Source of the DNA: an uncultured Acidobacteriota bacterium
GTDB taxonomy: Bacteria > Acidobacteriota > Thermoanaerobaculia > Multivoradales > UBA5704
Assembly: GCA_963700145.1 (NCBI GenBank)
Contig: OY969474.1
Coordinates: 1,632,001-1,696,000, forward strand
Direction of reading: 5' to 3'
Length of the DNA stretch: 64,000 nucleotides
The position numbers and the translations under genes were made by a program. Below the pieces are notes generated by a model, which saw only the letters and a list, made by a program, of their open reading frames with translations, did no database searches and was not told the origin of the DNA. Every line of letters begins with the position of its first letter. Positions within the stretch are counted from its first letter, which is position 1. Shown piece after piece: positions 1-64,000 of the stretch.

Positions 1-1204
1 CGTCCGGCGCCAACCATTCGAGCGTGCTGCCGCTGTGCAGCAGCAGACCGGCGCGGGCCTTGTTCCCGTACTCGGCGCGGAACGCGCGCAGGTGCGTGGC
101 GTCGGCGAGCCGCGGCCTGGCGCTGGCCTTGATTTCGATGGGGAGCAATCGGCCGCCGGTCTCGATCACGAAGTCCACTTCTTCGCCGATCGTCGTGCGC
201 CAGTAGCCGATCTCCGCGCGCTCGAGCAGCGTGTCGCGCCAGGCCAGCAGGTCGTCCAGCACGAGGTTCTCCAGATGCGCGCCGCCCGGCTCATCCTGTT
301 CGGCCAGGTGCAGCGCCACCCCGGTGTCGCCCCAGTAGATCTTGGGCGCCTTGATCAGCCGCTTGGTGCGGTTCACGGCGTAGGCGGGCAGACGCACGAG
401 CAGGTAGGAGGTCTCGAGCAGGTTGAGCCAGCGGTGCACTGTCGGCTGCGGCAGCGCCACGTCGCGCCCCAGCTCGGTCTGGTTGATGAGCTGGCCCAGG
501 CGCAGGCAGGCCGCGCGCATCAGGCGGCGGAAGTCGGGCAGCGCGCTGATCGCGGCGAGGTTCTGCAGATCGCGCTCGAGGTAGGTGCGCACATAGCCGT
601 CGAACCAGATGGTCCGGTCCTTGGGGGTCTTCAGCTCCACCGCCGGCGTGGGGAAGCCGCCGCGCCGGGCCAGCGCGCGCCAGTCGTCCGGCGCATCGGG
701 CTCGGCCGCGAGCAGGTCGCGCCACTCTTCGTCGCGCGCGGCGAGCAGCTCGCTCCAGGCTCCGCAGCGGCCCAGGCCGCGCTGCTCGCGCCGCGTCATC
801 GGCCAGAGCGTCAGGTAGCTCGCCCGACCGGCCAGCGATTCGGAGACTTGGCGCATCAGCAGCAGGTTCGCCGAGCCGGTCAGCAGGAAGCGCCCGGGCT
901 TGCGGTCGCGATCGATCGCCCGCTTCACCGCGCGGAGCAGGCCGGGCTCGCGCTGCACCTCGTCGAGCGTCACCGGCCCGGTGCCGCCCACCAGGACCTC
1001 GGGGTTGCGCCGGGCGGCGTCGAGCACGTCGAGGTCGTCGAGCGACAAGTAGCGCCGCTCGCCGGGCACGAGGCGTTCCGCCAGGGTGCTCTTGCCGGTC
1101 TGCCGCGCGCCCGTCACGACGACGGCGGGCATCACGCGCAGCCGCTCGGCAAGGGCGTTGCCGACGGCGCGAGGAAGGGTCTTCACGCCGTGAATGATAA
1201 TCAT
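1..1204 (-). CDS. AAA+ ATP-binding protein, AAA_14 + DUF4143 family (3' end runs off the window)
   Basis: Not in the ORF track (no stop in window). Manual translation from ATG 1204 (alternative GTG 1186): MIIIHGVKTLPRAV..., Walker A TGARQTGKST, Walker B LDEVQ, LLTGSANL, GGFP, C-terminal EVDFVIE...PIEIK nuclease-like motif. Confidence 0.9.
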   Translation of the reverse strand, partial: MIIIHGVKTLPRAVGNALAERLRVMPAVVVTGARQTGKSTLAERLVPGERRYLSLDDLDVLDAARRNPEVLVGGTGPVTLDEVQREPGLLRAVKRAIDRDRKPGRFLLTGSANLLLMRQVSESLAGRASYLTLWPMTRREQRGLGRCGAWSELLAARDEEWRDLLAAEPDAPDDWRALARRGGFPTPAVELKTPKDRTIWFDGYVRTYLERDLQNLAAISALPDFRRLMRAACLRLGQLINQTELGRDVALPQPTVHRWLNLLETSYLLVRLPAYAVNRTKRLIKAPKIYWGDTGVALHLAEQDEPGGAHLENLVLDDLLAWRDTLLERAEIGYWRTTIGEEVDFVIETGGRLLPIEIKASARPRLADATHLRAFRAEYGNKARAGLLLHSGSTLEWLAPD

Positions 1205-1220
1205 TCACGGCGTGAATGAT
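1182..1220. promoter_or_regulatory. Nested perfect palindromes (17-1-17 and 10-1-10) over the ATPase start; putative operator
   Basis: ttcacgccgtgaatgat-a-atcattcacggcgtgaa (1182-1216) overlaps atcattcacg-g-cgtgaatgat (1200-1220). Confidence 0.65.
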
Positions 1221-1242
1221 CAAGCCACGGGGCGCCCGGGCG

Positions 1243-1419
1243 CTAGAGCCCGCGGACTTGGACGGCGATCAGGAGCAGGGCGTAGCCGACGATCCACGCC
1301 CAGTCGCCGAGGCCGTTGCCGAGGTGCAGAACCCCGAAATGGGTCAGGATGGCGACGATGTAGAGGAGCAGGCAGATGAGCCAGGTGACGGAGCGCGGCG
1401 CTTTGCCACGGGTGGACAT
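1243..1419 (-). CDS. Small membrane protein (58 aa, two predicted TM helices)
   Basis: MSTRGKAPRSVTWLICLLLYIVAILTHFGVLHLGNGLGDWAWIVGYALLLIAVQVRGL; AAGGAGA RBS upstream; below the ORF-track cut-off. Confidence 0.75.
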   Translation of the reverse strand: MSTRGKAPRSVTWLICLLLYIVAILTHFGVLHLGNGLGDWAWIVGYALLLIAVQVRGL

Positions 1420-1484
1420 GGGGTGTCTCCTTGGGTTGAGCGGCGCCGCGGAGCATATAGGCTGAGGTGGAGAGGGGAAACCGC

Positions 1485-1964
1485 ATGCCGCTACGCCGCA
1501 CCGCCGTCCTGATGCTCCTTGCCACCCTGACCACGCCCTTCGCCGCCGGCGCCAACGGCGCCCAGCCCGCCTGCGGCGACGCCGGGCCCGCCCTCGCCGC
1601 CGCCAGCGAGCGCTGGGAGACCGCCTTCCGCAACCGCGACGCCGCCGGTGTCGCGGCCGTCTACTCGGCGGACGCGCAGCTCTTTCCGCCGAACAGCGAG
1701 ATCGTGAGCGGCCGCGAGGCCATCACCCGCTTCTACCAGGGCGCCCTCGACGCCGGGGTCGCCGAGATCCGCCTGCGCGGCGCGCCGCCCGAGTCGTCCG
1801 GCAACCTCGCCTACCGCACGACCTCCTTCACCGTCGTCGGCCGCGACGGCGCGGTGCTCGACGAGGGCAAGGCGGTCGAGATCTGGCGCTGCCTGGACGG
1901 GCGCTGGCAGTTCCACCGCGACATGTGGAACAGCCTGCGGCCGGAGCGCCCGCCTGCCGGGTAA
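1485..1964 (+). CDS. Secreted DUF4440/SnoaL-like (NTF2 fold) protein
   Basis: Signal peptide; AAVYSADA..PPN..GREAI..GK.VEIWR..DGRW...DMWN pattern. Confidence 0.85.
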   Translation: MPLRRTAVLMLLATLTTPFAAGANGAQPACGDAGPALAAASERWETAFRNRDAAGVAAVYSADAQLFPPNSEIVSGREAITRFYQGALDAGVAEIRLRGAPPESSGNLAYRTTSFTVVGRDGAVLDEGKAVEIWRCLDGRWQFHRDMWNSLRPERPPAG

Positions 1965-2022
1965 TCGCGGCAACGCCGCCTCGGCGGCGTCCAGGTCGAG
2001 CCCGGCTGAGATCCCGGTCGGT

Positions 2023-2469
2023 CTACGGCGAGGATGGGGCGGTGGGCTCGAGACTGCGAACGCTGGTGACGAAGTAATCGGTCTCGCCGAAGCAACTCGT
2101 CGGCACGCCTACGTGCTGCTCGTACTGCAGCGAGACGCGTTGCCCGAGCGTCTGGTTGATGCGCTCGGCGACCGCCGCTTCGCGCACGGAGAACTGGAAG
2201 ATCTGGGGCATGGCGCCGGGGAGATTGACCATGGCCAGCTCGCCTTCCCAGGTCTTGCAGATCCATCCCTTACGGGAGAATTTCTGGACGTACCCGGCGC
2301 GCTCCCCCTTGGAGTAGCTGTAGCTGAGCGTGATCCAGGCGTACAGCGCGAGGCCGCCGACCAGCACAAGACACAGGAGGACGAGGAAGAGGGCCGGCTT
2401 GCCGCATCCCCGGCGGGCCCGCGGGCCAGCCGCCGGCGCTGCTGGAGACGAACCGATGGACTCGTTCAT
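2023..2469 (-). CDS. Conserved membrane-anchored hypothetical protein
   Basis: One TM helix followed by YSKGERAGYVQKFSRKGWICKTWEGELAM; GGAGG RBS. Confidence 0.8.
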   Translation of the reverse strand: MNESIGSSPAAPAAGPRARRGCGKPALFLVLLCLVLVGGLALYAWITLSYSYSKGERAGYVQKFSRKGWICKTWEGELAMVNLPGAMPQIFQFSVREAAVAERINQTLGQRVSLQYEQHVGVPTSCFGETDYFVTSVRSLEPTAPSSP

Positions 2470-2502
2470 CGCGATCCCTCCCGTCCAGAGATCACTCTAT
2501 TC

Positions 2503-3480
2503 TCACTCGATCGTTAGCACGATCTTGCCGAACACCCCGCCGCGCGCGAGCGCGGCGAAGGCTTCGGGGGCCTGCTCGAAGGGGAGGACGCGGTCGACGA
2601 CCGGGCGGAGGCGGCCGTCGGCGAGGCGCGGGAGGGCGAAGTCGGCGAAGGCGGCGACGAGGTGGGCCTTCTCGTCGCGCGGGCGGGCGCGGAGGACGGT
2701 GCCGATCAGGCGCAGCCGGCGGCGGAGGACGAGGGCGAGGTCGAGCTCGGCGCGGGCGCCGGCTAGGAGGCCGGCGACGACGAGCCGGCCGCCGGGCGCG
2801 AGCGCCGCGAGCCGCGCCGCCACCTCGGCGCCGCCGACGAAGTCGAGCACGACGTCGATGCCCGCCCCGCCCGCCGCCGCGCGCAGCCGCTCGGCGTAGC
2901 CCTCCCCCTCCGGCACCAGCGCCTCGATCCCGAACTCCCGCAGCCGCGCGAGCCGCGCCGCGTCGCGCGCCGAGGCGACGACCCGCGCCCCCAGCTCGCG
3001 CGCCAGCTGGACGGCGAACGTGCCCATGCCGCCGGTGGCGCCGGTGACGAGCGCCGTCTCGCCGGCCCGCAAGCCGCCCTCGACGACCATGTGCGTCCAG
3101 GCGGTGAGCCCCGCTTCCGGCACCGCCGCGGCCTCGACGAGCGACAGGTTCTCCGGCACCCGCATGCACTGACCCGAAGGCGCCGCCACCCGGGTGGCGA
3201 GCCCGCCGCCGCCGAGGAGGGCCATCGCCCGGTCTCCTTCGCGCCACCCCTCGACCCCCTCCCCCACCGCCAGCACCGTCCCCGCGCACTCCAGCCCCGG
3301 CACCTCCGGCTCGCCGGGCGGCGGCGGGTAGTGGCCGCGGAGCTGGAGGAGGTCGGCGTGGTTGAGCCCGGCCGCCGCCACGGCGAGGAGCACCTCGCCG
3401 GGCCCGGGGACCGGGTCGGGGAGGGTGCCGAGGCGGGGCGTGGGGTCGGCGGGGTCGGTCGTCGGGAGGACGGCGCGCAC
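2503..3480 (-). CDS. NAD(P)H-quinone oxidoreductase (PIG3/zeta-crystallin MDR family)
   Basis: AAGLNHADLLQ..GHYPPP, PGLECAG, TGATGGMG, GKIVL; GTG start 3480. Confidence 0.9.
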   Translation of the reverse strand: MRAVLPTTDPADPTPRLGTLPDPVPGPGEVLLAVAAAGLNHADLLQLRGHYPPPPGEPEVPGLECAGTVLAVGEGVEGWREGDRAMALLGGGGLATRVAAPSGQCMRVPENLSLVEAAAVPEAGLTAWTHMVVEGGLRAGETALVTGATGGMGTFAVQLARELGARVVASARDAARLARLREFGIEALVPEGEGYAERLRAAAGGAGIDVVLDFVGGAEVAARLAALAPGGRLVVAGLLAGARAELDLALVLRRRLRLIGTVLRARPRDEKAHLVAAFADFALPRLADGRLRPVVDRVLPFEQAPEAFAALARGGVFGKIVLTIE

Positions 3481-3497
3481 GGTCGCCGGCCGCGGGC

Positions 3498-4367
3498 TCA
3501 GGCCGGGACGACGTCCAGCGGTGCCGGCGCCGCGGCCGTCTGGGGCAGGGGCGGCCCGTCCAAGGTCACCTTGGAGGGCCCGTTCGCGTTCCACTGCGCC
3601 TGCACGGTCGTCTGCGGCTTGGTCGCGCCGATCTCCGGCCGCAGGTGCATCGTGGCGGTGAGGCCTTCGCCCGTGCGCTTGATGACCGTCGGGAGCGCCA
3701 GGACCGGCGGCTCGAGCGGGCCCTTGTTGACGCCCAGCGGGTCGTCCTGGGTGTCCAGGACGCGCTTCATCTCGACCGCCGCGGCGAACCCCGAGAGTGG
3801 ATCGAACATCCCCGACCACGTCGTGAAGCTCGTCTTCTGGAACTTGTTGTTGCGGTGGTCGAGGCCGTAGAGGTTGCGGTAGCAGGCGTCCGTCACCTGC
3901 GAGAACCGGCCGGCCCAGCGGACGCAGGGGAGGAAGACCTCGCCGTTCGGGGAGGCCCCGGCCTTCCAGGCGTAGACGGTGCCGCGCCACCACTGCTTCC
4001 AGCCCGGGATGCCGTCGAGCACGAAGCAGAGCGCCGGCAGGAGCCAGTAGGCGGCGTGGGGGTCGGGGGCGAACTGCTCGCTCGTCGCTCCGACCGTCCA
4101 GATGCCGTTCTGGACCTGCGACGTCCCCTCGCGCTCGAGGTGCTTGCGCAGGCCGGCGAGGGTGGCGTCATCCGCCGCTCCCGCGCCCCAGCGCTTGAGC
4201 CATTCGAGCCCCAGCGCCCACCCCATCATGCGGTGGTTCGGCGACTGCTGCTTCGCCCCCGAGTCGGGCAGCGCCATGAGCTGCGGCGAGGGGCGCTCCA
4301 CCTTCTCGCCGCGGACGGTGCGGACCAGCGCCGGCCACTGGTACTGCTCCCAGCCCTGGCCTGCCAT
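3498..4367 (-). CDS. Hypothetical Trp-rich protein (289 aa)
   Basis: C-terminal part of ORF 3498..6224; ATG overlaps the acyl-CoA dehydrogenase stop (TGATG); normal codon usage. Confidence 0.75.
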   Translation of the reverse strand: MAGQGWEQYQWPALVRTVRGEKVERPSPQLMALPDSGAKQQSPNHRMMGWALGLEWLKRWGAGAADDATLAGLRKHLEREGTSQVQNGIWTVGATSEQFAPDPHAAYWLLPALCFVLDGIPGWKQWWRGTVYAWKAGASPNGEVFLPCVRWAGRFSQVTDACYRNLYGLDHRNNKFQKTSFTTWSGMFDPLSGFAAAVEMKRVLDTQDDPLGVNKGPLEPPVLALPTVIKRTGEGLTATMHLRPEIGATKPQTTVQAQWNANGPSKVTLDGPPLPQTAAAPAPLDVVPA

Positions 4368-6298
4368 CAGTGGGTGACCACCGGCCGCGCCTGGGGCTGG
4401 ACCTCGGCCGGCGCCGGCTCGCCCATCGGGCTCGCGGGTTTGACGGACTGCTGGGTCTGCTCCTCGAGCCCCAGGATCCCCTCCTCCAGCCAGGCGTGGT
4501 CGCCGGCGAGGACGCGCAGCGCGGTCTTGTACTTCCGCACGTCGTCGTTGCGCCAGAGGTCGCTGAAGAGGTTCGCGATCTTGCGGCGGGCGCCGCGGCA
4601 GAAGAGGTCGGCGAGCTCGAGCGCCTTGTCGGCCTCCGGGTGCCCGGCGCGGCGCATCGCGTCGGCGCGCGCCACCGAGGCGGCGATCGCGAACAGCTCG
4701 TTCGCCACGTCCACCAGCCGGAAGAGGAAGGCCTGCTTGTTCTGGAGCTTCGCCTGGTGGACGACCATGCCGTGGAAGACCTGGCGGGAGAGCCGCCGGC
4801 AGTTGCGCTCGACGAAGCGCAGGTGCCCGGCGAGCAAGCCGAACTCCGCGTAGCGCGGCCACTGCCCCCAGCCCAGCCAGCGAGTCGGGTACCAGGTGCC
4901 GTAGAAGGCGGCCATCTTGGGCAGCTCGGCGAGCTTCTCCTGCAGGCTCTTCTCGGGCTCGATCAGCGCCCCGGCCACCTCCAGGTGCTTGTCCACCGCC
5001 TCGCGCGCCATGAAGAGGTGCATGATCTCCGACGATCCCTCGAAGATCTTGTTGATGCGGTAGTCGCGCATCATGCGCTCGACCCCGATCGGCGCCTCGC
5101 CGCGGCCGGCGAGCGAGGTCTCGGTCTCGTAGCCGCGGCCGCCGCGCACCTGCATCGTGTCGTCGACGATCTCCCAGGTGCGGTCGGTGTTCCACTCCTT
5201 GCACGCCGCGGCCTCGAGACGGATGTCGTAGCCGCCGCGGTCGCTCATCGCGGTGGCCAAGGCGGCGATCGACTCCATGGCGAAGGTCACCGCCGCCATG
5301 TTGGCGATCTTGTGCGCGACCGCCTCGTGCTTGCCGACCGGCTTGCCCCACTGCACCCGCTCGCTCGCCCACTTGCGGCAGATCTCGAGGCAGAGCTTGG
5401 CGGTGCCGACCGAGCCGTTGGGGATCGACAGGCGCCCGTCGTTGAGGGTGGTGAGGGCGATCTTGAGACCCTTGCCCTCCTCGCCGATCAGGTTCTCGCG
5501 CGGCACCCGCACGTCCTTGAAGGAGATGACGGCGTTGGCGAGGGCCCGCAGCCCCATGAAGTGGCAGCGGTACTCGACCTTGACTCCCGGCCAGGCGGTC
5601 TCGACGACGTAGGCGCTGATCTTCTTGGTCTTGGGGTCGCGCGCCATGACGACGAGGAGCTTGGCGAGCGTGCCGTTGGTGCACCAGAGCTTCTCGCCGT
5701 TGAGGACGTATTCGCTGCCGTCGGCGGTGAGCTCGGCCGAGGTCTGGAGGCGGGCCGGGTCGGACCCGACCTGCGCCTCGGTCAGCGCGAAGGCGGAGAG
5801 CTCGCCCGCGGCGCAGCGCGGCAGGTACTTCTTCTTGAGCTCCTCCGAGCCGAAGAGCTTGAGCGGCTGCGGCACGCCGATCGACTGGTGGGCCGAGAGC
5901 AGCGCCATCAGGTTCCCGTCGACACTGCAGACGAGCTGCATGATCCGGTTGTACTCGGTGTTGGTGAAGCCCAGGCCCCCGTACTTCTTGGGGATCTTCA
6001 TGCCGAAGGCGCCGAGCTTGCGGAAGCCGTCGACGACCGATTCGGGGTACTCGCCGGTGGTGTCGATCTGCACGGGGTCCACGTGGTCGCGCAGGAACTC
6101 CTTGAAGGCGCGGTAGAAGGCCGCGAACTCCGGCCGCTCCTCGCCCGGCAGCGGGTAGGGTTGGAGCAGGTCCAGGCGGAAGTTGCCGAGGAACAGCTCG
6201 CGCATGAAGCTCGGCTGCGCCCACTCGGCCGTGCGCGAGGCCTCCGCCACCTTGCGCGACTCGAGCTCGCCGATCTGCTGCTGGTCTTTGGTCGCCAT
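4367..6298 (-). CDS. Acyl-CoA dehydrogenase (long, VLCAD/ACAD9-like)
   Basis: AFALTEAQVGSDPA, LNGEKLWCTNG, GGRGYE, RINKIFEGSSEI. Confidence 0.95.
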   Translation of the reverse strand: MATKDQQQIGELESRKVAEASRTAEWAQPSFMRELFLGNFRLDLLQPYPLPGEERPEFAAFYRAFKEFLRDHVDPVQIDTTGEYPESVVDGFRKLGAFGMKIPKKYGGLGFTNTEYNRIMQLVCSVDGNLMALLSAHQSIGVPQPLKLFGSEELKKKYLPRCAAGELSAFALTEAQVGSDPARLQTSAELTADGSEYVLNGEKLWCTNGTLAKLLVVMARDPKTKKISAYVVETAWPGVKVEYRCHFMGLRALANAVISFKDVRVPRENLIGEEGKGLKIALTTLNDGRLSIPNGSVGTAKLCLEICRKWASERVQWGKPVGKHEAVAHKIANMAAVTFAMESIAALATAMSDRGGYDIRLEAAACKEWNTDRTWEIVDDTMQVRGGRGYETETSLAGRGEAPIGVERMMRDYRINKIFEGSSEIMHLFMAREAVDKHLEVAGALIEPEKSLQEKLAELPKMAAFYGTWYPTRWLGWGQWPRYAEFGLLAGHLRFVERNCRRLSRQVFHGMVVHQAKLQNKQAFLFRLVDVANELFAIAASVARADAMRRAGHPEADKALELADLFCRGARRKIANLFSDLWRNDDVRKYKTALRVLAGDHAWLEEGILGLEEQTQQSVKPASPMGEPAPAEVQPQARPVVTH

Positions 6299-6451
6299 GA
6301 AGTCCCCCTCGTCGGGATGGTGGGATGCTACCGCGGCCGGGACTCTGCCCTTTATGCCGCAGTGCGACATTGTACCAGCGGCGGCGCCGATTCGGCGCTT
6401 CAGAGGCCGGCGGCGTCAGCGACGGCGGTCAAGAACCTGCGGAGGGCGACG

Positions 6452-6701
6452 TCAGCTCGCACCACTCCCGACTGCCTCCCGTAGCCGCTTCACCGCCGCC
6501 GCGTTGATCCCGCCGCGCGTAGGGCGCCCAGTCCCACCAGTCGAGCATCGCCTGGGTCTTGAAGTCGGTCCAGGCCCCCGGCTCTCGCTCCATGACGAAG
6601 ATCGCCGCGAACGGCTGCAAAGAGGGCGATCTCGAAGCACAGCAGCGGCGCACCTCAGGGATGCTCTCCACGGCGGCGCGGACGCGCTCGACGACGTCCA
6701 T
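6452..6701 (-). pseudogene. Probable decayed MntA-type nucleotidyltransferase antitoxin remnant
   Basis: MDVVERVRAAVESIPEVR... then FKTQAMLDWWDWAPYARR continues in another frame as INAAAVKRLREAV; GS/DxD core absent; TAAGAT 6 nt before ATG. Confidence 0.45.
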
Positions 6702-6710
6702 TGAGCGATC

Positions 6711-7625
6711 TTAGCCCGGATCTGCGACAGGGCTCGCAGGCGGGTGCGCGGCACGCAGGGCGAGGGCCACGCCGGCGGCGACGAGGGCGACGCCGGCGAG
6801 CATGCGGGGGGTGATCGGCTCGTCGAGCGCCACGGCGCCGATGACGACCGCCAGGACCGGCGCCGTGTAGGCGACGAGCGCGACGTGCGTCGCCGGCAGG
6901 TGCTGGAGGAGCCAGAAGTAGAGGCTGAACGCCACCGCCGAACCGACCAGCGCCAGATAGAGGAGCGCGGCGACCGACGGCCCGTCGAAAGTGACCGGCC
7001 GCCCCCGCTCTACCGCCGCCGCCAGCGCCCCCATGATCCCCCCGGTCAACAGCATCGGCACCGCGGTCAGCGACAGCGGATGGATCCCCGCCCCCCACCG
7101 CTTGATCGCGATCTGCGCAATCGCCGACACCAGCGGCGCCAGCAGCAGCACGAACGCAGCGATCTCCGCCCGCCGCCCCCCGAGCGGCTCGAAGTCCCCC
7201 GAAAACAGCACCGCGATCCCCACGAACCCCACCGCCACCCCCACCAAGCGCGCCGGCGTCAACCGCTCCCCCGGCACCGCAAAATGCGCCATCACCGCCA
7301 CCAACAGCGGAAACACCGCGAACAACACCGCCGCCAACCCCGAAGGCACCCACTGCTCGGCCCAGTACACGATCCCGTACGACCCGCAGAACGTGCACAG
7401 CGCATTCACCACCCACAACCGCCGCTCCACCGCCGTCCGACCCAGCGGCGCCCGAACCCCCCAAACCACCAACAGCAGCGCAACCCCCGCAATCGCAAAC
7501 CGCAGCGCCACCCCAGTAAACGGCGGCACGCCGCCAAGCCCAACGCGGATCGCAGCCCAAGTGGTGCCCCAGATGAGCGTGAGGAGGCCGAGAACCAGAT
7601 ACGACACAAGTCGCGTAGGAGGCAT
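6711..7625 (-). CDS. EamA/DMT family transporter
   Basis: IWGTTW, 10 hydrophobic segments, YLALVGS, LDEPIT. Confidence 0.9.
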   Translation of the reverse strand: MPPTRLVSYLVLGLLTLIWGTTWAAIRVGLGGVPPFTGVALRFAIAGVALLLVVWGVRAPLGRTAVERRLWVVNALCTFCGSYGIVYWAEQWVPSGLAAVLFAVFPLLVAVMAHFAVPGERLTPARLVGVAVGFVGIAVLFSGDFEPLGGRRAEIAAFVLLLAPLVSAIAQIAIKRWGAGIHPLSLTAVPMLLTGGIMGALAAAVERGRPVTFDGPSVAALLYLALVGSAVAFSLYFWLLQHLPATHVALVAYTAPVLAVVIGAVALDEPITPRMLAGVALVAAGVALALRAAHPPASPVADPG

Positions 7626-7637
7626 CTTTCCCCCGCC

Positions 7638-7664
7638 CAGATCCTTCGCTTCGCTCAGGATGAC
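7638..7664 (-). repeat. Short REP-like palindrome GTCATCCTGAGCGAAGCGAAGGATCTG
   Basis: atcct-tcgcttcgctc-aggat hairpin; matches a dispersed intergenic repeat type I recognise (reads VILSEAKDL). Confidence 0.65.
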
Positions 7665-7698
7665 GGTCTTACGGTTGTACCGTTGACTCGCCAACGGA

Positions 7699-7863
7699 GG
7701 GTCGCGCCGGGCGCTCTCCCCCGGGGAGCTCTCCGCAAGCGCCGGCAACGCCCTTCTCAGTCCACCACCGACCCCGCGCGCAGCGGAGCGCAGGCGCGCG
7801 CCCACCCCGAGCATTCCACAAAGCGCGCGCCGGTCCCCCGGGGGAGAGCGCCCGGCGCGACCC
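7699..7863 (-). repeat. Structured dispersed element, copy A (165 bp)
   Basis: Perfect 28-bp inverted repeat (7699-7726/7836-7863) enclosing ACCGGCGCGCGC...GGCGCGCGCCTGCGCTCCGCTGCGCG...GGGCGTTGCCGGCGCTTGCGGAGAGCT on the minus strand. Confidence 0.85.
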
Positions 7864-7894
7864 GGGCTCCGCGCGCTCGCCCCTCTCCTACCGC

Positions 7895-9214
7895 CTATGG
7901 ATAGATCTTGTGCAACATGCGCGGGTAAGGGATGGTCTCGCGCAGGTGATGGAGCCCGCCCATCCATGCCACGAAGCGCTCCAACCCCATCCCGAACCCA
8001 CTATGCGGAAACGCCCCATACCGCCGCACATCCAGATACCACTGAAACGCCTCGATCGGCAGATTGTGCTGGCGAATGCGCGCCAGCAGCAACTCGTGCT
8101 CGTGGATCCTCTGACTCCCCCCGATGATCTCCCCGTACCCCTCCGGCGCCAGCATGTCCAACCCCAGCACCACCTTCGCGTCCTCCGGGTCCGGCTGCAT
8201 GTAAAACGCCTTGAACGCCGCCGGGAACCGCGTCACCATCACCGGCCGGTCGTACCGCGCCGCCACCGCCGTCTCCTCGTCGGCGCCGAAATCGTCCCCC
8301 CACTGAATCGGGTTCCCCTCCGCCTGGAGCTGCGCGACCGCCTCCGTGTACGTGATCCGCGGAAACGGCGGCGCCACCCGCTCGAGCGGCGCCGGGTCCC
8401 GCTCCAGGACCTTCAGGTCCTCGCGGCAGCGGTCCAGCACGCGCGCCACCAGCTCGCAGACGAACTCCTCCGCCAGCGCGCACAGCCCCTCGAACTCCAG
8501 GAACGCCACCTCCGGCTCCACCATCCAGAACTCCATGAGGTGGCGCCGGGTCTTGCTCTTCTCGGCGCGGAACGTGGGCCCGAAGCAGTACACCTTGCCG
8601 AGCGCCGCCGCCGCCGGCTCCAGGTAGAGCTGCCCGGACTGCGAGAGGTACGCCTTCTCGCCGAAGTAGTCGGTCTCGAAGAGCGTCGAGGTCCCCTCGC
8701 AGGCCGCCGGCGTCAGGATCGGCGAGTCGATCAGCGTGAAGTCGCGGGTATGGAAGAAGTCGCGGATCGCCTGCGACACCTCGCTCCGGAGCTTGAGCGC
8801 GGCGCGCTGGCGGCTGGAGCGCAGCCAGAGGTGGCGGTGCTCCATGAGGAACGCCACCCCGTGCTCCTTGGGGCTGATCGGGAACTCCTCGGTGAGCTGC
8901 TCGACACGGAAGTCGGTGAGCTGGATCTCCACCCCGCCCGGCGCCCGGCGGTCCTCCTTGACGCGCCCGGAGAGCGCGACGGTCGATTCCTGCGTCGCCC
9001 GCTCGACCTCCGCCCACGCCGCCTCCGGCAGGTCCGCCCGGCTCGCCACCGCCTGCACCACCGCCCCGCCCAGCCGTACCTGGAGAAAGGCGATCTTCCC
9101 CGACGAGCGCTTCCCGTCGATCCACCCCCGCAGCGCCACCTCCTGCCCGGCGTGGGCGGGCAGCTCGCGGAAGGAGGGGGACGGGAGCGGCGGGGCGGGC
9201 GTGGTCGTCGCCAT
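7895..9214 (-). CDS. asnS: Asparagine--tRNA ligase
   Basis: YLSQSGQLY, FGPTFRAEKSKTRRHLMEFWM, GEIIGGSQR, PHSGFGMGLER. Confidence 0.97.
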   Translation of the reverse strand: MATTTPAPPLPSPSFRELPAHAGQEVALRGWIDGKRSSGKIAFLQVRLGGAVVQAVASRADLPEAAWAEVERATQESTVALSGRVKEDRRAPGGVEIQLTDFRVEQLTEEFPISPKEHGVAFLMEHRHLWLRSSRQRAALKLRSEVSQAIRDFFHTRDFTLIDSPILTPAACEGTSTLFETDYFGEKAYLSQSGQLYLEPAAAALGKVYCFGPTFRAEKSKTRRHLMEFWMVEPEVAFLEFEGLCALAEEFVCELVARVLDRCREDLKVLERDPAPLERVAPPFPRITYTEAVAQLQAEGNPIQWGDDFGADEETAVAARYDRPVMVTRFPAAFKAFYMQPDPEDAKVVLGLDMLAPEGYGEIIGGSQRIHEHELLLARIRQHNLPIEAFQWYLDVRRYGAFPHSGFGMGLERFVAWMGGLHHLRETIPYPRMLHKIYP

Positions 9215-9290
9215 GGGGCGCGGATTCTAGCAGCGGGTTTCACCCCGCCCCGGTGTACACTTCGGTAAGGAATCTCCAGGAGGGTAAGGA

Positions 9291-9548
9291 ATGCCGACGA
9301 CCACGCTCACCAGCAAGGGCCAAGTTACCTTGCCCAAGGAGATCCGCGACCGACTCGGACTGCGGCCCGGCCACCAGTTGAGCTTCGAGATCGAACCCGA
9401 CGGACGGCTCGTCGTGCGCCCCAAGAGCGTGGACCTCATGTCGCTCGGCGGGCTGCTGCGGCGCCGCCGGGCCAAGAAGAGCCTCCGCCAGATCGAGGAA
9501 GGGATCGGCCGCGGGGCGGCCGAGAGCTTCCGCGAGTCGGTCGAGTGA
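9291..9548 (+). CDS. AbrB/MazE-family antitoxin (VapB-like)
   Basis: TLTSKGQVTLPKEIRDRLGLRPG. Confidence 0.9.
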   Translation: MPTTTLTSKGQVTLPKEIRDRLGLRPGHQLSFEIEPDGRLVVRPKSVDLMSLGGLLRRRRAKKSLRQIEEGIGRGAAESFRESVE

Positions 9549-9943
9549 TCGCGCTCGACACCAACGTCCTCGTCCGTTTTCTCGTCGCCGACGATCCGGA
9601 GCAGTTCGAGGCGGCAAAGCGGAGCCTGGCCCGCCTCGGACCGGCGGAGGCGTCGGGCTTCGTTGCCGATGTCGTGCTCGCCGAGCTGGTTTGGGTGCTG
9701 CGCACCACCTACGAGCACTCGCGGGGCGAGATCCTACAGGCCCTGGAGGCCTTGGCCAGCGCCGACCATCTGACCTTCGAGGACGACGGCCGGCTGGCCC
9801 GCGCCCTGCGCGCCTTCGGCGAAGGGCGCGGCGACTTCGCTGACTACCTGATCCGCGAGCGCGCCGCGGCGACGGGCTGCTCGTCGGTCCTGACCTTCGA
9901 CAGGACGCTACAGAAAGAAAAGGGATTCTCGGCGCCTAGCTAG
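9545..9943 (+). CDS. vapC: VapC PIN-domain toxin
   Basis: LDTNVLVRFL, ELVWVL, DFADYLI, TFDR; GTGA overlap with the antitoxin. Confidence 0.9.
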   Translation: MIALDTNVLVRFLVADDPEQFEAAKRSLARLGPAEASGFVADVVLAELVWVLRTTYEHSRGEILQALEALASADHLTFEDDGRLARALRAFGEGRGDFADYLIRERAAATGCSSVLTFDRTLQKEKGFSAPS

Positions 9944-9959
9944 CGCCTTCGATGGCCCG

Positions 9960-10634
9960 CTAGTCGCTCTGCAGCCGCCGCAGCGCGTCCGCCGCGGCCT
10001 GCTGCTGCGCCACTTTCTTGCTCGACCCCTCGCCGCGGCCGGCGCGCTCGCCGGCGACCCAGCACTCGACGGCGAAGCGCTTGTCGTGGTCGGGGCCGGA
10101 TTCGCCGACCAGGCGGTAGTCGGGGAGGTCCCAGCCGCGCGCCTGCGCCAGCTCCTGGAGGGCGGTCTTGGAATCCGAGTGGAGGACCTCGGCGTCGGCG
10201 GCGAGCGCGCGGTCGAGCATCGGGCGGACGGCGGCGCGGGCGGGGTCGAGGCCGCCGTCGAGGTAGATCGCGCCGAAGAGGGCCTCCAGCGAGTCGGCGA
10301 GCAGCGAGTCCTTGCCGCGCCCGCCGCCCCGCTCCTCCCCCACCCCGAGCTTCAGCTCGTCGCTCACCCCGAGCGTAGCGGCCCAGGCGGCGAGGACCGG
10401 CTCGCTGACCAGGTGGTTCAGCCGCTTCGTGAGGCCGCCCTCGCGCTCGTCGGGATAGCGCTCGAAGAGCAGCTCGGCCGTGACGAGCTTGAGGACCGCG
10501 TCCCCCAGGAACTCCATGCGCTCCCAGTGCTCTTCGCTCCCCTGCTCGCTGGCGAGCGAGCGGTGGGTCAGCGCCCGCTCCAGCAGCTCGCGGCGGCGGA
10601 AGCGGTAGCCGAGGCTCTCCTCAACGCCGGCCAA
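9960..10634 (-). CDS. rnc: Ribonuclease III
   Basis: ALTHRS, ERMEFLGDAVL, EALFGAIYLDGG, C-terminal dsRBD. Confidence 0.95.
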   Translation of the reverse strand: MAGVEESLGYRFRRRELLERALTHRSLASEQGSEEHWERMEFLGDAVLKLVTAELLFERYPDEREGGLTKRLNHLVSEPVLAAWAATLGVSDELKLGVGEERGGGRGKDSLLADSLEALFGAIYLDGGLDPARAAVRPMLDRALAADAEVLHSDSKTALQELAQARGWDLPDYRLVGESGPDHDKRFAVECWVAGERAGRGEGSSKKVAQQQAAADALRRLQSD

Positions 10635-12435
10635 AGCGCCTTTCGAGGTCGGCGTCGGTCATCTGCAGGACGACGGGACGGCCGTGCGGGCAGGCGTACG
10701 GCTGCTCGGCGGCGAAGAGCTCGGCGACGAGGGCCTCCATCTCGGCCGGGGCGAGGGGGTGGTGCATCTTGACCGCCGCCTTGCAGGCGAGGCTCGCGGC
10801 GAGGGTCTCGACGAGGCGCCGGCGCAGGGGCGCGGCGCCGCCGCCGCCGTTGTCGCCGGCGTGCTCGGCACCCTCGTCGGCAGCAAGGGTGCGGAGGAGC
10901 GCCTCCCCCTCCTCGGCCGAGAGCGGGGCCGGGACGGCGGTCAGGGCCAGCGTGTCGCCCGAGAGAACGGCGAGGCCGAAGCCGCACTCCTCCAGCTCGG
11001 GCGCCAGCTCCTGGAGCCGCAGCCGCTCGGCCGGTGCCAGCTCCAGGAGGGCCGGGTGCAGGAGCGCCTGGCTGGCGGGGGACTCGGCGGCGAGGGCGCG
11101 GCGGAGGCGCTCGTAGAGGATGCGCTCGTGGGCGACGTGCTGGTCGATCACGTAAAGGCCGTCGGGGCCTTCGAGGAGGATGAGCGTCCCCTTGTACTGG
11201 CCGAGGAGGCGGAACGGGCGCGGCTCGCCGCCGCGGCCGGAGAGCGGGACCATCGGGCGGTCGAGGGGTGCGTAGGCGGCGGCTGCGAGACGCTGCGGGC
11301 TGCCTTCGGCAAGATCGCCGGCGAGGCGCCGCTCCCACGCTTCCGCCGTCGAGTACGGCCGGTCGCCCAACCCGCGCCAGGCGGGCGGCATCGACGGCGC
11401 CTCCCCGTGCGGCGCGCGCAGCGGCGCCGGCTCCTCGCCGCGCGCCCGCGCCAGGGCGGCGCGCAGGGTGAAGTGCAGGCGGTCGAGGAGACGAGGATCG
11501 CGGAAGCGCACCTCCGCCTTCTGCGGATGGACGTTGACGTCCACCTCCTCGGGCGGCAGCTCGAGGAAGAGGAAGAGCGCCGGGAACTCGTCGCTCCGCC
11601 ACTCCTCGCGCACGGCGCGGTAGAAGGCGGCGAGGACGGCGCGGTCGCGCAGGAGGCGCCGGTTGACGAAGACGAAGGCGCGGCGGGCGCCGGCGGTCTC
11701 GGGGGTGCCGACGAGGCCGGAGATCGTCTCGTGGAGCGCGCCGGTGGCGGCGAGGGCCGGTGAAGGGATCTCGACCAGGCGGCGCGCGAAGTCGTCGCCG
11801 AAGAGGGCGGCGATGCGCGGGCGGGGGTCGGCGGCGGGCAGAGCGTCGAGGAGCTCGCGGCCGTCGTGCGCGAGGCGCAGGCGGACGTCCGGGCGCGCGA
11901 GGGCGTAGCCCTGGACGACTTCCAGGCAGCGGCGCAGCTCGGTCGCCGGGCTCTTGAGGAACTTGCGCCGCGCCGGCACGTTCCAGAAGAGGGATGCGAC
12001 TTCGATGCGGGTGCCGCGCGGCGCGGGCGCGGGCTCGGCGGCGAGGACGCGGCCGCCGTCGATGCGCACGCGCTGGCCGTCACCCGGTTGCTCGGCGGTG
12101 AGGAGCTCGACGCGCGCCACGGCGGCGATGGCGCAGAGGGCCTCGCCGCGGAAGCCGAGGGTGGCCACGCGCTCGAGGTCGGCGAAGCCGGCGATTTTGC
12201 TGGTGGCGTGGCGGTCGAAGGCTAAGAGGGCGTCGTCGCGGCCCATGCCGGTGCCGTCGTCGGCGACGGCGATGCGGCGGCGGCCGCCGGCTTCTAATTC
12301 GATTCGGATGTCGGTGGCGCCGGCGTCGAGGGCGTTTTCGACTAGCTCCTTGACGACCGAGGCCGGGCGCTCCACGACCTCGCCGGCGGCGATCTGGGCT
12401 GCCACTCGGTCGGGGAGGATGTGGATGCGGGGCAT
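10621..12435 (-). CDS. mutL: DNA mismatch repair endonuclease MutL
   Basis: QIAAGEVVERPASVVKELVENALDAGA, GFRGEAL, DQHVAHERILYE, CPHGRP. Confidence 0.97.
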   Translation of the reverse strand: MPRIHILPDRVAAQIAAGEVVERPASVVKELVENALDAGATDIRIELEAGGRRRIAVADDGTGMGRDDALLAFDRHATSKIAGFADLERVATLGFRGEALCAIAAVARVELLTAEQPGDGQRVRIDGGRVLAAEPAPAPRGTRIEVASLFWNVPARRKFLKSPATELRRCLEVVQGYALARPDVRLRLAHDGRELLDALPAADPRPRIAALFGDDFARRLVEIPSPALAATGALHETISGLVGTPETAGARRAFVFVNRRLLRDRAVLAAFYRAVREEWRSDEFPALFLFLELPPEEVDVNVHPQKAEVRFRDPRLLDRLHFTLRAALARARGEEPAPLRAPHGEAPSMPPAWRGLGDRPYSTAEAWERRLAGDLAEGSPQRLAAAAYAPLDRPMVPLSGRGGEPRPFRLLGQYKGTLILLEGPDGLYVIDQHVAHERILYERLRRALAAESPASQALLHPALLELAPAERLRLQELAPELEECGFGLAVLSGDTLALTAVPAPLSAEEGEALLRTLAADEGAEHAGDNGGGGAAPLRRRLVETLAASLACKAAVKMHHPLAPAEMEALVAELFAAEQPYACPHGRPVVLQMTDADLERRFGRR

Positions 12436-12484
12436 GTTTGGCGATCTTACGGTAGGCCCCGCTGGACAAGCGGCCCCCCCGCCC

Positions 12485-12650
12485 AGCCCGGCGGCGGGCG
12501 CTCCCCGGAGGAACCGGCGCGCGCTTTGAAGACTGCCGAGGGGGGGCGCGCGCCTGCGCTTCGCTTTGCGCCTGGATCGATAGGGGACTGCAGTGGGGGT
12601 TGCCAGGCGCTCGCTCAGAGCTTCCTCCGGGGAGCGCCCGCCGCCGGGCT
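12485..12650 (+). repeat. Structured dispersed element, copy B (166 bp)
   Basis: Perfect 29-bp inverted repeat (12485-12513/12622-12650) enclosing ACCGGCGCGCGC...GGCGCGCGCCTGCGCTTCGCT...GGGGTTGCCAGGCGCTCGCTCAGAGCT. Confidence 0.85.
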
Positions 12651-12665
12651 TCCCCCCTGGACGAA

Positions 12666-13495
12666 CTACAAAGGCAGCAATGTGTAGGGGGGCTCGTGGA
12701 GGGTTGGCCTGCGCCTCGCTACTAGGAGAGTGTTGCCCCAGGCTCGGCGCCATAGGGGGACGGCGCGGAGTGTGGCGCGCAGGAGGCGGCGCGGGCCGCG
12801 GGGGTCGGGGCGATGCGGGAGGGTGCGGTGGTCGAGGATCTCGAGGTTGGCGGCGCGGAGGAAGCGAGCGAGGAAAAAGGACTGGGCGACGTGGACGGCG
12901 TCGGCGTCGGGGACGTAGCCTTCGGTCAGGACGCGGGGGCTCTCGACGAGGTCGAAGCGGTGGCGGCCGTCTAGGAGGGAGCGGAGCTGGCGGCCTAGGC
13001 GGCGGGCTGCGACCTCCAGGCGGCGGCGCGGAGGAAGGCTGGGGGGCATCTCGTAGGGGAGGTCCCAGGCCGAGCCGACGAGGAGGAGCAAGCCCCCGGG
13101 CCGCAGGACGCGGGCCGCTTCGAGCAGCGTCCTCCCCGGGTCGTGGAAGTGCTCTAAGGCGTAGGTTGAGAGGACGGCGTCGAAGCTGGCGTCGCGGAAG
13201 GGGAGGCGCTCGCCGTCGCCGCGGACGCGCGCTCCGGGGCGCCCCCACTCCGCCGCCAGGGCGAGGCCGGCGGTCGCGACATCCGAGCCGACGTAGCGGG
13301 TGCCGGGGGGCAGCCAGAGGGCGTTCTCGCAGGAGCCGCAGCCGAGGTCGAGGACCCGCTGGCCGGGCTCGAGGAAGCCGAGGAGGAGGCGCCGCTCGGG
13401 GGAGGCCTCGGGGTTGGCGGCGGCGGCCTGCGCGTAGTAGTCGCGGGAGGAGTCCCAGAAGGCGGCGAGCCGCCGGCGCTTTTCCGGGTCCGGCT

Positions 13496-13499
<4 letters not shown>
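12666..13499 (-). CDS. Class I SAM-dependent methyltransferase
   Basis: VLDLGCGS, LPFRDASFDAV, RVLRPGG; TTG start overlaps the ppdK stop. Confidence 0.85.
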
Positions 13500-16252
<2,753 letters not shown>

Positions 16253-16293
16253 GATCGCTCCTCCGAAGCCGGCATCCTACACTCCGCCGCCGC

Positions 16294-17187
16294 TCACGCC
16301 GGCGCCCGCTGCACGAGGAGGACGCTGCCCAGGATGAGGAGGCCACCGGCCACCACGACGGCGGTCACCGGCTCGCCGAGCAGCAGGACCGCGGCGGCGA
16401 AGGTGACGAAGGGCTCGAGGTAGAGGAAGGCGGCGACGCGCGAGACCTCCAGCCGTTCGAGGGCGCCGTACCAGAAGAGGTAGCCGAGCCCCGAGCAGCC
16501 GAGGCCGAGGAAGAGGACGGCGCCCCAGCCGGCGGGCGAGAGGCCGGGCAGCTCGCGCCAGCCGCGGGTGAAGAGGAAGAGCGGCGCGAGCATCAGCCAG
16601 CCCAGCGCCATCGCGCCGGCGGTGGCGCGGGTGGGGCCGAGGCGGCGCAGGGTGCGGTGGCCGAGGACCGAGTAGACGGCCCAGTTGACGGTGCTGAGGA
16701 GGATCAGGAGGTCGCCGCGGGTCGAAGGGAGGCGGAGGAGGTCGGCGCCGAGCGCGCCACGCGAGATGACGAGGAGGGCGCCGGCGAAGCCGCCGGCGAG
16801 GCCGGCGATCTTCCAGCCGCCCAGCCGCTCCTTGCCGAGGAGGACGGCGAGGAGCGCCGACCAGAGCGGGATCAAGCCGATCAGCCAGCCGGTCTGGACC
16901 GCCGTCGTCATGGTGAGCCCGACCGACTGGAGCAGCTGGTGGACGAAGATGCCGACGAAGCCCATGAGGAGCAGCGACGGCAGCGCGTCCCGCGGCGGCA
17001 GCGGCGAGACGCCGCGGGCGAGGAGAAGGACGAAGAGCAGCGCCGTGCCGAGCGCGAAGCGCATGAACACCAGCGTCACCGGCGACAGCTCCCGCAGCGC
17101 CGCCTTCGTCGCCACGAACGAAACCCCCCAGAGCACCACGGCGGCCAGCGCGAGGAGCCGGGGCCGACCCCCGGAGCCCTCGCTCAC
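16294..17187 (-). CDS. EamA/DMT family transporter
   Basis: LWGVSF, multiple TM segments, LYLEP..LLGEP. Confidence 0.9.
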   Translation of the reverse strand: MSEGSGGRPRLLALAAVVLWGVSFVATKAALRELSPVTLVFMRFALGTALLFVLLLARGVSPLPPRDALPSLLLMGFVGIFVHQLLQSVGLTMTTAVQTGWLIGLIPLWSALLAVLLGKERLGGWKIAGLAGGFAGALLVISRGALGADLLRLPSTRGDLLILLSTVNWAVYSVLGHRTLRRLGPTRATAGAMALGWLMLAPLFLFTRGWRELPGLSPAGWGAVLFLGLGCSGLGYLFWYGALERLEVSRVAAFLYLEPFVTFAAAVLLLGEPVTAVVVAGGLLILGSVLLVQRAPA

Positions 17188-17217
17188 GCCCGGGATGACC
17201 TCCGTTGCCTTACCAGA

Positions 17218-19300
17218 TCACCCCTTCTCCACTACCACCTCGGTCAGCTTCGCCGTCCGGGAGATGGCGCGCTGGAGGTGTTGGAGGAGGGCCAGGCGGT
17301 TGCGGCGGAGCGCCTCGTCGGGGGCCATGACGAGGACTTCGACGAAAAAGCGGTCGAGGACGGGCGCCAAGTGCGCCACCTGCCGCAGCACGCCCTCGTG
17401 GTCGCGGCGGGCGCCGCCGGCCTCGACTTCGGCTGCCAGGGCCTCGTAGGCGGCATGCAAATCCTGCTCGGCGGGCTCCACCAGCAGCGCCTCGTCGAGC
17501 GGCAGCTCCTCCTCGACGCCGCGCAGGATGTTGGCGATCCGCTTCGCCGCCAGCGCCACCGTCAAGAACCCCTCCTCCTCGCGCGCCTTGTGCACGGCGT
17601 CCACGCGCGCCCGCAGGTCGGGCAGCTCGGTCCACCCCACCGCCAGCGCCGCCTCGATCTCGTCGTAGGCGTAGCCGGCAAGCCCCAGCAAGTACCGCAC
17701 GCGGTCGGCGAGGAAAGGCCGCAGGTCGGCGAGGATCGGCCCGACCGCCCGCTTCAGCTTGTCGCCGAAGAGCTCCACCGCCTGCGCCGCCGCCGCGTCC
17801 AGGTCGAGCGCGATCTCCCCTTCGAGAGCGATCCGCACCACCCCCTGCGCCGCCCGCCGAAGCCCGAACGGGTCGCGGCTGCCGGTCGGCACCAGCCCGA
17901 GGCCGAAGAAGCCGACCAGGGTGTCCAGCCGGTCGGCGAGCCCCGCCACCCGCCCCACCCGCCCGCGCGGAATCGGGTCCTCCGTCGAGGCCGGCAGGTA
18001 CTGGTCGTAGACCGCCTGCCAGACCGCCTCGTCCGCCCCCTGCTCACGCAGGTAGATGCCGCCCACCACCCCCTGGAGCGAGGTGAACTCCTTGACCATG
18101 TCGGTCGTGAGATCGAGCTTCAAGAGCCGCGCCGCCTCCGCGGCCGCCTCGGCCTCCTCCTCCCAGCCGAGCCGCCGCGCGATCCAGCCGGCCAACGCCT
18201 CCAGCCGGTCGGCCTTCGCGGCGTAGCTCCCCAGCGCCTCGTGGAAGCCGAGGTGCGCGAGCTGCCCGGCGCGTGCCGCCAGCGGGCGCTTGCGGTCCTC
18301 GGCGTAGAAGAAGCGGGCGTCGGCCAGGCGCGCCGCAACCACCCACTCGTTGCCGGCGCGCACCAACCCCGCCGGGTCGTCCGGGCGGTCCATGACGGTC
18401 AGGAAGTACGGCAGGAGCTTGCCCTGCGGGTCGGCCACGGTCAGGGCGCTCTGATGGTCGCGGAGGCTGGTCGCCAGCACCTCGCGCGGCAGCTCCAGGT
18501 AGGACGGATCGAACTGGCCTTCGAGCATGCCGGGCACCTCGCAGAGGGCCGCCAGCTTGTCGAGGAGCGCGGGGTCGTCCACCAGCGTGCCGCCGACCGC
18601 CGCGGCCCGCTCGCGCATGCCTTCGAGCAGCGCCGTCTTCCGGACCCCCGGCCGCACCTCCAGCCGACGCGCCGCCAGCTCCTCCCGGTAGTGCCCGGCG
18701 TCCCTCACCTGGAACGCCTGCGGCGAGAGCACCGGGTGCCCCACCGTCGTGTCGCCGGTCTCGACGCCGAAGAAGGTGAACGGCACCGGCTGTCCGTCGA
18801 AGAGCGAGACGATGCCGTGCACCGGCCGCACCCAGGGCCCCTCGCCGCTTCCCCAGCGCATTGTCTTGGGCCACGAGAGGGCGCCGAGGATCCGCGGCAC
18901 CAGCTCCGAAAGGACCTCCCCCGTCGCCCGCCCCGCGGTCCGCTTCGTCGCGGCGAGGTACTCCCCCTTCTCGGTCTGCACCCGCGCCAGCGCCTCGGGC
19001 TCGACGCCGCAGCGGCGGGCGAAGCCGAGGAGGGCTTGGGTGGGCGCACCGTCCGGGCCGTAGCCGGCGCGCGCCGGCGGCCCCATCACCTGCTCGTCGC
19101 GGTCCGGCTCCTTCTCGGGCAGGCCCGACAGGACGAGCACCAGCCGCCGCGGCGTGTAGCCGGTGTCCACCTCGCGCGGTCCGAGCCCGCGCGCCATCAG
19201 CTCCTCGAAGAGGCGGGTGGCGAGCTCGCGCGTGGCCCCCGGCAGCATGCGCGCCGGGATCTCCTCGCTGCGCACCTCCAGGAGGTACTCGCCGCGCGCC

Positions 19301-19314
<14 letters not shown>
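17218..19314 (-). CDS. glyS: Glycine--tRNA ligase beta subunit
   Basis: [48 protein letters not shown]. Confidence 0.95.
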
Positions 19315-20209
<895 letters not shown>

Positions 20210-20217
20210 GTCGGTCC

Positions 20218-20979
20218 CTAGAGCCGGCTCCGGGTCTGCTGGATGACCTCGTAGCTGCGCAGCTCGCGTTGGAGGAAGTGGCGGCGCACCCGCGCGCAGA
20301 GCTCCTCGACCTGCCGCAGCGCCCCGGGCGAAGGCGGCGTCGCGGCCAGCCGCGGCAGCGTCTCGCGCCCGATGCGCAGGAGGAGCTCCAGCGTCTCCCC
20401 GGCGATCCACAGACCGCCGCCCGCCCCACCGCACTCCGGGCAGATCAGCGTGTCGCCCTTGGCCGGGAGGACCGCGGCCCGCTCGCCGGCACCGAACGGG
20501 CCGCCGCAGAGCGGGCAGGCGCGCGGCGGCGGGAAGATGCCCGCCAGGCGCAAGGTCCAGCTCTCAAAATATCGCGCCGCGAGGTCGCGGTCCACCCCGG
20601 CGAGCAGCGCCTCGAGCGTCGAGTCGAGGAGGCGGAAGAGGGCGTCGCTCGCCTCGTCCTCCTGCGCGAACTCCAGCAGGTGGTCGACGAGGTAGCTGCC
20701 GAGAAGGATCCCCTCGAGGTCCTCCTGGAGGCGGTGGGCCGACCGCACCAGCTCGACCGCCGAGATCCGCGCCAGGTCCCGCCCCTCCTTCTCGAACCAG
20801 CTCACCCGCGCCCGCGCCAGCGGCTGGAGCTGCCCGGCGAAGCGGCTGTGCTTGCGCCGCGCCCCCTTGGCGACCCCGCGCTTCTTGCCCTGCTCGCGGG
20901 TCAGGAAGGTGACGATGCGGTCGTCGTCGTGGAGGTCGAAGACGTCGAGGAGGAGCGCCTCGGCGGAAAGGATACGCAC
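20218..20979 (-). CDS. recO: DNA repair protein RecO
   Basis: [17 protein letters not shown], Zn-finger CPLC..CPEC; position upstream of glyQ. Confidence 0.9.
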
Positions 20980-21057
20980 GGCGGGATGGTACTCCCATCC
21001 CGCCGCGCTCGAAGGTCGAGTCGGAGGCGCGGCTCGGGCGCGGGCGGCTGCGGGGGT

Positions 21058-21333
21058 CTAGGTCTTCGGCTTCATGAAGACGAACTCCATCCCCTCCGGC
21101 GTGCGCCGGTTGTAACGGGCGTTGAACTCCTCGTCGTTCATCACCAGCAGGAGGACGCCCTCGACGAGACCGATGAGCACCCCAAGGCCGCAGAGGACGT
21201 TGGAGACGAGCACGACAATCCCTGCGGTCGTCGACCCCAGATAGAAGTGATGGATGCCGAACCCTCCGAGCAGGATCCCCAGGATGCCTGCGATGACCTT
21301 CTCCTTGCCACGACTCGCCACGCTTGGTTCCAT
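21058..21333 (-). CDS. TM2-domain membrane protein
   Basis: KVIAGILGILLGGFGIHHFYLG; GGAGG RBS. Confidence 0.9.
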   Translation of the reverse strand: MEPSVASRGKEKVIAGILGILLGGFGIHHFYLGSTTAGIVVLVSNVLCGLGVLIGLVEGVLLLVMNDEEFNARYNRRTPEGMEFVFMKPKT

Positions 21334-21401
21334 TGCGCTCCTCCAAGAGAGGCGCCCGGCCAACCGGGCGCGATACAGTGCGCATCATCTAGGAGTAAGG
21401 G

Positions 21402-22385
21402 GTGGAGCCGCAAGTCTCTCCTGCGCCTTTTCTAACCGATGCGACGGGAGCCGCCGTGCCGGCGCTCGCGGCGGCCGAGCCCCGCGATCTCGGCTTCGGG
21501 GCGAAGGTGGCGAGCGAGAGCCGCCAGCGCCTCCTCAACCGCGACGGCAGCTTCAACGTCGAGCGCGAGGGGCTCACCCCCTTCGCCAGCCTCAGCCTCT
21601 ACCACTTCCTGCTCACCGTCTCGTGGCCGCGCTTCCTCACCCTCCTCTCCTGCGTCTTCCTCCTCGCCAACGCCCTCTTCGCCGCCGTCTACACCGCCCT
21701 CGGGCCGGGGGCGCTCGGCGGGGTGACCGCGACGAGCCTCGGCGAGCGCTTCGTCAAGGGCTTCTTCTTCAGCATCCAGACCCTGGCGACGATCGGCTAC
21801 GGCGCCGTCCACCCGGCCAGCATGGCGGCCAACGTGGTGGTGACGCTCGAGGTGCTGGTCGGGCTGATCGGGCTGGCGCTGGCGACCGGCCTCGTCTTCG
21901 CCCGCTTCTCGCGCCCGACCGCCAAGATCCTCTTCAGCGACAACGCCCTGGTCGCCCCCTACCACGGCGGCACGGGCTTCATGTTCCGCATCGTCAACGG
22001 CCGCAGCAACCAGTTGATCGAGGTGACGGCGCAGGTCTCGCTCTCCCGGCGCGGCATCGGCGGCCGCCGGGAGTTCGACCAGCTCGCGCTGGAGCGCGAC
22101 CGGGTGACCTTCTTCCCTCTCTCCTGGACGGTCGTCCACCCGATCACCCCCGAGAGCCCGCTCTGGGGGATGACGGAGGAAGAGCTCCTGGCAGCCGACG
22201 CCGAGTTCTTCATCCTCCTCAAGGGCCTCGACGAGAGCTTCTCGCAGGAGGTCCACAGCCGCTCGTCGTACAAGGCCGAGGAAGTCGTCTGGGGCGCCCG
22301 CTTCGTCGACGTCATCCACGTCGACCGCGAAGACGGCCGCCTGGGGGTCGACATCACGCGGATCAACGAGTACGAGCGCGTCTGA
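21402..22385 (+). CDS. Inward-rectifier potassium channel (KirBac-like)
   Basis: FFFSIQTLATIGYG selectivity filter, FARFSRP, SWTVVHPITPESPL; start codon uncertain. Confidence 0.92.
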   Translation: MEPQVSPAPFLTDATGAAVPALAAAEPRDLGFGAKVASESRQRLLNRDGSFNVEREGLTPFASLSLYHFLLTVSWPRFLTLLSCVFLLANALFAAVYTALGPGALGGVTATSLGERFVKGFFFSIQTLATIGYGAVHPASMAANVVVTLEVLVGLIGLALATGLVFARFSRPTAKILFSDNALVAPYHGGTGFMFRIVNGRSNQLIEVTAQVSLSRRGIGGRREFDQLALERDRVTFFPLSWTVVHPITPESPLWGMTEEELLAADAEFFILLKGLDESFSQEVHSRSSYKAEEVVWGARFVDVIHVDREDGRLGVDITRINEYERV

Positions 22386-22442
22386 GACGACTGCTACCTC
22401 TCGGTGAGGGCACCGGAGGAGCGCGCCGGGACGATTAGTCCG

Positions 22443-22633
22443 CGGGCGCTCCAGGACCGAATCGGGCGCTCGCCCACCGAAACGGGCGTCCCCGAACCGA
22501 AACGGGCGCTCGCGGACCGAAACGGGCGCTCCCGCACCGAAACCGGCGCTCCCCCACCGAAACGGGCGCTCGCCAACCGAAACGGGCGCTCCCCCACCGA
22601 AATGAGCGCTCCGGGGCCTAAATGGGCGGCTCG
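22443..22633. repeat. Tandem array of about 9 imperfect 20-bp units, consensus ACCGAAACGGGCGCTC(N4)
   Basis: accga recurs exactly every 20 nt from 22456 to 22596; degenerate units at both ends. Confidence 0.9.
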
Positions 22634-22709
22634 TCCCCGTCCTCGTCGCTCGGTTTACCTCCCGGCAGCGCGATTTCCGCCGCCGGGCCGCCCGCTAGAC
22701 TCCCTCGCG

Positions 22710-22848
22710 ATGGACGAGCCCGCTCTTTCTCCGCGCGAGTACCACGCCGAGCGCGAGCGGGAGCGACTGCGCGAGCGCGAAGAGCTGCGGCAGGAGTGGC
22801 TGGCGAAGACGCGAGAGGCGGCGTCTACTCCCGTCGCCCTTGAGGCCC
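22710..22848 (+). pseudogene. 5' fragment of a probable nucleotidyltransferase (MntA-type) gene next to IS5
   Basis: MDEPALSPREYHAERERERLREREELRQEWLAKTREAA, then the frame runs into the IS; TAGACT 8 nt upstream of ATG; family call from recalled similarity only. Confidence 0.4.
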
Positions 22849-22852
22849 CTAG

Positions 22853-24122
22853 CAGGCCGCTGAGAAACGGCCTTCAACGGCGGGTGCGAGGCTGACAGCG
22901 ATCTGGGAGCGGGCGATGTCGCGTGCGCGGGTGGAAGGGGAGGGCAACAGGCGCCTTGTGGGCGCGTTTGAGCGCCGCTGGTTTTGCTGGGCAGGACCTT
23001 TTTGGGCTATGCCGGCACGAGCAGGCGACTTAATCGGAGCAGGTTGTACGCTGCGGCGGCGAGGCGGGCGGCCAGCTGCGTCCTCGCCACGCCTCGGACC
23101 CTGGTCCGGTGCAGCCCTGCGCAGGTCTTGAGCCAGCCGAAGATCGTCTCGATTCGCCGCCGTACGACCTGACTGATCCGGTAGCCGGGACGGCGCGTTG
23201 TTCGCCGGTCGATTGCCGAGCGCCTGCGCCGGTGGGCATTCTGGGTGACGTGGGGGGTGACGCCGAGCTCTCGGCAGGCAGCCACGAAGCCCTTGGTGTC
23301 GTAGCTCTTATCGGCGCCCACCGTCTTGCGCCGCGAGCCTTCGAGCCGCGCGAGCAGACCCAGAGCTTCGCGACGCTCGGCGAACCCATCGGCCTGGGCC
23401 ACCACGAAGTCCACCAACAATCCGTTGCGGTTCTCCATCAGAGCGTGGCCGGAAAACGAGAGCTTCGCCTCGTGCCCATCCCCCTTGCGGGCCAGGCGCG
23501 CTTCCGGGTCGGTCGTCGAGGCGTGCGTCTCGTTGCTCCGCTTCGTCCCCGTGAAATCGCTCCAGCCGTTGGCGTCTCCGCCCGGTGGCCCGTCCTTGGG
23601 CCGGAAGCTCTTCATCGACGCCCAGGCCTCGATCAGCGTCCCATCCACCGAGAAGTGCTCGCTCGACAGCAGCCGCTGCACGCTCGCCTCAGCCACGATC
23701 GCCGCCAAAAACCGCTCGGCCACCTCGTGCCGGATCAGCCGCTCCCGGTTGCGTGAAAACGTGCTCGCGTCAAACGACGGCTCGTCGAGCTCCAGATCCA
23801 AAAACCAGCGAAACAGCAGGTTGTACTCGAGCTGCTCGCAAAACTGCCGGTCGCTCCGCACCGAAAACAGCGCGATCAGCAGCTGCGCCTTGAGCAGCCG
23901 CTCCGGCGGCACCGACGGCCGCCCCGTCTCGGCGTACATCACCGCAAACACCTCACTCAACTGCCCGAGAGCCCGGTCGGCCAGCCCCTTGATCCGCCGG
24001 ATCGGATGCGCCGCCGGAATCCGCTCCTCCAACGACCCCACCATCAACAACGTCCTCTGCTCGCGCGCTTTCCCTCGCATGGCCTGCAAGGGTAGCGCGA
24101 ACCGGGGTTTTTCAGCAGCCTG
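22853..24122 (-). mobile_element. IS5-family insertion sequence, copy 1 (1270 bp)
   Basis: TIRs CAGGCTGCTGAAAAA / CAGGCCGCTGAGAAA (13/15); CTAG on both sides (22849-22852, 24123-24126). Confidence 0.95.
23007..24080 (-). CDS. IS5-family DDE transposase
   Basis: GRPSVPPERLLKA, YNLLFRWF, HFSVDGTLIEAWAS, GADKSYD, RRRIETIFGWLK, AAYNLLR. Confidence 0.95.
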   Translation of the reverse strand: MRGKAREQRTLLMVGSLEERIPAAHPIRRIKGLADRALGQLSEVFAVMYAETGRPSVPPERLLKAQLLIALFSVRSDRQFCEQLEYNLLFRWFLDLELDEPSFDASTFSRNRERLIRHEVAERFLAAIVAEASVQRLLSSEHFSVDGTLIEAWASMKSFRPKDGPPGGDANGWSDFTGTKRSNETHASTTDPEARLARKGDGHEAKLSFSGHALMENRNGLLVDFVVAQADGFAERREALGLLARLEGSRRKTVGADKSYDTKGFVAACRELGVTPHVTQNAHRRRRSAIDRRTTRRPGYRISQVVRRRIETIFGWLKTCAGLHRTRVRGVARTQLAARLAAAAYNLLRLSRLLVPA

Positions 24123-25070
24123 CTAGCGGAAGTACCCGTTGACGTCGATCACGAGGTGGACCGTTCCAGGGTCTGCGGCGAGGGAGGCCCGGACGCTCAG
24201 CATGCCGCTGCCGATCAGCGCGGCGATGCCGTTGTTTGCCCGCGTCTGGCCGGCGCTGAAGTTGATCGTCGAGGTGAGGGGCTCGACCGTCCCCGCCGCG
24301 AAGACTCGCAGGAACCCAGGCGCGGTCGGGCCGACGACGGTGATGTTGAACGAGACGGCGCGGGCGTCGGCGGGGATTCCGCACTGTCCGCCGAGCAGGA
24401 AGTCGCGGAGCTCGTTCGCGCCGAGAGCGGGCCCGCCGTGGGGACCGTCGGCCAACCGCGTGTCGACAACCCGGCACGGCAGCAGCGTGTAGAAGTCGCT
24501 CGGGGAAAGCGCCGCCGACGGGTCGACGCGAAAATAGGCTGCGCCGCCGCCGAACGGGCTGAGCTTGATCCGCATCGTGATCTCATGTGGCCCCGGCGAG
24601 AGAGAGAACAGACCCTGACTGACGCGCGGATCGGCGATGCACGGCTCGGGGTCGTCGCCACAGTCGGCGCCGAGGTCCCGCGGTGTCGAGGTGGCGCCGA
24701 GCTGGGCGCCGAAGTCGAAGATCTCGAACTGGTCGCCCAGCAAGAACGCGTCGGTCACCGTCAAGGTCGCCCCTCCGGCCGGAGCCGTGAACGTCCACGG
24801 CGGATCGTCGGCGAAAACGGAGTTCCCGCCCGAGCTCGGCACGCAGCCGCCCCCTTGGCAGCCCATCGCAAAGCTTCCCGGGCCGGCGAAACTGAACTCG
24901 TTCCACGGCCCGCCAATCGGTACGGGTCCCGGCGGCGGGCCCGTGCCCGGGGAAGCAGCCGGCCCTCCGACCTCGCGGCTCGCGACACCGTTGCCCTCTT
25001 GGGCAGAAATCTCCTGAGCGAGAAAAACCGCGACGCAGGCGGCCGAGAAGATCGCTCTCCTGCTGACCAT
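24123..25070 (-). CDS. Secreted protein with C-terminal PCRVVDTR...DVNGYF beta domain
   Basis: Signal peptide; Cys-containing N domain (TVTDAF..GDQFEIFD); C domain FYTLLPCRVVDTR..STINF..RANN..IDVNGYF. Confidence 0.8.
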   Translation of the reverse strand: MVSRRAIFSAACVAVFLAQEISAQEGNGVASREVGGPAASPGTGPPPGPVPIGGPWNEFSFAGPGSFAMGCQGGGCVPSSGGNSVFADDPPWTFTAPAGGATLTVTDAFLLGDQFEIFDFGAQLGATSTPRDLGADCGDDPEPCIADPRVSQGLFSLSPGPHEITMRIKLSPFGGGAAYFRVDPSAALSPSDFYTLLPCRVVDTRLADGPHGGPALGANELRDFLLGGQCGIPADARAVSFNITVVGPTAPGFLRVFAAGTVEPLTSTINFSAGQTRANNGIAALIGSGMLSVRASLAADPGTVHLVIDVNGYFR

Positions 25071-25122
25071 TGGATGAGATTCTACTAAATAATCGCTTAG
25101 ATTTCAGGGAACGGACAAAGCC

Positions 25123-26031
25123 TCAACCCTCCTCGCTACTGAAGTCCACGTCTCGGTCGAGGGACGCCAGAACCGACCGATCTTCGCGCCAACCGGGCTC
25201 CAGGCGGACGTGGAGGTCGAGGTAGACGCGCTTCTCCAGGAACTCCTCCAGATCCAGCCGCGCCGCCGTGCCGATGTCCTTGATCGCGCTCCCTGCCTTC
25301 CCTACCAGGATCTTCTTCTGCCCTGGCCGGTCCACCAGGATCGAGGCGAAGATCTTGACCAGGCCAGGTGACCCTTCCTCCTCCTCCCAGCGGTCGATCT
25401 GGACCGCGGTGGCGAAGGGCAGCTCGTCGCGGGTGCGCTCGAGGACCTTCTCGCGGATGCGCTCGGCGGCCAGGAAGCGCTCGGGGTGGATGGTCAGAAG
25501 CTCGGGGTCGTAGAGCGGCGCCCCCTCGGGCAGCAATCCCCATAGCACGTCGAGCAAACGGTCGCAGCCGTCGCCGGTGAGGGCCGAGATCGGCACCAGC
25601 TCGGTGAACAGGCCGCTCTCGCCGTAGCGGCCGAGGAGCGGCAGCAGGTCGGGCTTGCGCACGCGGTCGATCTTGTTGAGGGCCAGGACCTTCGGCCGGT
25701 CTGCCTTCGCCACCTGCTCCAGCATGTAAGCGTCGCCGGCGCCGAAGCGCTCGCCGGTGTCCACCAGCAGGCAGACGACGTCGGCGTCGTTCAAGGCCGC
25801 CATGGCGTGCCGCAGCATCTGGCGGTTGAGGCGGTGGAGCGGCTTGTGGATGCCGGGGGTGTCGTAGAAGACCATCTGCCCGCGCGGCTCGGTGAGGATG
25901 CCGACCAGGCGGTGGCGCGTCGTCTGCGGCTTGTCGGAGACGATCGCCACCTTCTCGGCGAGGAGGCGGTTCATCAGCGTGGACTTGCCGGCGTTGGGGC
26001 GCCCGACCAAGGCCACCGTCCCGGCCTTCAT
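25123..26031 (-). CDS. era: GTPase Era
   Basis: GRPNAGKSTL, PQTTR, DTPG, NKID, KH domain. Confidence 0.97.
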   Translation of the reverse strand: MKAGTVALVGRPNAGKSTLMNRLLAEKVAIVSDKPQTTRHRLVGILTEPRGQMVFYDTPGIHKPLHRLNRQMLRHAMAALNDADVVCLLVDTGERFGAGDAYMLEQVAKADRPKVLALNKIDRVRKPDLLPLLGRYGESGLFTELVPISALTGDGCDRLLDVLWGLLPEGAPLYDPELLTIHPERFLAAERIREKVLERTRDELPFATAVQIDRWEEEEGSPGLVKIFASILVDRPGQKKILVGKAGSAIKDIGTAARLDLEEFLEKRVYLDLHVRLEPGWREDRSVLASLDRDVDFSSEEG

Positions 26032-27296
26032 GCCGTCTCCTCGTCCTCCTCGCGCTTGTCGATCCGCTCGACCCGCACCGACTGGATGCGGCGGTCGGCG
26101 ACCTCCTCGACGATGAAGCGGAGCCCCAAGGCCTCGACGGAGTCGCCGGGCTCCGGCACCCGCCCCAGCACGCCGTAGATCAGCCCGGCCACGGTCTCGA
26201 CCTCCTCCTCGTCCACGTCGACGTGGAAGAGGTCTTCGAGGAGCTCCAGGTGGGCGCGGCCGTCCACCCGGTAGGAGCCGTCTTCCAGCGGCACCAGCTC
26301 GGCCACCAGCGCCTCGTGCTCGTCCATGATCTCGCCGACGATCTCCTCGAGCAGGTCCTCGACCGTCACCATGCCGGCGGTGCCGCCGTACTCGTCGACC
26401 ACGATGGCAATCTGCTGGAAACGCGCCTGCAGCTCCTTGAGCAGCTCGCCCAGGGGCTTGGTCTCGGGGATGAAGAACGGCGGCTTCAGCAGCTCGGATA
26501 CCGGCGGCCGCTCGGCGCTGCGCAGGGCGCGCAGCACGTCGCGGATGTGGAGGATGCCGGCGATGCGGTCGATCGACTCCTCGTAGATCGGCAGGCGCGA
26601 GTGCCCGGACTCGATGAAGCGCTCGGCGAGGTCGTCGAGCGAAGTGTCGGCCGGCGCCACTACCATGTCCACCCGCGGCGTCATGACGCTGCGCACCTGG
26701 GTGTCGCCGAAGCCGACGATGCTCCAGACCAGGTCCCCCTCCTCCGGCTCCAGGATCCCCTCGCGCGTGCCGACGTCGATGAAGGCCTCGATCTCCTCGT
26801 CTGTCGCCTCTTCCTCCTCCTCCCCCTCCCGCCGCTCGGGGACGCCCGGCAGGAACGGCGCGATGAGCAGGATGAGCGGCCCGAGCAGCAGGTAGAGGAC
26901 GCGGTAGACGCGGGTCAGGCGGCGCAGCGCGCCTTCGGGGTCGCGGCCCACCAGCCCGCGGTTGGTGGCCTCGCTGACCAGGACGACGAGCGCCGTGCCG
27001 GCGAACGCCCAGAGGAGCGCGCCGCGGACACCCAGCACGGCGAGGAGGCGCGCCAGCAGGACGAAGAGCAGGAGCGGCAGGAGGCGCGCGGCCAGGGAGA
27101 GGAGGACGCGGAAGGCGGCGAAGCGGGGCGCCTGCTCGTAGAGCTTGCGCAGCGGGCCGCCCGCCCCCTCGACCCAGTGGCGGAGCCGGATCGGGCCGCT
27201 GCGCTCGAGGAGGGCGGAGACGACGGCCAAGAGCACCGCCAGCGGCACCAGCAGCGTCGCCCCCCAGACCAGCGGCGAGATCCCGACCTCAGGCAT
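26028..27296 (-). CDS. Hemolysin/CorC-family CBS-domain protein
   Basis: N-terminal TMs, [34 protein letters not shown]. Confidence 0.92.
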
Positions 27297-27747
27297 CCGC
27301 CACCCAGGTGCGGCGGAGACGCCGCTCGAGACGCGCCATCGCGCCGTCGTCGGTCTCGTGGTCGTGGCCCAGGCAGTGGAGGACACCGTGGAGCAGGAGG
27401 AGCCGCAGCTCGCGCTCGACCGGGTGGCCGGCCGCCGCCGCCTGCCGGCGCGCCGCCGGCACCGAGACCAGGACGTCGCCGAGGTGCCACCCCTCGGGGC
27501 CGCGCCCGCCGGGAAAGGAGAGGACGTCGGTCGCGCGGTCCTTGCCGCGGTAGTCGCGGTTGACCCGGCGCACGAGGGCGTCGCCGGCGAAGCGCACGGC
27601 GAAGCTTCCGGCCTCCGGCGCCAGCGTCCCGACCAGCCGCTCCAGCCAGGGCCGCAGCCGCCGGGCCGCGGCCTCGGGGTAGCGGTTGGGGTTCTGGCAA
27701 GCCACCTCGCGGCGGGCCGGCGCGGTCGCCGCGCGCGCGCCGCTCAA
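27289..27747 (-). CDS. ybeY: rRNA maturation RNase YbeY
   Basis: TDVLSF, HGVLHCLGHDH. Confidence 0.95.
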   Translation of the reverse strand: MSGARAATAPARREVACQNPNRYPEAAARRLRPWLERLVGTLAPEAGSFAVRFAGDALVRRVNRDYRGKDRATDVLSFPGGRGPEGWHLGDVLVSVPAARRQAAAAGHPVERELRLLLLHGVLHCLGHDHETDDGAMARLERRLRRTWVADA

Positions 27748-30131
27748 GAGGCGCGCGCGGCCGGGACCGGCCGCCTGGGCACCCGCGCGTTGAAGTCGAA
27801 GCCGGGGTAGTCGATGCGCTGGTGGAAGATGGTGGAGAGCACCCGCTCGAAGGCCTCGCCGACCTTCGTCAGGTCGGCCAGGGTGAGCGCGGTCTCGTCG
27901 AGCTGGCGGTCGTCGAAGCAGTCGTCGAAGAGGGTGCGGATCAGGGCGCGGATCTTGGCGGTCGTCGGCTCGGCGAGGGTGCGGCTTGCCGCCTCGACGG
28001 CGTCGGCCAGCATCAGCACCCCCATCTCCCGCCCCTGCGGCCGCGGGCCGGGGTAGCGGTAGGCCTCTTCGGTCACCTCACCGCCGCCGGGTCCGGCGAG
28101 CTCCTGCGCCCGGTTGTAGAAGTACCTGATGAGCCGGGTGCCGTGGTGCTGCTCGATGGCGTCGACCAGGAGCTGCGGCAGCTTGTGCTGGCGCGCCAGC
28201 CCGACGCCGTCCTTGACGTGTGCGACGAGGATGAAGGCGCTCATCGACGGCGCCAGCTTGTCGTGCGGGTTCTGGCCCGGGCGCTGGTTCTCGATGAAGT
28301 AGTCGGGGCGGAAGACCTTGCCGACGTCGTGGTAGAGGGCGCCGGCGTAGGCGAGGACGGTGTCGGCGCCGATCGCCTCGCACCCCTCCTTGGCCAGGTT
28401 CGCCACCATCAGCGAGTGCTGGAAGGTGCCCGGCGCCTCGAAGGCCAGCCGGCGCAGCAGCGGCAGGTTGGTGTTCGACAGCTCGACGAGCTTGATGTCG
28501 GTGGTGATGCCGAGCGCCCCTTCGAGCGCCGGCAGCGCGAAGCTCGCCACCGCCGCCACCAGGATCCCGCCGCCGAAGCCCATCAGCAGGTCGAAGACGG
28601 CGTGCAGGAGGCCGCGCTCGGCGCCGCCCGAAAAGCCGTAGAGGACCAGCACCATCGCCACGTTGGCCAAGCCCACCCAGAGCCCCACCCGCAGCAGCGC
28701 CGCGCGGTGCTTGAACTGGTGGCGCTCGACGGCGTAGACCGCGGCGAGCGAGCCGCCGAGGGCGTAGAAGACGAGCCAGGGCTCGGCCTCGGCCAGGCGC
28801 CCGGCAAGGGCGGCGTAGACCAGGCCGACGACCAGCGCTGCCTGGCGGCCGAAGAGGAGGGCGGCCAGGAGCGCGGTGGCGGCGAAGGGGACGGCGTAGG
28901 TGTAGCTGCGCAGCGAGTCGAGCGGCGGGGCGTCGAAGGAGCGCGCCAGGGCCCCCGCCAGCACCAGGTGGAGCTTGGTGCCGAGGAGGGCGACGAGGAG
29001 GAGCAGCAACGCCTCGCCGAAGAGCCGCGGCCGGCCGTGGTGCGGCAGCCGCTCGTGGCGCAGGCCGAGCCAGACCGCGCCGGCCGCCAGGGCGAGGAGG
29101 AGGAGCGTGCCGAGGAGGGTGGGAATGAACTGGCGCGCCCGCCGGTCGCCGAGGAGCTGGGCGATCGCCCGCGCCTGCGCCGGCGTCACCTGGTCGCCGG
29201 TGCGGGCGATGACCTGCCCCCTTCGCACCTGCGTGAAGACCGGCGCCACCGCGGCCACCGCCGCCTCCTGCCGCGCCAGGGTCTCGCTGCGGTTGCGGTC
29301 GAGGTTGGGCTTCAAGTTGGCGAGAGCGAGATCGACGACGATCCCCCGCTCGCGGCGCGTCAGATCCGGCCAGTCGCGCACCTCATCCTCGAGGAAGCCG
29401 CGGGTCTCGTCCGGGTAGCCCAAGTGGTCGAAGAGGTCGAAGTGTTTCTGCGCCGCGCCGGTCTCGGGGTTGCGCAGGGTGACGCCGCGCAGGCGGTGCT
29501 CCAGGAGCAGCCCCTTGTTGGCCGCGATGCCGCGCCGCAGGGCCTTGGTGAAGAGGCCGGTCAGCCGCTCCTCCAACGGCCGCCGGAAGCCCTTGGCGGC
29601 GAGGAGGGCGAGCGGCTCGTCGCCGACCTCGAGGCCGGCGACGGCGGGCGGCGTGCCCTCGCGCAGCTCGCGCTGCAGCTCGGCCAGGGCCGAGGCGCGC
29701 CCCGCCGCCTCCTCCCCGGCCCGCGCCAGCAGGCCCCGGCCGCGGGTAAAGAGGCGCTCGATCTGCACGCCGCGCTCGCGCGCCACCGCCAGGTCGAGGT
29801 CGTAGACCGGCAGCACCTCCTGCCGCGCCCCCGCCTGCTTCTCGCGCGTCGTCGCCTCGTCGGGCAGGAGGAGATCGCGGCTGGCGACGTAGTCGCGCGG
29901 CGCGATCGCCCCCGCCGCCACCTTGGGCGCGGTCAGGAACCCCGCCGGCAGCAGGGCCCAGCCGCCGGCGAGGAGGAAGAGCACCGTCCACAGCGCCGGC
30001 GCCTCCAGCGCCCGCTGCCAGAGCCCGCCCGCGAGGTCGGCGACGCGGCGGCCGAGCGGCGGGCGCATCAGGTGGTGGGCGCCGCTGGCGTCGGGGTCGA
30101 AGGGGGTGGGGCGCGGCTTCGGCTTGGGCAT
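27744..30131 (-). CDS. 7TM-HD phosphohydrolase (PgpH-like)
   Basis: Extracellular domain, 7 TMs, APGTFQHS, YHDVGK, HHGT, LADAVEAA. Confidence 0.9.
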   Translation of the reverse strand: MPKPKPRPTPFDPDASGAHHLMRPPLGRRVADLAGGLWQRALEAPALWTVLFLLAGGWALLPAGFLTAPKVAAGAIAPRDYVASRDLLLPDEATTREKQAGARQEVLPVYDLDLAVARERGVQIERLFTRGRGLLARAGEEAAGRASALAELQRELREGTPPAVAGLEVGDEPLALLAAKGFRRPLEERLTGLFTKALRRGIAANKGLLLEHRLRGVTLRNPETGAAQKHFDLFDHLGYPDETRGFLEDEVRDWPDLTRRERGIVVDLALANLKPNLDRNRSETLARQEAAVAAVAPVFTQVRRGQVIARTGDQVTPAQARAIAQLLGDRRARQFIPTLLGTLLLLALAAGAVWLGLRHERLPHHGRPRLFGEALLLLLVALLGTKLHLVLAGALARSFDAPPLDSLRSYTYAVPFAATALLAALLFGRQAALVVGLVYAALAGRLAEAEPWLVFYALGGSLAAVYAVERHQFKHRAALLRVGLWVGLANVAMVLVLYGFSGGAERGLLHAVFDLLMGFGGGILVAAVASFALPALEGALGITTDIKLVELSNTNLPLLRRLAFEAPGTFQHSLMVANLAKEGCEAIGADTVLAYAGALYHDVGKVFRPDYFIENQRPGQNPHDKLAPSMSAFILVAHVKDGVGLARQHKLPQLLVDAIEQHHGTRLIRYFYNRAQELAGPGGGEVTEEAYRYPGPRPQGREMGVLMLADAVEAASRTLAEPTTAKIRALIRTLFDDCFDDRQLDETALTLADLTKVGEAFERVLSTIFHQRIDYPGFDFNARVPRRPVPAARAS

Positions 30132-30147
30132 GGGTGGCCGGCGCCGC

Positions 30148-31146
<999 letters not shown>

Positions 31147-31321
31147 CGTGGGTCGGACAATCTCAGGGGCGCTGGGGCCGGAAGGCATTTAGTGTAGCAG
31201 CATCCCTGCAAGGCCCCGGCCAGAGGGGCCAATCCGGGCAATTCGGATGCTCTCTGGTATGCTGCCTCAAACCTTTAGGCATCACTGAACCGGGGAGTCC
31301 AAAGGAGGTACGGGCGACGCG

Positions 31322-31879
31322 ATGCCGGCCTGGGACCATCTCCACAAGTGGCTCATGACCGCCGTCGGCGGGACCATCGCGACGCTCGCCGGCGGCTATC
31401 TGCTTCACGTCTTCCTTCAGCCCCAGACCACGCCGCCCGTCGCGTCGGTTCGAGCTGACGAAACCGCTCGTGCAGACCCGGTTCCACCGGCTCGGCAAAC
31501 CGGCGGCTACCTCGTCGAGCGCCCCGCTCTTTCCGAGACTCCCATCCAGACACCTGCCCCGGAGCCGGCGGCTGAGACCCTCGAACCGGTCGCGCCGCGC
31601 CCCGCCGGAGGCCCGAAGCTCCTCTCACCGGCGGCGCCGGTCCTGTTCTCGGAGATCGACACGCTCGTGAGCGTCAGCTTCCGCGAGACTCTGGGCTCCC
31701 GGTACGCGGAGTTCGTCGTCGATGCGCCCGGCAGCGAGAGCTTCCGTTTCCCGGCGCGGAGCGCGGGCGCCGCGCAGGAGTTCGAGACCGGAGGACGGCG
31801 CTTCGAGATCCGCGTCGTCGCAATCGACTGGCAGGGAATGACATCGCAGGTCATGTTACGGCCGGCTGCCGGCTCGTGA
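31322..31879 (+). CDS. Hypothetical membrane-anchored protein
   Basis: AGGAGG RBS, N-terminal TM, Pro-rich linker, C-terminal beta domain. Confidence 0.7.
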   Translation: MPAWDHLHKWLMTAVGGTIATLAGGYLLHVFLQPQTTPPVASVRADETARADPVPPARQTGGYLVERPALSETPIQTPAPEPAAETLEPVAPRPAGGPKLLSPAAPVLFSEIDTLVSVSFRETLGSRYAEFVVDAPGSESFRFPARSAGAAQEFETGGRRFEIRVVAIDWQGMTSQVMLRPAAGS

Positions 31880-31887
31880 GGAACTCA

Positions 31888-32899
31888 ATGAAGCGAGTCT
31901 CACCGCCATCGCTTTCCGCGGTCTTCCTCTTGCTCTTCTCAGCCGCGTCCTGGGCGCAGGCGCCCCAAGACCTCGAAGGCGGCATCCGCGACCTCGCCGC
32001 CCAGCTAGCACAAGGCATGGCGGGTCAGGTGAAGAAGGTGGCCGTAGTCGAGTTCCCCGACCTGAACGGGTATCAATCGACTCTCGGTCAGTTCATCGCC
32101 GAGGAGCTGATCACCCAGCTCTCCGCCGGCAAGGCGCCTGGTCAGTTCGATGTGGTCGAGCGCCGCCTTCTCGCGCGGGTGCTGAAGGAGCAGGAGCTCA
32201 CGGACAGCAGCCTCTTCGATGCTGAGTCGATCGCCAAGATCGGCAAGATCCCTCGGCATCGAGGCGATAGTCACCGGCTCGATCGCGGACCTAGGCTCGG
32301 ACGTCAAGATCAACGGTCGCGCGATTTCAGTCGAGAGCGCCAAAGTCTTCGCCGCCGCGTCGGCCAAGATCCCGAAGACCGACACCGTACAGCAGCTCAT
32401 GCGACAGAATGCCGGTCAGGCTGCGCTCTTGTCAGCCTCCGCGCCTGCCTCGCGGGTGGCACAGCGGAGCGACGTGTACTTCCAGAACGACTTTCTGCGG
32501 GTTGATATCTCGTCCGCGGCACTTTCCAAGGCCAAGGACCGCCTGACGCTTTCCCTGATTCTTCAGAACACCTCGAGCCAGGAGATTCTCGTCGCAATGG
32601 ACAAGTACGGAGGTTGTCTAGCCCGAGTGGTCGATAACTCCGGCATAGTCGCACCTAGCGACAACGGCGGCGCCGTCATGGTCACAGGAGTACGCTGCCT
32701 CGACTGGAGAGAGAGACCCGAGAACTACGCCCGACTCAGCCCAGGAGCTAAGACGCCTATCGTGCTCGCCTTCGAGACAGAGCGCGAAGAGCCGTTTGGA
32801 GGCGGCCCCTTCTCTTTCAGCGCCGAATTCCTGCGGCTCGATGGAGGCAGCTACTCGCGTTTCACCATCGGACTCTCGGACATCGCGGTTAGAGACTGA
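31888..32899 (+). pseudogene. FlgO/CsgG-like exported protein with a +1 frameshift near 32251
   Basis: Signal peptide, VAVVEF..LG.FIAEELIT..FDVVER..VLKEQ; ...KIGKI continues as LGIEAIVTGSI..VKINGR in ORF 32219..32899. Confidence 0.75.
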
Positions 32900-32930
32900 G
32901 GGCAGCGCGAGGGCCCCGCACCCGCACGGC

Positions 32931-33380
32931 TCAGCTCTCTCTTCCCGGAGGTCGGGTCGCTCCAAGCAGGGATTCGACCTCTTCGATGAGCATAGGAAGG
33001 TTCGGCTGGTTGAAGCTCATTCCGGGCGCCGGGATGCGGTTGTGCTTCATCTCGGGAGGGACGTGCTTGTGGTGGGGGAACGTGCTCTGCAACGCCGGCT
33101 CGTTCGGATGGGGCTGCGGGTCGTACCAGTAGAGCTTCTCGCCGCCTTGCCAAGCCTCGTAAGCGTAGCCGGCGATGACTACCGGAAGGCGATCGAAGAC
33201 CAGCCTTTCGCGGACGACGAGCCGAATGCTGCGATCGAAATACAGCTCACCTTCCACGCGCGCCAGCGAGCTGCCACGCCTGACCAATGTGATCGTGGAA
33301 CGCCGAGTGCTGGCGAATCGCTCGGTCAGGGTGTAGAGGAAGAGCTCGTAGTCCTCGACCGTGCGGAGCGCGTCGGTCAC
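32931..33380 (-). CDS. DUF6516 (TumE-like) toxin
   Basis: Y.YE.W..KLYWYDPQPHP..STFPHHKH; GTG 3' of and overlapping the partner stop. Confidence 0.75.
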   Translation of the reverse strand: MTDALRTVEDYELFLYTLTERFASTRRSTITLVRRGSSLARVEGELYFDRSIRLVVRERLVFDRLPVVIAGYAYEAWQGGEKLYWYDPQPHPNEPALQSTFPHHKHVPPEMKHNRIPAPGMSFNQPNLPMLIEEVESLLGATRPPGRES

Positions 33381-33646
33381 GCGACCACGCGAACCAGACC
33401 TGCGAGGCTCGAGCGGCCCCCTTGGAGGGCCTGGATCTCGTTGCGGTACTCGGCTTGCCTTTCCAGCCACGTGCGGTAGACGCTCGCCCACTCGGCGAAG
33501 TCGAGCACCCAGGCTTCGTCCTCCGGCTCCTCACCGGCCGCATAGGCGGCATAGAAAGTCTCGGAGCGAAGGCCGTACCTGCGCTCGAGCTCCAGCAGCT
33601 CCTCTTCCAGAGCGTGGATGTCGGCCAGGATCTCTTGCGGAGTCAT
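33377..33646 (-). CDS. Putative antitoxin (TumA-like)
   Basis: LERRYGLRSETFY..DFAEWA; paired with the DUF6516 gene; TATACT -10 and GAGG RBS. Confidence 0.7.
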   Translation of the reverse strand: MTPQEILADIHALEEELLELERRYGLRSETFYAAYAAGEEPEDEAWVLDFAEWASVYRTWLERQAEYRNEIQALQGGRSSLAGLVRVVA

Positions 33647-33707
33647 GGGCTTTCCTCGGGCATCGAGTATAGACGGGGGTTAAGACGCCCGGCACGTGGG
33701 CCGGGCG

Positions 33708-34565
33708 CTACTTCTTCGAGTAGTCGTAGAACCCCCTGCCGCTCTTCCGCCCCAGGCGGCCGGCAAGGACCATCTGCTTGAGCAGCGGCGGCGGGGCGAA
33801 GCGCTTCTCGCGGTACTCCTCGAACATGATGTTGGCGATGTAGTAGGTGGTGTCGAGGCCGACGAAGTCGAGGAGAGCGAAGGGCCCCATCGGGTAGCCG
33901 CAGCCGAGCTGCATCGCCTTGTCGATGTCCTCGAGCGACCCCACCCCCTCCTCGTAGGCGCGGATGGCGTCGAGGATGTAGGGGACGAGGAGGCGGTTGA
34001 CGATGAAGCCGGAGTTGTCGCGCGCCGTCACCGGCTCCTTGCCGAGCGTCTTGACGAAGGCGAAGGCCGACTGGAAGGTGTCGTCGGAGGTGGCGAGGGT
34101 GCGCACCACCTCGACCAGCTTCATCACCGGCACCGGGTTGAAGAAGTGGAGCCCGACGAAGCGGTCCGGGCGCTTGGTGGACATGGCGAGCTGGGTGATG
34201 GTCAGCGACGACGTGTTGCTGGCGAAGATCGCCTCGGGCTTGACCGCGGTGTCGAGGGCGGCGAAGGTCTGCCGCTTCTCCTCGGGGTTCTCGACGATCG
34301 CCTCGACGACCAGGTCGCAGTCCTCGAAGGCGGCGAGGTCGACCGTGCCGCTCAGCCGCGCCGCCGCCTCGTCGCGCTGGGCGGCCTCCAGCTTCCCCTT
34401 CTCCACCGCCTTGTCGAGCGAGCCGCGGATGCGTCCCATCCCCTTCTCCAGCAGCTCCTCGTTGACCTCCCGCACCACGGTCGGGTAGCCCGCCCGGGCG
34501 CAGACCTCGGCGATCCCGGAGCCCATCAGCCCGCTGCCCAGGACGCCCACCTTCTGGATCTTCAT
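33708..34565 (-). CDS. hbd: 3-hydroxybutyryl-CoA dehydrogenase
   Basis: GSGLMGSGIA, ASNTSSL, GLHFFNP, GFIVNRLL, GYPMGP. Confidence 0.93.
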   Translation of the reverse strand: MKIQKVGVLGSGLMGSGIAEVCARAGYPTVVREVNEELLEKGMGRIRGSLDKAVEKGKLEAAQRDEAAARLSGTVDLAAFEDCDLVVEAIVENPEEKRQTFAALDTAVKPEAIFASNTSSLTITQLAMSTKRPDRFVGLHFFNPVPVMKLVEVVRTLATSDDTFQSAFAFVKTLGKEPVTARDNSGFIVNRLLVPYILDAIRAYEEGVGSLEDIDKAMQLGCGYPMGPFALLDFVGLDTTYYIANIMFEEYREKRFAPPPLLKQMVLAGRLGRKSGRGFYDYSKK

Positions 34566-34581
34566 CGAATCCTCCTTGGGA

Positions 34582-35004
34582 TCATGTGAGTTCCTCCTCG
34601 ATCACCCGCTCCCCTTCGCTCTCCCCGCGCGCCAGCCGCAGCCGCCGCGCCCCGGCGACCGGCCAGGGAAGCCGCTCCGGCCACTCCACCACCTTGACCC
34701 CGGGGCCGGCCAGCAGCTCCTCCAGCCCCAGCCCCGCCGCCTCGGCCGGCTCCAGGCGGTAGAGATCGACGTGCACGAGGCGCGCCCCGCCCGGGCCGGC
34801 GTGTTCGCGGATCAGCGTGAAGGTCGGCGAGGCGATCTCCCGCGGCGCGATCCCCAGCCCGCGCGCCACACCTTGCGCCAGCACCGTCTTGCCGCTCCCC
34901 AGGTCGCCGGCCAGGAGGAGCGTACCGTCCGGGGCCAGCTCGGCGGCGAGCGCCTCCCCCACCCTCCGGGTCTCCTCCTCCGACACGGTGCGCCAGCGTC
35001 TCAC
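34582..35004 (-). CDS. tsaE: tRNA t6A biosynthesis ATPase TsaE
   Basis: GDLGSGKT, SPTFTL, HVDLYRL, VEW. Confidence 0.95.
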   Translation of the reverse strand: MRRWRTVSEEETRRVGEALAAELAPDGTLLLAGDLGSGKTVLAQGVARGLGIAPREIASPTFTLIREHAGPGGARLVHVDLYRLEPAEAAGLGLEELLAGPGVKVVEWPERLPWPVAGARRLRLARGESEGERVIEEELT

Positions 35005-36563
35005 GACGGGCCGGAGGCGACGCGGGCCAGATGGCGGAAGGCGGACGGCAGCTCTTCGGCCAGGTCGCCGGCCGAAAGCCCGCGCGTCCCCTGCCGCTCG
35101 GCGGCGAGGTCCCCGGCCAGGCCGTGGACGTAGGCGCCGGCCAGGGCCGCGGCGAAGGGATCGAGTCCCTGGGCCAACAGGGCGGCGAGGAGGCCGGTGA
35201 GCACGTCGCCGGTGCCGCCGGTGGCCATCCCGGGGTTGCCGGTCGGGTTGATCCAGACCTCGCCGTCGGGGCTCGCCACCAGCGTCCGCCGCCCCTTGAG
35301 GAGGACGACCGCGCCGGTCTCGCGCGCCAGGCGCTCGGCCGCCCCTACACGGTCGGCCTGCACCTCGGCGGCGGTGAGCCCGAGGAGGCGGCCGGCCTCG
35401 CCCGGGTGCGGGGTGAGGATGGCCGGGCTCGCGCGCTCCGCGAGCTCCCCGGCGCGCCCGGCGAAAGCGTTCAGACCGTCGGCGTCGACCACCACCGGCA
35501 CCGGCGATTCGCGCACGAGACGGCGCACCGCCTCGGCCGTCTCGGGGTCGGTGCCGAGCCCGGGCCCCAGAGCGAGCGCCCCCTTCCCCGCCATCGCCGC
35601 ATGCACCCGCTCGACCGCGGCGCCGGCGAGGGCGCCCGCGGCGTTCGCCGGCAGCGGTACCGTCATCGACTCGGCCGAGCCCGCGGCGACACTCGGGAGG
35701 ATCGGCTCCGGCACCGCCACCGTGACCAGCCCCGCCCCGCCCCGCACGGCGCCGCGCGCGGCCAGAACCGCTGCGCCGGCCTTCCCCCGCGAGCCGGCGA
35801 CCAACAAGGCATGGCCGCAGTCCCCCTTGTGGGCGCCGGCGGGACGCGGCGGCAGGAGGGCGGCGGCCTCCTCCTCGGTCAGCAGGTGGAGCGCGCCGGG
35901 CGCCGCCTCGACCAGCCAGGGCGGGATGCCGAGGTCGGTCACCACCAGCTCCCCCACCGAGTCCGCCGCCGGCGGCAGGACGTGCGCCACTTTGGGGGCG
36001 GCGAAGGTCACCGTCAGGTCGGCGCGCAGGTGCGGCTCCCAGGCCTCGGCGCGGCTCCCCGCGAGGCCGCTCGGGAGGTCCACGGCCACGCGCGGCCGCG
36101 GCAGCGCGTTGAGGGCGGCGACGAGGGCCGCGAAGTGCCCTTCGAGCGGCCGCGCCAGGCCAGTGCCGAAGAGGGCGTCGACGACGAGGTCGGCCGCCGC
36201 GGCGGCGGCGAGGTGCGGGGCGAGGTCGCCGTCGGGCGGCAGCTCGACGAGCGGCAGCTCGAGGGCGCGGACGATGCCGAGCTGCACCGCCGCGTCGCCG
36301 CCGAGCGCCCGCCCACCGGCCGCTAGCACGGTCTCGACCTGATAGCCGCGCACCGCCAGGTGGCGCGCCACGGCCAGGCCGTCGCCGCCGTTGTTGCCCG
36401 GGCCGCAGAAGACGACCGCGGAGGCGGCGCGCGGGTAGACCTCGCCGATCGCCTCGACGACGCCGATCGCGGCGTTCTCCATGAGCACCAGCCCCGGCAC
36501 TCCCAGCTCGTCGATGGCCGCGCGGTCGAGCGCGCGCATCGCCTCGGCGGTCAGGACCCGCAC
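35001..36563 (-). CDS. nnr: Bifunctional NAD(P)H-hydrate epimerase/dehydratase
   Basis: LMENA, GPGNNGGDG, DALFGTG, HKG, DADGLN, TPHPGE, GGTGDVL. Confidence 0.95.
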   Translation of the reverse strand: MRVLTAEAMRALDRAAIDELGVPGLVLMENAAIGVVEAIGEVYPRAASAVVFCGPGNNGGDGLAVARHLAVRGYQVETVLAAGGRALGGDAAVQLGIVRALELPLVELPPDGDLAPHLAAAAAADLVVDALFGTGLARPLEGHFAALVAALNALPRPRVAVDLPSGLAGSRAEAWEPHLRADLTVTFAAPKVAHVLPPAADSVGELVVTDLGIPPWLVEAAPGALHLLTEEEAAALLPPRPAGAHKGDCGHALLVAGSRGKAGAAVLAARGAVRGGAGLVTVAVPEPILPSVAAGSAESMTVPLPANAAGALAGAAVERVHAAMAGKGALALGPGLGTDPETAEAVRRLVRESPVPVVVDADGLNAFAGRAGELAERASPAILTPHPGEAGRLLGLTAAEVQADRVGAAERLARETGAVVLLKGRRTLVASPDGEVWINPTGNPGMATGGTGDVLTGLLAALLAQGLDPFAAALAGAYVHGLAGDLAAERQGTRGLSAGDLAEELPSAFRHLARVASGPS

Positions 36564-36585
36564 GGTCAGGACCCGCGGAGATGTC

Positions 36586-36622
36586 CCCCTCTCCCATGTG
36601 GGAGAGGGGCCAGGGGTGAGGG
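36586..36622. repeat. REP-like hairpin CCCCTCTCCC-atgt-GGGAGAGGGG with GGGGTGAGGG tail
   Basis: 10-bp perfect stem; matches a common dispersed repeat shape (CCCTCACCCC..CCCTCTCCC..GGGAGAGGG). Confidence 0.7.
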
Positions 36623-36674
36623 AGATGGGATCAACGCAGGAAAGGTGGAAGCCTCTTGGATGCTCCCGTCAGGT

Positions 36675-37364
36675 TCAGCGGCCGCAGCCAACGAGAGGGT
36701 CCCTCTTAACCAGTCGATCCCAGGCCTCAAGGAGGCCCCGGGTCCGGGGGCAGCCCAGATCGCCGGCGGCCATCTCGGCGGCGAGGCGGCGGAGGTCGGC
36801 GGGGGTGTCCACGTCGGCGGCATGAGGCAGGAGCTCGACGGCGAGGCCGAGCTCGCGGCAGCGGTCGAGGGTGGCGGCGAGGACGCCGGCGGTGGACCAG
36901 GGGATCTCGCTGAAGAGGCGCGGGTCGAGGGCGGCGGCGCGCAGGGCGATGAGGTAGTAGCCGCCGTCTTCGGCGGGGCCGAGGACGACTTCGGCGCCGG
37001 CTTCTAGGCGCTCGAAGGCGCGGTGGACGAGGGGCAGGGGGAGGGTGGGGTGGTCGCTGCCGAGGGCGGCGACGAGGAGGGCCTCGCGGGCGGCGGCGGA
37101 GAGGGCGCGGTGGAGGCGGGCGCCTAGGTCATGGCCTTCCTGGCGGAGGCCGGGGACGGGGCCGGCGGGGAGGGGGTCACCGGGGTCGAGGTCCCAGGCT
37201 AGGCGGAGGTCGAAGTCGCCGGCGCTGAGGCGTTCCAGGAGATCGGCGAGGAAGGCGGCGTGGAGGTCGGCGGCTTCCTCGGGGCTAAGATCGCCGATTA
37301 GGCGGGTTTTGACTCGGCCGGGGCGGGCTGGCTTGGTGAAGAGAAGAAGGCGGCGGCCGGGCAC
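36675..37364 (-). CDS. DUF2064 / TIGR04282-family glycosyltransferase-like protein
   Basis: K.A.PGRVKTRL, QEG.DLG.R, GSDHP, LGPAEDGGYYL, DVDTPADL. Confidence 0.88.
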   Translation of the reverse strand: MPGRRLLLFTKPARPGRVKTRLIGDLSPEEAADLHAAFLADLLERLSAGDFDLRLAWDLDPGDPLPAGPVPGLRQEGHDLGARLHRALSAAAREALLVAALGSDHPTLPLPLVHRAFERLEAGAEVVLGPAEDGGYYLIALRAAALDPRLFSEIPWSTAGVLAATLDRCRELGLAVELLPHAADVDTPADLRRLAAEMAAGDLGCPRTRGLLEAWDRLVKRDPLVGCGR

Positions 37365-37393
37365 ACGCGGATTGTATATGGGGAGCCGTGGAG

Positions 37394-37556
37394 GGTCGGT
37401 TGGGGGCCTCCCGGCGGGAACCGGCGCGCGCAACAGATGACTGCCGGATCTGAGGCGCGCGCCTGCGCTTCGCTGCGCGCGGAATCGGGCGGTGGGCCGC
37501 AAAGGGTGTTGCCAGCGCTTGCTCAGAGCTTCCCGCCGGGAGGCCCCCAACCGACC
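37394..37556 (+). repeat. Structured dispersed element, copy C (163 bp)
   Basis: Perfect 27-bp inverted repeat (37394-37420/37530-37556) enclosing ACCGGCGCGCGC...GGCGCGCGCCTGCGCTTCGCTGCGCG...GGGTGTTGCCAGCGCTTGCTCAGAGCT. Confidence 0.85.
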
Positions 37557-37610
37557 GGGAGCGGCCGTGGCCGCCCTACCCAGAAAAAAGAAGCAAGAAA
37601 AGGATACGGA

Positions 37611-38414
37611 TTGCCCCTCCTGACTCTGCTCACCGACTTCGGGACGGCGGACTACTACGTCGCGGCGGTCAAGGGGGTGGTGCTGCGGCTGGCGCCGGGG
37701 ACGGTGATCGTGGATGTTGGGCACGAGGTGGCGCCTGGGGACGTGGAGGCGGGCGCTTTCCTCTGGTCGGCCGCCGTGCGTTGGTTTCCAGAGGGGACGG
37801 TGCACCTGGCGGTCGTGGATCCCGGCGTTGGGAGCGAACGGCGGATCCTGGCGGCGCGGGGGGAGCGGGGATTCCTGCTGGCCCCGGACAATGGGTTGCT
37901 CACGCCGTTTCTGGACGAGCCCGGGTTCGAGGTGCGGGTGGTGGAGCGGGAGGACCTGTTTCTTCACGGGCCCGGCACCACGTTCCATGGGAGGGACAGG
38001 TTCGCGCCGGTGGCGGCGTGGGTGCTGCGGGGGGAGGCTTTCGAGGCGCTGGGGCCGGTTGTGGGGGATGCGGTGCGGCTGCCGGGCGAGCGGCCGCGGC
38101 GGGAGGGGGGGCGGCTCACCGGACGGGTGATTCACGTCGATCGGTTCGGGAACCTGGTGACCGACATCCCTTCCGACTGGCTGCCGCCGGGGCCCTGCCG
38201 CGTCGCGGTCGGCGGCCACGCCACCGAGCGCCGCGCCACGCATTACGCGGAGGTCCCGGCCGGCGAGGCTGCCCTCCTTCCCGGGTCTCTCGGCACCCTG
38301 GAGCTGGCGGTCAACGGCGGGCGGCTGGCCGATCTCTGGCGGGTCGGGCGGGGCGCTGGGGTGACCATCGACTGCGGGGTTGGTACGGATCTTTCAGAGA
38401 TTTCGGGCGGCTAG
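37611..38414 (+). CDS. SAM hydroxide adenosyltransferase (DUF62; chlorinase/fluorinase family)
   Basis: TLLTDFG, VVDPGVGSER, APDNG, TFHGRD, DRFGN; TTG start. Confidence 0.92.
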   Translation: MPLLTLLTDFGTADYYVAAVKGVVLRLAPGTVIVDVGHEVAPGDVEAGAFLWSAAVRWFPEGTVHLAVVDPGVGSERRILAARGERGFLLAPDNGLLTPFLDEPGFEVRVVEREDLFLHGPGTTFHGRDRFAPVAAWVLRGEAFEALGPVVGDAVRLPGERPRREGGRLTGRVIHVDRFGNLVTDIPSDWLPPGPCRVAVGGHATERRATHYAEVPAGEAALLPGSLGTLELAVNGGRLADLWRVGRGAGVTIDCGVGTDLSEISGG

Positions 38415-38464
38415 GCGCCGCGCCGGCCCCGGGGCGGCGCCGGAGGGTGGGAAGGAGCGCGGCC

Positions 38465-38662
38465 ATGAGCAAGTGGGAGTACAAGATCATCAACATCCGG
38501 AGCGAGAACTATCGCCTCGATCCGAACGCCGCCACGCAGATGAATCAGTTGGGCGAGGAGGGGTGGGAGCTGGTCTCGATCACCTCGGTCAACTTCAAGA
38601 CCGGGGCCACGGACAACATCGCGATGGTCTTCAAGCGGCCGGTGACGGCCGCGCCCGCCTAG
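38465..38662 (+). CDS. DUF4177 small protein
   Basis: KWEYK..NQLGEEGWELV..FKRP; AAGGAG RBS. Confidence 0.88.
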   Translation: MSKWEYKIINIRSENYRLDPNAATQMNQLGEEGWELVSITSVNFKTGATDNIAMVFKRPVTAAPA

Positions 38663-38904
38663 TCGCTGTCGCGCTTGCTGCGCCGGGCCGCGAGGCGCTT
38701 CTTCTTGCGGCGGGTGCGGCGTAGCGCCACGGCCAGCCCGCCGGCGCCGGCGAGCAGCCCGACCAGCAGGTACTTGTGCCGCGGCACGAAGCCGAGCTCG
38801 CTCTCGACCGAGCCGCGCAGCTCCCCGAGCCGCAGTTCCAGGTCGCGGCGCGCCTCTTCCAGCCGGCGCTCGGCCTCGCTCAGCTCGTCGCTGTCGCTTC
38901 CCAT
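38659..38904 (-). CDS. Small membrane-anchored protein (DUF3618-like)
   Basis: Coiled N-terminus, C-terminal TM and basic tail; AGGAG RBS; follows the holin-like gene. Confidence 0.65.
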   Translation of the reverse strand: MGSDSDELSEAERRLEEARRDLELRLGELRGSVESELGFVPRHKYLLVGLLAGAGGLAVALRRTRRKKKRLAARRSKRDSD

Positions 38905-38906
38905 GC

Positions 38907-39356
38907 TCACTCCTCCTCGACCGCCGCGGCCGAGCCAGCCGCCCGCGCCGCCTCGCGCGGCGTCACCACCGGCCGCTCCTCGCGCAGCAGGCTGCTCTGC
39001 CACCAGGCGAGGTGATCGGAAAGGCGGCGGCCGATCGTCCGCGCCGGCCCTTCGAAGGCGCGCAGCTTCTTGGTCCCGATCCAGCCGAGGAGCGCCACGA
39101 CCAGCGCCAGGAGACCGGTGACGATGAGCGCCGCCCCCCAGACCGGCAGCCAGATCGCCAGCAGCGCCACCAGCGCCACCAGCAGCAGCCCGACGAGCCA
39201 GAAGGCCACCACCAGCGCCGCGCCGAAGAGCGCCGCCGCCGCGCCCAGCCGCTTCGCCGACAGGGTGACGTCGGCGCGCAGCGCCTCGCTCTCGGCGCGC
39301 AGCACCTCGAGGAAGGCGGCGCCGATCGCGCGGAGCTGGTCGATGAAGTCGTGCAT
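38907..39356 (-). CDS. Phage holin family (YqjE/Holin-X-like) membrane protein
   Basis: Two TMs with WGAALIV motif; usually a chromosomal family. Confidence 0.75.
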   Translation of the reverse strand: MHDFIDQLRAIGAAFLEVLRAESEALRADVTLSAKRLGAAAALFGAALVVAFWLVGLLLVALVALLAIWLPVWGAALIVTGLLALVVALLGWIGTKKLRAFEGPARTIGRRLSDHLAWWQSSLLREERPVVTPREAARAAGSAAAVEEE

Positions 39357-39373
39357 CCGGGTCCCGCGCGCCC

Positions 39374-41107
39374 CTACGCCCCGGTCCCGACCCGCACGAC
39401 GCGCGAGATGAAGGAGCTCTCCGAGCCGACGTCGTCGCGCGCCCCCACCGCCACGCGGTGGTCGCCGCCGCGCATCAGCAGGGTCAGCGAGTAGGTGTAG
39501 TGCTTGCCGCGGGCGCTCTCCACCTCGGCGATGGGGATCTGAATCGGCACCCGCGCCTGCTGCACCTCGGAGGTGCCGCCGTCGGCGTCCATGACCGCGA
39601 AGTAGAGCCGCACGACGCCGTCGTGGGTCTGCTCGCGCGGGATCAGCAGCAGCTTGCCGAGCGGGATGCGGACCTGGACCGGCTGCAGGAAGTGGCCGTC
39701 GTCCTTGCGCGTCGGCCGGTCGAAGGTGACCTCGATGCCGAGGGGGTTCTCCTCGTAGGGGAAGTTGAGGGCGGCGAGGGTGCCGTCCGCCATCTGCGCC
39801 TCGGAGCTCTTGTCGCGGTAGCCCTCGCGGTGGCGCACCACGAGCCCCTTGCGCTTCACCTTGACCTCGATCGTGTGGTAGCGGCCGTCCCCGACGTGGG
39901 ACGGCGAGTAGCCGAGCGAGTAGTAGGTCTTGAAGTCGTTGGCGATCTTCTCCAGGTGCGACAGCACGCTGTTGGCGTTGAGGATGGCCTTGCCGCCGGT
40001 CGTCGCCGCCATGTACTGCAGCGGGCTCTGCATGTTCGACATGGTGATCTGGTCGAGGAAGATGCTCTGCCCGGCGCCGCCGGAGTTCTCGGCCGAGATC
40101 GAGGAGTAGGTGCGCAGGCCGGCGGCGTCGATGGTGTAGAAGGTGATGCGGTTGGCGTTGGCCTGCGAGGCCAGCTCGCGGAAGCGGCGCGAGGCGTCGA
40201 AGCGGAAGCCTTCGGTCAGGCTGGCGCCGGCGCTCTGCCCGAACTTCTGCTCGACGGCGTAGAAGAGCTCCTGGCCGGCCGTCATCGGCAGGCCGTCGCT
40301 GACGTAGAGGACCGCCTTGCGGCCCGGCATCCCGGCCAGCATGTCGACCGTCGTCTTGAGGCCGTCGATCGAGAAGTTGAGGTCGTTGGCGATCGACTCG
40401 GCATAGCTGCGGGCGTAACCCAGCGCCTGCTGCGGGCTCTCCGACTCCTCGATGCGCGCCAGGGCGTCGCGCCGCTCGGAGTCGTGGTGGACGGCATGGC
40501 CGGAGACGGTCTCGAGGTCGCCGAGGGCGGCGGCGACCAGGGCGGGGTCGCTGGTGAAGGTGCGCCGCACCTTGAGCGAGCGGTCGTAGGTGACCAGCAT
40601 CACCCGGTCCTCACGCGTCACGTTCTGGTTGAGGAAGGTGCGCATCTCGCGCAGCACCCGGTTGCGGTTGAACGGGTGGATGTTGAAGTTGTCGACGTAG
40701 ACGATGAGCCGCAGCCGCTGGTCCTCGGGGACCGGCTCCGGCGCCGGCGGAGCTCCGGTGGCGCTCGCGACCATTGCCGGCCCGGGGTCGGAGGCCGCGG
40801 AGGGCTTCCCGCCCTCGACGGCGTAGAAGTTGGTCACGGCCATCGGCTTGCGGTCCTCGAACAGCTCGAAGTCGTTCTTGGTCAGGCCGGTGATCGGGTT
40901 GCCCTTCTTGTCGGTGACGTAGACGTCGACGTTGACCACGTTGACGCTGACGATGTCGGCGAAGAACTCCTGCCCCTCCCCCGGCGGTTGCGTGCCGCGA
41001 GGCTTCTGCGCCAGGAGGACCGCCCCGGGGAGGAGCAGGAGAGAGAGCGCCGCCGCGGCGAAGGCCCGGCGGGAGTGGCGGAGGGACGTACGGCGGGTGA
41101 CTCGCAT
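39374..41107 (-). CDS. Acidobacterial VWA-domain exported protein 1
   Basis: VNVVNVDVYVTDKKG.P..GLT..DF, GRKAVLYVSDG, TGG, YYSLGY, RHREGY. Confidence 0.9.
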   Translation of the reverse strand: MRVTRRTSLRHSRRAFAAAALSLLLLPGAVLLAQKPRGTQPPGEGQEFFADIVSVNVVNVDVYVTDKKGNPITGLTKNDFELFEDRKPMAVTNFYAVEGGKPSAASDPGPAMVASATGAPPAPEPVPEDQRLRLIVYVDNFNIHPFNRNRVLREMRTFLNQNVTREDRVMLVTYDRSLKVRRTFTSDPALVAAALGDLETVSGHAVHHDSERRDALARIEESESPQQALGYARSYAESIANDLNFSIDGLKTTVDMLAGMPGRKAVLYVSDGLPMTAGQELFYAVEQKFGQSAGASLTEGFRFDASRRFRELASQANANRITFYTIDAAGLRTYSSISAENSGGAGQSIFLDQITMSNMQSPLQYMAATTGGKAILNANSVLSHLEKIANDFKTYYSLGYSPSHVGDGRYHTIEVKVKRKGLVVRHREGYRDKSSEAQMADGTLAALNFPYEENPLGIEVTFDRPTRKDDGHFLQPVQVRIPLGKLLLIPREQTHDGVVRLYFAVMDADGGTSEVQQARVPIQIPIAEVESARGKHYTYSLTLLMRGGDHRVAVGARDDVGSESSFISRVVRVGTGA

Positions 41108-41117
41108 CGCCGCGATT

Positions 41118-42776
41118 CTAGCTCGCCGGGGGGATGATCTGCGTCTCGGCGGTCAGCAGGACGCCGCTGGCGCGGTCGAAGACGGCGACGATCAGGCGCT
41201 GCTTGGCGCGGCGCAGGCGGAGGGTCGTGGTGTAGGGGATGTACTTCCCGGCCGCCGGCTTCTCGGGGATCGAGATGGTGAGCGGCACCACCGGCACCGG
41301 GGCCCGGCGGCCGTCCTCGTCCACCGCCGCCACCCGCAGCTCCAGCTCGGCCACCCACTTCTTCCCCTCCCCGCCCACCGGGATGATGGTGATCGAGTCC
41401 ACCGGGATCGCCACCGTCACCGGCACCTCGATCTCCCGCCGCCCCGAGCGCTTGACCGCCCCGACCTGGATCGGCAGCGGCTGAGTGCCCGGAGGGTTGC
41501 CGAAGAGCAGGGCGCTCTCGACCATCATCGAGATCTCGGCGGTCCGCGAGACGTCGAGGTAGTCCTCGCGCGAGCGGACGCTGAGCCCGGGGCGGAGGAC
41601 GGCGACCTCGATGTCGTGCCGGCCGTCGTCGCGCTTGCGCGTCGGGCTGAAGCCCAGCCAGTAGTACGACCGGGTGTCCTCCGCCGCCCGCGCCAGCGCC
41701 TCGCCGCGCGCGGCGTTGAGCAGGGGGCGGCCGCCGGTCTCGTCGGCCACGAACTCCAGCGAGCGGTGGATCTCGTTCTCGCGCACGTTGAGCCCGGTGG
41801 GCGCGGGGCTGTCGGCGGCGGCGTCCACCGTCTCGGCCTCCAGCCCCGGCACGTCCACCGGGTAGACGGTGTAGCCGAGGAGGTTCGCGGTGTCCACGAG
41901 CGGCCGGAACAGGTCGGCGCCGCCCTGGACCTCGCGGTCGATGATCGGCTGCTGCGGGTCGTTGATCGTGTAATCCGCCGGCGAGTACGGCCAGCCGCCG
42001 GAGAGGAGGAGCATCACCTTCCGTCCCGGCGGCGAGGCGAAGCCGCGCAGGGTGGTGACCGCCGCGGCCACCGCCGTCCGCACCTGCTCGGAGAGGCGCT
42101 CGGCGAAGGCCCGCTCCTCGAAGTCGAGGCGGGTGCCGAGCCCGGCGATGCGGGCGCGGGCGTCCATCGTCGGGCTCGGCGTGTTGCGGCGGGAGACCTC
42201 GAAGCTCCGCCGCTCGGCGAGCCGCTCGAGCCCCCGGCCGCGCCGCAGCATCGCCTTGTCGAAGGCCCGCTCGAGCTGGTTCTGGGAATTCGACCAGGAG
42301 GAGAGCATCTCCAGCGAGCGGCCGTCGAAGGCCACCACCGCCATCCGGTCCTGTGGGCCGAGGCGGGCGAGGTCCGCCTTGAGGTCGCGCAGCACCGAGT
42401 CGCGCCGCTGCTCGATGGCGAAGAGGTCGTCGATGAAGACCAGGTAGCTGGTGCCGACCGGCTCGCCGGGCGACAGGGCGGGCAGGCCCGGCAGCGGCGC
42501 GGCCTCGGCGGCGGTGGGGGCTATCGCTTGGCCGCCCAAGACCTCGGTGAAGTACTCGATCGGCACCTGCTTGCCGTCCACCGTCAAGCGGAAGTCGCCC
42601 GGCCCCAGCCCCGAGACGCGGTTGCCGTCGCGGTCGGTGACCACGACCTCGACGTTGACCACCCGCACCTCGATCAGCTCGCCGAAGGTCTCCTGCGGCG
42701 GCGTCTCCTGGGCTACGGCGGGGGCGAGGCTGGCGCAGAGCAGAGCGGCGGCGGCGAGAGGCGAGCGGAAGCGCAT
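41118..42776 (-). CDS. Acidobacterial VWA-domain exported protein 2
   Basis: EVRVVNVEVVVTDRDG, GRKVMLLLSGGWP, ETGG, SYYWLGF. Confidence 0.9.
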   Translation of the reverse strand: MRFRSPLAAAALLCASLAPAVAQETPPQETFGELIEVRVVNVEVVVTDRDGNRVSGLGPGDFRLTVDGKQVPIEYFTEVLGGQAIAPTAAEAAPLPGLPALSPGEPVGTSYLVFIDDLFAIEQRRDSVLRDLKADLARLGPQDRMAVVAFDGRSLEMLSSWSNSQNQLERAFDKAMLRRGRGLERLAERRSFEVSRRNTPSPTMDARARIAGLGTRLDFEERAFAERLSEQVRTAVAAAVTTLRGFASPPGRKVMLLLSGGWPYSPADYTINDPQQPIIDREVQGGADLFRPLVDTANLLGYTVYPVDVPGLEAETVDAAADSPAPTGLNVRENEIHRSLEFVADETGGRPLLNAARGEALARAAEDTRSYYWLGFSPTRKRDDGRHDIEVAVLRPGLSVRSREDYLDVSRTAEISMMVESALLFGNPPGTQPLPIQVGAVKRSGRREIEVPVTVAIPVDSITIIPVGGEGKKWVAELELRVAAVDEDGRRAPVPVVPLTISIPEKPAAGKYIPYTTTLRLRRAKQRLIVAVFDRASGVLLTAETQIIPPAS

Positions 42777-42838
42777 GGGAAAGGTCTCCGGGATCGGTGG
42801 GGGCACAGGACGGACGTCAAAAGGCACAACTCGCTGCG

Positions 42839-42862
42839 GCCCGGCCGGAATTCCGGCCGGGC
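42839..42862. other. Perfect 24-bp palindrome between VWA genes (hairpin or binding site)
   Basis: gcccggccggaattccggccgggc is its own reverse complement; no poly-U tail. Confidence 0.5.
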
Positions 42863-42887
42863 GGCAGGCGCGTGGGGCTTTCCACTC

Positions 42888-44579
42888 CTAGAGATCGACG
42901 TCCAGGTCGCTCCAGAGCATGGTCCCCGACAGCGCGTCGTGGATGCCGAAGACCACCCGCTGGTCGATGCGCCGGAGCTTGAGATTGACCTGGAAGCGCA
43001 CGGCGCTGCCGGGGCGGGGCGGCTCCGCCAGGTCGAGCCGCAACGGCAGCAGCGGCAGCGGCGAGCGCCCGCCCCAGCGGTCGAGCGCGGCGAGCGAGAG
43101 GGTGACCTCGGCGCGGAAGCCCTTCCCGGCCGGGTAGATGGTCAGCGCCTCGCTCGGCACCGAGATCGTCACCGGCAGGCGCGTCATGCGCCCGCCGGCG
43201 CGGGTCGCCTTCCCCACCCCCACCTGCAGCTTGCGGTCGGCCTCGCGGCCGCCGAAGAGCAGCACGCTCTCGGTGCGGCGCGCCGTCTCGCTCGCCCGCG
43301 AGAGGTCGGTGAAGCCGCTGCGGGTGCGCACGCGGAGGCCGGGACGCAGCACCTCGACCCGCACCTCGTGGCGCCGGTCGTTCGCCTGCCAGGTGGGGGT
43401 GAAGCCGAGCCAGTAGTAGGAGCGGGTGTCGTCGGCCACGCGCTCGAGGGCGGCCAGGCGGGAGTTGTCGAGCAGCGGTGCGCCGCCGGTCTCGGCGGCC
43501 AGGAAGCGCAGCGCGTCGTGCGTCTCCTGCTCCCACTCCGAGGTGAACGCGCCGCGGCCCGGGACCTGGTCCTCGGCGTCGGCGATGACCGACCGGATGT
43601 CGCGCCCCTGCACGTCCACCGCATAGATCGTGTAGCCGAGCAGGTTCGCGGTGTCGGCGAGGGGGCGGTAGACGTCCTGGCCGTACGCGAGGTACGCCGT
43701 ACTGGTGAGGGAACGGCCGGGCTCGCGCAGGTCGTCGTGCGCCGAGTAGGGCCAGGCGCCGGCGAGGAGCAGCATGATCTTGCGCCCTTCGGCGGGCGGC
43801 ACGCCGCGCAGCGCCGCCGCCGCCGCCGACACTGCTCCCTGGACACGGCTCGACAGATCCGGCCATCGCTCTCCGACCCGCGCCGCCTCTCTGCCGGTCG
43901 ACGCCGCGTACACTCCCGGCAGCGGTGCGTCGAGCGCCGCTTGGCGCCTGCCGCCGCCGATGGGTGCCATCGCCAGCGCCGACTCGCGGCGCAGCGAACG
44001 GCGGTTCGCGACCACCTCGATCCCGCGCGCCGGGCGGCGCCGCGCCTCCGCCAGACCGGCCTGCAGCAGGCGGGCGTCGCCCGTCCACTCGCTGAGCAGA
44101 TCCAGCCGGCGCCCGTCGAAGGCGACGATCGCCATGCGATCCTCTGGCGCCAGGCGCGACAGCTCCCGCCCGAGCTCGTCGAGCACCTGGTTGCGCTGCG
44201 CGGCGACGGCGAAGCTCTCGTCGACGAAGACCAGGATGCTGCGGCCGATCCGGCCGTCGGCGGACGGGACCGGAGCGGCGGCGACCGTCGGCGGCGGCGC
44301 CGCGCTCTCGCCCTCGACCACCTCGGTGAAGTAATCGATCGCGACCGGCGCGCCGTCGACGAGGAGCCGGAAGTCGGCGGGCCCGAGCCCGCGGACGCGC
44401 TCGCCGGCGCGGTCGGCGACGACCGCCTCGACGTTCACCACGCGCACGTCGACGGCGTCGCCGAACCCCGCGTCGGCCGCTGGGGCCGCGGCGGCGGAGA
44501 CGGAGACACCGGACAGGAAAGGGAGGGCCGCGGCGACCGCGGCGAGGGCGAGGCGCTGGGGGCGGCTGGAGAGAGTCAT
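42888..44579 (-). CDS. Acidobacterial VWA-domain exported protein 3
   Basis: DVRVVNVEAVV, GRKIMLLLAGAWP, ETGG, DTRSYYWLGF; AGGAGG RBS. Confidence 0.9.
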   Translation of the reverse strand: MTLSSRPQRLALAAVAAALPFLSGVSVSAAAAPAADAGFGDAVDVRVVNVEAVVADRAGERVRGLGPADFRLLVDGAPVAIDYFTEVVEGESAAPPPTVAAAPVPSADGRIGRSILVFVDESFAVAAQRNQVLDELGRELSRLAPEDRMAIVAFDGRRLDLLSEWTGDARLLQAGLAEARRRPARGIEVVANRRSLRRESALAMAPIGGGRRQAALDAPLPGVYAASTGREAARVGERWPDLSSRVQGAVSAAAAALRGVPPAEGRKIMLLLAGAWPYSAHDDLREPGRSLTSTAYLAYGQDVYRPLADTANLLGYTIYAVDVQGRDIRSVIADAEDQVPGRGAFTSEWEQETHDALRFLAAETGGAPLLDNSRLAALERVADDTRSYYWLGFTPTWQANDRRHEVRVEVLRPGLRVRTRSGFTDLSRASETARRTESVLLFGGREADRKLQVGVGKATRAGGRMTRLPVTISVPSEALTIYPAGKGFRAEVTLSLAALDRWGGRSPLPLLPLRLDLAEPPRPGSAVRFQVNLKLRRIDQRVVFGIHDALSGTMLWSDLDVDL

Positions 44580-44626
44580 GGATCTCCTCCTGGCTGGGAC
44601 CGCGTTCGAATCTGCAACCTGCTTGA

Positions 44627-44641
44627 TCAAGAAAGGTGCCA
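44627..44641 (-). promoter_or_regulatory. Possible sigma-54 promoter for the VWA cluster
   Basis: TGGCAC-ctttc-TTGA versus consensus TGGCAC-N5-TTGC (mismatch at the conserved -12 C). Confidence 0.3.
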
Positions 44642-44736
44642 GGCGGCGTTCGCTCGACGGCCGCCGGCCGTCAAGCCTTTCACGTCCTCCGTGCAGGACG
44701 GGTCCGTGTCTCGTGGGGTCCGCGCGCCAGCGCCGC

Positions 44737-45759
44737 TCAGGAGGGCGATGACGGCGCGGGGACGGCGAGGCGGGTCAGCAGGTGGGCGACGATGCGCGGG
44801 CCGTGGTCGCGGGAGTTCTCGATGAAGATCTTGTCGGTCTGCCGCCCCGCCTGGAGGGTGCCGGCGATGTAGAGGCCGGGGACGTTCGACTCGCAGGTCT
44901 CGGGGTCGAAGCGCGGCACCAGGGTCTCGGGGTCTACCTCGACACCGCAGCGGCGCTGGAAGTCGGCGTCCGGCAGATAGCCGATCAGCACGTAGACGGC
45001 CTGCGCCGGCAGCAGCTCCGGCCCCGCCGGCGTGCGCACCTCGACCGTGCCGTCCGGCCGAAAGGCGCAGACCACGCTGTCGAAGAGGGCGCGGATCGAG
45101 CCCTCCTCGATGCGGTTCTCGACGTCCGGCTTGAGCCAGTACTTGACCCCGGCCTTGAGCTCGGAGCGGCGGTGCACCAGGGTGACCCGCGCGCCGCCGT
45201 TGCGCCAGAGCTCGAGCGCCGCCTCGGCCGCGGTGTTGCCGGCGCCGACGACGACCACGTCCTGGCTGTAGTGCGGGAAGGGCTCGACGTAGCGGTGGCG
45301 CACCCAGGGGAGGTCCTCCCCCGGCACGTCGAGCCGCTTGGGGCCGAAGAAGTAGCCGGTGGCGATCGCCACCGCGCGCGCCCGGCGGGTGCGCCGGCGG
45401 CCGTCGCGCACCGCGGCCGTCTCGACGGCGAACTCCTCCCCCTCGCGACGCGCCACCAGCACCTCCTCGTAGAGCGCCAGCGGCACCTGGTAGCGCTCGA
45501 CGACGGCGCGGTAGTAGGCCAGGGCGTCGCGGCGGGTGGGCTTGGCCTCCGGGATCGTGAAGGGAACGTCGGCGATCTCCAGGCGCTCGCGGGTGGTGAA
45601 GAACTCCAGGAAGGTCGGGTAAGCCTGGATGGCGGCGGTGAGCGAGCCGCGATCGACGAGCAGGACGTCGAGCCCCGCGCGCCGCGCCTCGGCGCCGATG
45701 GCGATGCCCGTGGGGCCCGCGCCGACGACCAGGAGGTCGAGGAGGTCAGTCGTAGACAT
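44737..45759 (-). CDS. ypdA: YpdA-family flavoprotein disulfide reductase
   Basis: VGAGPTG, FFTT.ERLEI..PF, AL.YYR, VKYWLKPDVENRIEEG, KIFIENSRDHG. Confidence 0.88.
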   Translation of the reverse strand: MSTTDLLDLLVVGAGPTGIAIGAEARRAGLDVLLVDRGSLTAAIQAYPTFLEFFTTRERLEIADVPFTIPEAKPTRRDALAYYRAVVERYQVPLALYEEVLVARREGEEFAVETAAVRDGRRRTRRARAVAIATGYFFGPKRLDVPGEDLPWVRHRYVEPFPHYSQDVVVVGAGNTAAEAALELWRNGGARVTLVHRRSELKAGVKYWLKPDVENRIEEGSIRALFDSVVCAFRPDGTVEVRTPAGPELLPAQAVYVLIGYLPDADFQRRCGVEVDPETLVPRFDPETCESNVPGLYIAGTLQAGRQTDKIFIENSRDHGPRIVAHLLTRLAVPAPSSPS

Positions 45760-46573
45760 GGCTTTGCCAAAGATGGTCCACCGGCCCCCGCCCGCCGCCC
45801 AGCGGATAGGCGGCGCGTAGCGCGCCCTGCAGATACTCGATCCCGCCGCGCACCGCCTCGGCCAGCGGCTCGCCGGCACCGAGGCGGGCGGCGATGGCGG
45901 AGGAGAGCGTGCAGCCGGTGCCGTGGTCGGAGGTCGTGGCAATCCGCGGGTGGGCGAAGCGGTGGACCTCGTCGCCGTCCACCAGCAGGTCCACGACCTC
46001 GTCCCCCGCCACGTGCCCTCCCTTCGCCAACACGGCAGGCCCGCCGCCAGCTGCCAGTTCCCGCGCCGCCGCCAGCCGCTCCGCCTCCCCCTCCCCCACC
46101 TGTCTTCCCGCCAGCCGCTCCAGCTCCGGCAGGTTGGGCGTTACGAGCGTCGCGAGCGGCAGCAGCTCCTCGACGATCGCCGCCACGGCGTCGTCGGCGA
46201 GCAGCGGGTCGCCGCTCTTCGCCACCATGACCGGGTCGAGCACCACCGGCGGTCGCGGCCGCGGCCCGGGTCCGAGCCAGGCGCGCAGCCGCGCCGCCAC
46301 GGCACGGACGACGCCCTCGTCGGCCAGCATGCCGATCTTCACCGCGTCCACCCCGAGATCCTCGAAGACAGCGTCGATCTGTGCCGCCACGAAGTCGGGC
46401 GGCGCCGCGTGGACCGCCCGCACGCCACGGGTGTTCTGGGCGGTCAGCGCGGTCACCGCGCTCATGCCGTAGGCGCCGTGGGCGGCGAAGGTCTTCAAGT
46501 CGGCCTGGATGCCGGCCCCTCCTCCCGAGTCCGAGCCGGCGATGGTGAGGAGCCGAGGCGGGGTGCGGCGCAC
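45746..46573 (-). CDS. thiD: Hydroxymethylpyrimidine/phosphomethylpyrimidine kinase
   Basis: [42 protein letters not shown]. Confidence 0.95.
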
Positions 46574-46576
46574 GGC

Positions 46577-47425
46577 TCAGCGCGACGTCGAGGCGCGCGG
46601 CGGGGCCGAGGCCGGCCGCGCCGTCGCGGCCGCCGCGCGGACCACGCCGCGCCGCCGCCAGGCGAGGACGCCGACGGCGAGCAGCACCGCCACGCTGATC
46701 ACCTGCGCCAGCGTGAACTCGCCGAAGAAGCGGTCGTCCTTGGCGCGCAGGAACTCGATCCCGAAGCGCTCGATCGCCAGCAGAGCGATGACCGCCAGCG
46801 TCGTCGTCCCCGGCGTTACCCGGCGGCGCAGCAGCCAGACGCCGAAGCCCCAGATCAGCAGCGCCAGCGCGGTTTCGTAGAGCTGCGTCGGGTGGACGGG
46901 CAGGAGGGCGTCGGGCGCGACGCCGGACGGCACCTCCGCGCCCATCGCCCGCAGGTTGGCGGCGGTGGGGAGCGGCACCCCTTCGGGGAAGACGACGCCG
47001 ACCGGCAGGTCGGTCGGGCGGCCGTAGTCGTCGCCGACCAGGAAGCAGCCGAGGCGCCCGACGGCGTAGCCGAGCGCCAGCGCCGGGGCGAGCGCGTCGG
47101 AGGTCGGCCAGGGCGGCAGCCGCCGCAGCCGCATGACGACCAGGAGCAACACGACGGCGAGGACGAAGCCGCCGTACCAGACCAGCCCCGAGCGGTCGAA
47201 GAGCAGGCGCCAGTCGTCGTAGAGGATCGCGTAGTACACCTTGGCGCCGACGATCCCCCCGAGGCCGGCGGCCAGCAGCAGCGCGCTGGCGTCGTCGTCG
47301 TCGCCCACCCCCAGCCGCACCAGGCCCCAGCGGAGCTGGAAATAGCCGGCCAGGAAGGCCAGCACCAGCATCACCCCGAAGGGGCTGATCGAGAACGAGC
47401 CGATGCGGAAGAGCTCCTGGATCAT
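46577..47425 (-). CDS. lgt: Prolipoprotein diacylglyceryl transferase
   Basis: GLVWYGG, GRLGCFL.GD.YG, HPTQLYE, RF.IEFLR. Confidence 0.93.
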
Positions 47426-47541
47426 GGGGGGCGGAATCGTAGCAGAAGGCTAGGAGCGTCCCGCTGACGCGGGACGGACAGTGCTCCTAGCGTTGATTAG
47501 AGCCCGGCGCGAAAGCCTTCGCGCCTTAGAATCCCCCCTTC

Positions 47542-48609
47542 ATGATTACCGACGCCACGCGCGAGCGCGCCGCGGAGCTGCGGCGGGTGGTCGAGGCGCC
47601 GCCCGCGGGGCCCTGGCTCGTCCTCACCCACGACAACCCGGACCCCGACGCGCTGGCCTCGGCGGCGCTGCTCGAGCACCTCCTGACCGAGGTCTGGAAG
47701 CGCCGCGTCACCGTCGCCTACGGCGGCATCGTCGGCCGCGCCGAGAACCGGGAGATGGTCAAGACGCTGCGGCTCGAGCTCGCCCACGTGCGCGGCCTCG
47801 ACTTCGGCCGCTTCCGCCGCTTCGCCCTGGTCGACAGCCAGCCGCGCACCGGCAACAACCAGCTCCCCGACCGCATCGTCCCCGACCTCGTTTTCGACCA
47901 CCACCCGCTGCGCAAGGCGACCCTCGCCGCGCGCTTCGCCGACGTCCGCCCGAAGTACGGCGCCACCGCCACCATCCTCACCGAGCACCTGCTGGCCGCC
48001 GGCGTCCGCCCGGGCCGGGCCCTCGCCACCGCGCTGGTCTACGCCATCCGCTCCGAGACCCAGGACTTCAGCCGTGAGTTCGCCCCTCCGGACAAGGCGA
48101 TGTACGACGCCTTCCTCCCGGAGATCAACCAGCGGGCGCTGGGGCGCATCCAGAACGCGCCGCTGCCGCTCGGCTACCTGCGCAACCTCCACGACGCGCT
48201 GGAGAACCTGGAGACCGTCTCCAACCTGATCGTCAGCCACCTCGGGCCGGTCGACCACCCGGACATCGTCCCCGAGGTGGCCGATCTCCTCCTCCGCCTC
48301 GAAGGGATGACCTGGTCGCTCGCCACCGGCCTCCACGGCGACCGCATCTACCTCTCGCTCCGCACCACCAACGGCCGCGCCGACGCCGGCCGGGTGATGC
48401 GCGCCCTCGTCGGCCGACGCGGCAAGGGCGGCGGCCACGGCATGATGGCGGGGGGCTGGGTCGAGACGGCGAAGGCCGCGAACGGCGACGTCAAGCAGCT
48501 CCAGCGGCAGCTCGGGCAGCGGCTCGCAGCCCTGCTGCGCAAGAACCCGGAAAAGCTGGCCCGCATCGAGCTCAAGCGGGTCGAGGCCGAGCCGCCCCCG
48601 GCGGGCTGA
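47542..48609 (+). CDS. DHH-family phosphoesterase
   Basis: HDNPDPDA, FDHHP, GGGH. Confidence 0.92.
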   Translation: MITDATRERAAELRRVVEAPPAGPWLVLTHDNPDPDALASAALLEHLLTEVWKRRVTVAYGGIVGRAENREMVKTLRLELAHVRGLDFGRFRRFALVDSQPRTGNNQLPDRIVPDLVFDHHPLRKATLAARFADVRPKYGATATILTEHLLAAGVRPGRALATALVYAIRSETQDFSREFAPPDKAMYDAFLPEINQRALGRIQNAPLPLGYLRNLHDALENLETVSNLIVSHLGPVDHPDIVPEVADLLLRLEGMTWSLATGLHGDRIYLSLRTTNGRADAGRVMRALVGRRGKGGGHGMMAGGWVETAKAANGDVKQLQRQLGQRLAALLRKNPEKLARIELKRVEAEPPPAG

Positions 48610-48629
48610 CAGCAGCCGGGGGCCGGCTC

Positions 48630-51386
48630 CTACGGCTGCTGCACGATCCTCACGTCGTCCACCGCCGCCTCCACCAAGCTCGCGGTCGCGGCGTCGGCGG
48701 CCTCGATGCGGATGCGCACCGTCTGCCCGGCAAACGAGCTGATGTTGACGCTGTGCGGCGCCCAGACCGCGTCGTCGTCGTTGCCGGCCCCCAGCTCCTC
48801 GAGCACCAGCGACGTTGTCGTCCCGACCACGCGGACGCGCAGGAAGTCGGCGGTCGAGGCGTTGCTGCCGTGGGCCATGTAATAGCTGAAGGAGAGGCTC
48901 AGCGTGCCGGTCGACGGCAGGGCGATCGCCGGCGACTGGATCGTTGTGGTGCCGCCGTCGAGGTCGTGCACGCCGGCCGAGCTGCCGGCCAGCCGCCCGG
49001 TCACCAGGTCGTTGACGCCGGAGATGGTGGTGCCGAGCTGCTTGGGCCCGGAGGAATTGGTGTCCTCGGGGTTGCCGCGCTCCCAGAGGCCGGTCGTCGC
49101 GGTGTCTGTGCCGAGCGGGTTGCGCGTCCACCCGCGGTCGATCTCGAAGTCATCGGAGAAGACCGTTACCGGCGGGTTGCCGGCGCCCTCCGTGGCGGCG
49201 CCGGTCACGACCAAAGCGAAAGGCTGCGGCCCGCTGGGCACGGCGAAGGAGCGGACGGTGACCGTGTAGGTGCCGGTCGCCGGGGTCAGCAGCAGCACCT
49301 GCTCCAGCGTATTGCGGCGGTCGGCGCTGCCGCCGGTCGCCGACTGCCCGCCCGAGAAGACGTTGCCGCGCCAGACGGTGCCGGTCGGACCGGTGACGAT
49401 CAGGTCGAGGTCGTTGACCAGGTTGACGCTCGCCGCCGGCGTCGAGGGGAAATCGGTCCAGGCGGCGGTGACCTTGAAGGGCTCGGCGCCGCTCGAGACC
49501 GTGAAGGTGAAGGTGCGGTCCTCGTTGGTCGAGCCGGTCGGGAAGGCGGCGGCGTTGTCCTTGGCCCAGAGGCGGCGCGGCTGGCCGGCGAAATGGAGGA
49601 CGTTCTCGAGCAGCACCCGCCCCCAGCCCTGGCAGTTGGCGGGGATCGCCGTCGTGCCGGTCATGTTGATCGCGGAGTTGACCAGCGCCGCCTTCATCAG
49701 CGCCGCCGAGGGCGCGAAGCCGTTGGCCGGCACCTCGGTGCCCGAGGGGTACCACCCGTCGGTGAAGTACTGGCGGATGAGCGCGGTGAGCCCCGCCGCC
49801 CCCGGCGTCGCCATGCTGGTGCCGCTCGAGCTCTTGGTGCCGCAGTTGTTGGTGGTGACGTTGAGGTCGTTGTTGGCCGAGATGATCCCCGACCCCGGCA
49901 CCGTGACGTCGGGCTTGATCCGCCCGTCGGCGGTCGGGCCGCAGCTCGAGAAGGAAGCCATCGAGTTGGCGCTCGTGCCGCGCAGCGTGGCGCCCACCGA
50001 GACGCCGCTCTTGGCGGTCGAGGGACTGCCGACGGTGCCCGTCCCGGGGCCGCCGTTGCCGGCGGCGAAGAAGACCAGGAAGTCCTTGTGGTTCCACATG
50101 AACTCGTCGACGTCCTGGCTGCCGTTCGAGTAGTTGTTCTGCACTGCCGCGTTCTCGTTGTCGCCCCAGGAGTTGGAGTGGAAGCGCGCGCCCTGGGTGT
50201 AGGTCTGCTGGAAGATCGGGTTCAAGTCCACGACCGGGCAGCCGATCCCCGGCAGGTCGCCGCAGTTGTCGACCAGGTAGCCGGCGTCCTGCATCACCAG
50301 CTTCGCGCCCGGCGCCATGCCGTCGGCGGTGTCGTGCAGCAGCGGGTTGGCGAAGTTGTCCCCCGCTGCCGTGCCGGCGACGTGGCTGCCGTGGTCCTGG
50401 GTGTCCCACTCGGTCGAGGAGATGCCGCCGTTGCACTCGCTCTGCCAGAGAAAGTCGACGGCGATCACCTTGCGCTGGCTCGCGTTGACCGTCGTGCCGC
50501 CGTTGCAGGCGTTGGTCGGGGGCAGGCCGAGAGCGGTGTCGCGGAACCAGCACATGTCGGCGTCGATGCCGGTGTCGAGGATGGCGATCGTCTGCCCCTC
50601 GCCGAAGATCCCCTGGCTGAAGATCGGCGTCGTCTGTCCGCCGGAGAGCCCGGACTGCCCCACCCAGACTGTGGTGTCGTTGAGCAGCGCCCGCCGCGGC
50701 TCGAGCTCGATCCAGAAGACTTCGGAGAGGGCGGCGAGCGAGTCGCGGAGGGAGGCGATCTCGGCCGGCGTCAGCAGCAGGCGGAGGCGCGAGAAGCTCG
50801 CGCGCTGGCGCCAGGCGACGACGCCGGGGACGCCGAGCCCGCGCAGGTGGTGCGCCAGCCCGCGCGCGTCGGCCTCGGGGAAGAGGTGGAGCATGACCAT
50901 CCGGTAGTCCGGCGCGGCGACCGCCTCGATGGCCGGATCGCCGCCGGCGGCGGCGTCCTCGCCGCCCAGCGCCGCGACGGCGCGGGAGACCTTGTAGTCG
51001 GGTAGGTAGGCCCCGACCCAGCTCGCGCCGAGCCGCGCCAGGCCCGCGCGGTCGGCGCGCCACCCCGCCGGGGCCCGCACCAGGAAGGCGTCGTGGGGCA
51101 GGTAGGTGTAGACGCGCAGCCCTTCCCGGCGCATCGCCTCGGCCTGCCAGCCGGCGATCGGGCGCGGGAACTTGAGGAGCAGGACCTCGCCCGCCGCGGC
51201 GCCCGCGGCCTCCCCGGCGCTCGCCGCCTCGTGCGCCGGCTGCGGCCGGCGCGTGTCGATGGTCTGCGACTCGAGGAGGATGAGCGGCGACTCCGCGGCC
51301 TCGCGCTGGGCGAGGGCGGGCACCGCCGGGGTCAGGAGGACGAGCGCGGCGACGAGCAGGCGAAGCGGCGAGCCGGACGGGTGCAT
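48630..51386 (-). CDS. Secreted S8 subtilase (Kp43-like) with C-terminal beta domains
   Basis: Catalytic LDTG, HGSHVAGT, GTSMATP; AAGN; signal peptide; GAGG RBS. Confidence 0.93.
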   Translation of the reverse strand: MHPSGSPLRLLVAALVLLTPAVPALAQREAAESPLILLESQTIDTRRPQPAHEAASAGEAAGAAAGEVLLLKFPRPIAGWQAEAMRREGLRVYTYLPHDAFLVRAPAGWRADRAGLARLGASWVGAYLPDYKVSRAVAALGGEDAAAGGDPAIEAVAAPDYRMVMLHLFPEADARGLAHHLRGLGVPGVVAWRQRASFSRLRLLLTPAEIASLRDSLAALSEVFWIELEPRRALLNDTTVWVGQSGLSGGQTTPIFSQGIFGEGQTIAILDTGIDADMCWFRDTALGLPPTNACNGGTTVNASQRKVIAVDFLWQSECNGGISSTEWDTQDHGSHVAGTAAGDNFANPLLHDTADGMAPGAKLVMQDAGYLVDNCGDLPGIGCPVVDLNPIFQQTYTQGARFHSNSWGDNENAAVQNNYSNGSQDVDEFMWNHKDFLVFFAAGNGGPGTGTVGSPSTAKSGVSVGATLRGTSANSMASFSSCGPTADGRIKPDVTVPGSGIISANNDLNVTTNNCGTKSSSGTSMATPGAAGLTALIRQYFTDGWYPSGTEVPANGFAPSAALMKAALVNSAINMTGTTAIPANCQGWGRVLLENVLHFAGQPRRLWAKDNAAAFPTGSTNEDRTFTFTVSSGAEPFKVTAAWTDFPSTPAASVNLVNDLDLIVTGPTGTVWRGNVFSGGQSATGGSADRRNTLEQVLLLTPATGTYTVTVRSFAVPSGPQPFALVVTGAATEGAGNPPVTVFSDDFEIDRGWTRNPLGTDTATTGLWERGNPEDTNSSGPKQLGTTISGVNDLVTGRLAGSSAGVHDLDGGTTTIQSPAIALPSTGTLSLSFSYYMAHGSNASTADFLRVRVVGTTTSLVLEELGAGNDDDAVWAPHSVNISSFAGQTVRIRIEAADAATASLVEAAVDDVRIVQQP

Positions 51387-51474
51387 GGTTTCCCTCCTCT
51401 GAAGGAAGGGGTGCAGGAAAGGCGTGCCCGCGAGCCGGCTCCGGCGAGCAGCGCGGCGCGGAGCAGGGCGCGCC

Positions 51475-52833
51475 TCAGGGCGCCGCCCCCCGCTGCCGCA
51501 GGAGCGCGGCCACCCGCCGGCTCGCCATCGACTCGGGCGGCTCGCCCCAGCGGTTGATCGCCGTCTCGCGGTTGGCGCCGGCGTCGAGGAGCTGGCGGAC
51601 GACGGCGCAGTAGTCACGGTCGTTGCCGGGACGGGCGTTGGTCGAGCCGTGCGCCGCCCAGGCCAGCGGCGAGCAGCCGTAGGTGGCGTCGCGGACGTTG
51701 ACCGGCGCGCCGAGCGCGAGCAGCAGCCGCACCATCGCCGGGTTGCCGTGCCAGGCGGTGTGGTGCAGCGGCGTGCCGCCCCAGGCGCCCTCCCACGCGA
51801 GGTCGAAGCCCAGCTCGGCCATCAGGCGCACGCTGGCCTCCCGCCCCTCCTCGGCGGCGAGGGCGAAGGCTTGCCGGTCTTCGGGCGTCAGCTCGGCGAG
51901 GAGGTCCGGGTGGCGCGCCAGGACGGCCCGCGCCGCCGTTTCGTCGGCCGCCATGCAGGCGCCGAGGAACTCGTCGACGGGAGCGCGGCGGCCGGCATCG
52001 GCGCCGCGCGCCCGCAGGAAGTCCGCCATCGCGGCGTTGCCGGCGCGGACGGCGAGGACGTACGGCGTGCGGCCGTCGGCGCGCGGCGCGTCGAGCGCGG
52101 CGCCGTGGGCGAGGAGCAGCTCGGCCGCCGCCGGGCCGTGGCCGTAGGCGGCGAGGCGGTGGAGCGGCGTCTCGCGCGTCTCGTAGCTCGTGACGTTGGG
52201 GTCGGCGCCGTGCTCGAGGAGCCAGCGCATCCCCGCCCTCGCGGTGACGTGGTTGGGGTGGAACTCCTTCCAGCCGGCGAGGTAGTAGAGCGGCGTGTTG
52301 TTCCAGTGCGGGTGGCGTGCGCTCGGGTCGGCGCCGTGGGCGAGCAGCAGCTCGAGGCAGCCGCGGTGGTCGAGCTCCGCGGCGTGGTAGAGGGACTCGC
52401 CGTCGTTGGGCTCGGCGCCGCGCGCCAGCAGCAGGCCGACGAGCGGTACGTTGTCGCCGACGCAGGCCCAGTAGAGGGCCGGGATGCGGCTGTTGGGGTC
52501 GCTCGCGTCGAAGAGGGTGTGGTCGTTGGGGCCGGCGCCGGCGTCGAGGAGGAGCTCGGCGTAGCGCAGGATGCCCGCCGCGCGCTCCGGGCTCGCGGCA
52601 TGAAGCGGCGAGGCGCTGGCATAGAGGAGAGGCGTCCAGCCGTCGGGCTCGTGCCGGGCGGCGGCGAGCGCGGGCTCGGCGGCGAGCCGCGCGGCGACGG
52701 TGTCCGCCGCACCGGCTGCGGCGGCGGCGAAGAGATCGGCGCGGGCGACGCCGGGGTGCCGAGCGAGGAGCCGCTCGGCGGCGGCGCGGTCGTGCTCGCG
52801 CACAGCGGCGAGGAACCGCTCGGCCGCGCGCAC
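51475..52833 (-). CDS. Ankyrin-repeat protein
   Basis: Repeated TPL(H/Y)..LL..GADPN units. Confidence 0.9.
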   Translation of the reverse strand: MRAAERFLAAVREHDRAAAERLLARHPGVARADLFAAAAAGAADTVAARLAAEPALAAARHEPDGWTPLLYASASPLHAASPERAAGILRYAELLLDAGAGPNDHTLFDASDPNSRIPALYWACVGDNVPLVGLLLARGAEPNDGESLYHAAELDHRGCLELLLAHGADPSARHPHWNNTPLYYLAGWKEFHPNHVTARAGMRWLLEHGADPNVTSYETRETPLHRLAAYGHGPAAAELLLAHGAALDAPRADGRTPYVLAVRAGNAAMADFLRARGADAGRRAPVDEFLGACMAADETAARAVLARHPDLLAELTPEDRQAFALAAEEGREASVRLMAELGFDLAWEGAWGGTPLHHTAWHGNPAMVRLLLALGAPVNVRDATYGCSPLAWAAHGSTNARPGNDRDYCAVVRQLLDAGANRETAINRWGEPPESMASRRVAALLRQRGAAP

Positions 52834-52836
52834 CGC

Positions 52837-52986
52837 TCAGCGCTTCTCCGCCGCCAGGCGCTTGAGGAGCTGGACCTGCCCGGCGTGGTAGAGGTCGTGG
52901 GCCGCGATCCCAGTGCAGGAAGGCCGGTCGAACGCCTGGTCGAGGAGGGCGAGGAGGAGGTCGCGCTCGCCCGCGGCGCCGCTCAT
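52837..52986 (-). pseudogene. Internally deleted DinB-family gene (49 aa)
   Basis: LLALLDQAFDRPS joined almost directly to GIAAHDLYHAGQVQLLKRL. Confidence 0.65.
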
Positions 52987-54197
52987 GATCCGCGGTCCCC
53001 GTCCAGCGCGCCGTGCGCGCGCAGCAGCAACGTCTTGATCGGCAGGTCGTAGCTGCATGCCTGCTCGCAGAAGCCAGCGCAGTGCGCGCAGTGGGCGGCG
53101 CGCTCGGAGGCGACGAGACGCGCGTACGACTCCACCGCCCGCCCCTCTTGCCGGTACTCGTGGTAATACATCGAGAAGCGCAGGATGTCGGCGATCCGCA
53201 CGTCTTCGGGGCAGGCCTCGTGGCAGGCGCCGCTGAAGCGGCAGACCTCCTGCGAGAAGGTCGCGGCGTACTCCTCGAGGACGGCGTGGTCGGCGGCGGC
53301 GAGCGGGGCGCCCGAGGCGGTGACGTACTCGTCCACCTGCCGGCGGCTGGCGATCGAGATGATCAGGTTCGACAGCCGCGCGTTCGACAGCACCCACTTG
53401 AGCGCCGCCTGCCGGAAGCTCGTCTGCCGGTCGCGGAAGCGCTCGAGGTCGGCGCCCTTGGCCCCGGCGAGGGTCTTCATCGCCACGAAACCGACGCCGC
53501 GCCGGTGGGCGCGGTCGATGAGCCGATTCTGCTCCGGGTAGTCGAGGAAGCTGTAGCGGCCGAGGAGGACGTCGAAGCGGCCGTCGGCGACGGCGTGGCC
53601 CATCACCTCCATCAGGTCCGGGTCGTGACCGCTGACGCCGAGGAAGCGCGCCTTGCCCGCCTGTTTCGCCGCCGCGAAGGCGGCGAGCATCTCCGGGTTG
53701 CGCAGGCGCTCGATCCCCAAGCCGTCCGAGCGCTCCCCCACCTCGTGGTTGAGCAGCACGTCCACGCGATCGCTGCGCAGGCGCCGCAGGCTGCCGTCGA
53801 GCATCTCGAGGAAGTGCCGCTTGCGCGCCGGCTTGCCGACGTGGTGCGGGCACCACTTGGTCGCCAGCACGACCTTGTCGCGCCGGCCGCGCAGCCCCTC
53901 GCCGAGCACCTCCTCGCTGCGCCCGCCGCGGTAGCAATGGGAGGTGTCGAAGTAGTTGATCCCCTGGTCGACGGCGTAGCGGACGACGTCCGGGTCGTCC
54001 ACCGGGTAGCCGCCGAAACCGATCTCCGAGACCTGCAAGCCGGTGCGGCCGAGCCGGCGATAGCGCATGCCGCCGGCGCGCGGCGCGGCGGCCGCTTCCG
54101 GCTCCGCCGCGGCGCCGGCGGCCGTGAGCGCCCCGAGCGCGGCCGACCCGCGCAGCAGCTCGCGGCGGCTCAGCCCTTCGCGATCCCGTTCAGACAT
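52983..54197 (-). CDS. Tat-signal aldo/keto reductase with C-terminal Fe-S motifs
   Basis: SRRELL Tat motif, YRRLGRTGL.VS.IGFG, GINYFDT, AMKTLAG, CRFSGACHEACP..CAHCAGFCEQAC. Confidence 0.9.
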   Translation of the reverse strand: MSERDREGLSRRELLRGSAALGALTAAGAAAEPEAAAAPRAGGMRYRRLGRTGLQVSEIGFGGYPVDDPDVVRYAVDQGINYFDTSHCYRGGRSEEVLGEGLRGRRDKVVLATKWCPHHVGKPARKRHFLEMLDGSLRRLRSDRVDVLLNHEVGERSDGLGIERLRNPEMLAAFAAAKQAGKARFLGVSGHDPDLMEVMGHAVADGRFDVLLGRYSFLDYPEQNRLIDRAHRRGVGFVAMKTLAGAKGADLERFRDRQTSFRQAALKWVLSNARLSNLIISIASRRQVDEYVTASGAPLAAADHAVLEEYAATFSQEVCRFSGACHEACPEDVRIADILRFSMYYHEYRQEGRAVESYARLVASERAAHCAHCAGFCEQACSYDLPIKTLLLRAHGALDGDRGS

Positions 54198-54621
54198 GTC
54201 TCCCCTCCAACGCGAGCCGCGCCCCCGGCCGGGTCAACAGCACCAGGAAAAGGACGAAGAACGCGAGTACGTAGACCTTGTTGGTGAGCCAGAGCAGCCG
54301 CCAGAAGGAGAGGTCCGGTCGCTGCCAGTACGCCGCCAGCTTGACCGCCACGATGACGACCTCCGCCACCGCCACGGCGACGCCGCAGAGCCAGGCCCGC
54401 CGGTCGCGCCGCCAGAGCATCCAGGCGAGCGCGAGGTGGGCGATCCACCAGAAGTCCCACATGACCGGGGGGCCGGCCGCCGCGCGGCCCGCGGCGCGCT
54501 CGGCGGCGAACCAGGCGGCGGGGGCGAGGAACTTGACGACGAGGGTCCAGGTCGCCATGACGACGAGCGCGAAGACGCTGAAGACGACCCAGCCGGAGGG
54601 CGGCTCCGCAGGATTCCTCAT
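54190..54621 (-). CDS. Hypothetical 4-TM membrane protein
   Basis: MRNPAEP..WTLVVKF..MWDFWW..WLTNKVYVL; overlaps both neighbours. Confidence 0.7.
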   Translation of the reverse strand: MRNPAEPPSGWVVFSVFALVVMATWTLVVKFLAPAAWFAAERAAGRAAAGPPVMWDFWWIAHLALAWMLWRRDRRAWLCGVAVAVAEVVIVAVKLAAYWQRPDLSFWRLLWLTNKVYVLAFFVLFLVLLTRPGARLALEGRHV

Positions 54622-55409
54622 GCGGCCACCTGTCGGCGCCGGCCGAGGAGCGCCGCGACGAGCCCGAGCGCCAGCGCCGCCGTGGCCGCCCGCGCGACGT
54701 AGAACAACGGCCCGCCCGCGACGTAGTTGGCGGCCGGGAAGAAGAGGCTGTACCAGTCGTTGATGACGAAGGCCTCGGTGAAGACCAGGAGGCCGCGGTA
54801 GAGGCCGGCGACGACGAGGCCCCCGCCGCGGGCGAAGAGCAGGACGAGGGTCAGCTCGCGGCAGACGGTCGCCGCGAGCGAGGCGGCGACGAAGGCGGGG
54901 TCCCGCACCTGCCCCTCGGGCAGGATCGCCGGCAGCGCGAGGGCGGTCCCGGCGAGCGCGGAGAGCGCCGCCGCGGCCGGCGCTGACAGCCGGCGGCGCC
55001 AACCCGCGTAGACGCAGCCGCGGAGAGCCCGCTCCCATCCCGCGACGCCGAGGACGAGGCACGCCGGCAGCGCCCAGAGCGCCGCCCGCGCGAGCCCCCC
55101 GCCGGCCAGCTCCTGGGCGCCGTACGTGAAGGTCACGCTCCGTGTCGCGTGGGCCACGGCGAGGAAGCTCTGATCGGCCGCGAAGGCGAGGAGCGCGGCC
55201 GCCAGGCCGGCAAGGCGGTGGGACGGCGCACGACCTGCTGCGCCGCCCCTCCCGCACCAGGCGGCGAGCGCCGCCGCGGCCAGCGGCAGGCCCCAGAGCA
55301 CGACCCGCCGCTGGAGCTCCACCGCCCCAAACAGCCCTGCGGCTCCGGCGACGGTCACTCCGCCGCCGAGCGCACAGAGCAGCACCGTGAAGATGGCCGT
55401 CCGCCGCAC
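54618..55409 (-). CDS. Multi-TM protein, distantly CPBP/Abi-like
   Basis: Hydrophobic helices; WERALRG in place of the canonical EExxxRG. Confidence 0.55.
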   Translation of the reverse strand: MRRTAIFTVLLCALGGGVTVAGAAGLFGAVELQRRVVLWGLPLAAAALAAWCGRGGAAGRAPSHRLAGLAAALLAFAADQSFLAVAHATRSVTFTYGAQELAGGGLARAALWALPACLVLGVAGWERALRGCVYAGWRRRLSAPAAAALSALAGTALALPAILPEGQVRDPAFVAASLAATVCRELTLVLLFARGGGLVVAGLYRGLLVFTEAFVINDWYSLFFPAANYVAGGPLFYVARAATAALALGLVAALLGRRRQVAA

Positions 55410-55494
55410 GTCTCACTTCCCGGCGGAACGCTACCACCCGGCTCTCGGCACCTCGGCGCCGCGCGCGTAAAAAGATTGCAAAAACCGCGGAGCG

Positions 55495-56190
55495 TCAGCT
55501 CTTGGGCTTGATCTCGTACTCGCCGCCCGGATAGACGAAAGAGTCGCGCGGCGCGAACCAGGAGGAGCCGGTCACGACCTGCAGCGGCTGTGCCGGGCGC
55601 ATCACCCAGGTCGGGTGGTCCTTGGCCAGGAACTCGACGGCCTGCAGCTCGAAGGGGTCGACCAGGTCGCCGATGTAGGCGTAGTTGCCCGCGATCAGCT
55701 TGCCGTCGAGCCGAGTGACGTAGGTGAGGTGGCCGCGGGCGACGACGCCGATCTTCGTCCCCACCCGCGCGCGGGTGCGGATGACCGGCACGCCTTCGAA
55801 CGAGGTCGTGGCCTCCAGCTCGTGGCCGTTCACCTCGACGGTGGTCGAGCCGGCGGTCGCGGGCACGCCGCGCTCGAGGACGTAGGCGCGCATCACCGGC
55901 GAGGAGTTGAGGTAGTTGGTGAAGAAACGCCCCGGGGTGACGCCGTCGGGCGCCGTGACGTTGCCGAGGTCGATGCCGAGATAGGTGAGCGAATAGGCGC
56001 CGAAGCCCGAGGTCTGCTCCTCGGAGTCGACGACGTACTGGTTCATGTAGACGGCGCGGTTCGCCGCCGGCTCGAGGCCGCGCGGCAGCAGCGCCGCGAC
56101 CTTCTCCGGCTCGGCCGGGACCCAGCTCGAGTAGATCATCCGGCTGTTGATGACGAGCTGCGGCGCGGCGAGGCTCGACTGCTCAGGCAT
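55495..56190 (-). CDS. Acetoacetate-decarboxylase-like fold protein
   Basis: VAALLPRGLEP, GFGAYSLTY, GVP; AAGGAG RBS; family call tentative. Confidence 0.55.
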   Translation of the reverse strand: MPEQSSLAAPQLVINSRMIYSSWVPAEPEKVAALLPRGLEPAANRAVYMNQYVVDSEEQTSGFGAYSLTYLGIDLGNVTAPDGVTPGRFFTNYLNSSPVMRAYVLERGVPATAGSTTVEVNGHELEATTSFEGVPVIRTRARVGTKIGVVARGHLTYVTRLDGKLIAGNYAYIGDLVDPFELQAVEFLAKDHPTWVMRPAQPLQVVTGSSWFAPRDSFVYPGGEYEIKPKS

Positions 56191-56280
56191 GCATAGGCTC
56201 CTTCAGGACGACAGATTCACGGACCGGCGCACGCCGCGCCGGAAGGGCGCGCATCTTACCGAATGCGACGACTCGTTTCT

Positions 56281-59580
<3,300 letters not shown>

Positions 59581-59637
59581 GCAGGGGTCTCCTTCGGGTC
59601 TCGGGTTCGGGCCCGAGATGCTACCTCAACGGCCTAG

Positions 59638-60907
59638 CAGGCTGCTGAAAAACCCCGGTTCGCGCTACCCTTGCAGGCCATGCGAGGGAAAGCGCGCGAG
59701 CAGAGGACGTTGTTGATGGTGGGGTCGTTGGAGGAGCGGATTCCGGCGGCGCATCCGATCCGGCGGATCAAGGGGCTGGCCGACCGGGCTCTCGGGCAGT
59801 TGAGTGAGGTGTTTGCGGTGATGTACGCCGAGACGGGGCGGCCGTCGGTGCCGCCGGAGCGGCTGCTCAAGGCGCAGCTGCTGATCGCGCTGTTTTCGGT
59901 GCGGAGCGACCGGCAGTTTTGCGAGCAGCTCGAGTACAACCTGCTGTTTCGCTGGTTTTTGGATCTGGAGCTCGACGAGCCGTCGTTTGACGCGAGCACG
60001 TTTTCACGCAACCGGGAGCGGCTGATCCGGCACGAGGTGGCCGAGCGGTTTTTGGCGGCGATCGTGGCTGAGGCGAGCGTGCAGCGGCTGCTGTCGAGCG
60101 AGCACTTCTCGGTGGATGGGACGCTGATCGAGGCCTGGGCGTCGATGAAGAGCTTCCGGCCCAAGGACGGGCCACCGGGCGGAGACGCCAACGGCTGGAG
60201 CGATTTCACGGGGACGAAGCGGAGCAACGAGACGCACGCCTCGACGACCGACCCGGAAGCGCGCCTGGCCCGCAAGGGGGATGGGCACGAGGCGAAGCTC
60301 TCGTTTTCCGGCCACGCTCTGATGGAGAACCGCAACGGATTGTTGGTGGACTTCGTGGTGGCCCAGGCCGATGGGTTCGCCGAGCGTCGCGAAGCTCTGG
60401 GTCTGCTCGCGCGGCTCGAAGGCTCGCGGCGCAAGACGGTGGGCGCCGATAAGAGCTACGACACCAAGGGCTTCGTGGCTGCCTGCCGAGAGCTCGGCGT
60501 CACCCCCCACGTCACCCAGAATGCCCACCGGCGCAGGCGCTCGGCAATCGACCGGCGAACAACGCGCCGTCCCGGCTACCGGATCAGTCAGGTCGTACGG
60601 CGGCGAATCGAGACGATCTTCGGCTGGCTCAAGACCTGCGCAGGGCTGCACCGGACCAGGGTCCGAGGCGTGGCGAGGACGCAGCTGGCCGCCCGCCTCG
60701 CCGCCGCAGCGTACAACCTGCTCCGATTAAGTCGCCTGCTCGTGCCAGCATAGCCCAAAAAGGTCCTGCCCAGCAAAACCAGCGGCGCTCAAACGCGCCC
60801 ACAAGGCGCCTGTTGCCCTCCCCTTCCACCCGCGCACGCGACATCGCCCGCTCCCAGATCGCTGTCAGCCTCGCACCCGCCGTTGAAGGCCGTTTCTCAG
60901 CGGCCTG
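59638..60907 (+). mobile_element. IS5-family insertion sequence, copy 2 (1270 bp)
   Basis: Same TIRs as copy 1; CTAG at 59634-59637 and 60908-60911; inverted relative to copy 1. Confidence 0.95.
59680..60753 (+). CDS. IS5-family DDE transposase
   Basis: Protein identical to copy 1 in the ORF track. Confidence 0.95.
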   Translation: MRGKAREQRTLLMVGSLEERIPAAHPIRRIKGLADRALGQLSEVFAVMYAETGRPSVPPERLLKAQLLIALFSVRSDRQFCEQLEYNLLFRWFLDLELDEPSFDASTFSRNRERLIRHEVAERFLAAIVAEASVQRLLSSEHFSVDGTLIEAWASMKSFRPKDGPPGGDANGWSDFTGTKRSNETHASTTDPEARLARKGDGHEAKLSFSGHALMENRNGLLVDFVVAQADGFAERREALGLLARLEGSRRKTVGADKSYDTKGFVAACRELGVTPHVTQNAHRRRRSAIDRRTTRRPGYRISQVVRRRIETIFGWLKTCAGLHRTRVRGVARTQLAARLAAAAYNLLRLSRLLVPA

Positions 60908-62716
60908 CTAGCCCTGCCGCGCGATCCAGGCGTCGATCCGCCGCTCCAGCACCTCGAGCGGCAGCGCGCCGGCGCTCAGCACCTCGTCGTGGAAGGCGCG
61001 GATGTCGAAGCGCGGCCCGAGCGCCTTCTGCGCCTTCTCGCGCAGCTCCAGGATCTTGAGCTGGCCGATCTTGTAGCCCAGCGCCTGCCCCGGCCAGACG
61101 ATGTAGCGGTCGGTCTCGGCCTGGATGTCCGGCTCGTCGACGGCCGAGTGGTCGCGGAAGAACTGCACCACCTGGTCGCGGCTCCACCTCTTGTAGTGGA
61201 AGCCGGTGTCGACGACGAGGCGGATGGCGCGCAGCATCTCGTCCTGCAGGCGGCCGTAGTCGCTGTAGGGGTCCTGGTAGAAGCCGACCTCCTTGCCCAG
61301 CCGCTCGGAGTAGAGCGCCCAGCCCTCGGCGTAGGCGGTGAAGTGGGCCTGCTGGCGGAAGGGCGGCAGGCTCGGCAGCTCCTGGGCGATCGCGACCTGC
61401 AGGTGGTGGCCCGGCACCGCCTCGTGATAGGCGGTCGACTCGATCGTCAGCGTCTTCCGCTTGTCCGGCTCGCCAGTGTTGACCCTGACCACTCCTGGGC
61501 GGGAGCCGTCGGGCGTGCCCTGGTTGTACTCGGCGCCGGCGGCCTCCTTTTCGCGGAACTCCTCGACCGGCTCGACGACCACCTTCGCCTTCGGCAGGCG
61601 GCCGAAGAGCTGCGGGAGCTTGGCGTACATCTGGTCGGTGTAGCGGCGGTAGAGGTCGAGCATCCGCTCGCGGCTGCCGGCGCGGAGCTTGGGGTCGGCC
61701 TCGATCGCGGCGTTGAAGCTCTTCAAGTCCTGGTAACCGAGCTTCTTGGCGATCGCCAGCATCTCGGTCTCGATCGCCGCCACCTGCTGGAGGCCGAGCT
61801 GGTGGATCTGTTCCGGCGTCATGTCGGTCGTCGTCTGGCGCTTGACCGCCAGGGCGTAGCGCGCCGCGCCGTCGGGCAGCGCCCACACCCCCGGCTCCGT
61901 GCGGCCCCGCGGCGCGTACTCGTCGCGCACGAACTTGGCGAAGGCGGCGTAGGCCGGGAGGACGGCGTCGCGCAGGACGCCGTGGAGCTCGCGCGTAAGT
62001 CGCTCGCGCTCGGCGGCGGGGACGGCGTCGGGGAAGCTCGAGAGCGGGCGGCTGAAGGGCGAGGTCTCGGGCGGCGTGTCGGCGATCCCCTGCGCTTGCG
62101 TCGCCACCTTCTCGAGCAGGAACTTGGGCGGCATCAGGCCCTCGGCCATGCCGACCCGCATGTGCGCCACGGTGTCGTCGAACATCTTCGGCAGCTTCTT
62201 GAGCCGGGCGATCCAGTCCTCGTAGTCCTTGACCGACGCGAAGGAGAGGTAGGACGCAAACTGCGCCGCTTCCAGGTGGATGCCGCCCATCTGGTTGACC
62301 GGCATGCGCCAGCCGTGGAAGCGGACGCCTTCCAGCCGGTCGCGCATCTGCCGCACCATCAGCTCCTTGTTGAGCGCCTCCTGGTCGGGGAAGCCTGTCG
62401 TGTCGATGGCCTCGAAGCGGCCCAGGAGCTCGCGGGTCTTCGCGAGGTCGCGGTCGAGGGCTTCCTGCGAGAGGTCGGAGACCTGGTCGTTCCAGCGCTT
62501 GTCGCCCAGGATCGAGGCGAACTCGGGGCTGGTCGAAAGCACGTACTCCCACTGCTCGTCGATCAGGCGGGAGAGCGCCTGGCGGCGGGCTTCGAGGTCC
62601 GCCGCGGGTGCGGCGGCCGGGGCGGCTGGTTTGGTGGTCGAGGTGCCGTTCGGGGCGGCCAAGGCGGCGACGGGCAGGAGCAGGAGCGAGACGCAGAGCG
62701 GTGCGATTGGGCGCAT
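60908..62716 (-). CDS. DUF885 family secreted protein (probable metallopeptidase)
   Basis: HEAVPGHHLQ, YAEGWALYSE, RLVVDTG.H, PGQALGYKIG; signal peptide. Confidence 0.93.
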   Translation of the reverse strand: MRPIAPLCVSLLLLPVAALAAPNGTSTTKPAAPAAAPAADLEARRQALSRLIDEQWEYVLSTSPEFASILGDKRWNDQVSDLSQEALDRDLAKTRELLGRFEAIDTTGFPDQEALNKELMVRQMRDRLEGVRFHGWRMPVNQMGGIHLEAAQFASYLSFASVKDYEDWIARLKKLPKMFDDTVAHMRVGMAEGLMPPKFLLEKVATQAQGIADTPPETSPFSRPLSSFPDAVPAAERERLTRELHGVLRDAVLPAYAAFAKFVRDEYAPRGRTEPGVWALPDGAARYALAVKRQTTTDMTPEQIHQLGLQQVAAIETEMLAIAKKLGYQDLKSFNAAIEADPKLRAGSRERMLDLYRRYTDQMYAKLPQLFGRLPKAKVVVEPVEEFREKEAAGAEYNQGTPDGSRPGVVRVNTGEPDKRKTLTIESTAYHEAVPGHHLQVAIAQELPSLPPFRQQAHFTAYAEGWALYSERLGKEVGFYQDPYSDYGRLQDEMLRAIRLVVDTGFHYKRWSRDQVVQFFRDHSAVDEPDIQAETDRYIVWPGQALGYKIGQLKILELREKAQKALGPRFDIRAFHDEVLSAGALPLEVLERRIDAWIARQG

Positions 62717-62741
62717 GGAGGCCCTCCTGCCGCTGTCTACG

Positions 62742-63071
62742 CTATTCGGGCGGCAGGGTTTCGCCCTCCTCCTCGTCTTCCGGGGCAGGGCCCGCGGCGA
62801 AGCCCTCGACCGCGGTCTGGATGAGCGCCCGCGCCTCCTCGGCGCGGTCGGCCGCCACGTGGATCTCGACCGCCATCGGGTCCTCGTTCGAGACAAACCC
62901 GCCCGACAGGGGCAGGAGGCCGAACGATTCCTCGCCCTCGGTGTAGAACGGAATCCCGGCCGCCTCCAGCGCCGACCTCAAGACCGGCAAGAGCGTCGGA
63001 TCGGCCGTCTCGAAGACCTCCACCAGCTCGAGGTTCGGGTTGCCCTGCGGTTCTTCCGGCTCGTCCGCCAT
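62742..63071 (-). CDS. DUF2007 family protein
   Basis: RSALEAAGIP..GE..IHV..AEEARALI; GAGG RBS. Confidence 0.8.
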   Translation of the reverse strand: MADEPEEPQGNPNLELVEVFETADPTLLPVLRSALEAAGIPFYTEGEESFGLLPLSGGFVSNEDPMAVEIHVAADRAEEARALIQTAVEGFAAGPAPEDEEEGETLPPE

Positions 63072-63147
63072 CGCGTTCCTCCCCGTGTGACGACCGGAGC
63101 ATACAAGCGTTCCCTCGCCGCGCTGTAGAATTGGCGGAGCGGGAATC

Positions 63148-63492
63148 ATGAAGGCCCAACCCTCAGTGGTCAGCGCCGAGGTCCGCGACGGGATCCGCGA
63201 GATGGTCCGCCGGATCGTCGAGCAGTTCGATCCGGAGCAGATCATCCTCTTCGGCTCCCACGCACGGGGTACGTGCCGACCAGACAGCGACATCGACCTC
63301 CTCGTCGTCATGTCCCACCACGGCTCGCGCCGTCAGCAGCAGGTCGAAATTCGCCTCGCGCTCCACGATCTGGCCTTCGCCAAAGACGTGATCGTCGCCA
63401 CGCCCGAGGAGTTCGCATCGCGCAAGGAGGTCCCGGGCACGATCGAGCGGCCAGCGGCGCGCGAGGGCAAGGTTCTCTATGCCCGATCCTGA
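63148..63492 (+). CDS. Minimal nucleotidyltransferase (MNT) antitoxin
   Basis: PEQIILFGSHARG..DSDIDLLVV..EGKVLY. Confidence 0.9.
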   Translation: MKAQPSVVSAEVRDGIREMVRRIVEQFDPEQIILFGSHARGTCRPDSDIDLLVVMSHHGSRRQQQVEIRLALHDLAFAKDVIVATPEEFASRKEVPGTIERPAAREGKVLYARS

Positions 63493-63907
63493 TCTCGCGC
63501 TCGAAGTGGCGCGAGAGTGGATCTCGAAAGCGGAGAACGATCTCAAGACGGCGGCTCACGTCCTCAAGCTCGGCGAGCACAGCCCTACCGACTCTGTCTG
63601 CTTTCACGCGCAGCAATGCGTCGAAAAGTACGTGAAGGCCGTGCTCGTCCTCGCCGGCACCGATTTCCCGAAGACCCACGATCTCGAGCGGCTCATCGCG
63701 ATGTGCCCGAAGAGCCTGCGCCCGAGCCTGTCCGCTGCGGAGCAAGCGCTCCTTACTGAGTACGCAACCGGCGCCCGCTATCCTGGCTGGGGTGAGATCC
63801 GACTGGCCGAAGCCCGTAAGGCGGTGAGCTTGGCGCGGCGGGTGCGTAAAGAGCTTCGCGCGGTCCTGCCTAGGAAAGTGTGGGCGGCGAGGTCGCGAAA
63901 GCCATGA
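63479..63907 (+). CDS. HEPN-domain protein
   Basis: W..KAENDL, CFHAQQCVEKY.KA, PKTHDL, RYP. Confidence 0.9.
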   Translation: MPDPDLALEVAREWISKAENDLKTAAHVLKLGEHSPTDSVCFHAQQCVEKYVKAVLVLAGTDFPKTHDLERLIAMCPKSLRPSLSAAEQALLTEYATGARYPGWGEIRLAEARKAVSLARRVRKELRAVLPRKVWAARSRKP

Positions 63908-63930
63908 AGCGCTCGCCTATGCTCGACCAA

Positions 63931-64000
63931 ATGCGATTTCTCGTCACCCTCGAACAGGACGAGGACGGTCGCACTCTGCCTGGAAGTGCGGGCGGAGCAA
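63931..64000 (+). pseudogene. HicB-like antitoxin N-terminus, apparently degenerate; cut by the window end
   Basis: MRFLVTLEQDEDG followed by RTLPGS, lacking the usual intervening strand before LPG. Confidence 0.4.

Follow-up and report, generated by a model that had tools for sequence, protein, structure and literature searches.

Local mutation rates and spectra of bacteria are commonly explained by the direction of replication, transcription, the context of a few bases or diffusible mutators. A locus in the genome of a soil bacterium, an uncultured member of the Acidobacteriota (UBA5704), raises the question of whether a short DNA element can impose a substitution bias on the genes around it. 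The locus lies in a window of 64,000 nt, the whole stretch of DNA analysed (GCA_963700145.1, contig OY969474.1, positions 1,632,001–1,696,000, forward strand), where an element, copy A (7690–7875, plus strand), separates eamA (6711–7625) from asnS (7895–9214), both encoded on the minus strand. An earlier note on this DNA had described a depletion of C from the minus strand on both sides of copy A, and had proposed a cis element directing local strand-biased mutagenesis, possibly through repeated exposure of ssDNA or through error-prone repair starting at nicks. The proposal was followed up in the window's own genome (G000, 95.4% complete) and in the comparison genomes G001, G002, G003 and G004, among them G002, of the same genus as G000, and the sister genomes G003 and G004. 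Strand E denotes the reference strand of the element, which at copy A is the plus strand of the window.

The halo at copy A is readily reproduced. The hand counts on the plus strand in the earlier note proved exact, both near the element (C31:G12 at 7201–7260, C31:G10 at 7441–7500 and C29:G8 at 7981–8040) and at the controls in distal eamA (6781–6840, C19:G28) and a paralogous EamA gene (16741–16800, C20:G28). In 1-kb windows, 7001–8000 has the most negative GC skew of the 64 kb (−0.260) together with an AT skew of +0.347, and in 100-bp bins the GC skew near copy A falls to −0.54. The left halo (6980–7625, minus strand) covers the 5′ two-thirds of eamA, whose coding strand, opposite E, is depleted of C at synonymous sites; the right halo (7895–8540, minus strand) covers the 3′ third of asnS and is depleted on the same strand. 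The third-position statistic C3/(C3+G3) was computed in 60-codon windows on gene calls from a crude GC3-based caller (2918 ORFs, 68% of the genome). Against a genome mean of 0.566 (sd 0.106; 1 percentile 0.291, 0.1 percentile 0.144; 55,523 windows), it drops to 0.14–0.27 in eamA (7010–7490) and to 0.24–0.37 at the 3′ end of asnS (0.24–0.33 across 7996–8296), with T3 reaching 15 of 60 codons and A3 near zero. The span of 6980–8450 claimed earlier holds at its left edge (6950–7010), whereas the right edge lies slightly further out, at ~8540–8600. Both proteins are intact, as had been stated: the EamA domain (PF00892, E 2.2e-36) and the class-II aminoacyl-tRNA synthetase (tRNA-synt_2, E 1.3e-69) and anticodon OB domains are matched over their full length, and AsnS is 96.6% identical to its G004 orthologue and 78–83% identical to those of other genera.

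Copy A is one of 40 copies in G000 of a structured element of ~170 nt, family 1, found by nhmmer and by a covariance model. The family is restricted to one genus and combines a closing stem, long and GC-rich, with a pair of conserved inner hairpins. In copy A, the arms of the closing stem (7699–7726 and 7836–7863, plus strand) are 28 nt each and 100% complementary, and the conserved core (7714–7838, plus strand) carries the motif GCCGGCAAC, which recurs as a core motif of the family alongside GCGAAGC, present in most copies. GCGAAGC is cited in PMC3874155 as an exceptionally stable DNA mini-hairpin (compare the review PMC13037366). Arm sequences vary from copy to copy while complementarity within each copy is retained. 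In the family-1 alignment, 32 of 47 predicted pairs show double-sided changes and only 0–2 one-sided (wobble) changes occur per pair, G-U and A-C mismatches being about equally rare, which points to a maintained DNA palindrome; such double-sided stem replacement would be the expected trace of hairpin-templated DNA synthesis. Fold z-scores of copy A are −7.8 and −5.4 with RNA and −7.8 and −6.6 with DNA parameters. With DNA energy parameters its two strands are predicted to fold almost equally well (−76.8 and −79.8 kcal/mol), which would count against fixing a blocking structure to one of them. A related family 2 (~183 nt, arms conserved between copies) has 20 copies in G000, some of them haloed. 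BLAST finds 30, 19, 22 and 4 family-1 copies in G004, G003, G001 and G002, respectively, and the covariance model 31, 19, 21 and 9. Where the relatives' loci were examined, 32 of the 40 G000 copies have an orthologous copy, and certain sites are occupied in a single genome only.

The element resembles MITEs and REP/REPIN sequences in being short, intergenic, palindromic, multi-copy, lineage-restricted and presence-polymorphic. Indeed, many dispersed copies that differ in presence among related genomes are a MITE trait. However, family-1 arms, unlike those of MITEs, differ between copies while remaining paired; no target-site duplications were identified, no terminal inverted repeats common to the family-1 copies were found, and no long element with family-2 ends occurred among the nhmmer matches as an autonomous partner. 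A REP/REPIN–RAYT system was rejected since G000 gives no match to the Y1 transposase (PF01797), a search that was positive in 6 of 14 control genomes. In a full-text literature search, no compositional halo was found reported for MITE, REP/REPIN or similar repeats. A REP-like short palindromic repeat (7638–7664, no strand assigned; 142 matches in the genome) adjoins copy A and had been named as a possible cause of the halo. It was rejected, having no halo of its own: at 95 sites more than 2.5 kb from an element the mean flank skew stays within ±0.06. The REP-like repeat is also found in other genera without the element. Rfam 15 gave no covariance-model match on the element; its sole match at E ≤ 1 was a sub-threshold snoRNA (16 bits, E 0.93) on the REP-like repeat.

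The earlier note had expected the skew to follow the orientation of the element and the distance from it, and across the 40 family-1 copies it follows both. Mean element-oriented GC skew is −0.23 at −300 and −0.27 at +300 and returns to ~0 beyond ±1300, both flanks being C-rich and G-poor on E to about ±800 bp. The skew is negative in 37 of 40 left and 35 of 40 right flanks, and both flanks lie below −0.1 in 28 of 40; 29 of 40 copies fall under the 1st percentile of 5000 random sites (Mann–Whitney p 2.5e-19). The two further family-1 copies in the window, both covariance-model matches on the minus strand, illustrate the dependence on orientation. The copy at 12485–12654 (1644485–1644654 in G000) sits in a halo at ~11600–13500 of opposite plus-strand sign to that of copy A (skew +0.152 and +0.190 in 11001–13000), and most of its element-oriented 100-bp bins are negative (−0.02 to −0.38). 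The copy at 37392–37562 (1669392–1669562 in G000) has a halo at ~36600–38150 (plus-strand skew +0.253 in 37001–38000), with element-oriented flank skews of −0.24 and −0.34. Seen from the other side, a family-1 copy is present within 1 kb of 27 of the 50 skew islands in the genome (|skew| > 0.25 over 600 bp), and four others hold family 2, including the two largest left after family 1.

Within the halos the bias belongs to the DNA strand and not to the gene. Flanking gene pieces coded on E have a C3/(C3+G3) of 0.72 (n=29) vs 0.36 for those on the other strand (n=32), and where a copy lies between oppositely oriented genes one DNA-strand bias extends over both sides while the codon shift is opposite on each. 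The codons GGG, GTT, TTT and GCG, named earlier, were confirmed in those halo genes that have the depleted strand as their coding strand; there all eight four-fold families move to G, the share of NNY codons ending in T is 2–5 fold higher, and the TTR share of leucine codons goes from 0.05 to 0.17. Over all halos, the eight four-fold families shift alike without influence of the 5′ neighbour, and two-fold NNY and NNR codons shift 2–5 fold. Codon positions 1 and 2 are also shifted, as is amino-acid composition: genes on one strand gain Gly, Val and Glu and lose Pro, Ser and Thr, with the opposite trend in genes on the other strand. In these respects the halo behaves like mutation pressure. Its strength correlates with the predicted fold stability of the complement strand in family 1 (rho 0.39, p 0.013) and family 2 (rho 0.53, p 0.017), and with perfect-arm length in family 1 (rho −0.36, p 0.022). 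Five family-1 copies (815942, 1050748, 2720729, 4693466 and 4081310) have little or no halo, three of them with good stems. About 14 of the 20 family-2 copies have no clear halo either, and intermediate ones are skewed on the right flank only. As 17 of 20 G004 family-2 copies are orthologous in G000, those copies are older than the G000–G004 split. These haloless copies count against the cis-mutator reading.

Orthologues that lack the element also lack the bias, at eamA–asnS and in the right flanks at three further loci. Five element-free eamA orthologues from other genera have values of 0.4–0.65 in the same columns, and eight asnS orthologues from other genera have a C3/(C3+G3) of 0.41–0.75 in columns 261–440. 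At the three further loci (11, 11 and 6 loci from other genera compared), right-flank skew is −0.30 to −0.44 in G000 vs −0.10 to +0.18 elsewhere; G002 has neither element nor halo at two of the three. The same halos recur in G004, G003 and G001, a skew of −0.15 or lower being present in both flanks of 21 of 30 G004 copies and in one flank or both of 7 of 9 G003 copies; since most of these G004 and G003 copies are orthologous to G000 copies, replication in the sister genomes is not independent. G002 retains the orthologous eamA–asnS copy with a weak halo (−0.09 and −0.08). Further, two halos occur without an element: at ~3086815 in G000, where G004 carries a copy, and at the G002 orthologue of locus 3642677, where the flanks are 13 bp apart and the arms are gone. 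Like the weak halo in G002, these two sites count against the cis-mutator reading. We read them as fossil halos left after loss of the element, although insertion into pre-existing halos would give an equal picture.

The C>T and C>G direction postulated earlier is borne out on the complement of E when changes are polarised by element-free outgroups. Of 65 codons with C3 in the outgroups, the asnS halo now has C29 G22 T13 A1; the 50 such codons in the eamA halo have become C14 G26 T10. Codons with G3 are kept as G in 38 of 39 cases in asnS, and a second count gives 38 of 42. Deamination of C (C>T) alone was rejected as the source since the observed G:C ratio is unreachable without far too much T, and an extra direct C>G bias of ~3–4.4x is therefore needed. 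Thin polarised spectra on E (five loci, all sites) give G>A 0.044 vs 0.018, C>A 0.020 vs 0.0036 and G>C 0.033 vs 0.025, and spectra from four-fold sites only, with just 68, 47 and 98 changes, show no rise on the right. As for rate, the expected increase is seen on the left and fails on the right: compared with distant DNA, G000 and G004 have diverged 1.63x as much at four-fold sites in the left halo (CI 1.23–2.09) and 0.69x as much in the right halo (CI 0.52–0.89). A pure rate-increase model predicts 0.174 on the left, where 0.181 is observed, and 0.166 on the right, where the observed 0.077 is under half of that. The slow right halo is more in keeping with a fixation bias or a reduced local rate. 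Positions 1+2 track the four-fold sites, both rising on the left and roughly both falling on the right. In distant DNA, per-locus divergence ranges from 0.03 to 0.19.

Collectively, we consider it somewhat more likely than not that mutation or repair synthesis in the vicinity of the element is made strand-asymmetric by the element itself, the molecular steps being our own proposal. The cis link suggested by the earlier note came through both of its refuting conditions, on orientation and on orthologues, and the direction of change given there is right as well; a higher rate is seen on the left side only. E gains C and A and loses G, and its complement hence loses C and gains G and T. The element would fold on unwinding, or extrude as a cruciform, and would repeatedly interrupt one strand, through a nick or through a polymerase that stalls and leaves a gap. 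Removal and resynthesis of one strand (in the simplest case E) would follow over several hundred nucleotides on both sides with the complement as exposed template; damage to this template and low-fidelity gap filling may fix strand-specific changes, so that the complement undergoes net C>G and C>T change. In the long run, codon usage would be overridden and the amino-acid composition of neighbouring genes moved, while purifying selection would preserve intact proteins.

Parts of this scheme have precedents, although no prior bacterial report of such a strand-biased halo was found in the full-text literature search. In yeast, polymerase stalling at hairpins leads to GC>CG transversions (PMC3874155), error-prone tracts extend up to 1 kb from a bypassed lesion (PMC4380420), and this collateral mutagenesis is described as involving Pol zeta and Rev1 (PMC4380420, PMC3874155). 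As described there, the yeast process is similar to the halo in its trigger (a structure or block on one strand), its reach of several hundred bases to ~1 kb, its strand specificity and its GC>CG changes. However, the yeast tracts are presented as single laboratory events, downstream of the block only and dependent on Pol zeta/Rev1, while the halo is an evolutionary footprint on both sides of a heritable element in a bacterium. The features of stalling and gap synthesis seen at the element are its fold, the tract length, the strand specificity and a strength that tracks stability, with a raised rate on the left only. To our knowledge, bacteria have neither Pol zeta nor Rev1; G000 has two Y-family polymerase genes. 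A second parallel is animal mtDNA, where strand-asymmetric gradients around the stem-loop light-strand origin are attributed to time spent single-stranded. There too a hairpin sets the exposed strand and the exposed strand loses C. However, that gradient is genome-wide, tied to replication and made mostly of transitions, whereas the ~40 halos are local, roughly symmetric over 1.6 kb, independent of replication direction and strong in C>G.

Targeted hypermutation systems likewise combine a cis signal, a window of hundreds of bases and a preferred strand, whether in DGRs, in AID, which targets immunoglobulin switch and variable regions, or in EvolvR, an engineered nickase–polymerase tool. The halo differs in showing no sign that the diversity is used. 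DGRs change adenines and have a template repeat and an adjacent reverse transcriptase; DGR- or retron-linked mutagenesis was rejected here: it is C that changes, to G and to T on one strand, and the flanks consist of unique host genes with no template repeat. G000 has three reverse transcriptases, a retron type XI RT-protease (0.47 Mb), a UG22 (1.96 Mb) and a Drt4/6 type (4.15 Mb), which are defence types and lie elsewhere in the genome. As a tentative and more specific possibility, the element may be a loading or recognition site for an oriented machine that strips and resynthesises one strand over about ±0.8 kb. One candidate is a nickase with strand specificity, acting together with a helicase and an exonuclease; another is a sliding clamp steering MutL-type incision to one strand. 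The activity would depend on a trans factor that varies among the species of the genus, and would be strong in the lineage of G000, G003 and G004 and weak in G002.

Several other explanations need to be weighed. The element may require C/A-rich, G-poor flanks on its own strand, for instance as unstructured ssDNA or RNA that would be unable to pair with the hairpin or as a C-rich Rho loading zone, with synonymous sites slowly selected to that end. This is favoured by the reduced divergence of the right halo, whose composition and low flux are matched better by a shift in fixation bias (S ~1.5) than by a rate increase, and by the nearly frozen G3 codons; further, compensatory change keeps the closing stem paired, so that the structure itself is maintained. 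However, many copies of family 2 have persisted haloless, as have some of family 1 despite good stems, and thus the element does not need its halo. Shifts at codon positions 1 and 2 and in the amino acids of essential genes would be costly for a weak trait spread over ~1500 sites, and the movement of positions 1+2 with four-fold sites is rate scaling rather than a synonymous-only constraint. With halos also surviving at two sites that lost or lack the element, we regard selection as unlikely. A recombination hot spot with strand-specific biased gene conversion, skewing composition and homogenising lineages, is also quite unlikely, as is the route it could take, in which a gap or nick would load RecA on one strand and the heteroduplex would be repaired with a base and strand bias. 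Conversion would be strand-specific and independent of replication direction; the lower G000–G004 divergence on one side, at four-fold and 1+2 positions, speaks for it, and the wide per-locus divergence of distant DNA suggests that recombination is common. However, the left side diverges faster, and we know of no bacterial conversion bias that separates G from C by strand.

Cause and effect could also be reversed, with skew islands arising first and the element inserting in an orientation set by the skew. The two haloed sites without an element fit this order, as do the 19 of 50 islands that hold neither family. Those 19 islands are, however, small (1–6 windows), the largest being a purine-rich low-complexity run, whereas halos have the element at their centre and fade away to either side. 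Family-2 copies are present in unskewed DNA, the right-only skew of intermediate copies looks like a growing halo, other genera have no island at four loci, and the origin of the islands would be left unexplained; we consider this order highly improbable. Scarcely credible, finally, are the ordinary causes, although each of them can give a local compositional oddity in some genomes. The opposite codon shift on opposite strands (0.72 vs 0.36) excludes both codon adaptation and transcription-associated asymmetry. Replication-associated skew was rejected because halo size is equal whether E is leading or lagging (p 0.86 and 0.21 for two assumed origins, one at dnaA, 3.47 Mb, the other where gene-strand bias switches, 2.75 Mb), and G000 has almost no replichore skew. 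Horizontally acquired DNA is rejected as the flanks hold syntenic host genes whose orthologues are found throughout the family, and an assembly artefact because G004, G003 and G001, which carry the same halos, were separately assembled. None of these causes fits the halo.

A small heritable DNA element thus appears to set a strand-specific substitution regime over ~1.6 kb, strong enough to recode synonymous sites and, in essential genes such as asnS, to alter amino-acid composition. Even as a product of selection or biased conversion, the halo would represent a long-range constraint of a new kind at a repeat element. If its cause is mutational, the element would offer a natural in vivo system, with ~60 replicates per genome, in which to follow the redirection of repair or gap filling by DNA structures, and it may be a starting point for targeted-mutagenesis tools. 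It would also be a new source of rate heterogeneity that misleads analyses of codon usage, dN/dS, horizontal transfer and phylogeny. Should an oriented machine be at work, a bacterium would possess in this element a natural local mutator, inherited and targeted in cis, comparable to somatic hypermutation or to engineered nickase–polymerase tools.

The genome under study (G000) consists of a single contig of 5.46 Mb with 71.5% G+C; those of its relatives that have names belong to the Acidobacteriota, class Thermoanaerobaculia, and are known from metagenome-assembled genomes. Among sequencing runs, sampled words of the genome turned up solely in contigs from soil and other metagenomes, which contained at most 0.36 of them; no RNA run and no reads of the organism itself were listed. 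Copy A of a structured repeat of ~170 nt (family 1) lies at window 7690-7875, between two Pfam-confirmed genes on the minus strand, eamA (6711-7625) and asnS (7895-9214). An earlier note had reported strand-specific depletion of C around this copy, and its five hand counts on the plus strand were all exact on recount. The 1-kb bin at 7001-8000 has a GC skew of -0.260 and an AT skew of +0.347. Genes were called with our own GC3-based caller (2918 ORFs covering 68% of the genome), and the share of C at third positions, C3/(C3+G3), has a genome-wide mean of 0.566 (sd 0.106, n=55,523 windows of 60 codons). It drops to 0.14-0.27 at window 7010-7490 and to 0.24-0.33 at 7996-8296, in both stretches with raised T3 and A3 close to zero, and is normal again near 6950 and near 8600. 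The 5' part of asnS, far from the element, contains a second, smaller patch of low C3 (9016-9136, 0.25-0.39), which is common to the sister genome G004, weaker in G002 of the same genus and faint in one other genus (locus L010).

The same pattern recurs across the genome. Iterated nhmmer searches recovered 40 full copies of family 1, and a covariance model recovered the same 40. When flanks are oriented by the element's reference strand (E, the window plus strand at copy A), mean GC skew is -0.23 at -300, -0.27 at +300 and ~0 past ±1300, with negative values on the left of 37/40 copies and on the right of 35/40; the proposal that the depletion is tied to the element in orientation and distance is thus borne out. 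Set against 5000 random sites, 29 of the 40 copies fall under the 1st percentile. Within the window, each of the three large excursions in skew coincides with one of its three copies, and the signs of the excursions match the orientations of the copies. Genome-wide, 50 islands have |skew|>0.25, and for 27 of them a family-1 copy is found no more than 1 kb away. The halo is a compositional feature in cis to the element, locked to its orientation and limited in distance. Two local arrangements are worth recording. At G000:C1 4081070-4081431, two family-1 copies lie 120 bp apart in opposite orientations, one with a truncated right arm, and between and around the pair their skews partly offset each other. 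At G000:C1 2348000-2348400, outside any called gene and unrelated to either element family, one strand of a 400-bp stretch consists almost wholly of purines (GC skew up to +0.75, AT skew +1.0).

The halo follows the strand of the element, independently of gene orientation. C3/(C3+G3) is 0.72 in flanking genes encoded on E (29 pieces) and 0.36 in those on the other strand (32 pieces), and at copies between oppositely oriented genes the codon shift is opposite on the two sides. The shift is the same in all eight four-fold codon families. Genes encoded on the complement, and these alone, have a 2-5 fold higher share of T in NNY codons; the A share of NNR codons is ~2-5 fold higher solely in genes encoded on E, and leucine TTR codons in halo genes go from 0.05 to 0.17. 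The same direction of change is seen at codon positions 1 and 2 and in amino-acid composition. Halo size is the same with E leading or lagging under two assumed origin positions, one taken from dnaA and one from gene-strand bias, and on these origins the halo is independent of replication direction. The cumulative GC skew of G000 shows no visible origin or terminus; it climbs monotonically and tracks gene-strand bias only, with almost no skew at the scale of replichores, and dnaA lies at 3.47 Mb, away from the contig start. The REP-like repeat at window 7638-7664, which the earlier note had suggested as another possible cause, is excluded because 95 of its sites far from any element show no skew. 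This short palindromic repeat has 141 other matches in G000 and also occurs in other genera that lack the elements. It is frequently found at a distance of 0-40 nt on the left side of elements of both families and precedes 17/20 copies of family 2; it could serve as a left-end module or a preferred target.

In other genera eamA and asnS are also adjacent, separated by tens of bases that contain no element, and the orthologues there have normal third-position usage where G000 is skewed, as the earlier note's proposal anticipated. Third bases were polarised by outgroup majority and the G000 outcome was read per codon. In the halo part of asnS, 65 codons with outgroup C3 now read C29 G22 T13 A1, and 38 of 39 with outgroup G3 are still G; in the halo part of eamA, 50 outgroup-C3 codons now read C14 G26 T10. 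The control parts gave C52 G13 for asnS (65 codons) and C14 G4 T1 for eamA (19 codons). At three further loci, right flanks have skews of -0.10 to +0.18 in other genera (11, 11 and 6 loci) versus -0.30 to -0.44 in G000; for the left flanks, no alignable orthologue was found in the loci from other genera. At two of these three loci, G002 has neither the element nor the halo. The halo is absent from element-free orthologues, and the changes behind it run from C to G and from C to T on E's complement. In the sister genomes, both flanks are at or below -0.15 in 21/30 copies of G004 and at least one flank is in 7/9 copies of G003, most of these copies being orthologues of G000 copies.

Several results complicate this picture. 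A full halo without a detectable element is present at G000:C1 ~3086815 (3086770-3086860), where G004 has a copy, and the G002 orthologue of the copy at 3642677 is a clean empty site with a halo (locus L179, ~2381-2395; -0.32 and -0.21). We read both as fossil halos that persisted after loss of the element. G002 retains the eamA-asnS copy with a weak halo. Little or no halo surrounds five of the family-1 copies and most of those in family 2, and no sequence feature consistently set the halo-less family-1 copies apart among those compared.

The arms of copy A (7699-7726 and 7836-7863) are 28 nt each and perfectly complementary, and they close a predicted three-way fold that has two inner hairpins. 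The core is conserved across copies; the arm sequence varies between copies, with complementarity kept within each. Among 37 sequences from three genomes, 32/47 predicted pairs show double-sided changes and one-sided wobble changes are almost absent, and we therefore take the arms to be maintained as a DNA palindrome rather than as a typical RNA helix. Using DNA energy parameters, copy A is predicted to be almost as stable on one strand as on the other. Computed with RNA energy parameters, predicted fold stability is correlated with the strength of the halo, as is arm length in family 1. The covariance model matched 5/61 genomes of the taxonomic family, all of one genus, and found family 1 in none of the others among these 61; an Rfam search with the element returned no matching family. 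Across 151 genomes of the class, a strict two-motif pattern scored at chance level outside G000, with 0-2 matches per genome as in the reversed control. It recovers just 6 of ~60 copies in G000 itself and is a poor guide to related families elsewhere. No Y1/RAYT transposase was found in G000. Its three reverse transcriptases are of defence types and all lie away from the element: a retron type XI RT-protease (G000:C1 474231-475889), UG22 (1963558-1965183) and a Drt4/Drt6-like enzyme (4151557-4153128). No result ties these enzymes, MutL, the Y-family polymerases or dnaA, all located in G000, to the element. The only MutL_C match of the genome lies at window 10753-11205, in a minus-strand gene at ~10620-12480, and the 5' part of this mutL falls within a halo because an element copy (12485-12654) sits just upstream.

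A second family of ~183 nt has 20 copies in G000, outside the window (for example G000:C1 5152145-5152327 and 4624768-4624949), and two of its core motifs recur in family 1, with order and orientation preserved. The two largest skew islands without family 1 are centred on family-2 copies, with the same halo sign; one or other family is present in 31 of the 50 islands, the other 19 being small. Four to six of the 20 copies have halos, again of the family-1 sign, and the rest have none; in intermediate copies the halo is confined to the right flank. The greatest divergence and the highest predicted fold stability are both found in the copies with halos. As 17/20 family-2 copies of G004 are orthologous to copies in G000, these are older than the split of the two genomes, and a scheme in which young copies lack a halo and old ones have it is too simple. 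Family-2 score correlates with halo in G000 (rho 0.63, p 0.003), and in G004 the correlation is not significant (rho 0.18).

Which substitutions produce the halo was addressed with a rate model built on the fluxes of distant DNA. An increase of C>T alone on the complement matches the observed G:C ratio solely at the price of a large excess of T, and such a model was rejected. Instead, the fitted model raises C>G ~3.1-4.4 fold and C>T ~2.2-4.5 fold on this strand, and polarised counts on E at five loci show G>A, C>A and G>C all raised. Polarising the spectrum by side at four-fold sites only was underpowered. Between G000 and G004, four-fold sites diverge by 0.110 in distant DNA; the corresponding values are 0.181 for the left halo and 0.077 for the right, and bootstrapping over loci gives ratios to distant DNA of 1.63 (1.23-2.09) and 0.69 (0.52-0.89), respectively. 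Left exceeds right in 10/13 loci (sign test p 0.09), and divergence at positions 1+2 scales as at four-fold sites on both sides. The model predicts the left halo well (0.174 versus 0.181 observed) but over-predicts the right (0.166 versus 0.077).

The halo may also reflect selection acting on the flanks, conversion with a strand bias or the insertion of elements into islands that were already there. We rank a mutational process directed in cis by the element, as the earlier note had proposed, above all three. By way of background, MutS misses C·C mismatches, the orientation of the clamp can steer incision by MutL, and in mitochondria the light-strand origin determines which strand becomes exposed. 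In the cis-mutational reading, the element would fold and repeatedly trigger resynthesis of one strand over several hundred bases; damage to the exposed template and low-fidelity filling would then leave strand-specific changes to be fixed. The nearest laboratory precedents for such a mechanism come from yeast, where GC>CG transversions arise at hairpin stall sites (PMC3874155) and error-prone tracts extend as far as 1 kb from a lesion that has been bypassed (PMC4380420). Because full-text searches of the literature turned up no description of a halo, compositional or mutational, around any repeat element of bacteria, we rate the phenomenon as new in kind, and the mechanism as one that we infer.

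Follow-up and report, generated by a model that had tools for sequence, protein, structure and literature searches.

What is an intergenic repeat of about 165 bp whose ends pair perfectly, with a different stem sequence in each copy, and why is the DNA around it so unevenly composed? The question was raised by three copies in the window, i.e. the 64,000-nt stretch from an uncultured Acidobacteriota bacterium that was analysed. Local GC skew in bacteria is usually ascribed to replication direction or to transcription. The earlier note on this DNA had reported the coordinates of the copies, their lengths (165, 166 and 163 bp) and perfect stems of 28, 29 and 27 bp with different sequences, and all of these were recovered exactly; the conserved core of the three copies also aligns. 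The orientation given in that note defines the forward strand of the element, and “halo” denotes the flanking DNA with an excess of G over C on this strand. The features are as follows:

7000..8599, minus strand: halo of copy 1, minus-strand G over C on both sides; plus-strand skew −0.20 to −0.35 (400-nt windows)
7630..7665, minus strand: Ssn-type (SRM-like) hairpin, a separate repeat, downstream of copy 1 on the element's forward strand
7693..7698, minus strand: 3′ foot motif of copy 1, (A/T)CCG, identified by eye
7699..7863, minus strand: copy 1, 28-bp outer stem (arms 7836-7863 and 7699-7726) around a two-helix core
11000..13799, plus strand: halo of copy 2, skew +0.10 to +0.27; silent C>G in mutL and the methyltransferase gene versus empty relatives
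12485..12513, plus strand: copy 2, left arm of P1, 29 nt
12516..12554, plus strand: copy 2, P2 (9 bp, 12516-12524 with 12546-12554) and G-rich loop with a GACT-type motif
12556..12621, plus strand: copy 2, irregular helix P3 (12556-12572 with 12606-12621) and second loop
12622..12650, plus strand: copy 2, right arm of P1
36640..38310, plus strand: halo of copy 3, skew +0.28 and +0.18 (750 nt scored on each side)
37394..37556, plus strand: copy 3, 27-bp outer stem (arms 37394-37420 and 37530-37556)

Copy 1 is flanked by the genes for an EamA transporter and a class II (D/K/N) tRNA synthetase and is also found in the relatives G004 and G002. The neighbours of copy 2 are mutL and a methyltransferase gene. 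The site of copy 3 in G004 has similar arms and a different core variant.

When the 5.46-Mb genome was searched with a profile of the three cores, 40 full copies emerged (25 on the plus strand, 15 on the minus strand). A covariance model search revealed the element in 68 of 151 genomes sampled from the order and in no genome outside the order in a sample of the phylum. The element is a small folded DNA repeat that is dispersed through the chromosomes of one group of Acidobacteria. Its copies are solitary or form small tandem clusters adjoining housekeeping genes.

The outer stem stays complementary across the family: of the 40 copies, 39 have an uninterrupted perfect arm pairing of 20 bp or more, and in 29 of them it reaches 25 bp or more. 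The single remaining copy has an insertion of ~72 nt within one arm, and pairing resumes past the insertion. Genome-wide, 41 of the 79 perfect inverted repeats (≥18 bp, within 500 nt) overlap copies of the element. Copies 2 and 3 fold better than 200 of 200 shuffled sequences (z −6.8 and −8.7, respectively). In an alignment of 81 sequences, which was fitted to the covariance model, all 25 pairs of the outer stem change on both sides, in agreement with the proposal that the fold is kept while the arm sequence varies. The inner GGCGCGCGC helix, suggested earlier as a possibility, is real and covaries; the three-way junction is completed by a third helix, which is irregular. The G-rich P2 loop contains a GACT-type motif in 38 of 40 copies, and the same type of motif occurs in the second loop, at P3, in 34 of 39 copies. 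P3 has conserved G-A and TC/TC mismatches, with tandem G-A pairs when the element is read on the reverse strand. These results show a three-way junction, conserved across the order, in which the arms are specific to the site and the cores can be exchanged. By eye, an (A/T)CCG 3′ foot is seen 0-5 nt past the stem in most copies.

Stem mismatches amount to 20 in 936 cells in this genome, with 4 G-T versus 5 A-C, while distant families have more G-U pairs in the alignment fitted to the model. The near absence of G-U pairs fits arm-to-arm correction, so that the earlier idea of one arm being copied from the other can be retained as a proposed mechanism. Eleven of the 20 mismatches are C-T or C-C on the forward strand, types that are poorly handled by mismatch repair; on the reverse strand they are purine pairs, which counts against fixing the forward strand as the folded one.

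Comparison of orthologous sites shows that copies are gained, lost and long kept, and that arms stay with the site while cores are exchanged (e.g. at C1:3020118, arms 100%, core 75%). One site beside polA is common to several families. In 25 copy-relative alignments inspected for target-site duplications, the empty sites were too diverged, and two short forms resemble deletions, with both outer ends kept. One of them, at copy 2 in G004, was considered as a pre-insertion site and rejected; it is more likely a deletion remnant, because both outer ends remain and the flanks are already G-shifted. One strict pattern had no match in viral contigs, and no joint across a copy was found among the reads and contigs listed from four sequencing runs.

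On the forward strand, G exceeds C on both sides of the element, with mean skews of +0.19 and +0.18 over 750 nt and positive values for 37 of 40 copies on each side. For comparison, random skews have a standard deviation of 0.011, and the largest of 2000 random draws was 0.038. The halo fades by about 1.2 kb; its sign differs neither between the two sides nor with gene orientation, and gene-context controls average about 0. The forward-strand C fraction at four-fold sites is 0.22-0.25 near copies versus 0.52-0.58 at 1.5-3 kb, and two-fold sites near copies shift only as C>T on the forward strand. No halo surrounds four other repeat families, i.e. 51 single SRM hairpins, 76 GTAG hairpins, and 57 and 37 copies of two others. 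The codon-level figures are based on final gene frames that agree with seven of seven checked genes (79-100% of codons).

Several simple causes were rejected. Replication direction does not explain the halo, because the orientations of the copies alternate along the chromosome and the 100-kb skew stays within about 0.03. A context-specific deaminase was discarded because the halo changes have no neighbour-base preference. Passive fork stalling would be expected to produce a one-sided or sign-flipping halo, unlike that seen.

Insertion into DNA that was already skewed is rejected for copies 2 and 3 by comparison with relatives that have empty sites. The skew at copy 2 is +0.22 versus +0.04 in G001, with 100 C>G versus 6 G>C differences. 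In verified frames, 77 of 133 silent C of an empty relative are now G near copy 2, while the reverse applies to 1 of 124; at copy 3, 68 of 98 silent C of G002 are G. More than half of the silent C differ near copies, compared with only about 14% farther away between the same genomes. The C>G changes are nearly purely silent (77 of 133 four-fold sites versus 2 of 278 first and second positions). Polarised four-fold rates per 1000 sites at 0-300 nt versus >1300 nt are 116 versus 40 for C>G, 32 versus 13 for C>T, and 28 versus 3 for G>T, while the mirror changes are not raised (G>A 19 versus 16, G>C 26 versus 30, C>A 7 versus 5). These values show that the arrival of a copy is followed by an accumulation of C>G, C>T and G>T on the forward strand, over ~1 kb on both sides. 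Divergence at first and second positions is also roughly doubled near copies (0.048 and 0.032 versus 0.026 and 0.016). A halo persists at C1 ~3086800, where the copy is absent in this genome and held by relatives. Some relatives scored as empty are equally skewed over short alignments (G002 at 2318262 and 3642689, G001 at 2730451), and relatives that do have the copy may be much less advanced, as G003 is at copy 3 (78 of 117 C>G).

The strength of the halo differs between groups of the order. It is clear in f3, f4, f10 and g63, confined to one side in f11, weak in f5 (21 loci) and f9 (7 loci), and absent from 28 loci of the genus g18. The copies in g18 hardly differ from one another and could just be recent. 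Matches to Y-family polymerases are weak in g18 (E 1e-10 to 1e-15 versus about 1e-50 in most others) and strong in f5 and f9 despite their weak halos.

No gene family emerged as the co-occurring or adjoining partner that had been envisaged, neither among 322 neighbouring ORFs nor in five family screens. With the exception of the Ssn protein, which served as a control, the ORFs scanned (part of them at a strict 1e-18) encode no transposase, nuclease or recombinase. Clustering of 426 neighbour ORFs revealed shared sites only and no recurring enzyme, and the genes between close copy pairs, considered as candidates, are host genes. The element had also been suggested as a single-stranded DNA substrate of an enzyme, possibly of the HUH/RAYT type. 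It does most likely act as DNA, but no RAYT/HUH (Y1) partner exists in this genome, and among 151 genomes of the order the element is present in 13 of the 20 Y1_Tnp-negative genomes listed. Eight Y1 loci of element-positive genomes carry other repeats (best model score 25 bits, either strand). In the same 151 genomes, RVT_1 is no partner either (element in 14 of 20 RT-negative genomes listed), Y-family polymerases are ubiquitous (151 of 151) and give no partner signal, and IS110, present in 78, has no clear tie to the element.

An Ssn-like protein was found in 17 of the 151 genomes, 13 of which carry the element (Fisher p 0.008, with kin not independent). Ssn is described as cutting only the SRM-sense single strand (PMC11893778). 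SRM-like hairpins lie within 200 nt of 18 of the 40 copies, 17 to 2 on the forward strand, and by eye P3 shares the CT-TC-GC / GC-TC-AG internal loop of this genome's SRM-like hairpin. In contrast, 55 of 68 element-positive genomes lack an Ssn match with this query, SRMs have no halo, and none of the 40 copies matches the published SRM pattern; this pattern is narrow, with just 52 matches where the genome has more than 200 SRM-like hairpins. The ssn genes are flanked by their own SRMs, not by the element; among 24 ssn loci scanned, full copies occur in 5 only (genus g21), a few hundred nt past the gene and its own SRM.

The element is the target of an IS110. In seven of seven copies examined in G113, a 1521-bp IS110 splits the element at the arm/core junction, and a stem of 21-23 bp spans the IS. 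An identity as the IS110 bridge RNA was rejected, because the element lies outside the non-coding end of the IS and is its target.

That the repeat was not recognised as a known family is borne out, as Rfam has no match in the window at the gathering threshold and none of the tested families fits. At E≤1, nine loci yielded one sub-threshold IRES match (17 bits versus a cut-off of 40). Like REPs and REPINs, the element is dispersed intergenic hairpin DNA that is gained, lost and targeted by IS110 (PMC3733652). It differs in being a branched 165-nt unit, not a 20-40 bp palindrome tagged by GTAG (or CGTC), and by eye a GTAG/GGAG foot is present on the reverse strand of some copies only. No Y1 transposase is flanked by or co-occurs with it, and this genome's own GTAG hairpins lack a halo. 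REPINs have conserved arms and a variable spacer, whereas here the arms vary and the core is conserved. MITEs differ as well, since the outer pairs of the element change on both sides and no TIR sequence is conserved. Integron attC sites resemble it in keeping a fold with fixed mismatches while the sequence varies and in being IS110-family targets; however, the element is mostly solitary between housekeeping genes, without cassette arrays, and has a three-way junction. We know of no flanking mutagenesis at attC. Diversity-generating retroelements also combine a structured DNA site with locally mutated sequence, but they depend on an RT, are adenine-specific and alter one variable repeat, whereas the halo involves C and G, not A, on both flanks and in any gene. 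In eukaryotes, strand-coordinated mutation clusters on exposed single strands likewise combine C>T with C>G on a single strand and span roughly a kilobase. The halo differs in that its polarity is fixed by the repeat, it is heritable and free of sequence context, and it includes G>T.

Our leading reading, which we hold tentatively and at slightly less than an even chance, is that the element, a non-coding chromosomal DNA site of low mobility, acts as folded single-stranded DNA rather than as an RNA, with the forward strand exposed and damaged. A protein or host machinery would recognise the core and repeatedly deprive the forward strand of its partner to either side; the simplest route would be a nick in the opposite strand and a gap that widens in both directions. 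Abasic sites on single strands give C>T plus C>G in yeast (PMC11230362). If damaged or lost bases were copied with C or A opposite, exactly C>G, C>T and G>T would result, leaving G>C, G>A and C>A unchanged. The strong GC preference of the host might then retain G, and the exposed strand could fold back, so that repair inside the fold would keep the two arms complementary. Against this reading stand the failed partner searches, the absence of the halo from some groups and the exceptional relatives described above. In addition, at four-fold sites of copy 2 there are 77 C>G but just 8 C>T, only 30 of 200 strong skew peaks coincide with copies and the other 170 are elsewhere (with earlier gene calls, wrong in 3 of 7 checked frames), and to our knowledge no bacterial polymerase prefers C opposite abasic sites. 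It is possible, though rather unlikely, that the host retains the element as a portable mutator site at which a dedicated protein recognises the three-way junction, opens one defined strand for ~1 kb each way and drives C>G, C>T and G>T change in any gene located there, or as an undescribed strand-specific landmark for repair, priming or DNA uptake.

The dominance of nearly always silent C>G could instead reflect conversion drive, in which DNA fragments that include the element are exchanged between cells or copies and the strand polarity is fixed. Repair would miss C:C mismatches but not G:G mismatches, so that C>G would be fixed without a higher mutation rate. The fall-off of the halo fits fragments of ~1 kb, cores are swapped, a ComEC-type gene is present in this genome, and discordant quartet sites number 48 of 90 within 400 nt versus 65 of 183 beyond 1 kb. 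However, the discordant sites may stem from parallel mutation, and the tenfold rise of G>T with flat C>A and the C>T shift at two-fold sites are not predicted; we regard such exchange as unlikely. The same spectrum would also arise if the fold loaded a primosome or helicase and a low-fidelity polymerase re-synthesised the forward strand, mis-inserting G and T. The shared site beside polA and the lack of a halo in g18, with its weak Y-family matches, are compatible with this. Yet priming is one-directional and the halo symmetric, f5 and f9 do not follow the polymerase trend, the youth of the g18 copies might suffice, and the primosome-site consensus that the motif would resemble was not found in the literature searched; we regard a loading site as similarly improbable. 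Selection on silent sites at a normal mutation rate, for C-rich, unstructured reverse-strand flanks, would agree with changes that are mostly silent and approach a plateau. But G>T is raised and lowers G, so that selection for G is no explanation, first and second positions also diverge faster, and hundreds of single silent sites at 40 loci would have to be selected; this is very unlikely. Still less probable is a structured RNA or R-loop anchor, in which a transcript of the element would displace the forward strand through folding or hybridisation in cis. The covariation, the size and multi-helix fold and the reverse-strand tandem G-A pairs resemble an ncRNA, one of the candidates originally named, but the pair types (no G-U excess), the Rfam result and a halo that extends 1 kb both ways independently of gene orientation lend it no support.

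The orientation of a 165-bp repeat sets the local skew and alters more than half of the silent C in adjoining essential genes. Neither the family nor its halo is described in the literature searched (from which most subscription papers were absent), nor is strand-specific rewriting of flanking host genes by any bacterial repeat. As the repeat marks the place to look, the cause of strand-biased mutation becomes directly testable. Halos record former positions of copies and distort codon and divergence analyses in this group. If the element is indeed a mutator site, it would represent targeted mutagenesis that is free of RT and of deaminase context and covers ~80 kb of the chromosome, and a dedicated enzyme, if it exists, would be a new tool for site-directed mutagenesis.

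Three intergenic copies of an element of about 165 bp had been claimed by the earlier note, and all three were confirmed, with outer stems (P1) that pair perfectly over 28, 29 and 27 bp, respectively:

7699..7863, minus strand, window copy 1
12485..12650, plus strand, window copy 2
37394..37556, plus strand, window copy 3

The genome that holds the window (G000) is a single contig (C1) of 5.46 Mb with 71.5% GC. A search of the whole genome with a profile of the cores converged on 40 full copies. By consensus, the element folds into a three-way junction where P1 meets two inner helices, the 9-bp P2 and the irregular P3. G-A and TC/TC mismatches are fixed in P3, and P2 and P3 are each capped by a G-rich loop carrying a GACT-type motif. 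The earlier note had not recognised a known family, and Rfam indeed gave no match at threshold. Its proposal of a conserved structure was borne out by covariation: 33 of the 44 pairs change on both sides in 81 further sequences (fitted to the model, close kin included), more than in any of 500 shuffles or any of the slid controls. In G000, 916 of 936 P1 cells are paired, and the 20 mismatches comprise C-T (9), A-C (5), G-T (4) and C-C (2). No excess of G-U was found in these cells, which points to an element acting as DNA.

The element family is real and order-wide. BLAST against 61 genomes yielded matches in all four congeners and in one genome from another family. With the covariance model R1, 68 of the 151 sampled genomes of the order matched in a patchy spread, i.e. 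19/22 in family f5, 17/21 in f8, 8/10 in f10 and 8/10 in f11, with none in f7 (0/21) or in the other genera of its own family (0/21). In a phylum sample of 151 genomes, three matched, every one within this order. A strict-pattern scan of the genome collection retrieved 86 stretches; among the 80 listed, 70 are titled Thermoanaerobaculia and 73 pass the model, and those from other phyla fail it. Tandem clusters of two to four copies, spaced by about 327 or 441 nt, occur at four loci of other families (L126:1406-2241, L227, L237 and L127).

The flanks of the copies carry a halo, i.e. an excess of G over C on the forward strand of the element (the orientation of the earlier note) on both sides. 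Over the first 500 nt to either side, the GC skew stays at about +0.2, and it reaches zero near 1.2 kb. It is positive in 37 of 40 copies on each side, the exceptions including copies that adjoin an oppositely oriented neighbour, and it is centred on zero in random and gene-context controls. At four-fold sites within 500 nt, the fraction of C is 0.22-0.25 versus 0.52-0.58 at 1.5-3 kb for genes on the forward strand, and the fraction of G is 0.16 versus 0.39-0.42 for genes on the reverse strand. Two-fold sites near copies shift only as C>T on the forward strand. The halo therefore does not depend on gene orientation.

For comparison, other repeats of G000 were analysed. No halo was found at 51 single SRM hairpins (repeats cut by the GIY-YIG nuclease Ssn), 76 GTAG hairpins and two other repeats (57 and 37 copies). 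A halo of +0.155/+0.05 surrounds the 10 copies of a sibling family. Its members are about 200 nt long, share three motifs with the element core and are mostly fused to SRM hairpins. Small hairpins that carry AACGG at the foot form another family, with a weak skew of matching polarity.

G000:C1 481223, 2445078, 4223258, 4700959, 5088964, 5152265 and 4 more, sibling family of about 200 nt
G000:C1 2033426, 3204743, 3388205, 3890332 and 3 more, AACGG-foot hairpins

The palindromic repeat at window 36572-36706, with many copies in the relative G002, has no halo; it presumably resembles DUF559-linked repeats. Among 82 loci from other families, some orthologous to each other, those of f3, f4, f10 and genus g63 have a clear halo, those of f11 a one-sided one, and those of f5 and f9 a weak one. 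The halo is absent from 28 loci of genus g18, where the copies are very alike and Y-family polymerase matches are only weak; the effect of copy age is confounded here with that of a missing polymerase.

Substitutions were polarised with outgroups, and G/T differences were found at 98 of 2155 sites near copies versus 45 of 8651 far from them (A/C: 8 near, 59 far). Close to copies, the divergence of first and second codon positions is roughly doubled.

Polarised substitutions: change, four-fold rate per 1000 at 0-300 nt, rate at >1300 nt, count near the element
C>G, 116, 40, 47
C>T, 32, 13, 13
G>T, 28, 3, 35
G>A, 19, 16, 23
G>C, 26, 30, 32
C>A, 7, 5, 3

Copy 2 is absent from three relatives. In one of them, G001, a stretch of about 640 bp takes its place (L065); it holds two small ORFs, one presumably with a PIN-like start. 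Comparison of the copy 2 flanks with G001 over 1542 nt gave 100 differences of the type C>G and 6 of the type G>C. In reading frames verified with Pfam, four-fold C corresponds to G at 77 of 133 sites within 700 nt, and G to C at 1 of 124; beyond 1300 nt, the values are 28/199 and 16/338. Against G002, which is more distant, 85/125 four-fold C are G at copy 2 and 68/98 at copy 3, and also 22/40 far from copy 2. Twenty filled-versus-empty comparisons sum to 627 versus 233, with recurring, non-independent sites, and the effect is smaller for copies held by relatives and missing in G000 (382 versus 266; 17 rows, duplicates included). Several comparisons revealed no difference, either with neither side skewed (2720733, 4693471) or with the empty relative skewed too. 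One site is skewed in G000 and has a copy in relatives only. We read this as a halo that builds up after insertion and persists when the copy is lost.

Copies have been gained and lost among congeners, and a site next to polA is common to several families. At orthologous sites (41 pairs including some duplicates, with 4 anchor failures excluded), the arms are mostly retained and still paired, and the cores differ by 3-30%, at times by subtype switch. Two short forms, with both outer ends still in place, resemble deletion products, and the relatives compared offered no clean pre-insertion site.

The RAYT/HUH-like partner suggested by the earlier note did not materialise: no Y1 transposase was found in G000, and screens for Y1, RT, Y-family, IS110 and Ssn proteins identified no required partner. 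G000 has 81 GTAG-tagged hairpins despite this lack of Y1. A two-hairpin module of about 72 nt with a GTAG-tagged palindrome (L036:129-202 and 13 other G000 sites) lies after GAA within SRM hairpins, at other sites and in one element copy. One Ssn-like gene was found, together with more than 200 SRM-like hairpins:

L087:1340-1820 (G000:C1 about 2172650-2173125), 92-aa GIY-YIG gene between inverted SRM-like hairpins

Of the 40 copies, 18 have such a hairpin at most 200 nt away (baseline 5%), with a preference of 17 to 2 for the forward strand; copies that have one show the same halo as those that lack it (0.20 and 0.17). In two further genomes (L358, L361 and L366 of G046; L356 and L362 of G092), an element copy follows two or three ssn-like genes that stand in tandem and each have hairpins of their own.

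In G113, all 7 of the copies examined carry a 1521-bp IS110 at the identical arm/core junction, and a related IS110 in G091 adjoins a core-only match.

L443-L449 (G113), L450 (G091) and L458 (G058), IS110 at the element arm/core junction

The junction is therefore a programmed IS110 target, as REPs are reported to be for ISPpu9 (10.1101/2025.01.17.633520). Similarity among the G113 copies runs 100-200 nt past the element, making the repeated unit larger there. At seven g18 loci with IS110 copies, no element was matched; these IS110 occupy other repeats, and in L451-L457 multi-copy IS110 have entered REP-like palindromes at a single point. The window itself contains:

22849-24126 and 59634-60911, opposite orientations, two identical 1278-bp ISs with a DDE_Tnp_1/DUF772 transposase
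22405-22664, array of tandem 20-nt units separated by about 200 nt from the first of these ISs, with many similar phased arrays in the genome

Action at the DNA level in a strand-specific manner is very probable. Judged by their known geometry, replication direction, transcription, double-strand break resection and rolling-circle displacement fit poorly with a halo that has the same sign on both sides. Our favoured, still tentative explanation is single-strand exposure. The core would be recognised as folded single-stranded DNA, and the forward strand would repeatedly be left unpaired on both sides, damaged and then copied with errors; the arms would be kept matched through fold-back repair, and cores would be transferred among copies by conversion. 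The three raised changes with flat strand mirrors would be the pattern of one-strand lesions copied with C or A opposite. Mis-insertion of G and T on re-synthesis of the forward strand would yield an identical spectrum. Priming with error-prone re-synthesis is rather unlikely in our estimate. Conversion drive is likewise an unlikely account. We regard selection as very improbable, and likewise a role as RNA, against which the P1 mismatches speak.

The element resembles REP or SRM in being a dispersed single-strand hairpin site. It departs from the REP, SRM, MITE, attC, bridge RNA, DGR and Rfam families in membership features tested for each (SRM/Ssn: PMC11893778; REP: PMC3733652). In the article texts consulted, neither the family nor an oriented mutational halo at a bacterial repeat was described; longer repeat variants could be listed in the supplement of the Ssn paper (PMC11893778). 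In the sources searched, the family is undescribed, and it is tied to a strong, unexplained local rewriting of host genes.

What the first reader, a model, noticed from the sequence alone, without database searches (positions are those of the whole stretch)
12050..13200. Mirror-image halo around copy B (plus strand) reaching into mutL
Seen: copy B is on the plus strand, and here the plus strand is C-poor (12781-12840 G36:C12). The flanking minus-strand genes carry clustered A-ending codons that are rare elsewhere in the window: mutL start GAG CTA GTC GAA, CGA ATC GAA TTA GAA, CTC TTA GCC; methyltransferase GCC TTA GAG, CTC CTA GAC, CGC CTA GGC. These equal C>T on the plus strand. Gene direction is the same as at copy A but the skew is reversed, so it follows the element rather than transcription or replichore (inference). 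The element sits immediately upstream of the putative mutL -10 box.
Basis: partly seen in the sequence, partly recalled or inferred. Interest (0 to 1): 0.8.

Follow-up and report, generated by a model that had tools for sequence, protein, structure and literature searches.

The report
Strand-specific mutation halo around a repeat
A small hairpin-forming DNA repeat in a soil bacterium is surrounded, at most of its copies, by about a thousand bases on each side in which one DNA strand keeps losing its cytosines, a local one-strand mutation zone that I found described nowhere for bacteria.

Summary
The window lies in a 5.46 Mb, 72% G+C Thermoanaerobaculia genome with no replichore-scale GC skew. 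That genome holds 40 copies of a ~165-190 nt element: a conserved core inside a copy-specific, perfectly paired stem.

- **Size and sign.** GC skew on the element's strand reaches +0.26 and fades by about 1.2-1.4 kb on both sides. Of 86 one-kb windows with |skew|>0.2, 60 lie within 1.5 kb of a copy, and all 60 carry the sign of the element's strand.
- **Independent of gene direction.** The shift is largest at third codon positions.
- **Substitution spectrum.** Substitutions polarised with three outgroups show that only cytosines of the element's strand mutate faster, C>T and C>G at 3-4 times background. The complementary changes stay at background.
- **Timing.** At mutL, relatives without the element have no skew, and the youngest copy has no halo.
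- **Other genomes.** One other family in the order shows the halo. Three genomes with homologous elements do not, which suggests a host factor.

The mechanism is inferred: the element's strand is repeatedly left single-stranded. This scan noted a similar halo in Herbaspirillum.

The parts
12470..12655 (+). Copy B of the repeat (family F1). The ~30-bp outer stem pairs about 12483-12512 with about 12621-12650. The conserved core is 12501-12634.
   Evidence: BLAST and repeat finder; fold; covariance model R1, 137.5 bits.
10900..12469 (+). Upstream halo of copy B: plus strand poor in C, covering the 5' two thirds of mutL.
   Evidence: 300-nt skew profile of L001; codon counts; polarised substitutions, C>G 10 against G>C 1 and C>T 9 against G>A 3 in 11400-12436.
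12656..13600 (+). Downstream halo of copy B, covering the methyltransferase gene.
   Evidence: polarised substitutions, C>G 15 against G>C 1 in 12770-13500.
10621..12435 (-). mutL (604 aa); its start codon lies 35 nt from the element.
   Evidence: Pfam HATPase_c_3, DNA_mis_repair, MutL_C.
12666..13499 (-). Class I SAM methyltransferase gene; its stop codon lies 11 nt from the element.
   Evidence: Pfam Methyltransf_11.
7701..7864 (-). Copy A of the repeat, in the opposite orientation.
   Evidence: R1 119.8 bits; present in G004, G003 and G002 as well.
6950..9000 (-). Halo of copy A: minus strand poor in C, over the EamA transporter gene (6711-7625) and the 3' part of a class II aminoacyl-tRNA synthetase gene (7895-9214).
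   Evidence: GC skew -0.26 (7001-8000) and -0.12 (8001-9000); codon counts; Pfam.
37404..37546 (+). Third copy (C) of the repeat in the window.
   Evidence: R1 128.2 bits.
36500..38000 (+). Halo of copy C.
   Evidence: GC skew +0.25 at 37001-38000; outlier region 36501-38000; flank skews 0.30 and 0.21.

Best explanation
Shown: older copies of a structured, mobile DNA repeat are each the centre of a zone of about 1-1.4 kb on either side. In that zone, cytosines of the strand carrying the element's G-rich orientation are replaced by T and by G at 3-4 times the background rate. Cytosines of the other strand, and all other bases, change at background. The zone ignores gene boundaries, gene direction and position on the chromosome. 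It builds up after insertion and fades after loss.

Inferred: the element makes its own strand persist as single-stranded DNA over this distance, and the simplest route is a strand-specific nick or gap. The opposite strand would be opened at the element, widened in both directions, and then resynthesised. Exposed cytosines deaminate, which gives C>T. Or they are lost and bypassed, or leave C-C mispairs that mismatch repair does not see, which gives C>G.

Homologous elements in three other genomes have no halo. So a host or element-linked activity present in this genus, and in at least one other lineage, is probably needed.
For: - **Meta-profile of 40 copies.** Skew is +0.26 at -375 and +0.23 at +375, and about 0 beyond +/-1.4 kb, with the same sign on both sides.
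- **Outlier windows.** 60 of 86 windows with |skew|>0.2 lie within 1.5 kb of a copy, where 2.1% of all windows do. The sign agrees in 60 of 60. 28 of 40 copies have both flanks above 0.1.
- **Codon positions.** Third-position skew on the element's strand rises from -0.13 to +0.33 in same-strand genes and from +0.13 to +0.46-0.53 in opposite-strand genes. Positions 1 and 2 shift by only about 0.1. The third-position excess is 0.4-0.57 at 100-500 nt and declines roughly linearly.
- **Polarised substitutions.** G000 branch, 16 of the 40 copies, third positions, at 20-400 / 400-800 / 800-1500 / 1500-3000 nt:
  - C>T per C: .057 / .033 / .022 / .014.
  - C>G per C: .050 / .053 / .028 / .018.
  - G>A per G: .013 / .013 / .009 / .015.
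  - G>C per G: .020 / .014 / .014 / .018.
  - So only the rate out of top-strand C rises, and G>C does not fall as selection for G would predict.
- **All positions, 20-1000 nt.** C>T 113/6673 against G>A 76/8542 (OR 1.92, p=1e-5). C>G 96/6673 against G>C 65/8542 (OR 1.90, p=6e-5). At 1500-3000 nt both odds ratios are 1.00.
- **Timing.** At copy B the skew at aligned columns is 0.20 in G000 and 0.16 in G004, which keeps only a remnant of the element. It is 0.01, -0.03 and -0.04 in G001, G003 and G002, which lack it. The G000-only copy at 1050725 has -0.01.
- **Control.** A 37-nt repeat (63 copies) has |skew| of at most 0.04.
- **Replication in other lineages.** Another family of the order, G158: 12 of 14 flanks positive, mean 0.106. 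Six G002-only copies: mean 0.073.
- **DNA-level structure.** Pairing is almost purely Watson-Crick (G-U about 1% of cells) and 30 of 32 pairs covary.
- **Signature.** C>T together with C>G is the known outcome of uracil and abasic sites in single-stranded DNA (abstract of PMC11230362, seen in the listing).
Against: - No direct evidence of single-stranded DNA, nicks or any enzyme exists; the step from signature to mechanism is inference.
- 5 of 40 copies have no halo, among them 2720701, which is shared with G004 and G001.
- Homologous elements show no halo in G085 (18 copies, mean 0.005), G119 (11, 0.024) and G189 (4, -0.009). So the element alone is not sufficient.
- Relatives that lack the element still show a mean skew of 0.09 where G000 has 0.20 (35 locus-genome pairs). 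At 1935546 and 2321912 it is as much as 0.22-0.26. I read this as past loss, which is not proven.
- Bacteria are not known to have a Rev1-like dCMP transferase (from my own knowledge), so the route to C>G is open.
- Substitutions, not mutations, were counted. Parsimony with 81-93% identical genomes can mis-polarise some sites.
- Halo strength does not correlate with stem length (rho 0.19, p=0.24).
Confidence: 0.5

Rival explanations
1. Replication-coupled gaps. The hairpin or G-rich core stalls synthesis on the element's strand when that strand is the lagging-strand template. This leaves gaps the size of Okazaki fragments, in which the template cytosines deaminate.
For: The scale (about 1 kb) and the roughly linear decline with distance fit fragment-sized gaps. 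The strong DNA-level hairpin fits too. The earlier scan note on Herbaspirillum favoured a replication reading.
Against: - Copies of opposite orientation a few kb apart both have full halos: A and B here, and 2318228 with 2321912.
- Orientation shows no replichore pattern: 14+:7- and 11+:8- either side of the origin suggested by gene-strand bias.
- A stall predicts a gap on one side of the block, but both sides are affected equally (mean 0.20 and 0.19).
- The origin is only weakly inferred, so this is not excluded.
Confidence: 0.13
2. Transcription or R-loops. The element carries a promoter or yields an RNA, so that its strand is the displaced non-template strand. G-rich RNA would then stabilise R-loops in a self-reinforcing way.
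For: C loss on the non-template strand is the classical transcription-linked asymmetry. The T excess reaches further downstream than upstream: T3 is 0.04-0.10 out to +700, against -400 upstream.
Against: - The halo is as strong upstream as downstream.
- It overrides the flanking genes whatever their direction.
- Pairing is Watson-Crick only, unlike typical structured RNAs.
- There is no Rfam match, and no sigma-70-like site at copy B.
Confidence: 0.12
3. Targeted enzymatic deamination. A host cytosine deaminase is recruited to the element and edits one strand, loosely like leaky repeat-induced point mutation in fungi or antibody hypermutation.
For: C-specific, strand-coordinated C>T plus C>G. 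Lineage-specific occurrence despite homologous elements elsewhere.
Against: - No marked sequence context: C>T rate by 5' base is A .025, T .024, C .017, G .012.
- The element's own core stays conserved.
- No deaminase was sought or found.
Confidence: 0.1
4. Fixation bias. Selection or biased gene conversion favours G over C on the element's strand, for example for protein binding, G-quadruplexes or avoidance of Rho.
For: The skew arises with little loss of G+C. Substitutions cannot by themselves separate mutation from fixation.
Against: - G>C is not reduced near the element (.020, .014, .014 against .018).
- C>T, which works against the genome's 95% GC3, rises fourfold.
- The total third-position rate rises from 3.5% to 6.6%.
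- No oriented hexamer stands out (max |z| 4.7 among 392, sd 1.94).
Confidence: 0.08
5. Insertion preference. The element inserts, in a fixed orientation, into DNA that was already skewed.
For: Some relatives without the element carry skew at the orthologous place (0.22-0.26 at 1935546 and 2321912).
Against: - At mutL the three relatives without the element have skew 0.01, -0.03 and -0.04.
- The G000-only copy at 1050725 sits in unskewed DNA.
- The asymmetry continues on the terminal G000 branch.
- The halo is centred on the element.
- Losses that leave an arm remnant are documented.
Confidence: 0.04

Closest known systems
Replication-associated strand asymmetry (replichore GC and AT skew)
   Same: G over C and T over A on one strand. 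It is usually ascribed to cytosine deamination in exposed single strands.
   Different: Here the asymmetry is local (+/-1 kb) and centred on a 165-190 nt repeat. Its sign is set by the repeat's orientation, and its amplitude is far higher (third-position skew excess up to 0.57). The genome has no replichore skew. C>G is as prominent as C>T.
Strand-coordinated mutation clusters in single-stranded DNA (APOBEC-type signature, kataegis) in yeast and human cells
   Same: Only cytosines of one strand are hit, and the outcome is C>T and C>G (abstract of PMC11230362, listing).
   Different: This is an evolutionary footprint in a bacterium, recurring at fixed places. No TC-type context appears, and no deaminase is known here.
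Leakage of repeat-induced point mutation into flanks of repeats in fungi (for example Leptosphaeria maculans, PMC3105345, search listing only)
   Same: Point mutation centred on repeated DNA spreads about a kilobase into neighbouring genes.
   Different: As I recall it, RIP gives C>T transitions only, degrades the repeats themselves and is eukaryotic. Here C>G is equal to C>T, the repeat core is conserved, and one strand is chosen by the element's orientation.
REPINs and REP elements mobilised by RAYT transposases; MITEs
   Same: Small, intergenic, hairpin-forming, mobile repeats with gains and losses between close relatives.
   Different: - No Y1 transposase gene in the genome.
- The stem differs from copy to copy while a 110-nt core is conserved.
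- No shared terminal inverted repeats.
- My searches found no description of halos for these elements.
   Same: One-strand cytosine loss over 300-600 bases flanking every copy of a structured repeat, genes included.
   Different: It concerns another phylum and another repeat, and I did not see its sequence or test it. Here the halo is wider. It is absent from young copies and from some lineages, and it has a measured spectrum.

Membership tests
Replication-associated strand asymmetry | Sign is constant over a replichore and switches at origin and terminus. | tested here: not met
   No replichore-scale skew. Halos span +/-1.4 kb. Opposite signs 5 kb apart at copies A and B.
Replication-associated strand asymmetry | G>C and T>A on the same strand. 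| tested here: met
   (T3 rises from 0.02 to 0.06-0.15 on the G-rich strand).
Transcription-associated mutational asymmetry | Asymmetry follows the direction of the transcribed gene. | tested here: not met
   Same shift in genes on either strand. Flanking-gene orientation classes are 16, 11, 7 and 6 of 40.
REPIN/RAYT system | A cognate RAYT (Y1 transposase, PF01797) gene in the genome. | tested here: not met
   0 matches in G000 (one contig, 95% complete). The same search hit 6 of 14 control genomes.
REPIN/RAYT system | An inverted pair of short conserved REP sequences forming the hairpin. | tested here: not met
   The stem arms differ between copies (3 or more Watson-Crick pair types at 11 of 42 pairs). 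The conserved part is the 110-nt core.
MITE | Terminal inverted repeats shared by all copies, and target-site duplications. | tested here: inconclusive
   No shared terminal repeats. No duplication is evident at two filled-against-empty comparisons, but both are blurred by remnants.
AID/APOBEC-type enzymatic deamination | Strand-coordinated C>T and C>G at cytosines. | tested here: met
AID/APOBEC-type enzymatic deamination | A preferred dinucleotide context, and a deaminase gene. | tested here: inconclusive
   Only weak 5'-base differences, computed on G000 neighbours. No deaminase search was made.
Repeat-induced point mutation | C>T transitions only, degrading the repeated copies themselves. 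| tested here: not met
   C>G equals C>T. The core is conserved across 31-53 copies and several families of the order.
Known RNA families (Rfam 15) | A match at the gathering score. | tested here: not met
   0 matches in the whole window. Only E 1.5 and 8.2 chance-level hits beside copy B.

The most novel reading that the evidence does not exclude
Bacteria of this genus have an activity that recognises a folded DNA element and repeatedly opens or edits one defined strand for about a kilobase on both sides. That would be a natural, site-anchored, strand-specific local mutator, comparable in outcome to engineered nickase- or deaminase-based targeted mutators. The element family would then be its address label. 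Genes next to copies, here the start of mutL, would evolve several times faster at cytosines of one strand.
Probability: 0.2. Interest if true: 0.95.

Novelty: categorically new. Interest (0 to 1): 0.86.

Why it matters
If the halo is mutational, as the spectrum indicates, then mutation rate and spectrum in a bacterial chromosome can be set locally and strand-specifically by a small non-coding element. Neither replication nor transcription would be setting them.

- **A general signal.** This would add a third source of strand asymmetry. It explains most of the extreme GC-skew spikes in this genome (60 of 86 windows).
- **A readable trace.** It gives a sequence-only read-out of where DNA is habitually single-stranded or resynthesised.
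- **A handle on the mechanism.** Homologous elements exist with and without halos. That contrast should allow the responsible factor to be found by comparative genomics, and it may point to a natural tool for targeted mutagenesis.
- **A practical caution.** Genes beside such repeats violate the assumptions of codon-usage, horizontal-transfer and molecular-clock analyses.

Tried and rejected
- **RNA families and signals.** Rfam at gathering score and at E up to 10 beside copy B gave nothing. No tRNA or tmRNA. The sigma-70 and terminator scan of 12300-12800 gave 0 sites.
- **Further copies.** An nhmmer profile of the 40 copies found only one more partial copy.
- **RNA evidence.** No RNA holder is listed for 6500-13600. 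Laying four DNA runs gave short metagenome contigs of related strains, 512 differences were not shown, and polarisation was impossible, so I did not use them as evidence.
- **Mutation clustering.** Tandem and clustered substitutions are no more frequent near elements than far from them: 12 adjacent pairs of 356 against 13 of 442.
- **Structure against halo.** Stem length or fold energy does not predict halo strength (rho 0.19, p=0.24; rho -0.27, p=0.09).
- **Oriented motif.** The hexamer search in halos found no single motif.
- **Replichore test.** It rests on a weak gene-strand signal.
- **Other skew spikes.** Those not near F1 copies were inspected. Three carry a second repeat family (F2), others lie in very long genes or beside other repeats, and the rest was not resolved.
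- **Literature.** Six searches were read as listings and abstract starts only. None describes element-centred halos in bacteria. No paper was opened, and supplements are closed, so this is not proof of absence.

**Rows dropped before counts:**
- 47 BLAST intervals were reduced to 40 copies by removing hits under 100 nt and overlaps.
- Orthologue analyses used 16 of the 40 copies, chosen for clustering and for lying in or near the window.
- In one search, 39 of the 50 model hits were used. The 11 dropped were secondary hits in multi-copy loci L112, L113, L125, L126 and L135.
Full report
**Check of the observation.**

Bases 12781-12840 hold 36 G and 12 C, and 12050-13200 has a GC skew of +0.19. 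In this genome, 1-kb windows have a standard deviation of 0.066, and only 86 of 10910 exceed |0.2|.

The flanking genes are mutL (10621-12435) and a class I methyltransferase (12666-13499), both on the minus strand. Within about 700 nt of the element the codon counts are as follows:
- A-ending codons make up 30 of 457. In minus-strand genes of the window more than 2 kb from any copy they make up 263 of 13315 (p=4e-8).
- CTA/TTA/CGA are 11 of 457 against 25 of 13315 (p=1.4e-8).
- C-ending codons rise to 70% (background 53%), and G-ending codons fall to 21% (background 42%).

At copy A the element lies on the other strand and the genes run the same way. There the picture is mirrored: T-ending 34 of 439, G-ending 68%, C-ending 24%.

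**The element.**

Copy B (12470-12655, +), copy A (7701-7864, -) and a third copy (37404-37546, +) belong to a family of 40 copies in the window's genome. The genome is 5.46 Mb in one contig, with 72% G+C and no replichore-scale GC skew.

Each copy has a conserved core of about 110 nt, enclosed by a stem of about 30 bp. The stem is perfectly paired but differs from copy to copy. Three properties characterise the element:
- **Pairing.** It is almost purely Watson-Crick: 1583 Watson-Crick cells, 30 G-T (24 of them at one pair) and 5 A-C. Across 53 copies from seven genomes, 30 of 32 model pairs change on both sides. There are 315 such cells against 12 one-sided changes, and 93.3% of cells are paired against 73.5% in shuffles. 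This looks like a structure kept at the DNA level rather than a typical RNA.
- **Database and transposase checks.** No Rfam family matches, and the genome has no Y1 transposase.
- **Mobility within the genus.** Of 16 copies examined, three are in G000 alone, one is in all five genomes, and the rest are in between. Losses leave part of one arm.

I confirm its anatomy, but that note as listed does not mention any halo.

**The halo is genome-wide and follows the element.**

I oriented all 40 copies alike. GC skew on the element's strand is then +0.26 at -375 and +0.23 at +375, and returns to about 0 by +/-1.2-1.4 kb. G+C content hardly changes.

Of the 86 windows with |skew|>0.2, 60 lie within 1.5 kb of a copy, where 2.1% of all windows do. 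In 60 of 60 the sign is that of the element's strand. Above 0.25 the counts are 28 of 33 and 28 of 28.

Both flanks exceed 0.1 at 28 of 40 copies, and five copies have no halo. Copies are intergenic (39 of 40) and stand in every orientation relative to their neighbours: 16, 11, 7 and 6 of 40 in the four classes. They show no replichore pattern.

A 37-nt hairpin repeat (63 copies away from the other families) has no halo.

**Where in the genes.**

I used a crude gene caller based on GC3 periodicity (4085 genes, 83% coding). Third-position skew on the element's strand then moves as follows:
- from -0.13 to +0.33 in genes on the element's strand;
- from +0.13 to +0.46-0.53 in genes on the other strand;
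- first and second positions move by only about 0.1;
- non-coding DNA moves by about 0.2.

After correcting for gene orientation, the third-position excess is 0.4-0.57 at 100-500 nt. It declines roughly linearly to zero at about -1400 and +1000. T at third positions rises from 0.02 to 0.06-0.15, and further downstream than upstream. This is what a pressure acting on all sites looks like once purifying selection has filtered it.

**Direction of change.**

I fetched the orthologous DNA of four congeners for 16 of the 40 copies (93, 91, about 85 and 81% identity). I counted changes unique to G000 where its sister G004 and all available outgroups agree.

At third positions, at 20-400 / 400-800 / 800-1500 / 1500-3000 nt:
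- C>T per cytosine of the element's strand: .057 / .033 / .022 / .014.
- C>G per cytosine: .050 / .053 / .028 / .018.
- G>A per guanine: .013 / .013 / .009 / .015.
- G>C per guanine: .020 / .014 / .014 / .018.

Over all positions within 1 kb, the odds ratios are 1.92 (p=1e-5) for C>T against G>A and 1.90 (p=6e-5) for C>G against G>C. At 1.5-3 kb both are 1.00.

G>T is also raised in the first 400 nt (.018 against .001). That rests on 20 events at third positions, and its test over 1 kb is not significant (p=0.13).

So only the rate out of cytosines of one strand is raised, three- to fourfold. Nothing is lowered. Selection or biased conversion for G would lower G>C, so this argues for mutation rather than fixation bias. 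At copy B alone the counts are C>G 25 against 2 and C>T 14 against 8. The 5'-neighbour effect is weak, and there is no excess of tandem changes.

**Cause or consequence.**

At the mutL locus the skew at aligned columns is 0.20 in G000 and 0.16 in G004, which keeps only a remnant of one arm. It is 0.01, -0.03 and -0.04 in the three relatives whose spacer holds other DNA. Two further observations point the same way:
- The copy found in G000 alone at 1050725 has no halo (-0.01).
- A copy shared only with G004, and 89% identical to copy A, has 0.05.

Overall, relatives with the element show 0.20 where G000 has 0.23 (23 pairs). Relatives without it show 0.09 where G000 has 0.20 (35 pairs).

The evidence is not clean. 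At 1935546 and 2321912, relatives without the element still show 0.22-0.26. I ascribe this to loss, which I cannot prove. Copy 2720701 is shared by three genomes yet has no halo. Relatives are not independent samples.

**Beyond this genome.**

A second family of about 205 nt (20 copies) has the same architecture, and I noticed a short motif it shares with the core of the first. It shows halos of the same polarity at six copies and none at the copies most similar to the query copy. Its meta-profile reaches 0.15 upstream.

By BLAST the first family is confined to the genus: 5 of 61 genomes of the taxonomic family. A covariance model finds full-length matches in 12 of 151 genomes of the class, spread over families f5 (5 of 5), f8 (5 of 23) and f10 (1 of 1). 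The halos of those matches differ by genome:

| Genome | Group | Copies | Mean flank skew | Flanks positive |
|---|---|---|---|---|
| G158 | f8 | 7 | 0.106 | 12 of 14 |
| G002-only copies | same genus | 6 | 0.073 | 11 of 12 |
| G085 | f5 | 18 | 0.005 | 18 of 33 |
| G119 | f5 | 11 | 0.024 | 15 of 22 |
| G189 | f5 | 4 | -0.009 | 3 of 7 |

The copies of G119 are old (mean pairwise identity 0.55) and the stems of G085 are long. So the element alone is not sufficient, and a lineage-specific factor is likely.

This scan has also noted a one-strand cytosine-loss halo beside a hairpin-rich repeat in Herbaspirillum (e1-5276203). I did not test that case.

**Mechanism.**

The signature has these features:
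- it hits cytosines of one strand only;
- it gives C>T plus C>G;
- it has the same sign on both sides;
- it declines over about 1 kb;
- it is independent of gene direction and of chromosome position.

This is what damage to a persistently single-stranded strand would give. A double-strand break with resection would give opposite signs on the two sides. Transcription would give one side only. Replication stalling should depend on fork direction.

I therefore favour a strand-specific nick or gap in the opposite strand, anchored at the element, widened both ways and refilled. Uracil would give C>T, and abasic-site bypass or unrepaired C-C mispairs would give C>G. Every step from signature to mechanism is inference, and I put it at about one half.

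**Comparison with what is known.**

The composition resembles replication skew. The spectrum resembles single-strand deamination clusters of eukaryotes. The geometry resembles leakage of repeat-induced point mutation in fungi. The element resembles REPINs or MITEs. Each of these fails at least one defining feature tested here (see the membership table).

Six literature searches, read as listings only, gave no description of element-centred halos in bacteria.

**Limits.**
- The gene calls are crude.
- Parsimony may mis-polarise some sites.
- Only 16 of 40 copies have orthologue data.
- No expression, nick or single-strand data exist for this organism.
- The factor that distinguishes genomes with halos from those without is unknown.

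Noticed in passing
window 36572-36706: A 135-bp segment lies inverted in G004 and G002 relative to this genome, while both flanks stay collinear. It could be an invertible segment or a palindrome-mediated flip.
   Followed up: no
window 22405-22664: About 12 tandem 20-nt units with a conserved ACCGAAACG-type end (family D1). They resemble the phased 21-bp array of scan note e1-4446259 elsewhere in this genome.
   Followed up: no
window 22849-24126 and 59634-60911: Two 1278-nt copies, 100% identical and in inverted orientation. The ORF at 23007-24089 is a DDE transposase (DUF772 + DDE_Tnp_1), so this is an ordinary, recently active insertion sequence.
   Followed up: partly
window 7626-7667 and 81 other places in the genome: A 37-nt hairpin repeat with 82 copies at up to 2 mismatches, one directly beside copy A. 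It has no skew halo and served as the control.
   Followed up: yes
G000 4223200-4223430, 4624761-4624952, 5152144-5152327 and 17 more: A second repeat family (F2, about 205 nt, 20 copies) has a long outer stem. Six copies carry halos of the same polarity.
   Followed up: partly
whole genome G000: There is no replichore-scale GC skew: the cumulative skew has no V shape. Gene-strand bias weakly suggests an origin near 2.8-2.9 Mb.
   Followed up: partly
L003 (G001), spacer between mutL and the methyltransferase gene: G001 carries a two-gene insert of about 640 nt where G000 has copy B. By eye it reads like an antitoxin plus PIN-type toxin pair; I did not test this. G002 has a different insert of about 800 nt.
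   Followed up: no
G000 1050635-1050982 and 1624455-1624797 against relatives: An ACCGT-type motif beside the right arm is already present at an empty site in G001, which suggests a target preference. Losses of the element leave the outer part of the left arm.
   Followed up: partly
L125, L126 (G177): In G177 the homologous elements stand in clusters of four or five copies about 200 nt apart, in mixed orientation. I left them out of the halo count.
   Followed up: no

Follow-up and report, generated by a model that had tools for sequence, protein, structure and literature searches.

Strand bias across a divergent gene pair

Two neighbouring genes of the 64-kb window (the whole stretch of DNA analysed, 64,000 nucleotides) point away from each other and are nevertheless depleted of C on the same strand, and the question raised by this locus is whether the bias belongs to the genes or to the hairpin repeat lying between them. 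The first gene (36675-37364, minus strand) encodes a DUF2064 family protein (Pfam PF09837, E 7.7e-24), glycosyltransferase-like and with weak CofC similarity, and the second (37611-38414, plus strand) a SAM hydroxide adenosyltransferase (SAM_HAT, former DUF62; Pfam PF01887 and PF20257, with E 3.6e-47 for SAM_HAT_N and 1.4e-20 for SAM_HAT_C). An earlier, sequence-only reading of this DNA had counted G37 and C10 at 37021-37080 in the DUF2064 gene and G31 and C13 at 37681-37740 in the SAM_HAT gene, against C28 and G14 in a comparison gene (DHH, 47821-47880), and our recounts returned exactly these values. The claim that one plus-strand bias runs across both genes agrees with third-position counts in 30-codon windows, which gave, on the plus strand, G22-28 versus C1-6 per 30 codons over 36765-37304 in DUF2064 and G15-20 versus C6-11 over 37613-38152 in SAM_HAT. 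Usage had been said to normalise after about 38160; third positions of SAM_HAT indeed flip to G10/C19 at 38153.

The biased DNA, hereafter termed the halo, consists of two tracts. The left (5'-side) tract, 36773-37383, is C-poor and G/T-rich on the plus strand and recodes nearly the whole DUF2064 gene, while the right (3'-side) tract, 37570-38152, carries the same plus-strand bias through the first ~180 codons of SAM_HAT, i.e., its 5' two thirds, and ends abruptly inside the gene. Step-model fits gave tract lengths of 610 and 550 bp, respectively, with ends at about 36773 and about 38120. In 1-kb windows around copy C of the repeat, GC skew reaches +0.24 and +0.25 and AT skew ranges from +0.06 to -0.10. 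The genome-wide GC skew of 200-bp windows has a mean of 0.002 and a standard deviation of 0.108, and an absolute GC skew >0.15 occurs in just 4.6% of 5000 random 650-bp windows; the skew at copy C is far above chance. The genome is a single contig, 95% complete; codon positions were taken from a simple in-house gene caller (4212 genes, 85% of the genome), of which the raw oriented GC-skew profile is independent. A minus-strand open reading frame across the whole halo (36675-38243) was rejected as a read-through artefact of the C-poor plus strand, the family match being confined to its DUF2064 part. No tRNA or tmRNA was found within the 64-kb window. Contigs from four soil/urban metagenome runs over 34500-40500 derive from related strains; they are short and were left out of the halo analysis.

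The hairpin repeat and its copies in the window

Copy C (37394-37556, plus strand; covariance-model match, with an nhmmer match at 37403-37550) belongs to a repeat family, family 1, that measures ~185 nt with flanks and has 41 copies in the genome. Its outer stem of 27 bp is formed by perfectly complementary arms at 37394-37420 and 37530-37556, and the family core is a conserved, asymmetric, G+C-rich segment of 125 nt with an inner 9-bp hairpin. The consensus fold, derived from an alignment of 42 copies, comprises 44 pairs, 29 of them with compensatory changes and almost no G-U. In the same 42 copies the outer stem is nearly all Watson-Crick, with 0-1 one-sided changes per pair, a pattern more in keeping with a DNA than with an RNA structure. 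A search against Rfam 15 gave no match at gathering thresholds in the window and only chance-level hits on the element (E 4.5-8.5).

Two further family 1 copies of the window also carry halos. Copy A (7699-7863, minus strand) has a halo at about 6986-9139 of opposite sign on the plus strand, with a GC skew of -0.16 to -0.26 over 6501-8500, GC3 residuals of +0.57 and +0.75 in element orientation and tract lengths of 700 and 1270 bp. Copy B (12485-12650, plus strand) has a halo at about 11626-13452, G-rich on the plus strand and extending into the 5' part of mutL (identified by Pfam), with a GC skew of +0.15 to +0.21 over 11001-13500, GC3 residuals of +0.40 and +0.42 and tract lengths of 850 and 790 bp. 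Because these oppositely oriented copies, 4.6 kb apart, both have halos, each with the sign of its own element, the halo is independent of replication direction.

A second hairpin-repeat family (family 2) has the same architecture, and copies of it likewise lie in skewed islands; its copies are too similar for extensive covariation, more than one Watson-Crick type occurring in 6 of 66 pairs. All-against-all BLASTP of the 227 genes flanking both repeat families yielded no cluster of more than three, and nothing nuclease- or transposase-like recurred among them.

Genome-wide sign, shape and extent of the halo

Averaged over the 41 copies and oriented by the element, GC skew amounts to +0.20 to +0.25 within ~0.5 kb on both sides and falls to about zero beyond 1.2 kb, and its sign follows element orientation at ±300 bp in 36-37 of the 41 copies. 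Mean GC3 residuals of family 1 have one sign on both sides (left, +0.51 and +0.33; right, +0.40 and +0.34). The genome as a whole has almost no replication skew, values in 250-kb bins staying within ±0.021.

A clear tract was detected on 57 of 73 analysable sides. Tracts are discrete, about 0.4-1.5 kb long, with a median of 790 bp per side and ~1.8 kb across the element. Exponential decay, as expected from simple diffusion, was rejected as the shape of single halos in favour of a step model (lnL -41276 versus -41028), which was better on 52 sides versus 6, the step grid being finer than the exponential one. Sharp tract ends are common to genomes G000 and G004, which needs locus-specific end points. 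The best k-mers at tract ends occurred in 13 of 26 end windows versus 13 of 104 controls and in 16 of 28 versus 22 of 112, but they are G-rich and confounded by composition (three of four controls lie outside the halo) and become marginal after correction for ~1650 tests.

Conversely, the 34 strongest GC3-residual islands of the genome include 20 with a family 1 copy, five with a family 2 copy and nine without an element. At a lower threshold of 0.4, the sign of the island was concordant with the element in 30/30 family 1 and 7/7 family 2 cases. Element-free islands mostly correspond to a single IS or foreign gene; of the others, 12 intergenic regions were scanned for long hairpins, and just one region had any, belonging to a different short repeat. 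The sequence-only reading had considered that divergent gene pairs lacking the element might be skewed equally often; this is not so, as a same-direction deviation >0.3 in both genes was seen in 2/284 element-free divergent pairs versus 2/2 with the element, and both exceptional element-free pairs hold a family 2 copy.

Base-change signature and effect on proteins

Third positions on the element-sense strand are depleted of C and enriched in G and T in genes of either direction, with a skew shift of about 0.35-0.5, and C on this strand is disfavoured about four-fold. Sense-strand C gives way to G where this is synonymous and to T where the transition alone is synonymous. At four-fold sites of co-oriented genes, C drops from 0.54 to 0.24 and G rises from 0.41 to 0.68; on the coding strand of anti-oriented genes, C rises from 0.54 to 0.73 and G drops from 0.41 to 0.16. 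At two-fold sites, T/(C+T) of pyrimidine codons increases from 0.071 to 0.207 in co-oriented genes and A/(A+G) of purine codons from 0.086 to 0.35 in anti-oriented genes, with no rise in the reciprocal classes (0.072 and 0.054). The suggestion that the bias is linked to the element and not to transcription direction or codon selection is thereby sustained, its sign tracking the element and its size being equal in co- and anti-oriented genes.

A is the least affected base in halos, and TA skew is strong at third positions only. C is avoided in all dinucleotide contexts, its loss being strongest after a 5' G, whereas the gain of T is confined to sites that follow a 5' pyrimidine, a split for which no single simple lesion accounts.

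The effect reaches the protein level, with amino-acid shifts in the predicted directions: Val (x1.22) and Gly (x1.21) increase and Pro (x0.80) decreases in co-oriented halo genes, while Pro (x1.16) increases and Gly (x0.85) decreases in anti-oriented ones. Housekeeping genes, among them mutL, a tRNA synthetase gene and that of SAM_HAT, are altered both in the codons they use and in the amino acids they encode. Gene-model scores are lower beside elements, so that the halo mimics horizontally acquired DNA in codon-usage scans.

Comparison between genomes and ongoing change

The DUF2064/SAM_HAT pair is syntenic across the family. Orthologue comparison, proposed in the sequence-only reading, revealed the bias at the copy C locus in G000 and G004 only; the congener G002, in which the site is empty, and six other genera have ordinary third-position usage and no halo. 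Coding-strand GC3 skew of DUF2064, available in all nine genomes, is -0.81 to -0.63 in G000 versus -0.5 to +0.35 in halo-free orthologues, and that of SAM_HAT, available in three of the nine, is +0.26 to +0.70 in G000 and G004 versus -0.44 to +0.11 in G002. Joint acquisition of both genes from a donor with such codon usage, the other possibility raised beforehand, was not upheld, given the synteny of the pair, its ordinary relatives and the end of the bias inside SAM_HAT.

The element is not sufficient for a halo by itself, because several genomes have the one without the other. In a further congener, G003, the element occupies the copy C site, yet DUF2064 usage is background-like and a halo is absent; at locus L017 of G004, the element is complete and likewise lacks a halo. 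Halo-less related elements occur in several other families of the order, and elements matching the model but lacking halos were found in G051 (nine copies), G039 (nine), G026 (five), G043 (four) and G048 (three). The halos of G002 are weak (eight copies), and halo strength varies between lineages. Besides G000 and G004, G074 counts among the halo-bearing genomes, as do, in part, G003 and G046. The element-linked interpretation of the sequence-only reading is therefore supported, with the qualification that the element alone does not produce the effect. Orthologous copies are common to congeners and the repeats are inherited largely vertically; at one site, a decayed remnant in G000 is still flanked by a halo, and G004 has an intact element there.

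Comparison of G000 with G004 showed that the halo process continued after these two closest genomes split. Four-fold divergence is 0.150 in halos (n=3588) versus 0.106 in the background (n=29653), a 1.4-fold increase in synonymous divergence. In the time after the split, substitutions at C sites have been 2.6-3.8 times faster within halos, and reversions to C have been rarer there. From background to halo, C/T per C site rises from 0.017 to 0.064, C/G from 0.064 to 0.172 and C/A from 0.005 to 0.013, whereas G/C per G site falls from 0.069 to 0.039 and T/C per T site from 0.475 to 0.145; these data are unpolarised and partly saturated, and lie between pure mutation and pure fixation-bias models. 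A rise in one direction with a fall in the reverse is as predicted by repair or fixation bias.

Proposed origin of the halo

The halo seen around the repeat of this soil bacterium suggests that nearby genes are being rewritten by a local process not described before. In general terms, a bias of mutation or repair caused by the element is likely. We lean, with less assurance, towards the reading that the hairpin repeat, acting in cis, imposes a strand-asymmetric substitution pressure on its unique flanks, with a polarity given by element orientation.

The specific form sketched here is put forward tentatively: a factor would mark one strand at the hairpin, and the antisense strand would then be resynthesised outward. 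A lineage-specific factor may recognise the folded or extruded hairpin and mark one strand at that point time after time, with a nick or with a sliding clamp loaded in a fixed orientation like those directing MutL (mutL is present in the genome, according to Pfam). The antisense strand would be excised and resynthesised outward in both directions until a local roadblock. Because the sense strand would always serve as template, its lesions and mispairs (deaminated C, misincorporations) would become fixed, and those of the antisense strand would be erased; the expected outcome is a decay of sense-strand C, with changes back to C seldom fixed. Nick- or clamp-directed mismatch repair, its non-canonical and mutagenic use included, works bidirectionally from a strand signal, over roughly a kilobase and on one strand, and such action would give a symmetric, strand-specific, tract-like footprint. 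We know of no case in which mismatch repair is nucleated by a genomic repeat or leaves an evolutionary compositional footprint.

The most serious alternative, though a rather unlikely one, is strand-asymmetric biased gene conversion, the element being a hotspot or an uptake/recombination signal at which one strand of ~2 kb is repeatedly paired with a homologue. Heteroduplex repair removes G-G and G-T mismatches better than C-C and A-C, and sense-strand G or T alleles would accordingly win over C. The rates resemble a fixation bias (C-to-G x2.7, G-to-C x0.57, T-to-C x0.3), tract ends are discrete as in conversion tracts, and both the independence from gene and replication direction and the lineage-specific strength are compatible with conversion. 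Skew islands of a similar kind, the GRINS, have been tied to gene conversion by their authors (PMC8256042). Against this stand the absence of any sign of recombination at element sites, a four-fold divergence that is higher in halos where conversion calls for a lower one, and the special mechanism required for the use of a single strand on both sides. Furthermore, to our knowledge no uptake sequence resembles a 185-nt element with 41 copies.

Exposure by transcription, with or without R-loops, is improbable. It would assign to each element a ~2-kb sense transcription unit, whose exposed non-template strand loses C by deamination while the G-rich skew stabilises R-loops; promoters and terminators could then be the discrete tract ends, and the sign (G>C, T>A) matches what PMC10030826 and PMC10710837 report for the non-transcribed strand. 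However, at dozens of loci tracts start 0.4-1.5 kb upstream of the element, within genes that are unrelated and point either way, so that a promoter would be needed at each; moreover, flanking gene orientation has no effect, and deamination alone leaves the rarer changes back to C unexplained.

No more credible is selection in place of mutation, by which C-poor, G-rich flanks would help the element through lack of pairing with its G-rich hairpin arm, G-quadruplexes or protein-binding G-runs. Rates up in one direction and down in the other are also expected from selection, and C is avoided in every dinucleotide context, but fitness would have to be visibly affected by each of hundreds of synonymous sites at distances of up to 1.5 kb. 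In addition, the bias shifts amino acids of housekeeping proteins (e.g., those of mutL and an aminoacyl-tRNA synthetase gene), four-fold divergence is raised instead of lowered, the element exists without a halo at the copy C site of G003 and in other families, and the halo outlasts a decayed element.

Insertion of the element, in fixed orientation, into DNA already skewed is the least probable explanation of all: nine of the 34 strongest islands lack an element and one G000 site is skewed with only a remnant, but the islands without an element mostly consist of one IS or foreign gene, tracts extend to either side with the element at their centre, the empty G002 site and six outgroup genera show no skew, the filled but unskewed G003 site implies that skew is not needed for insertion, and halo C sites have still been turning over 2.6-3.8 times faster since the G000/G004 split.

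The value of the halo is that its skew can be traced to a small hairpin repeat at its centre, that it has a definite polarity and length scale, that its effect on rates is measurable and that it comes with natural on/off contrasts (filled versus empty site; halo genomes versus element-bearing genomes without halo), by which an unexplained compositional oddity becomes a testable mechanism. The factor sought should be present in G000, G004 and G074 and missing in G051 or G039. A wider and more speculative proposal, which we consider possible but doubtful, is that a strand-specific DNA-processing machine may use a non-coding DNA hairpin as the place where it is loaded or marked, the hairpin thereby forming a natural, heritable, orientation-polarised local mutator that recodes about 2 kb of neighbouring genes, and that GRINS-type skew islands in many bacterial phyla could have this origin. 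Should the mechanism prove to be a strand bias directed and oriented by the element, nature could thereby offer a model on which to build tools for targeted mutagenesis.

Relation to known systems

GRINS are the closest published phenomenon, although halos lack two of their three defining features. According to PMC8256042, GRINS, described in 2021, are >500 bp long, duplicated at >80% DNA identity and have mean absolute GC and TA skews both >0.15; PKS genes are their main location and gene conversion their means of spread, their origin being left open, and single-copy skew regions are mentioned as well. GRINS and halos alike show intense local GC skew over >500 bp that starts and stops abruptly within functional genes and peaks at third codon positions, with G>C accompanied by T>A; they also share an increase of Gly and Val and a decrease of Pro and Gln. 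Halos have the required length (median 790 bp; 610 and 550 bp at copy C). Unlike GRINS, however, they are not duplicated, none of 80 halo flanks matching another part of the genome over ≥300 bp with ≥80% identity, and GC skew exceeds 0.15 in 57/80 flanks, TA skew over the whole sequence in 20/80 and both in 17/80. Another difference is that halo tracts occupy single-copy housekeeping genes with no relation to one another and have a non-coding hairpin repeat at their centre, to whose orientation their sign is locked. The accessible GRINS literature, PMC8256042 included, makes no mention of a link between a repeat and skew, and no paper tying a repeat element to flanking strand-specific skew was found in the literature searched, which covered few subscription journals.

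Strand asymmetries of replication and transcription, in which deamination of cytosine on the exposed strand gives GC/AT skew (PMC10030826 and PMC10710837), resemble the halo in the loss of C and the over-representation of G and T on one strand. These skews are weak, follow fork or gene direction and span replichores or genes, whereas the sign of the halo follows a 185-nt element. A sign set by fork direction over large domains is at odds with the opposite copies A and B, 4.6 kb apart, and a sign set by gene orientation with the equal shift in co- and anti-oriented genes.

Mutation clusters of the kataegis (APOBEC) type, which arise in a strand-coordinated manner at resected breaks and are mentioned in PMC10030826, resemble halos in that C is lost locally from one strand, over about a kilobase, with C-to-T and C-to-G among the changes. 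The halo differs from them in having the same sign on both sides of the element, in being an evolutionary steady state and in that no deaminase is implicated. Break resection exposes opposite strands on the two sides, and the sign should flip across the centre; kataegis clusters are, besides, single somatic events. The adenine-specific changes and template/variable repeat pairs of diversity-generating retroelements, which encode a reverse transcriptase, have no counterpart here, A being the least affected base and the flanks being without a second copy.

With respect to the element itself, the nearest likeness is to REPINs and REP-BIMEs, which are likewise non-coding repeats that form hairpins, are scattered over intergenic regions in tens of copies and pass on largely by vertical descent; they are mobilised by RAYT (TnpA-REP) transposases. 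The term 'GC skew' was not found together with REPIN and RAYT in the portions of the literature searched. The host genome differs in having no RAYT gene, as no match to PF01797 (Y1 HUH transposase, RAYT/IS200) was found in a search that was positive in 6 of 14 known genomes used as controls. Family 1 itself appears to be one long stem of 27 bp around a conserved asymmetric core with a hairpin of its own, rather than a doublet of short REPs, and its arm sequences, unlike the conserved REPs, vary by compensatory change.

Skewed tracts flanking the hairpin repeat at copy C

The genome (G000) consists of a single contig of 5.46 Mb with a G+C content of 71.5%. Copy C of the hairpin repeat (family 1; approximately 37394-37556, its arms at 37394-37420 and 37530-37556 being perfectly complementary) lies between a minus-strand DUF2064 gene (36675-37364) and a plus-strand SAM hydroxide adenosyltransferase gene (SAM_HAT, formerly DUF62; 37611-38414), both confirmed by Pfam as the genes named in the sequence-only reading. 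The base counts of that reading proved exact (G37:C10 and G31:C13 near copy C, C28:G14 in the comparison gene). In 30-codon windows, plus-strand third positions contained G22-28 vs. C1-6 in DUF2064 and G15-20 vs. C6-11 in the first 180 codons of SAM_HAT, flipping to G10/C19 at 38153, in agreement with the return to normal usage placed at about 38160. GC skew at copy C reached +0.24 and +0.25 in 1-kb windows; genome-wide, its standard deviation is 0.108 (200-bp windows), and among 5000 random 650-bp windows just 4.6% had an absolute skew >0.15. The flanks of copy A (7699-7863), oriented opposite to copy C, have GC skews of -0.16 to -0.26, the opposite sign, as orientation predicts, and those of copy B (12485-12650), oriented as copy C, have skews of the same sign as copy C (+0.15 to +0.21), matching its orientation. 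We refer to these flanking tracts, C-poor on the element-sense strand on both sides of the repeat, as halos.

Two of the 286 divergent gene pairs in the genome hold a family-1 element; in each of these pairs the two genes are shifted the same way by >0.4. Equally frequent skew at divergent pairs lacking the element, which the sequence-only reading had named as evidence against its proposal, was not found: same-direction deviation (>0.3 in both genes) occurred in 2/284, and both exceptions contain a second hairpin repeat (family 2). Joint acquisition of the two genes from one donor failed as well, the pair being syntenic across the family and the bias stopping inside SAM_HAT. Family 2 (approximately 208 bp, 20 full copies, e.g., 4223216-4223422 and 4624760-4624952, outside the window) resembles family 1 in its long G+C-rich outer stem and in a short motif resembling GGGACCG that follows the 3' arm. 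Its element-oriented halos show residuals of third-position GC skew (GC3) of +0.28/+0.30 5' of the element and, in the five copies with coding DNA 3' of it, of +0.24 to +0.82 there; the right side is mostly adjoined by 250-400 bp of additional non-coding DNA.

Genome-wide association of halos and elements

The genome contains 41 family-1 copies, including one remnant, by nhmmer, and 40 by covariance model. Over the 41 copies, element-oriented mean GC skew was +0.21 and +0.25 at -500 and -300 bp and +0.22 and +0.20 at +300 and +500 bp, respectively, falling to approximately zero beyond ±1.2 kb; it was positive at 36/41 copies at -300 bp and at 37/41 at +300 bp. Of 34 islands with a third-position skew residual >0.5, 20 were associated with family 1, five with family 2 and nine with neither, and at a cut-off of 0.4 all family-1 (30/30) and family-2 (7/7) islands had the sign predicted by the element. 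The element-free islands inspected at this cut-off were mostly single-gene, some being repeated IS-sized ORFs of identical length, one scanned copy of which is an IS5-family transposase. The chromosome has nearly no replication GC skew (250-kb bins within ±0.021, cumulative skew without a clear V), so the element-linked tracts are its main strand-compositional feature.

The window holds two IS5-family copies (22849-24126 and 59634-60911), inverted to each other and 35.5 kb apart, each of 1278 bp, 100% identical and encoding DUF772 and DDE_Tnp_1 domains; their transposase genes favour codons ending in G and are themselves scored as skew islands. A tandem array of a 20-nt repeat (22405-22664, approximately 9-13 units) lies in intergenic DNA beside an IS copy.

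Bases, codons and residues affected

Codon positions were taken from our own gene calls (4212 genes, 85% coding), with bases read on the element-sense strand. In genes co-oriented with the element, third-position C fell from 0.54 to 0.30, G rose from 0.41 to 0.64 and T from 0.025 to 0.05-0.10; in anti-oriented genes C fell from 0.41 to 0.21 and G rose from 0.54 to 0.72, with T at 0.05-0.13. A remained nearly constant, and codon positions 1 and 2 moved slightly. In two-fold pyrimidine codons of co-oriented genes T/(C+T) rose from 0.071 to 0.207, and in two-fold purine codons of anti-oriented genes A/(A+G) rose from 0.086 to 0.35, with no rise in the reciprocal classes (0.072 and 0.054); at four-fold sites G takes the place of C. 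These shifts indicate that C is disfavoured approximately four-fold on one strand, regardless of gene direction. This equal shift in both gene orientations excludes gene-directed causes, namely codon selection and transcription of the flanking genes, and supports the element-linked effect that the sequence-only reading had inferred from the divergent pair. C was depleted in all dinucleotide contexts (odds ratios 0.08-0.79), most of all after a 5' G, and the gain of T was restricted to sites after a 5' pyrimidine.

Residue usage is altered accordingly in co-oriented (Val x1.22, Gly x1.21, Pro x0.80, Gln x0.76) and anti-oriented halo genes (Pro x1.16, His x1.18, Gly x0.85, Val x0.87). The gene mutL (10621-12435) starts next to copy B, whose halo covers the 5' part of the gene; this mismatch-repair gene is thus itself subject to recoding by the halo process.

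Orthologous sites and lineage dependence

The strand-skewed halo is a genuine phenomenon that applies generally within this genus and depends on lineage in the wider order. The orthologue comparison proposed by the sequence-only reading showed the halo together with the element in G000 and its congener G004, and no halo at the empty site of the congener G002. G004 (89% identity) carries the element at the copy C site and shares the bias, with coding-strand GC3 skews of -0.74 to -0.59 in DUF2064 (-0.81 to -0.63 in G000) and of +0.18 to +0.62, then -0.31, in SAM_HAT. In G002 (76-77% identity) the genes are separated by a 52-bp spacer without the element and usage is ordinary, as it is for DUF2064, the gene compared, in six other genera. 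A third congener, G003, has the element at this site, with contigs ending within it and an outer stem differing from that of G000 by compensatory changes; its DUF2064 GC3 skew is background-like (-0.35 to -0.02), with no positive skew on the right flank. With G002 empty and unskewed, and G003 filled yet background-like, the element is needed for the halo but is not enough.

Mean oriented skew in G004 (32 entries from 30 loci, two elements being counted twice) was +0.23 to +0.27 at -500/-300 bp and +0.25/+0.20 at +300/+500 bp. It was 0.16-0.19 near the element and approximately 0.04 at +500 bp in G003 (20 entries, two elements being counted twice), and +0.04 to +0.10 in G002 (8 copies). Within the genus, copy number tracks halo strength, from 41 copies where halos are strongest through at least 31 and at least 19 to 8 where they are weakest, a trend drawn from four related genomes of which two are fragmented. 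The covariance model matched 26/61 sampled genomes of the order and 0/6 genomes from other genera of the same family. Among the former, mean oriented skew was +0.15 to +0.26 in G074 (5 copies), +0.24 at +300 bp only in G046 (6 copies), and approximately zero in G051, G039, G026, G043 and G048 (9, 9, 5, 4 and 3 copies, respectively); 28 single loci from model-matching genomes had a mean skew of just +0.12 at +300 bp.

Substitution rates, history and tract shape

Twenty loci (245 kb) of G004 were aligned to G000 and compared at four-fold sites. Divergence was 0.150 at a distance of 100-600 bp from the element (n=3588) and 0.115 at 600-1000 bp (n=3313), compared with 0.106 in the background (n=29653). 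From background to halo, pair rates, unpolarised and without multiple-hit correction, changed per element-strand C site from 0.017 to 0.064 (C/T), 0.064 to 0.172 (C/G) and 0.005 to 0.013 (C/A), per G site from 0.069 to 0.039 (G/C), and per T site from 0.475 to 0.145 (T/C). Since the split of the two genomes, therefore, C has been lost 2.6-3.8 times faster in halos, and the frequency of returns to C has been 0.3-0.57 of the background value. An increase in C mutation alone would not alter return rates, and a pure fixation bias of the size observed (equilibrium odds shifted 4.7-fold) would give changes of approximately 2.0 and 0.42; the observed 2.7 and 0.57 fall between these models, with total turnover approximately 1.4 times higher.

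The majority of G004 element sites are orthologous to G000 sites. At 3086777-3086852 of G000 (outside the window) a decayed family-1 remnant corresponds to an intact copy in G004, and a skew tract is present in both genomes; this orphan halo suggests that tracts can outlive their element. Another locus has a full element in G004, a remnant in G000 and a halo in neither.

Over 73 analysable sides, a step model was superior to exponential decay (summed lnL -41028 vs. -41276; null -43015), being better by >1 unit on 52 sides vs. six for the exponential, and a finer step grid favoured the step somewhat. A clear tract was found on 57/73 sides, with a median length from the element edge of 790 bp (interquartile range 580-1060, 10-90% range 430-1522) and similar lengths on both sides (760 and 865 bp). 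At copy C the tracts of G000 and G004 end in the same codon block, and examination of tract ends for a sequence motif yielded none that was convincing.

Structure of the element and possible mechanism

The family-1 consensus fold comprises 44 pairs, 29 of them with compensatory double changes (42 copies, three genomes). Sequence is free to vary in the 27-bp outer stem, with 0 or 1 one-sided (G-U type) changes per pair. Judged from sequence, such strict Watson-Crick pairing fits better with a structure acting as DNA, or with mutually corrected arms, than with an RNA. An Rfam search with the element matched no family, a search of the G000 genome with profile PF01797 (RAYT, which mobilises REPIN hairpin repeats) gave no match, and no gene recurred among those compared beside element copies.

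The footprint is strand-specific, symmetric and tract-like over approximately 1 kb and needs a lineage-specific factor; it fits best with a model in which one strand is processed repeatedly, starting from the hairpin. A nick or an oriented sliding clamp would be placed at the element, and the antisense strand would be excised and resynthesised both ways from it as far as local roadblocks; the sense strand would serve as template every time, so that its lesions and mispairs would become fixed. Nick- or clamp-directed mismatch repair acts in a strand-specific, symmetric and tract-like manner over approximately 1 kb, and mutL is present in G000. Less probable rival explanations are strand-specific recombination in which correction depends on the mismatch, an R-loop or sense transcript, selection favouring C-poor flanks, and an insertion preference of the element. 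Insertion into DNA that was already skewed is contradicted by the unskewed empty site, the unskewed filled site and the continuing fast turnover of C. Break-and-resection predicts a sign change across the element, and none was seen. Replication direction is excluded both by copies A and B, which lie 4.6 kb apart in opposite orientations and both have halos, and by the near-absence of replication skew on the chromosome.

Relation to published skew islands

The closest published phenomenon is GRINS (PMC8256042), a class of skew islands in bacterial genes. Halos and GRINS share intense local skews with abrupt changes, a third-position signal and the same amino-acid shifts. By the definition given for GRINS, however, halos do not belong to them, since 0/80 flanks were duplicated and just 20/80 had a TA skew >0.15. 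The passages of that paper that were examined describe no hairpin repeat as the centre of GRINS or as setting their polarity. The literature searched, mostly outside subscription journals, contained no report of a flanking skew linked to a repeat. Among the unexplained skew islands, halos form a new type that is centred on an element and for which we infer the mechanism proposed here.

Other features of the window

A segment of approximately 135 bp (36572-36706), between the Nnr/YjeF gene and DUF2064, lies close to the left halo end of copy C. In G004, and likewise in contigs from two soil metagenome runs (joints 36562/36707 and 36572/36715), its orientation is reversed with respect to the flanking DNA. 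It also has matches at several other places in G002 and resembles a small repeat able to invert or move. Three adjacent minus-strand genes at 39374-44579, of approximately 560-580 codons each and with common internal repeats spaced 1.72-1.78 kb apart, seem to be three paralogues arranged in tandem.
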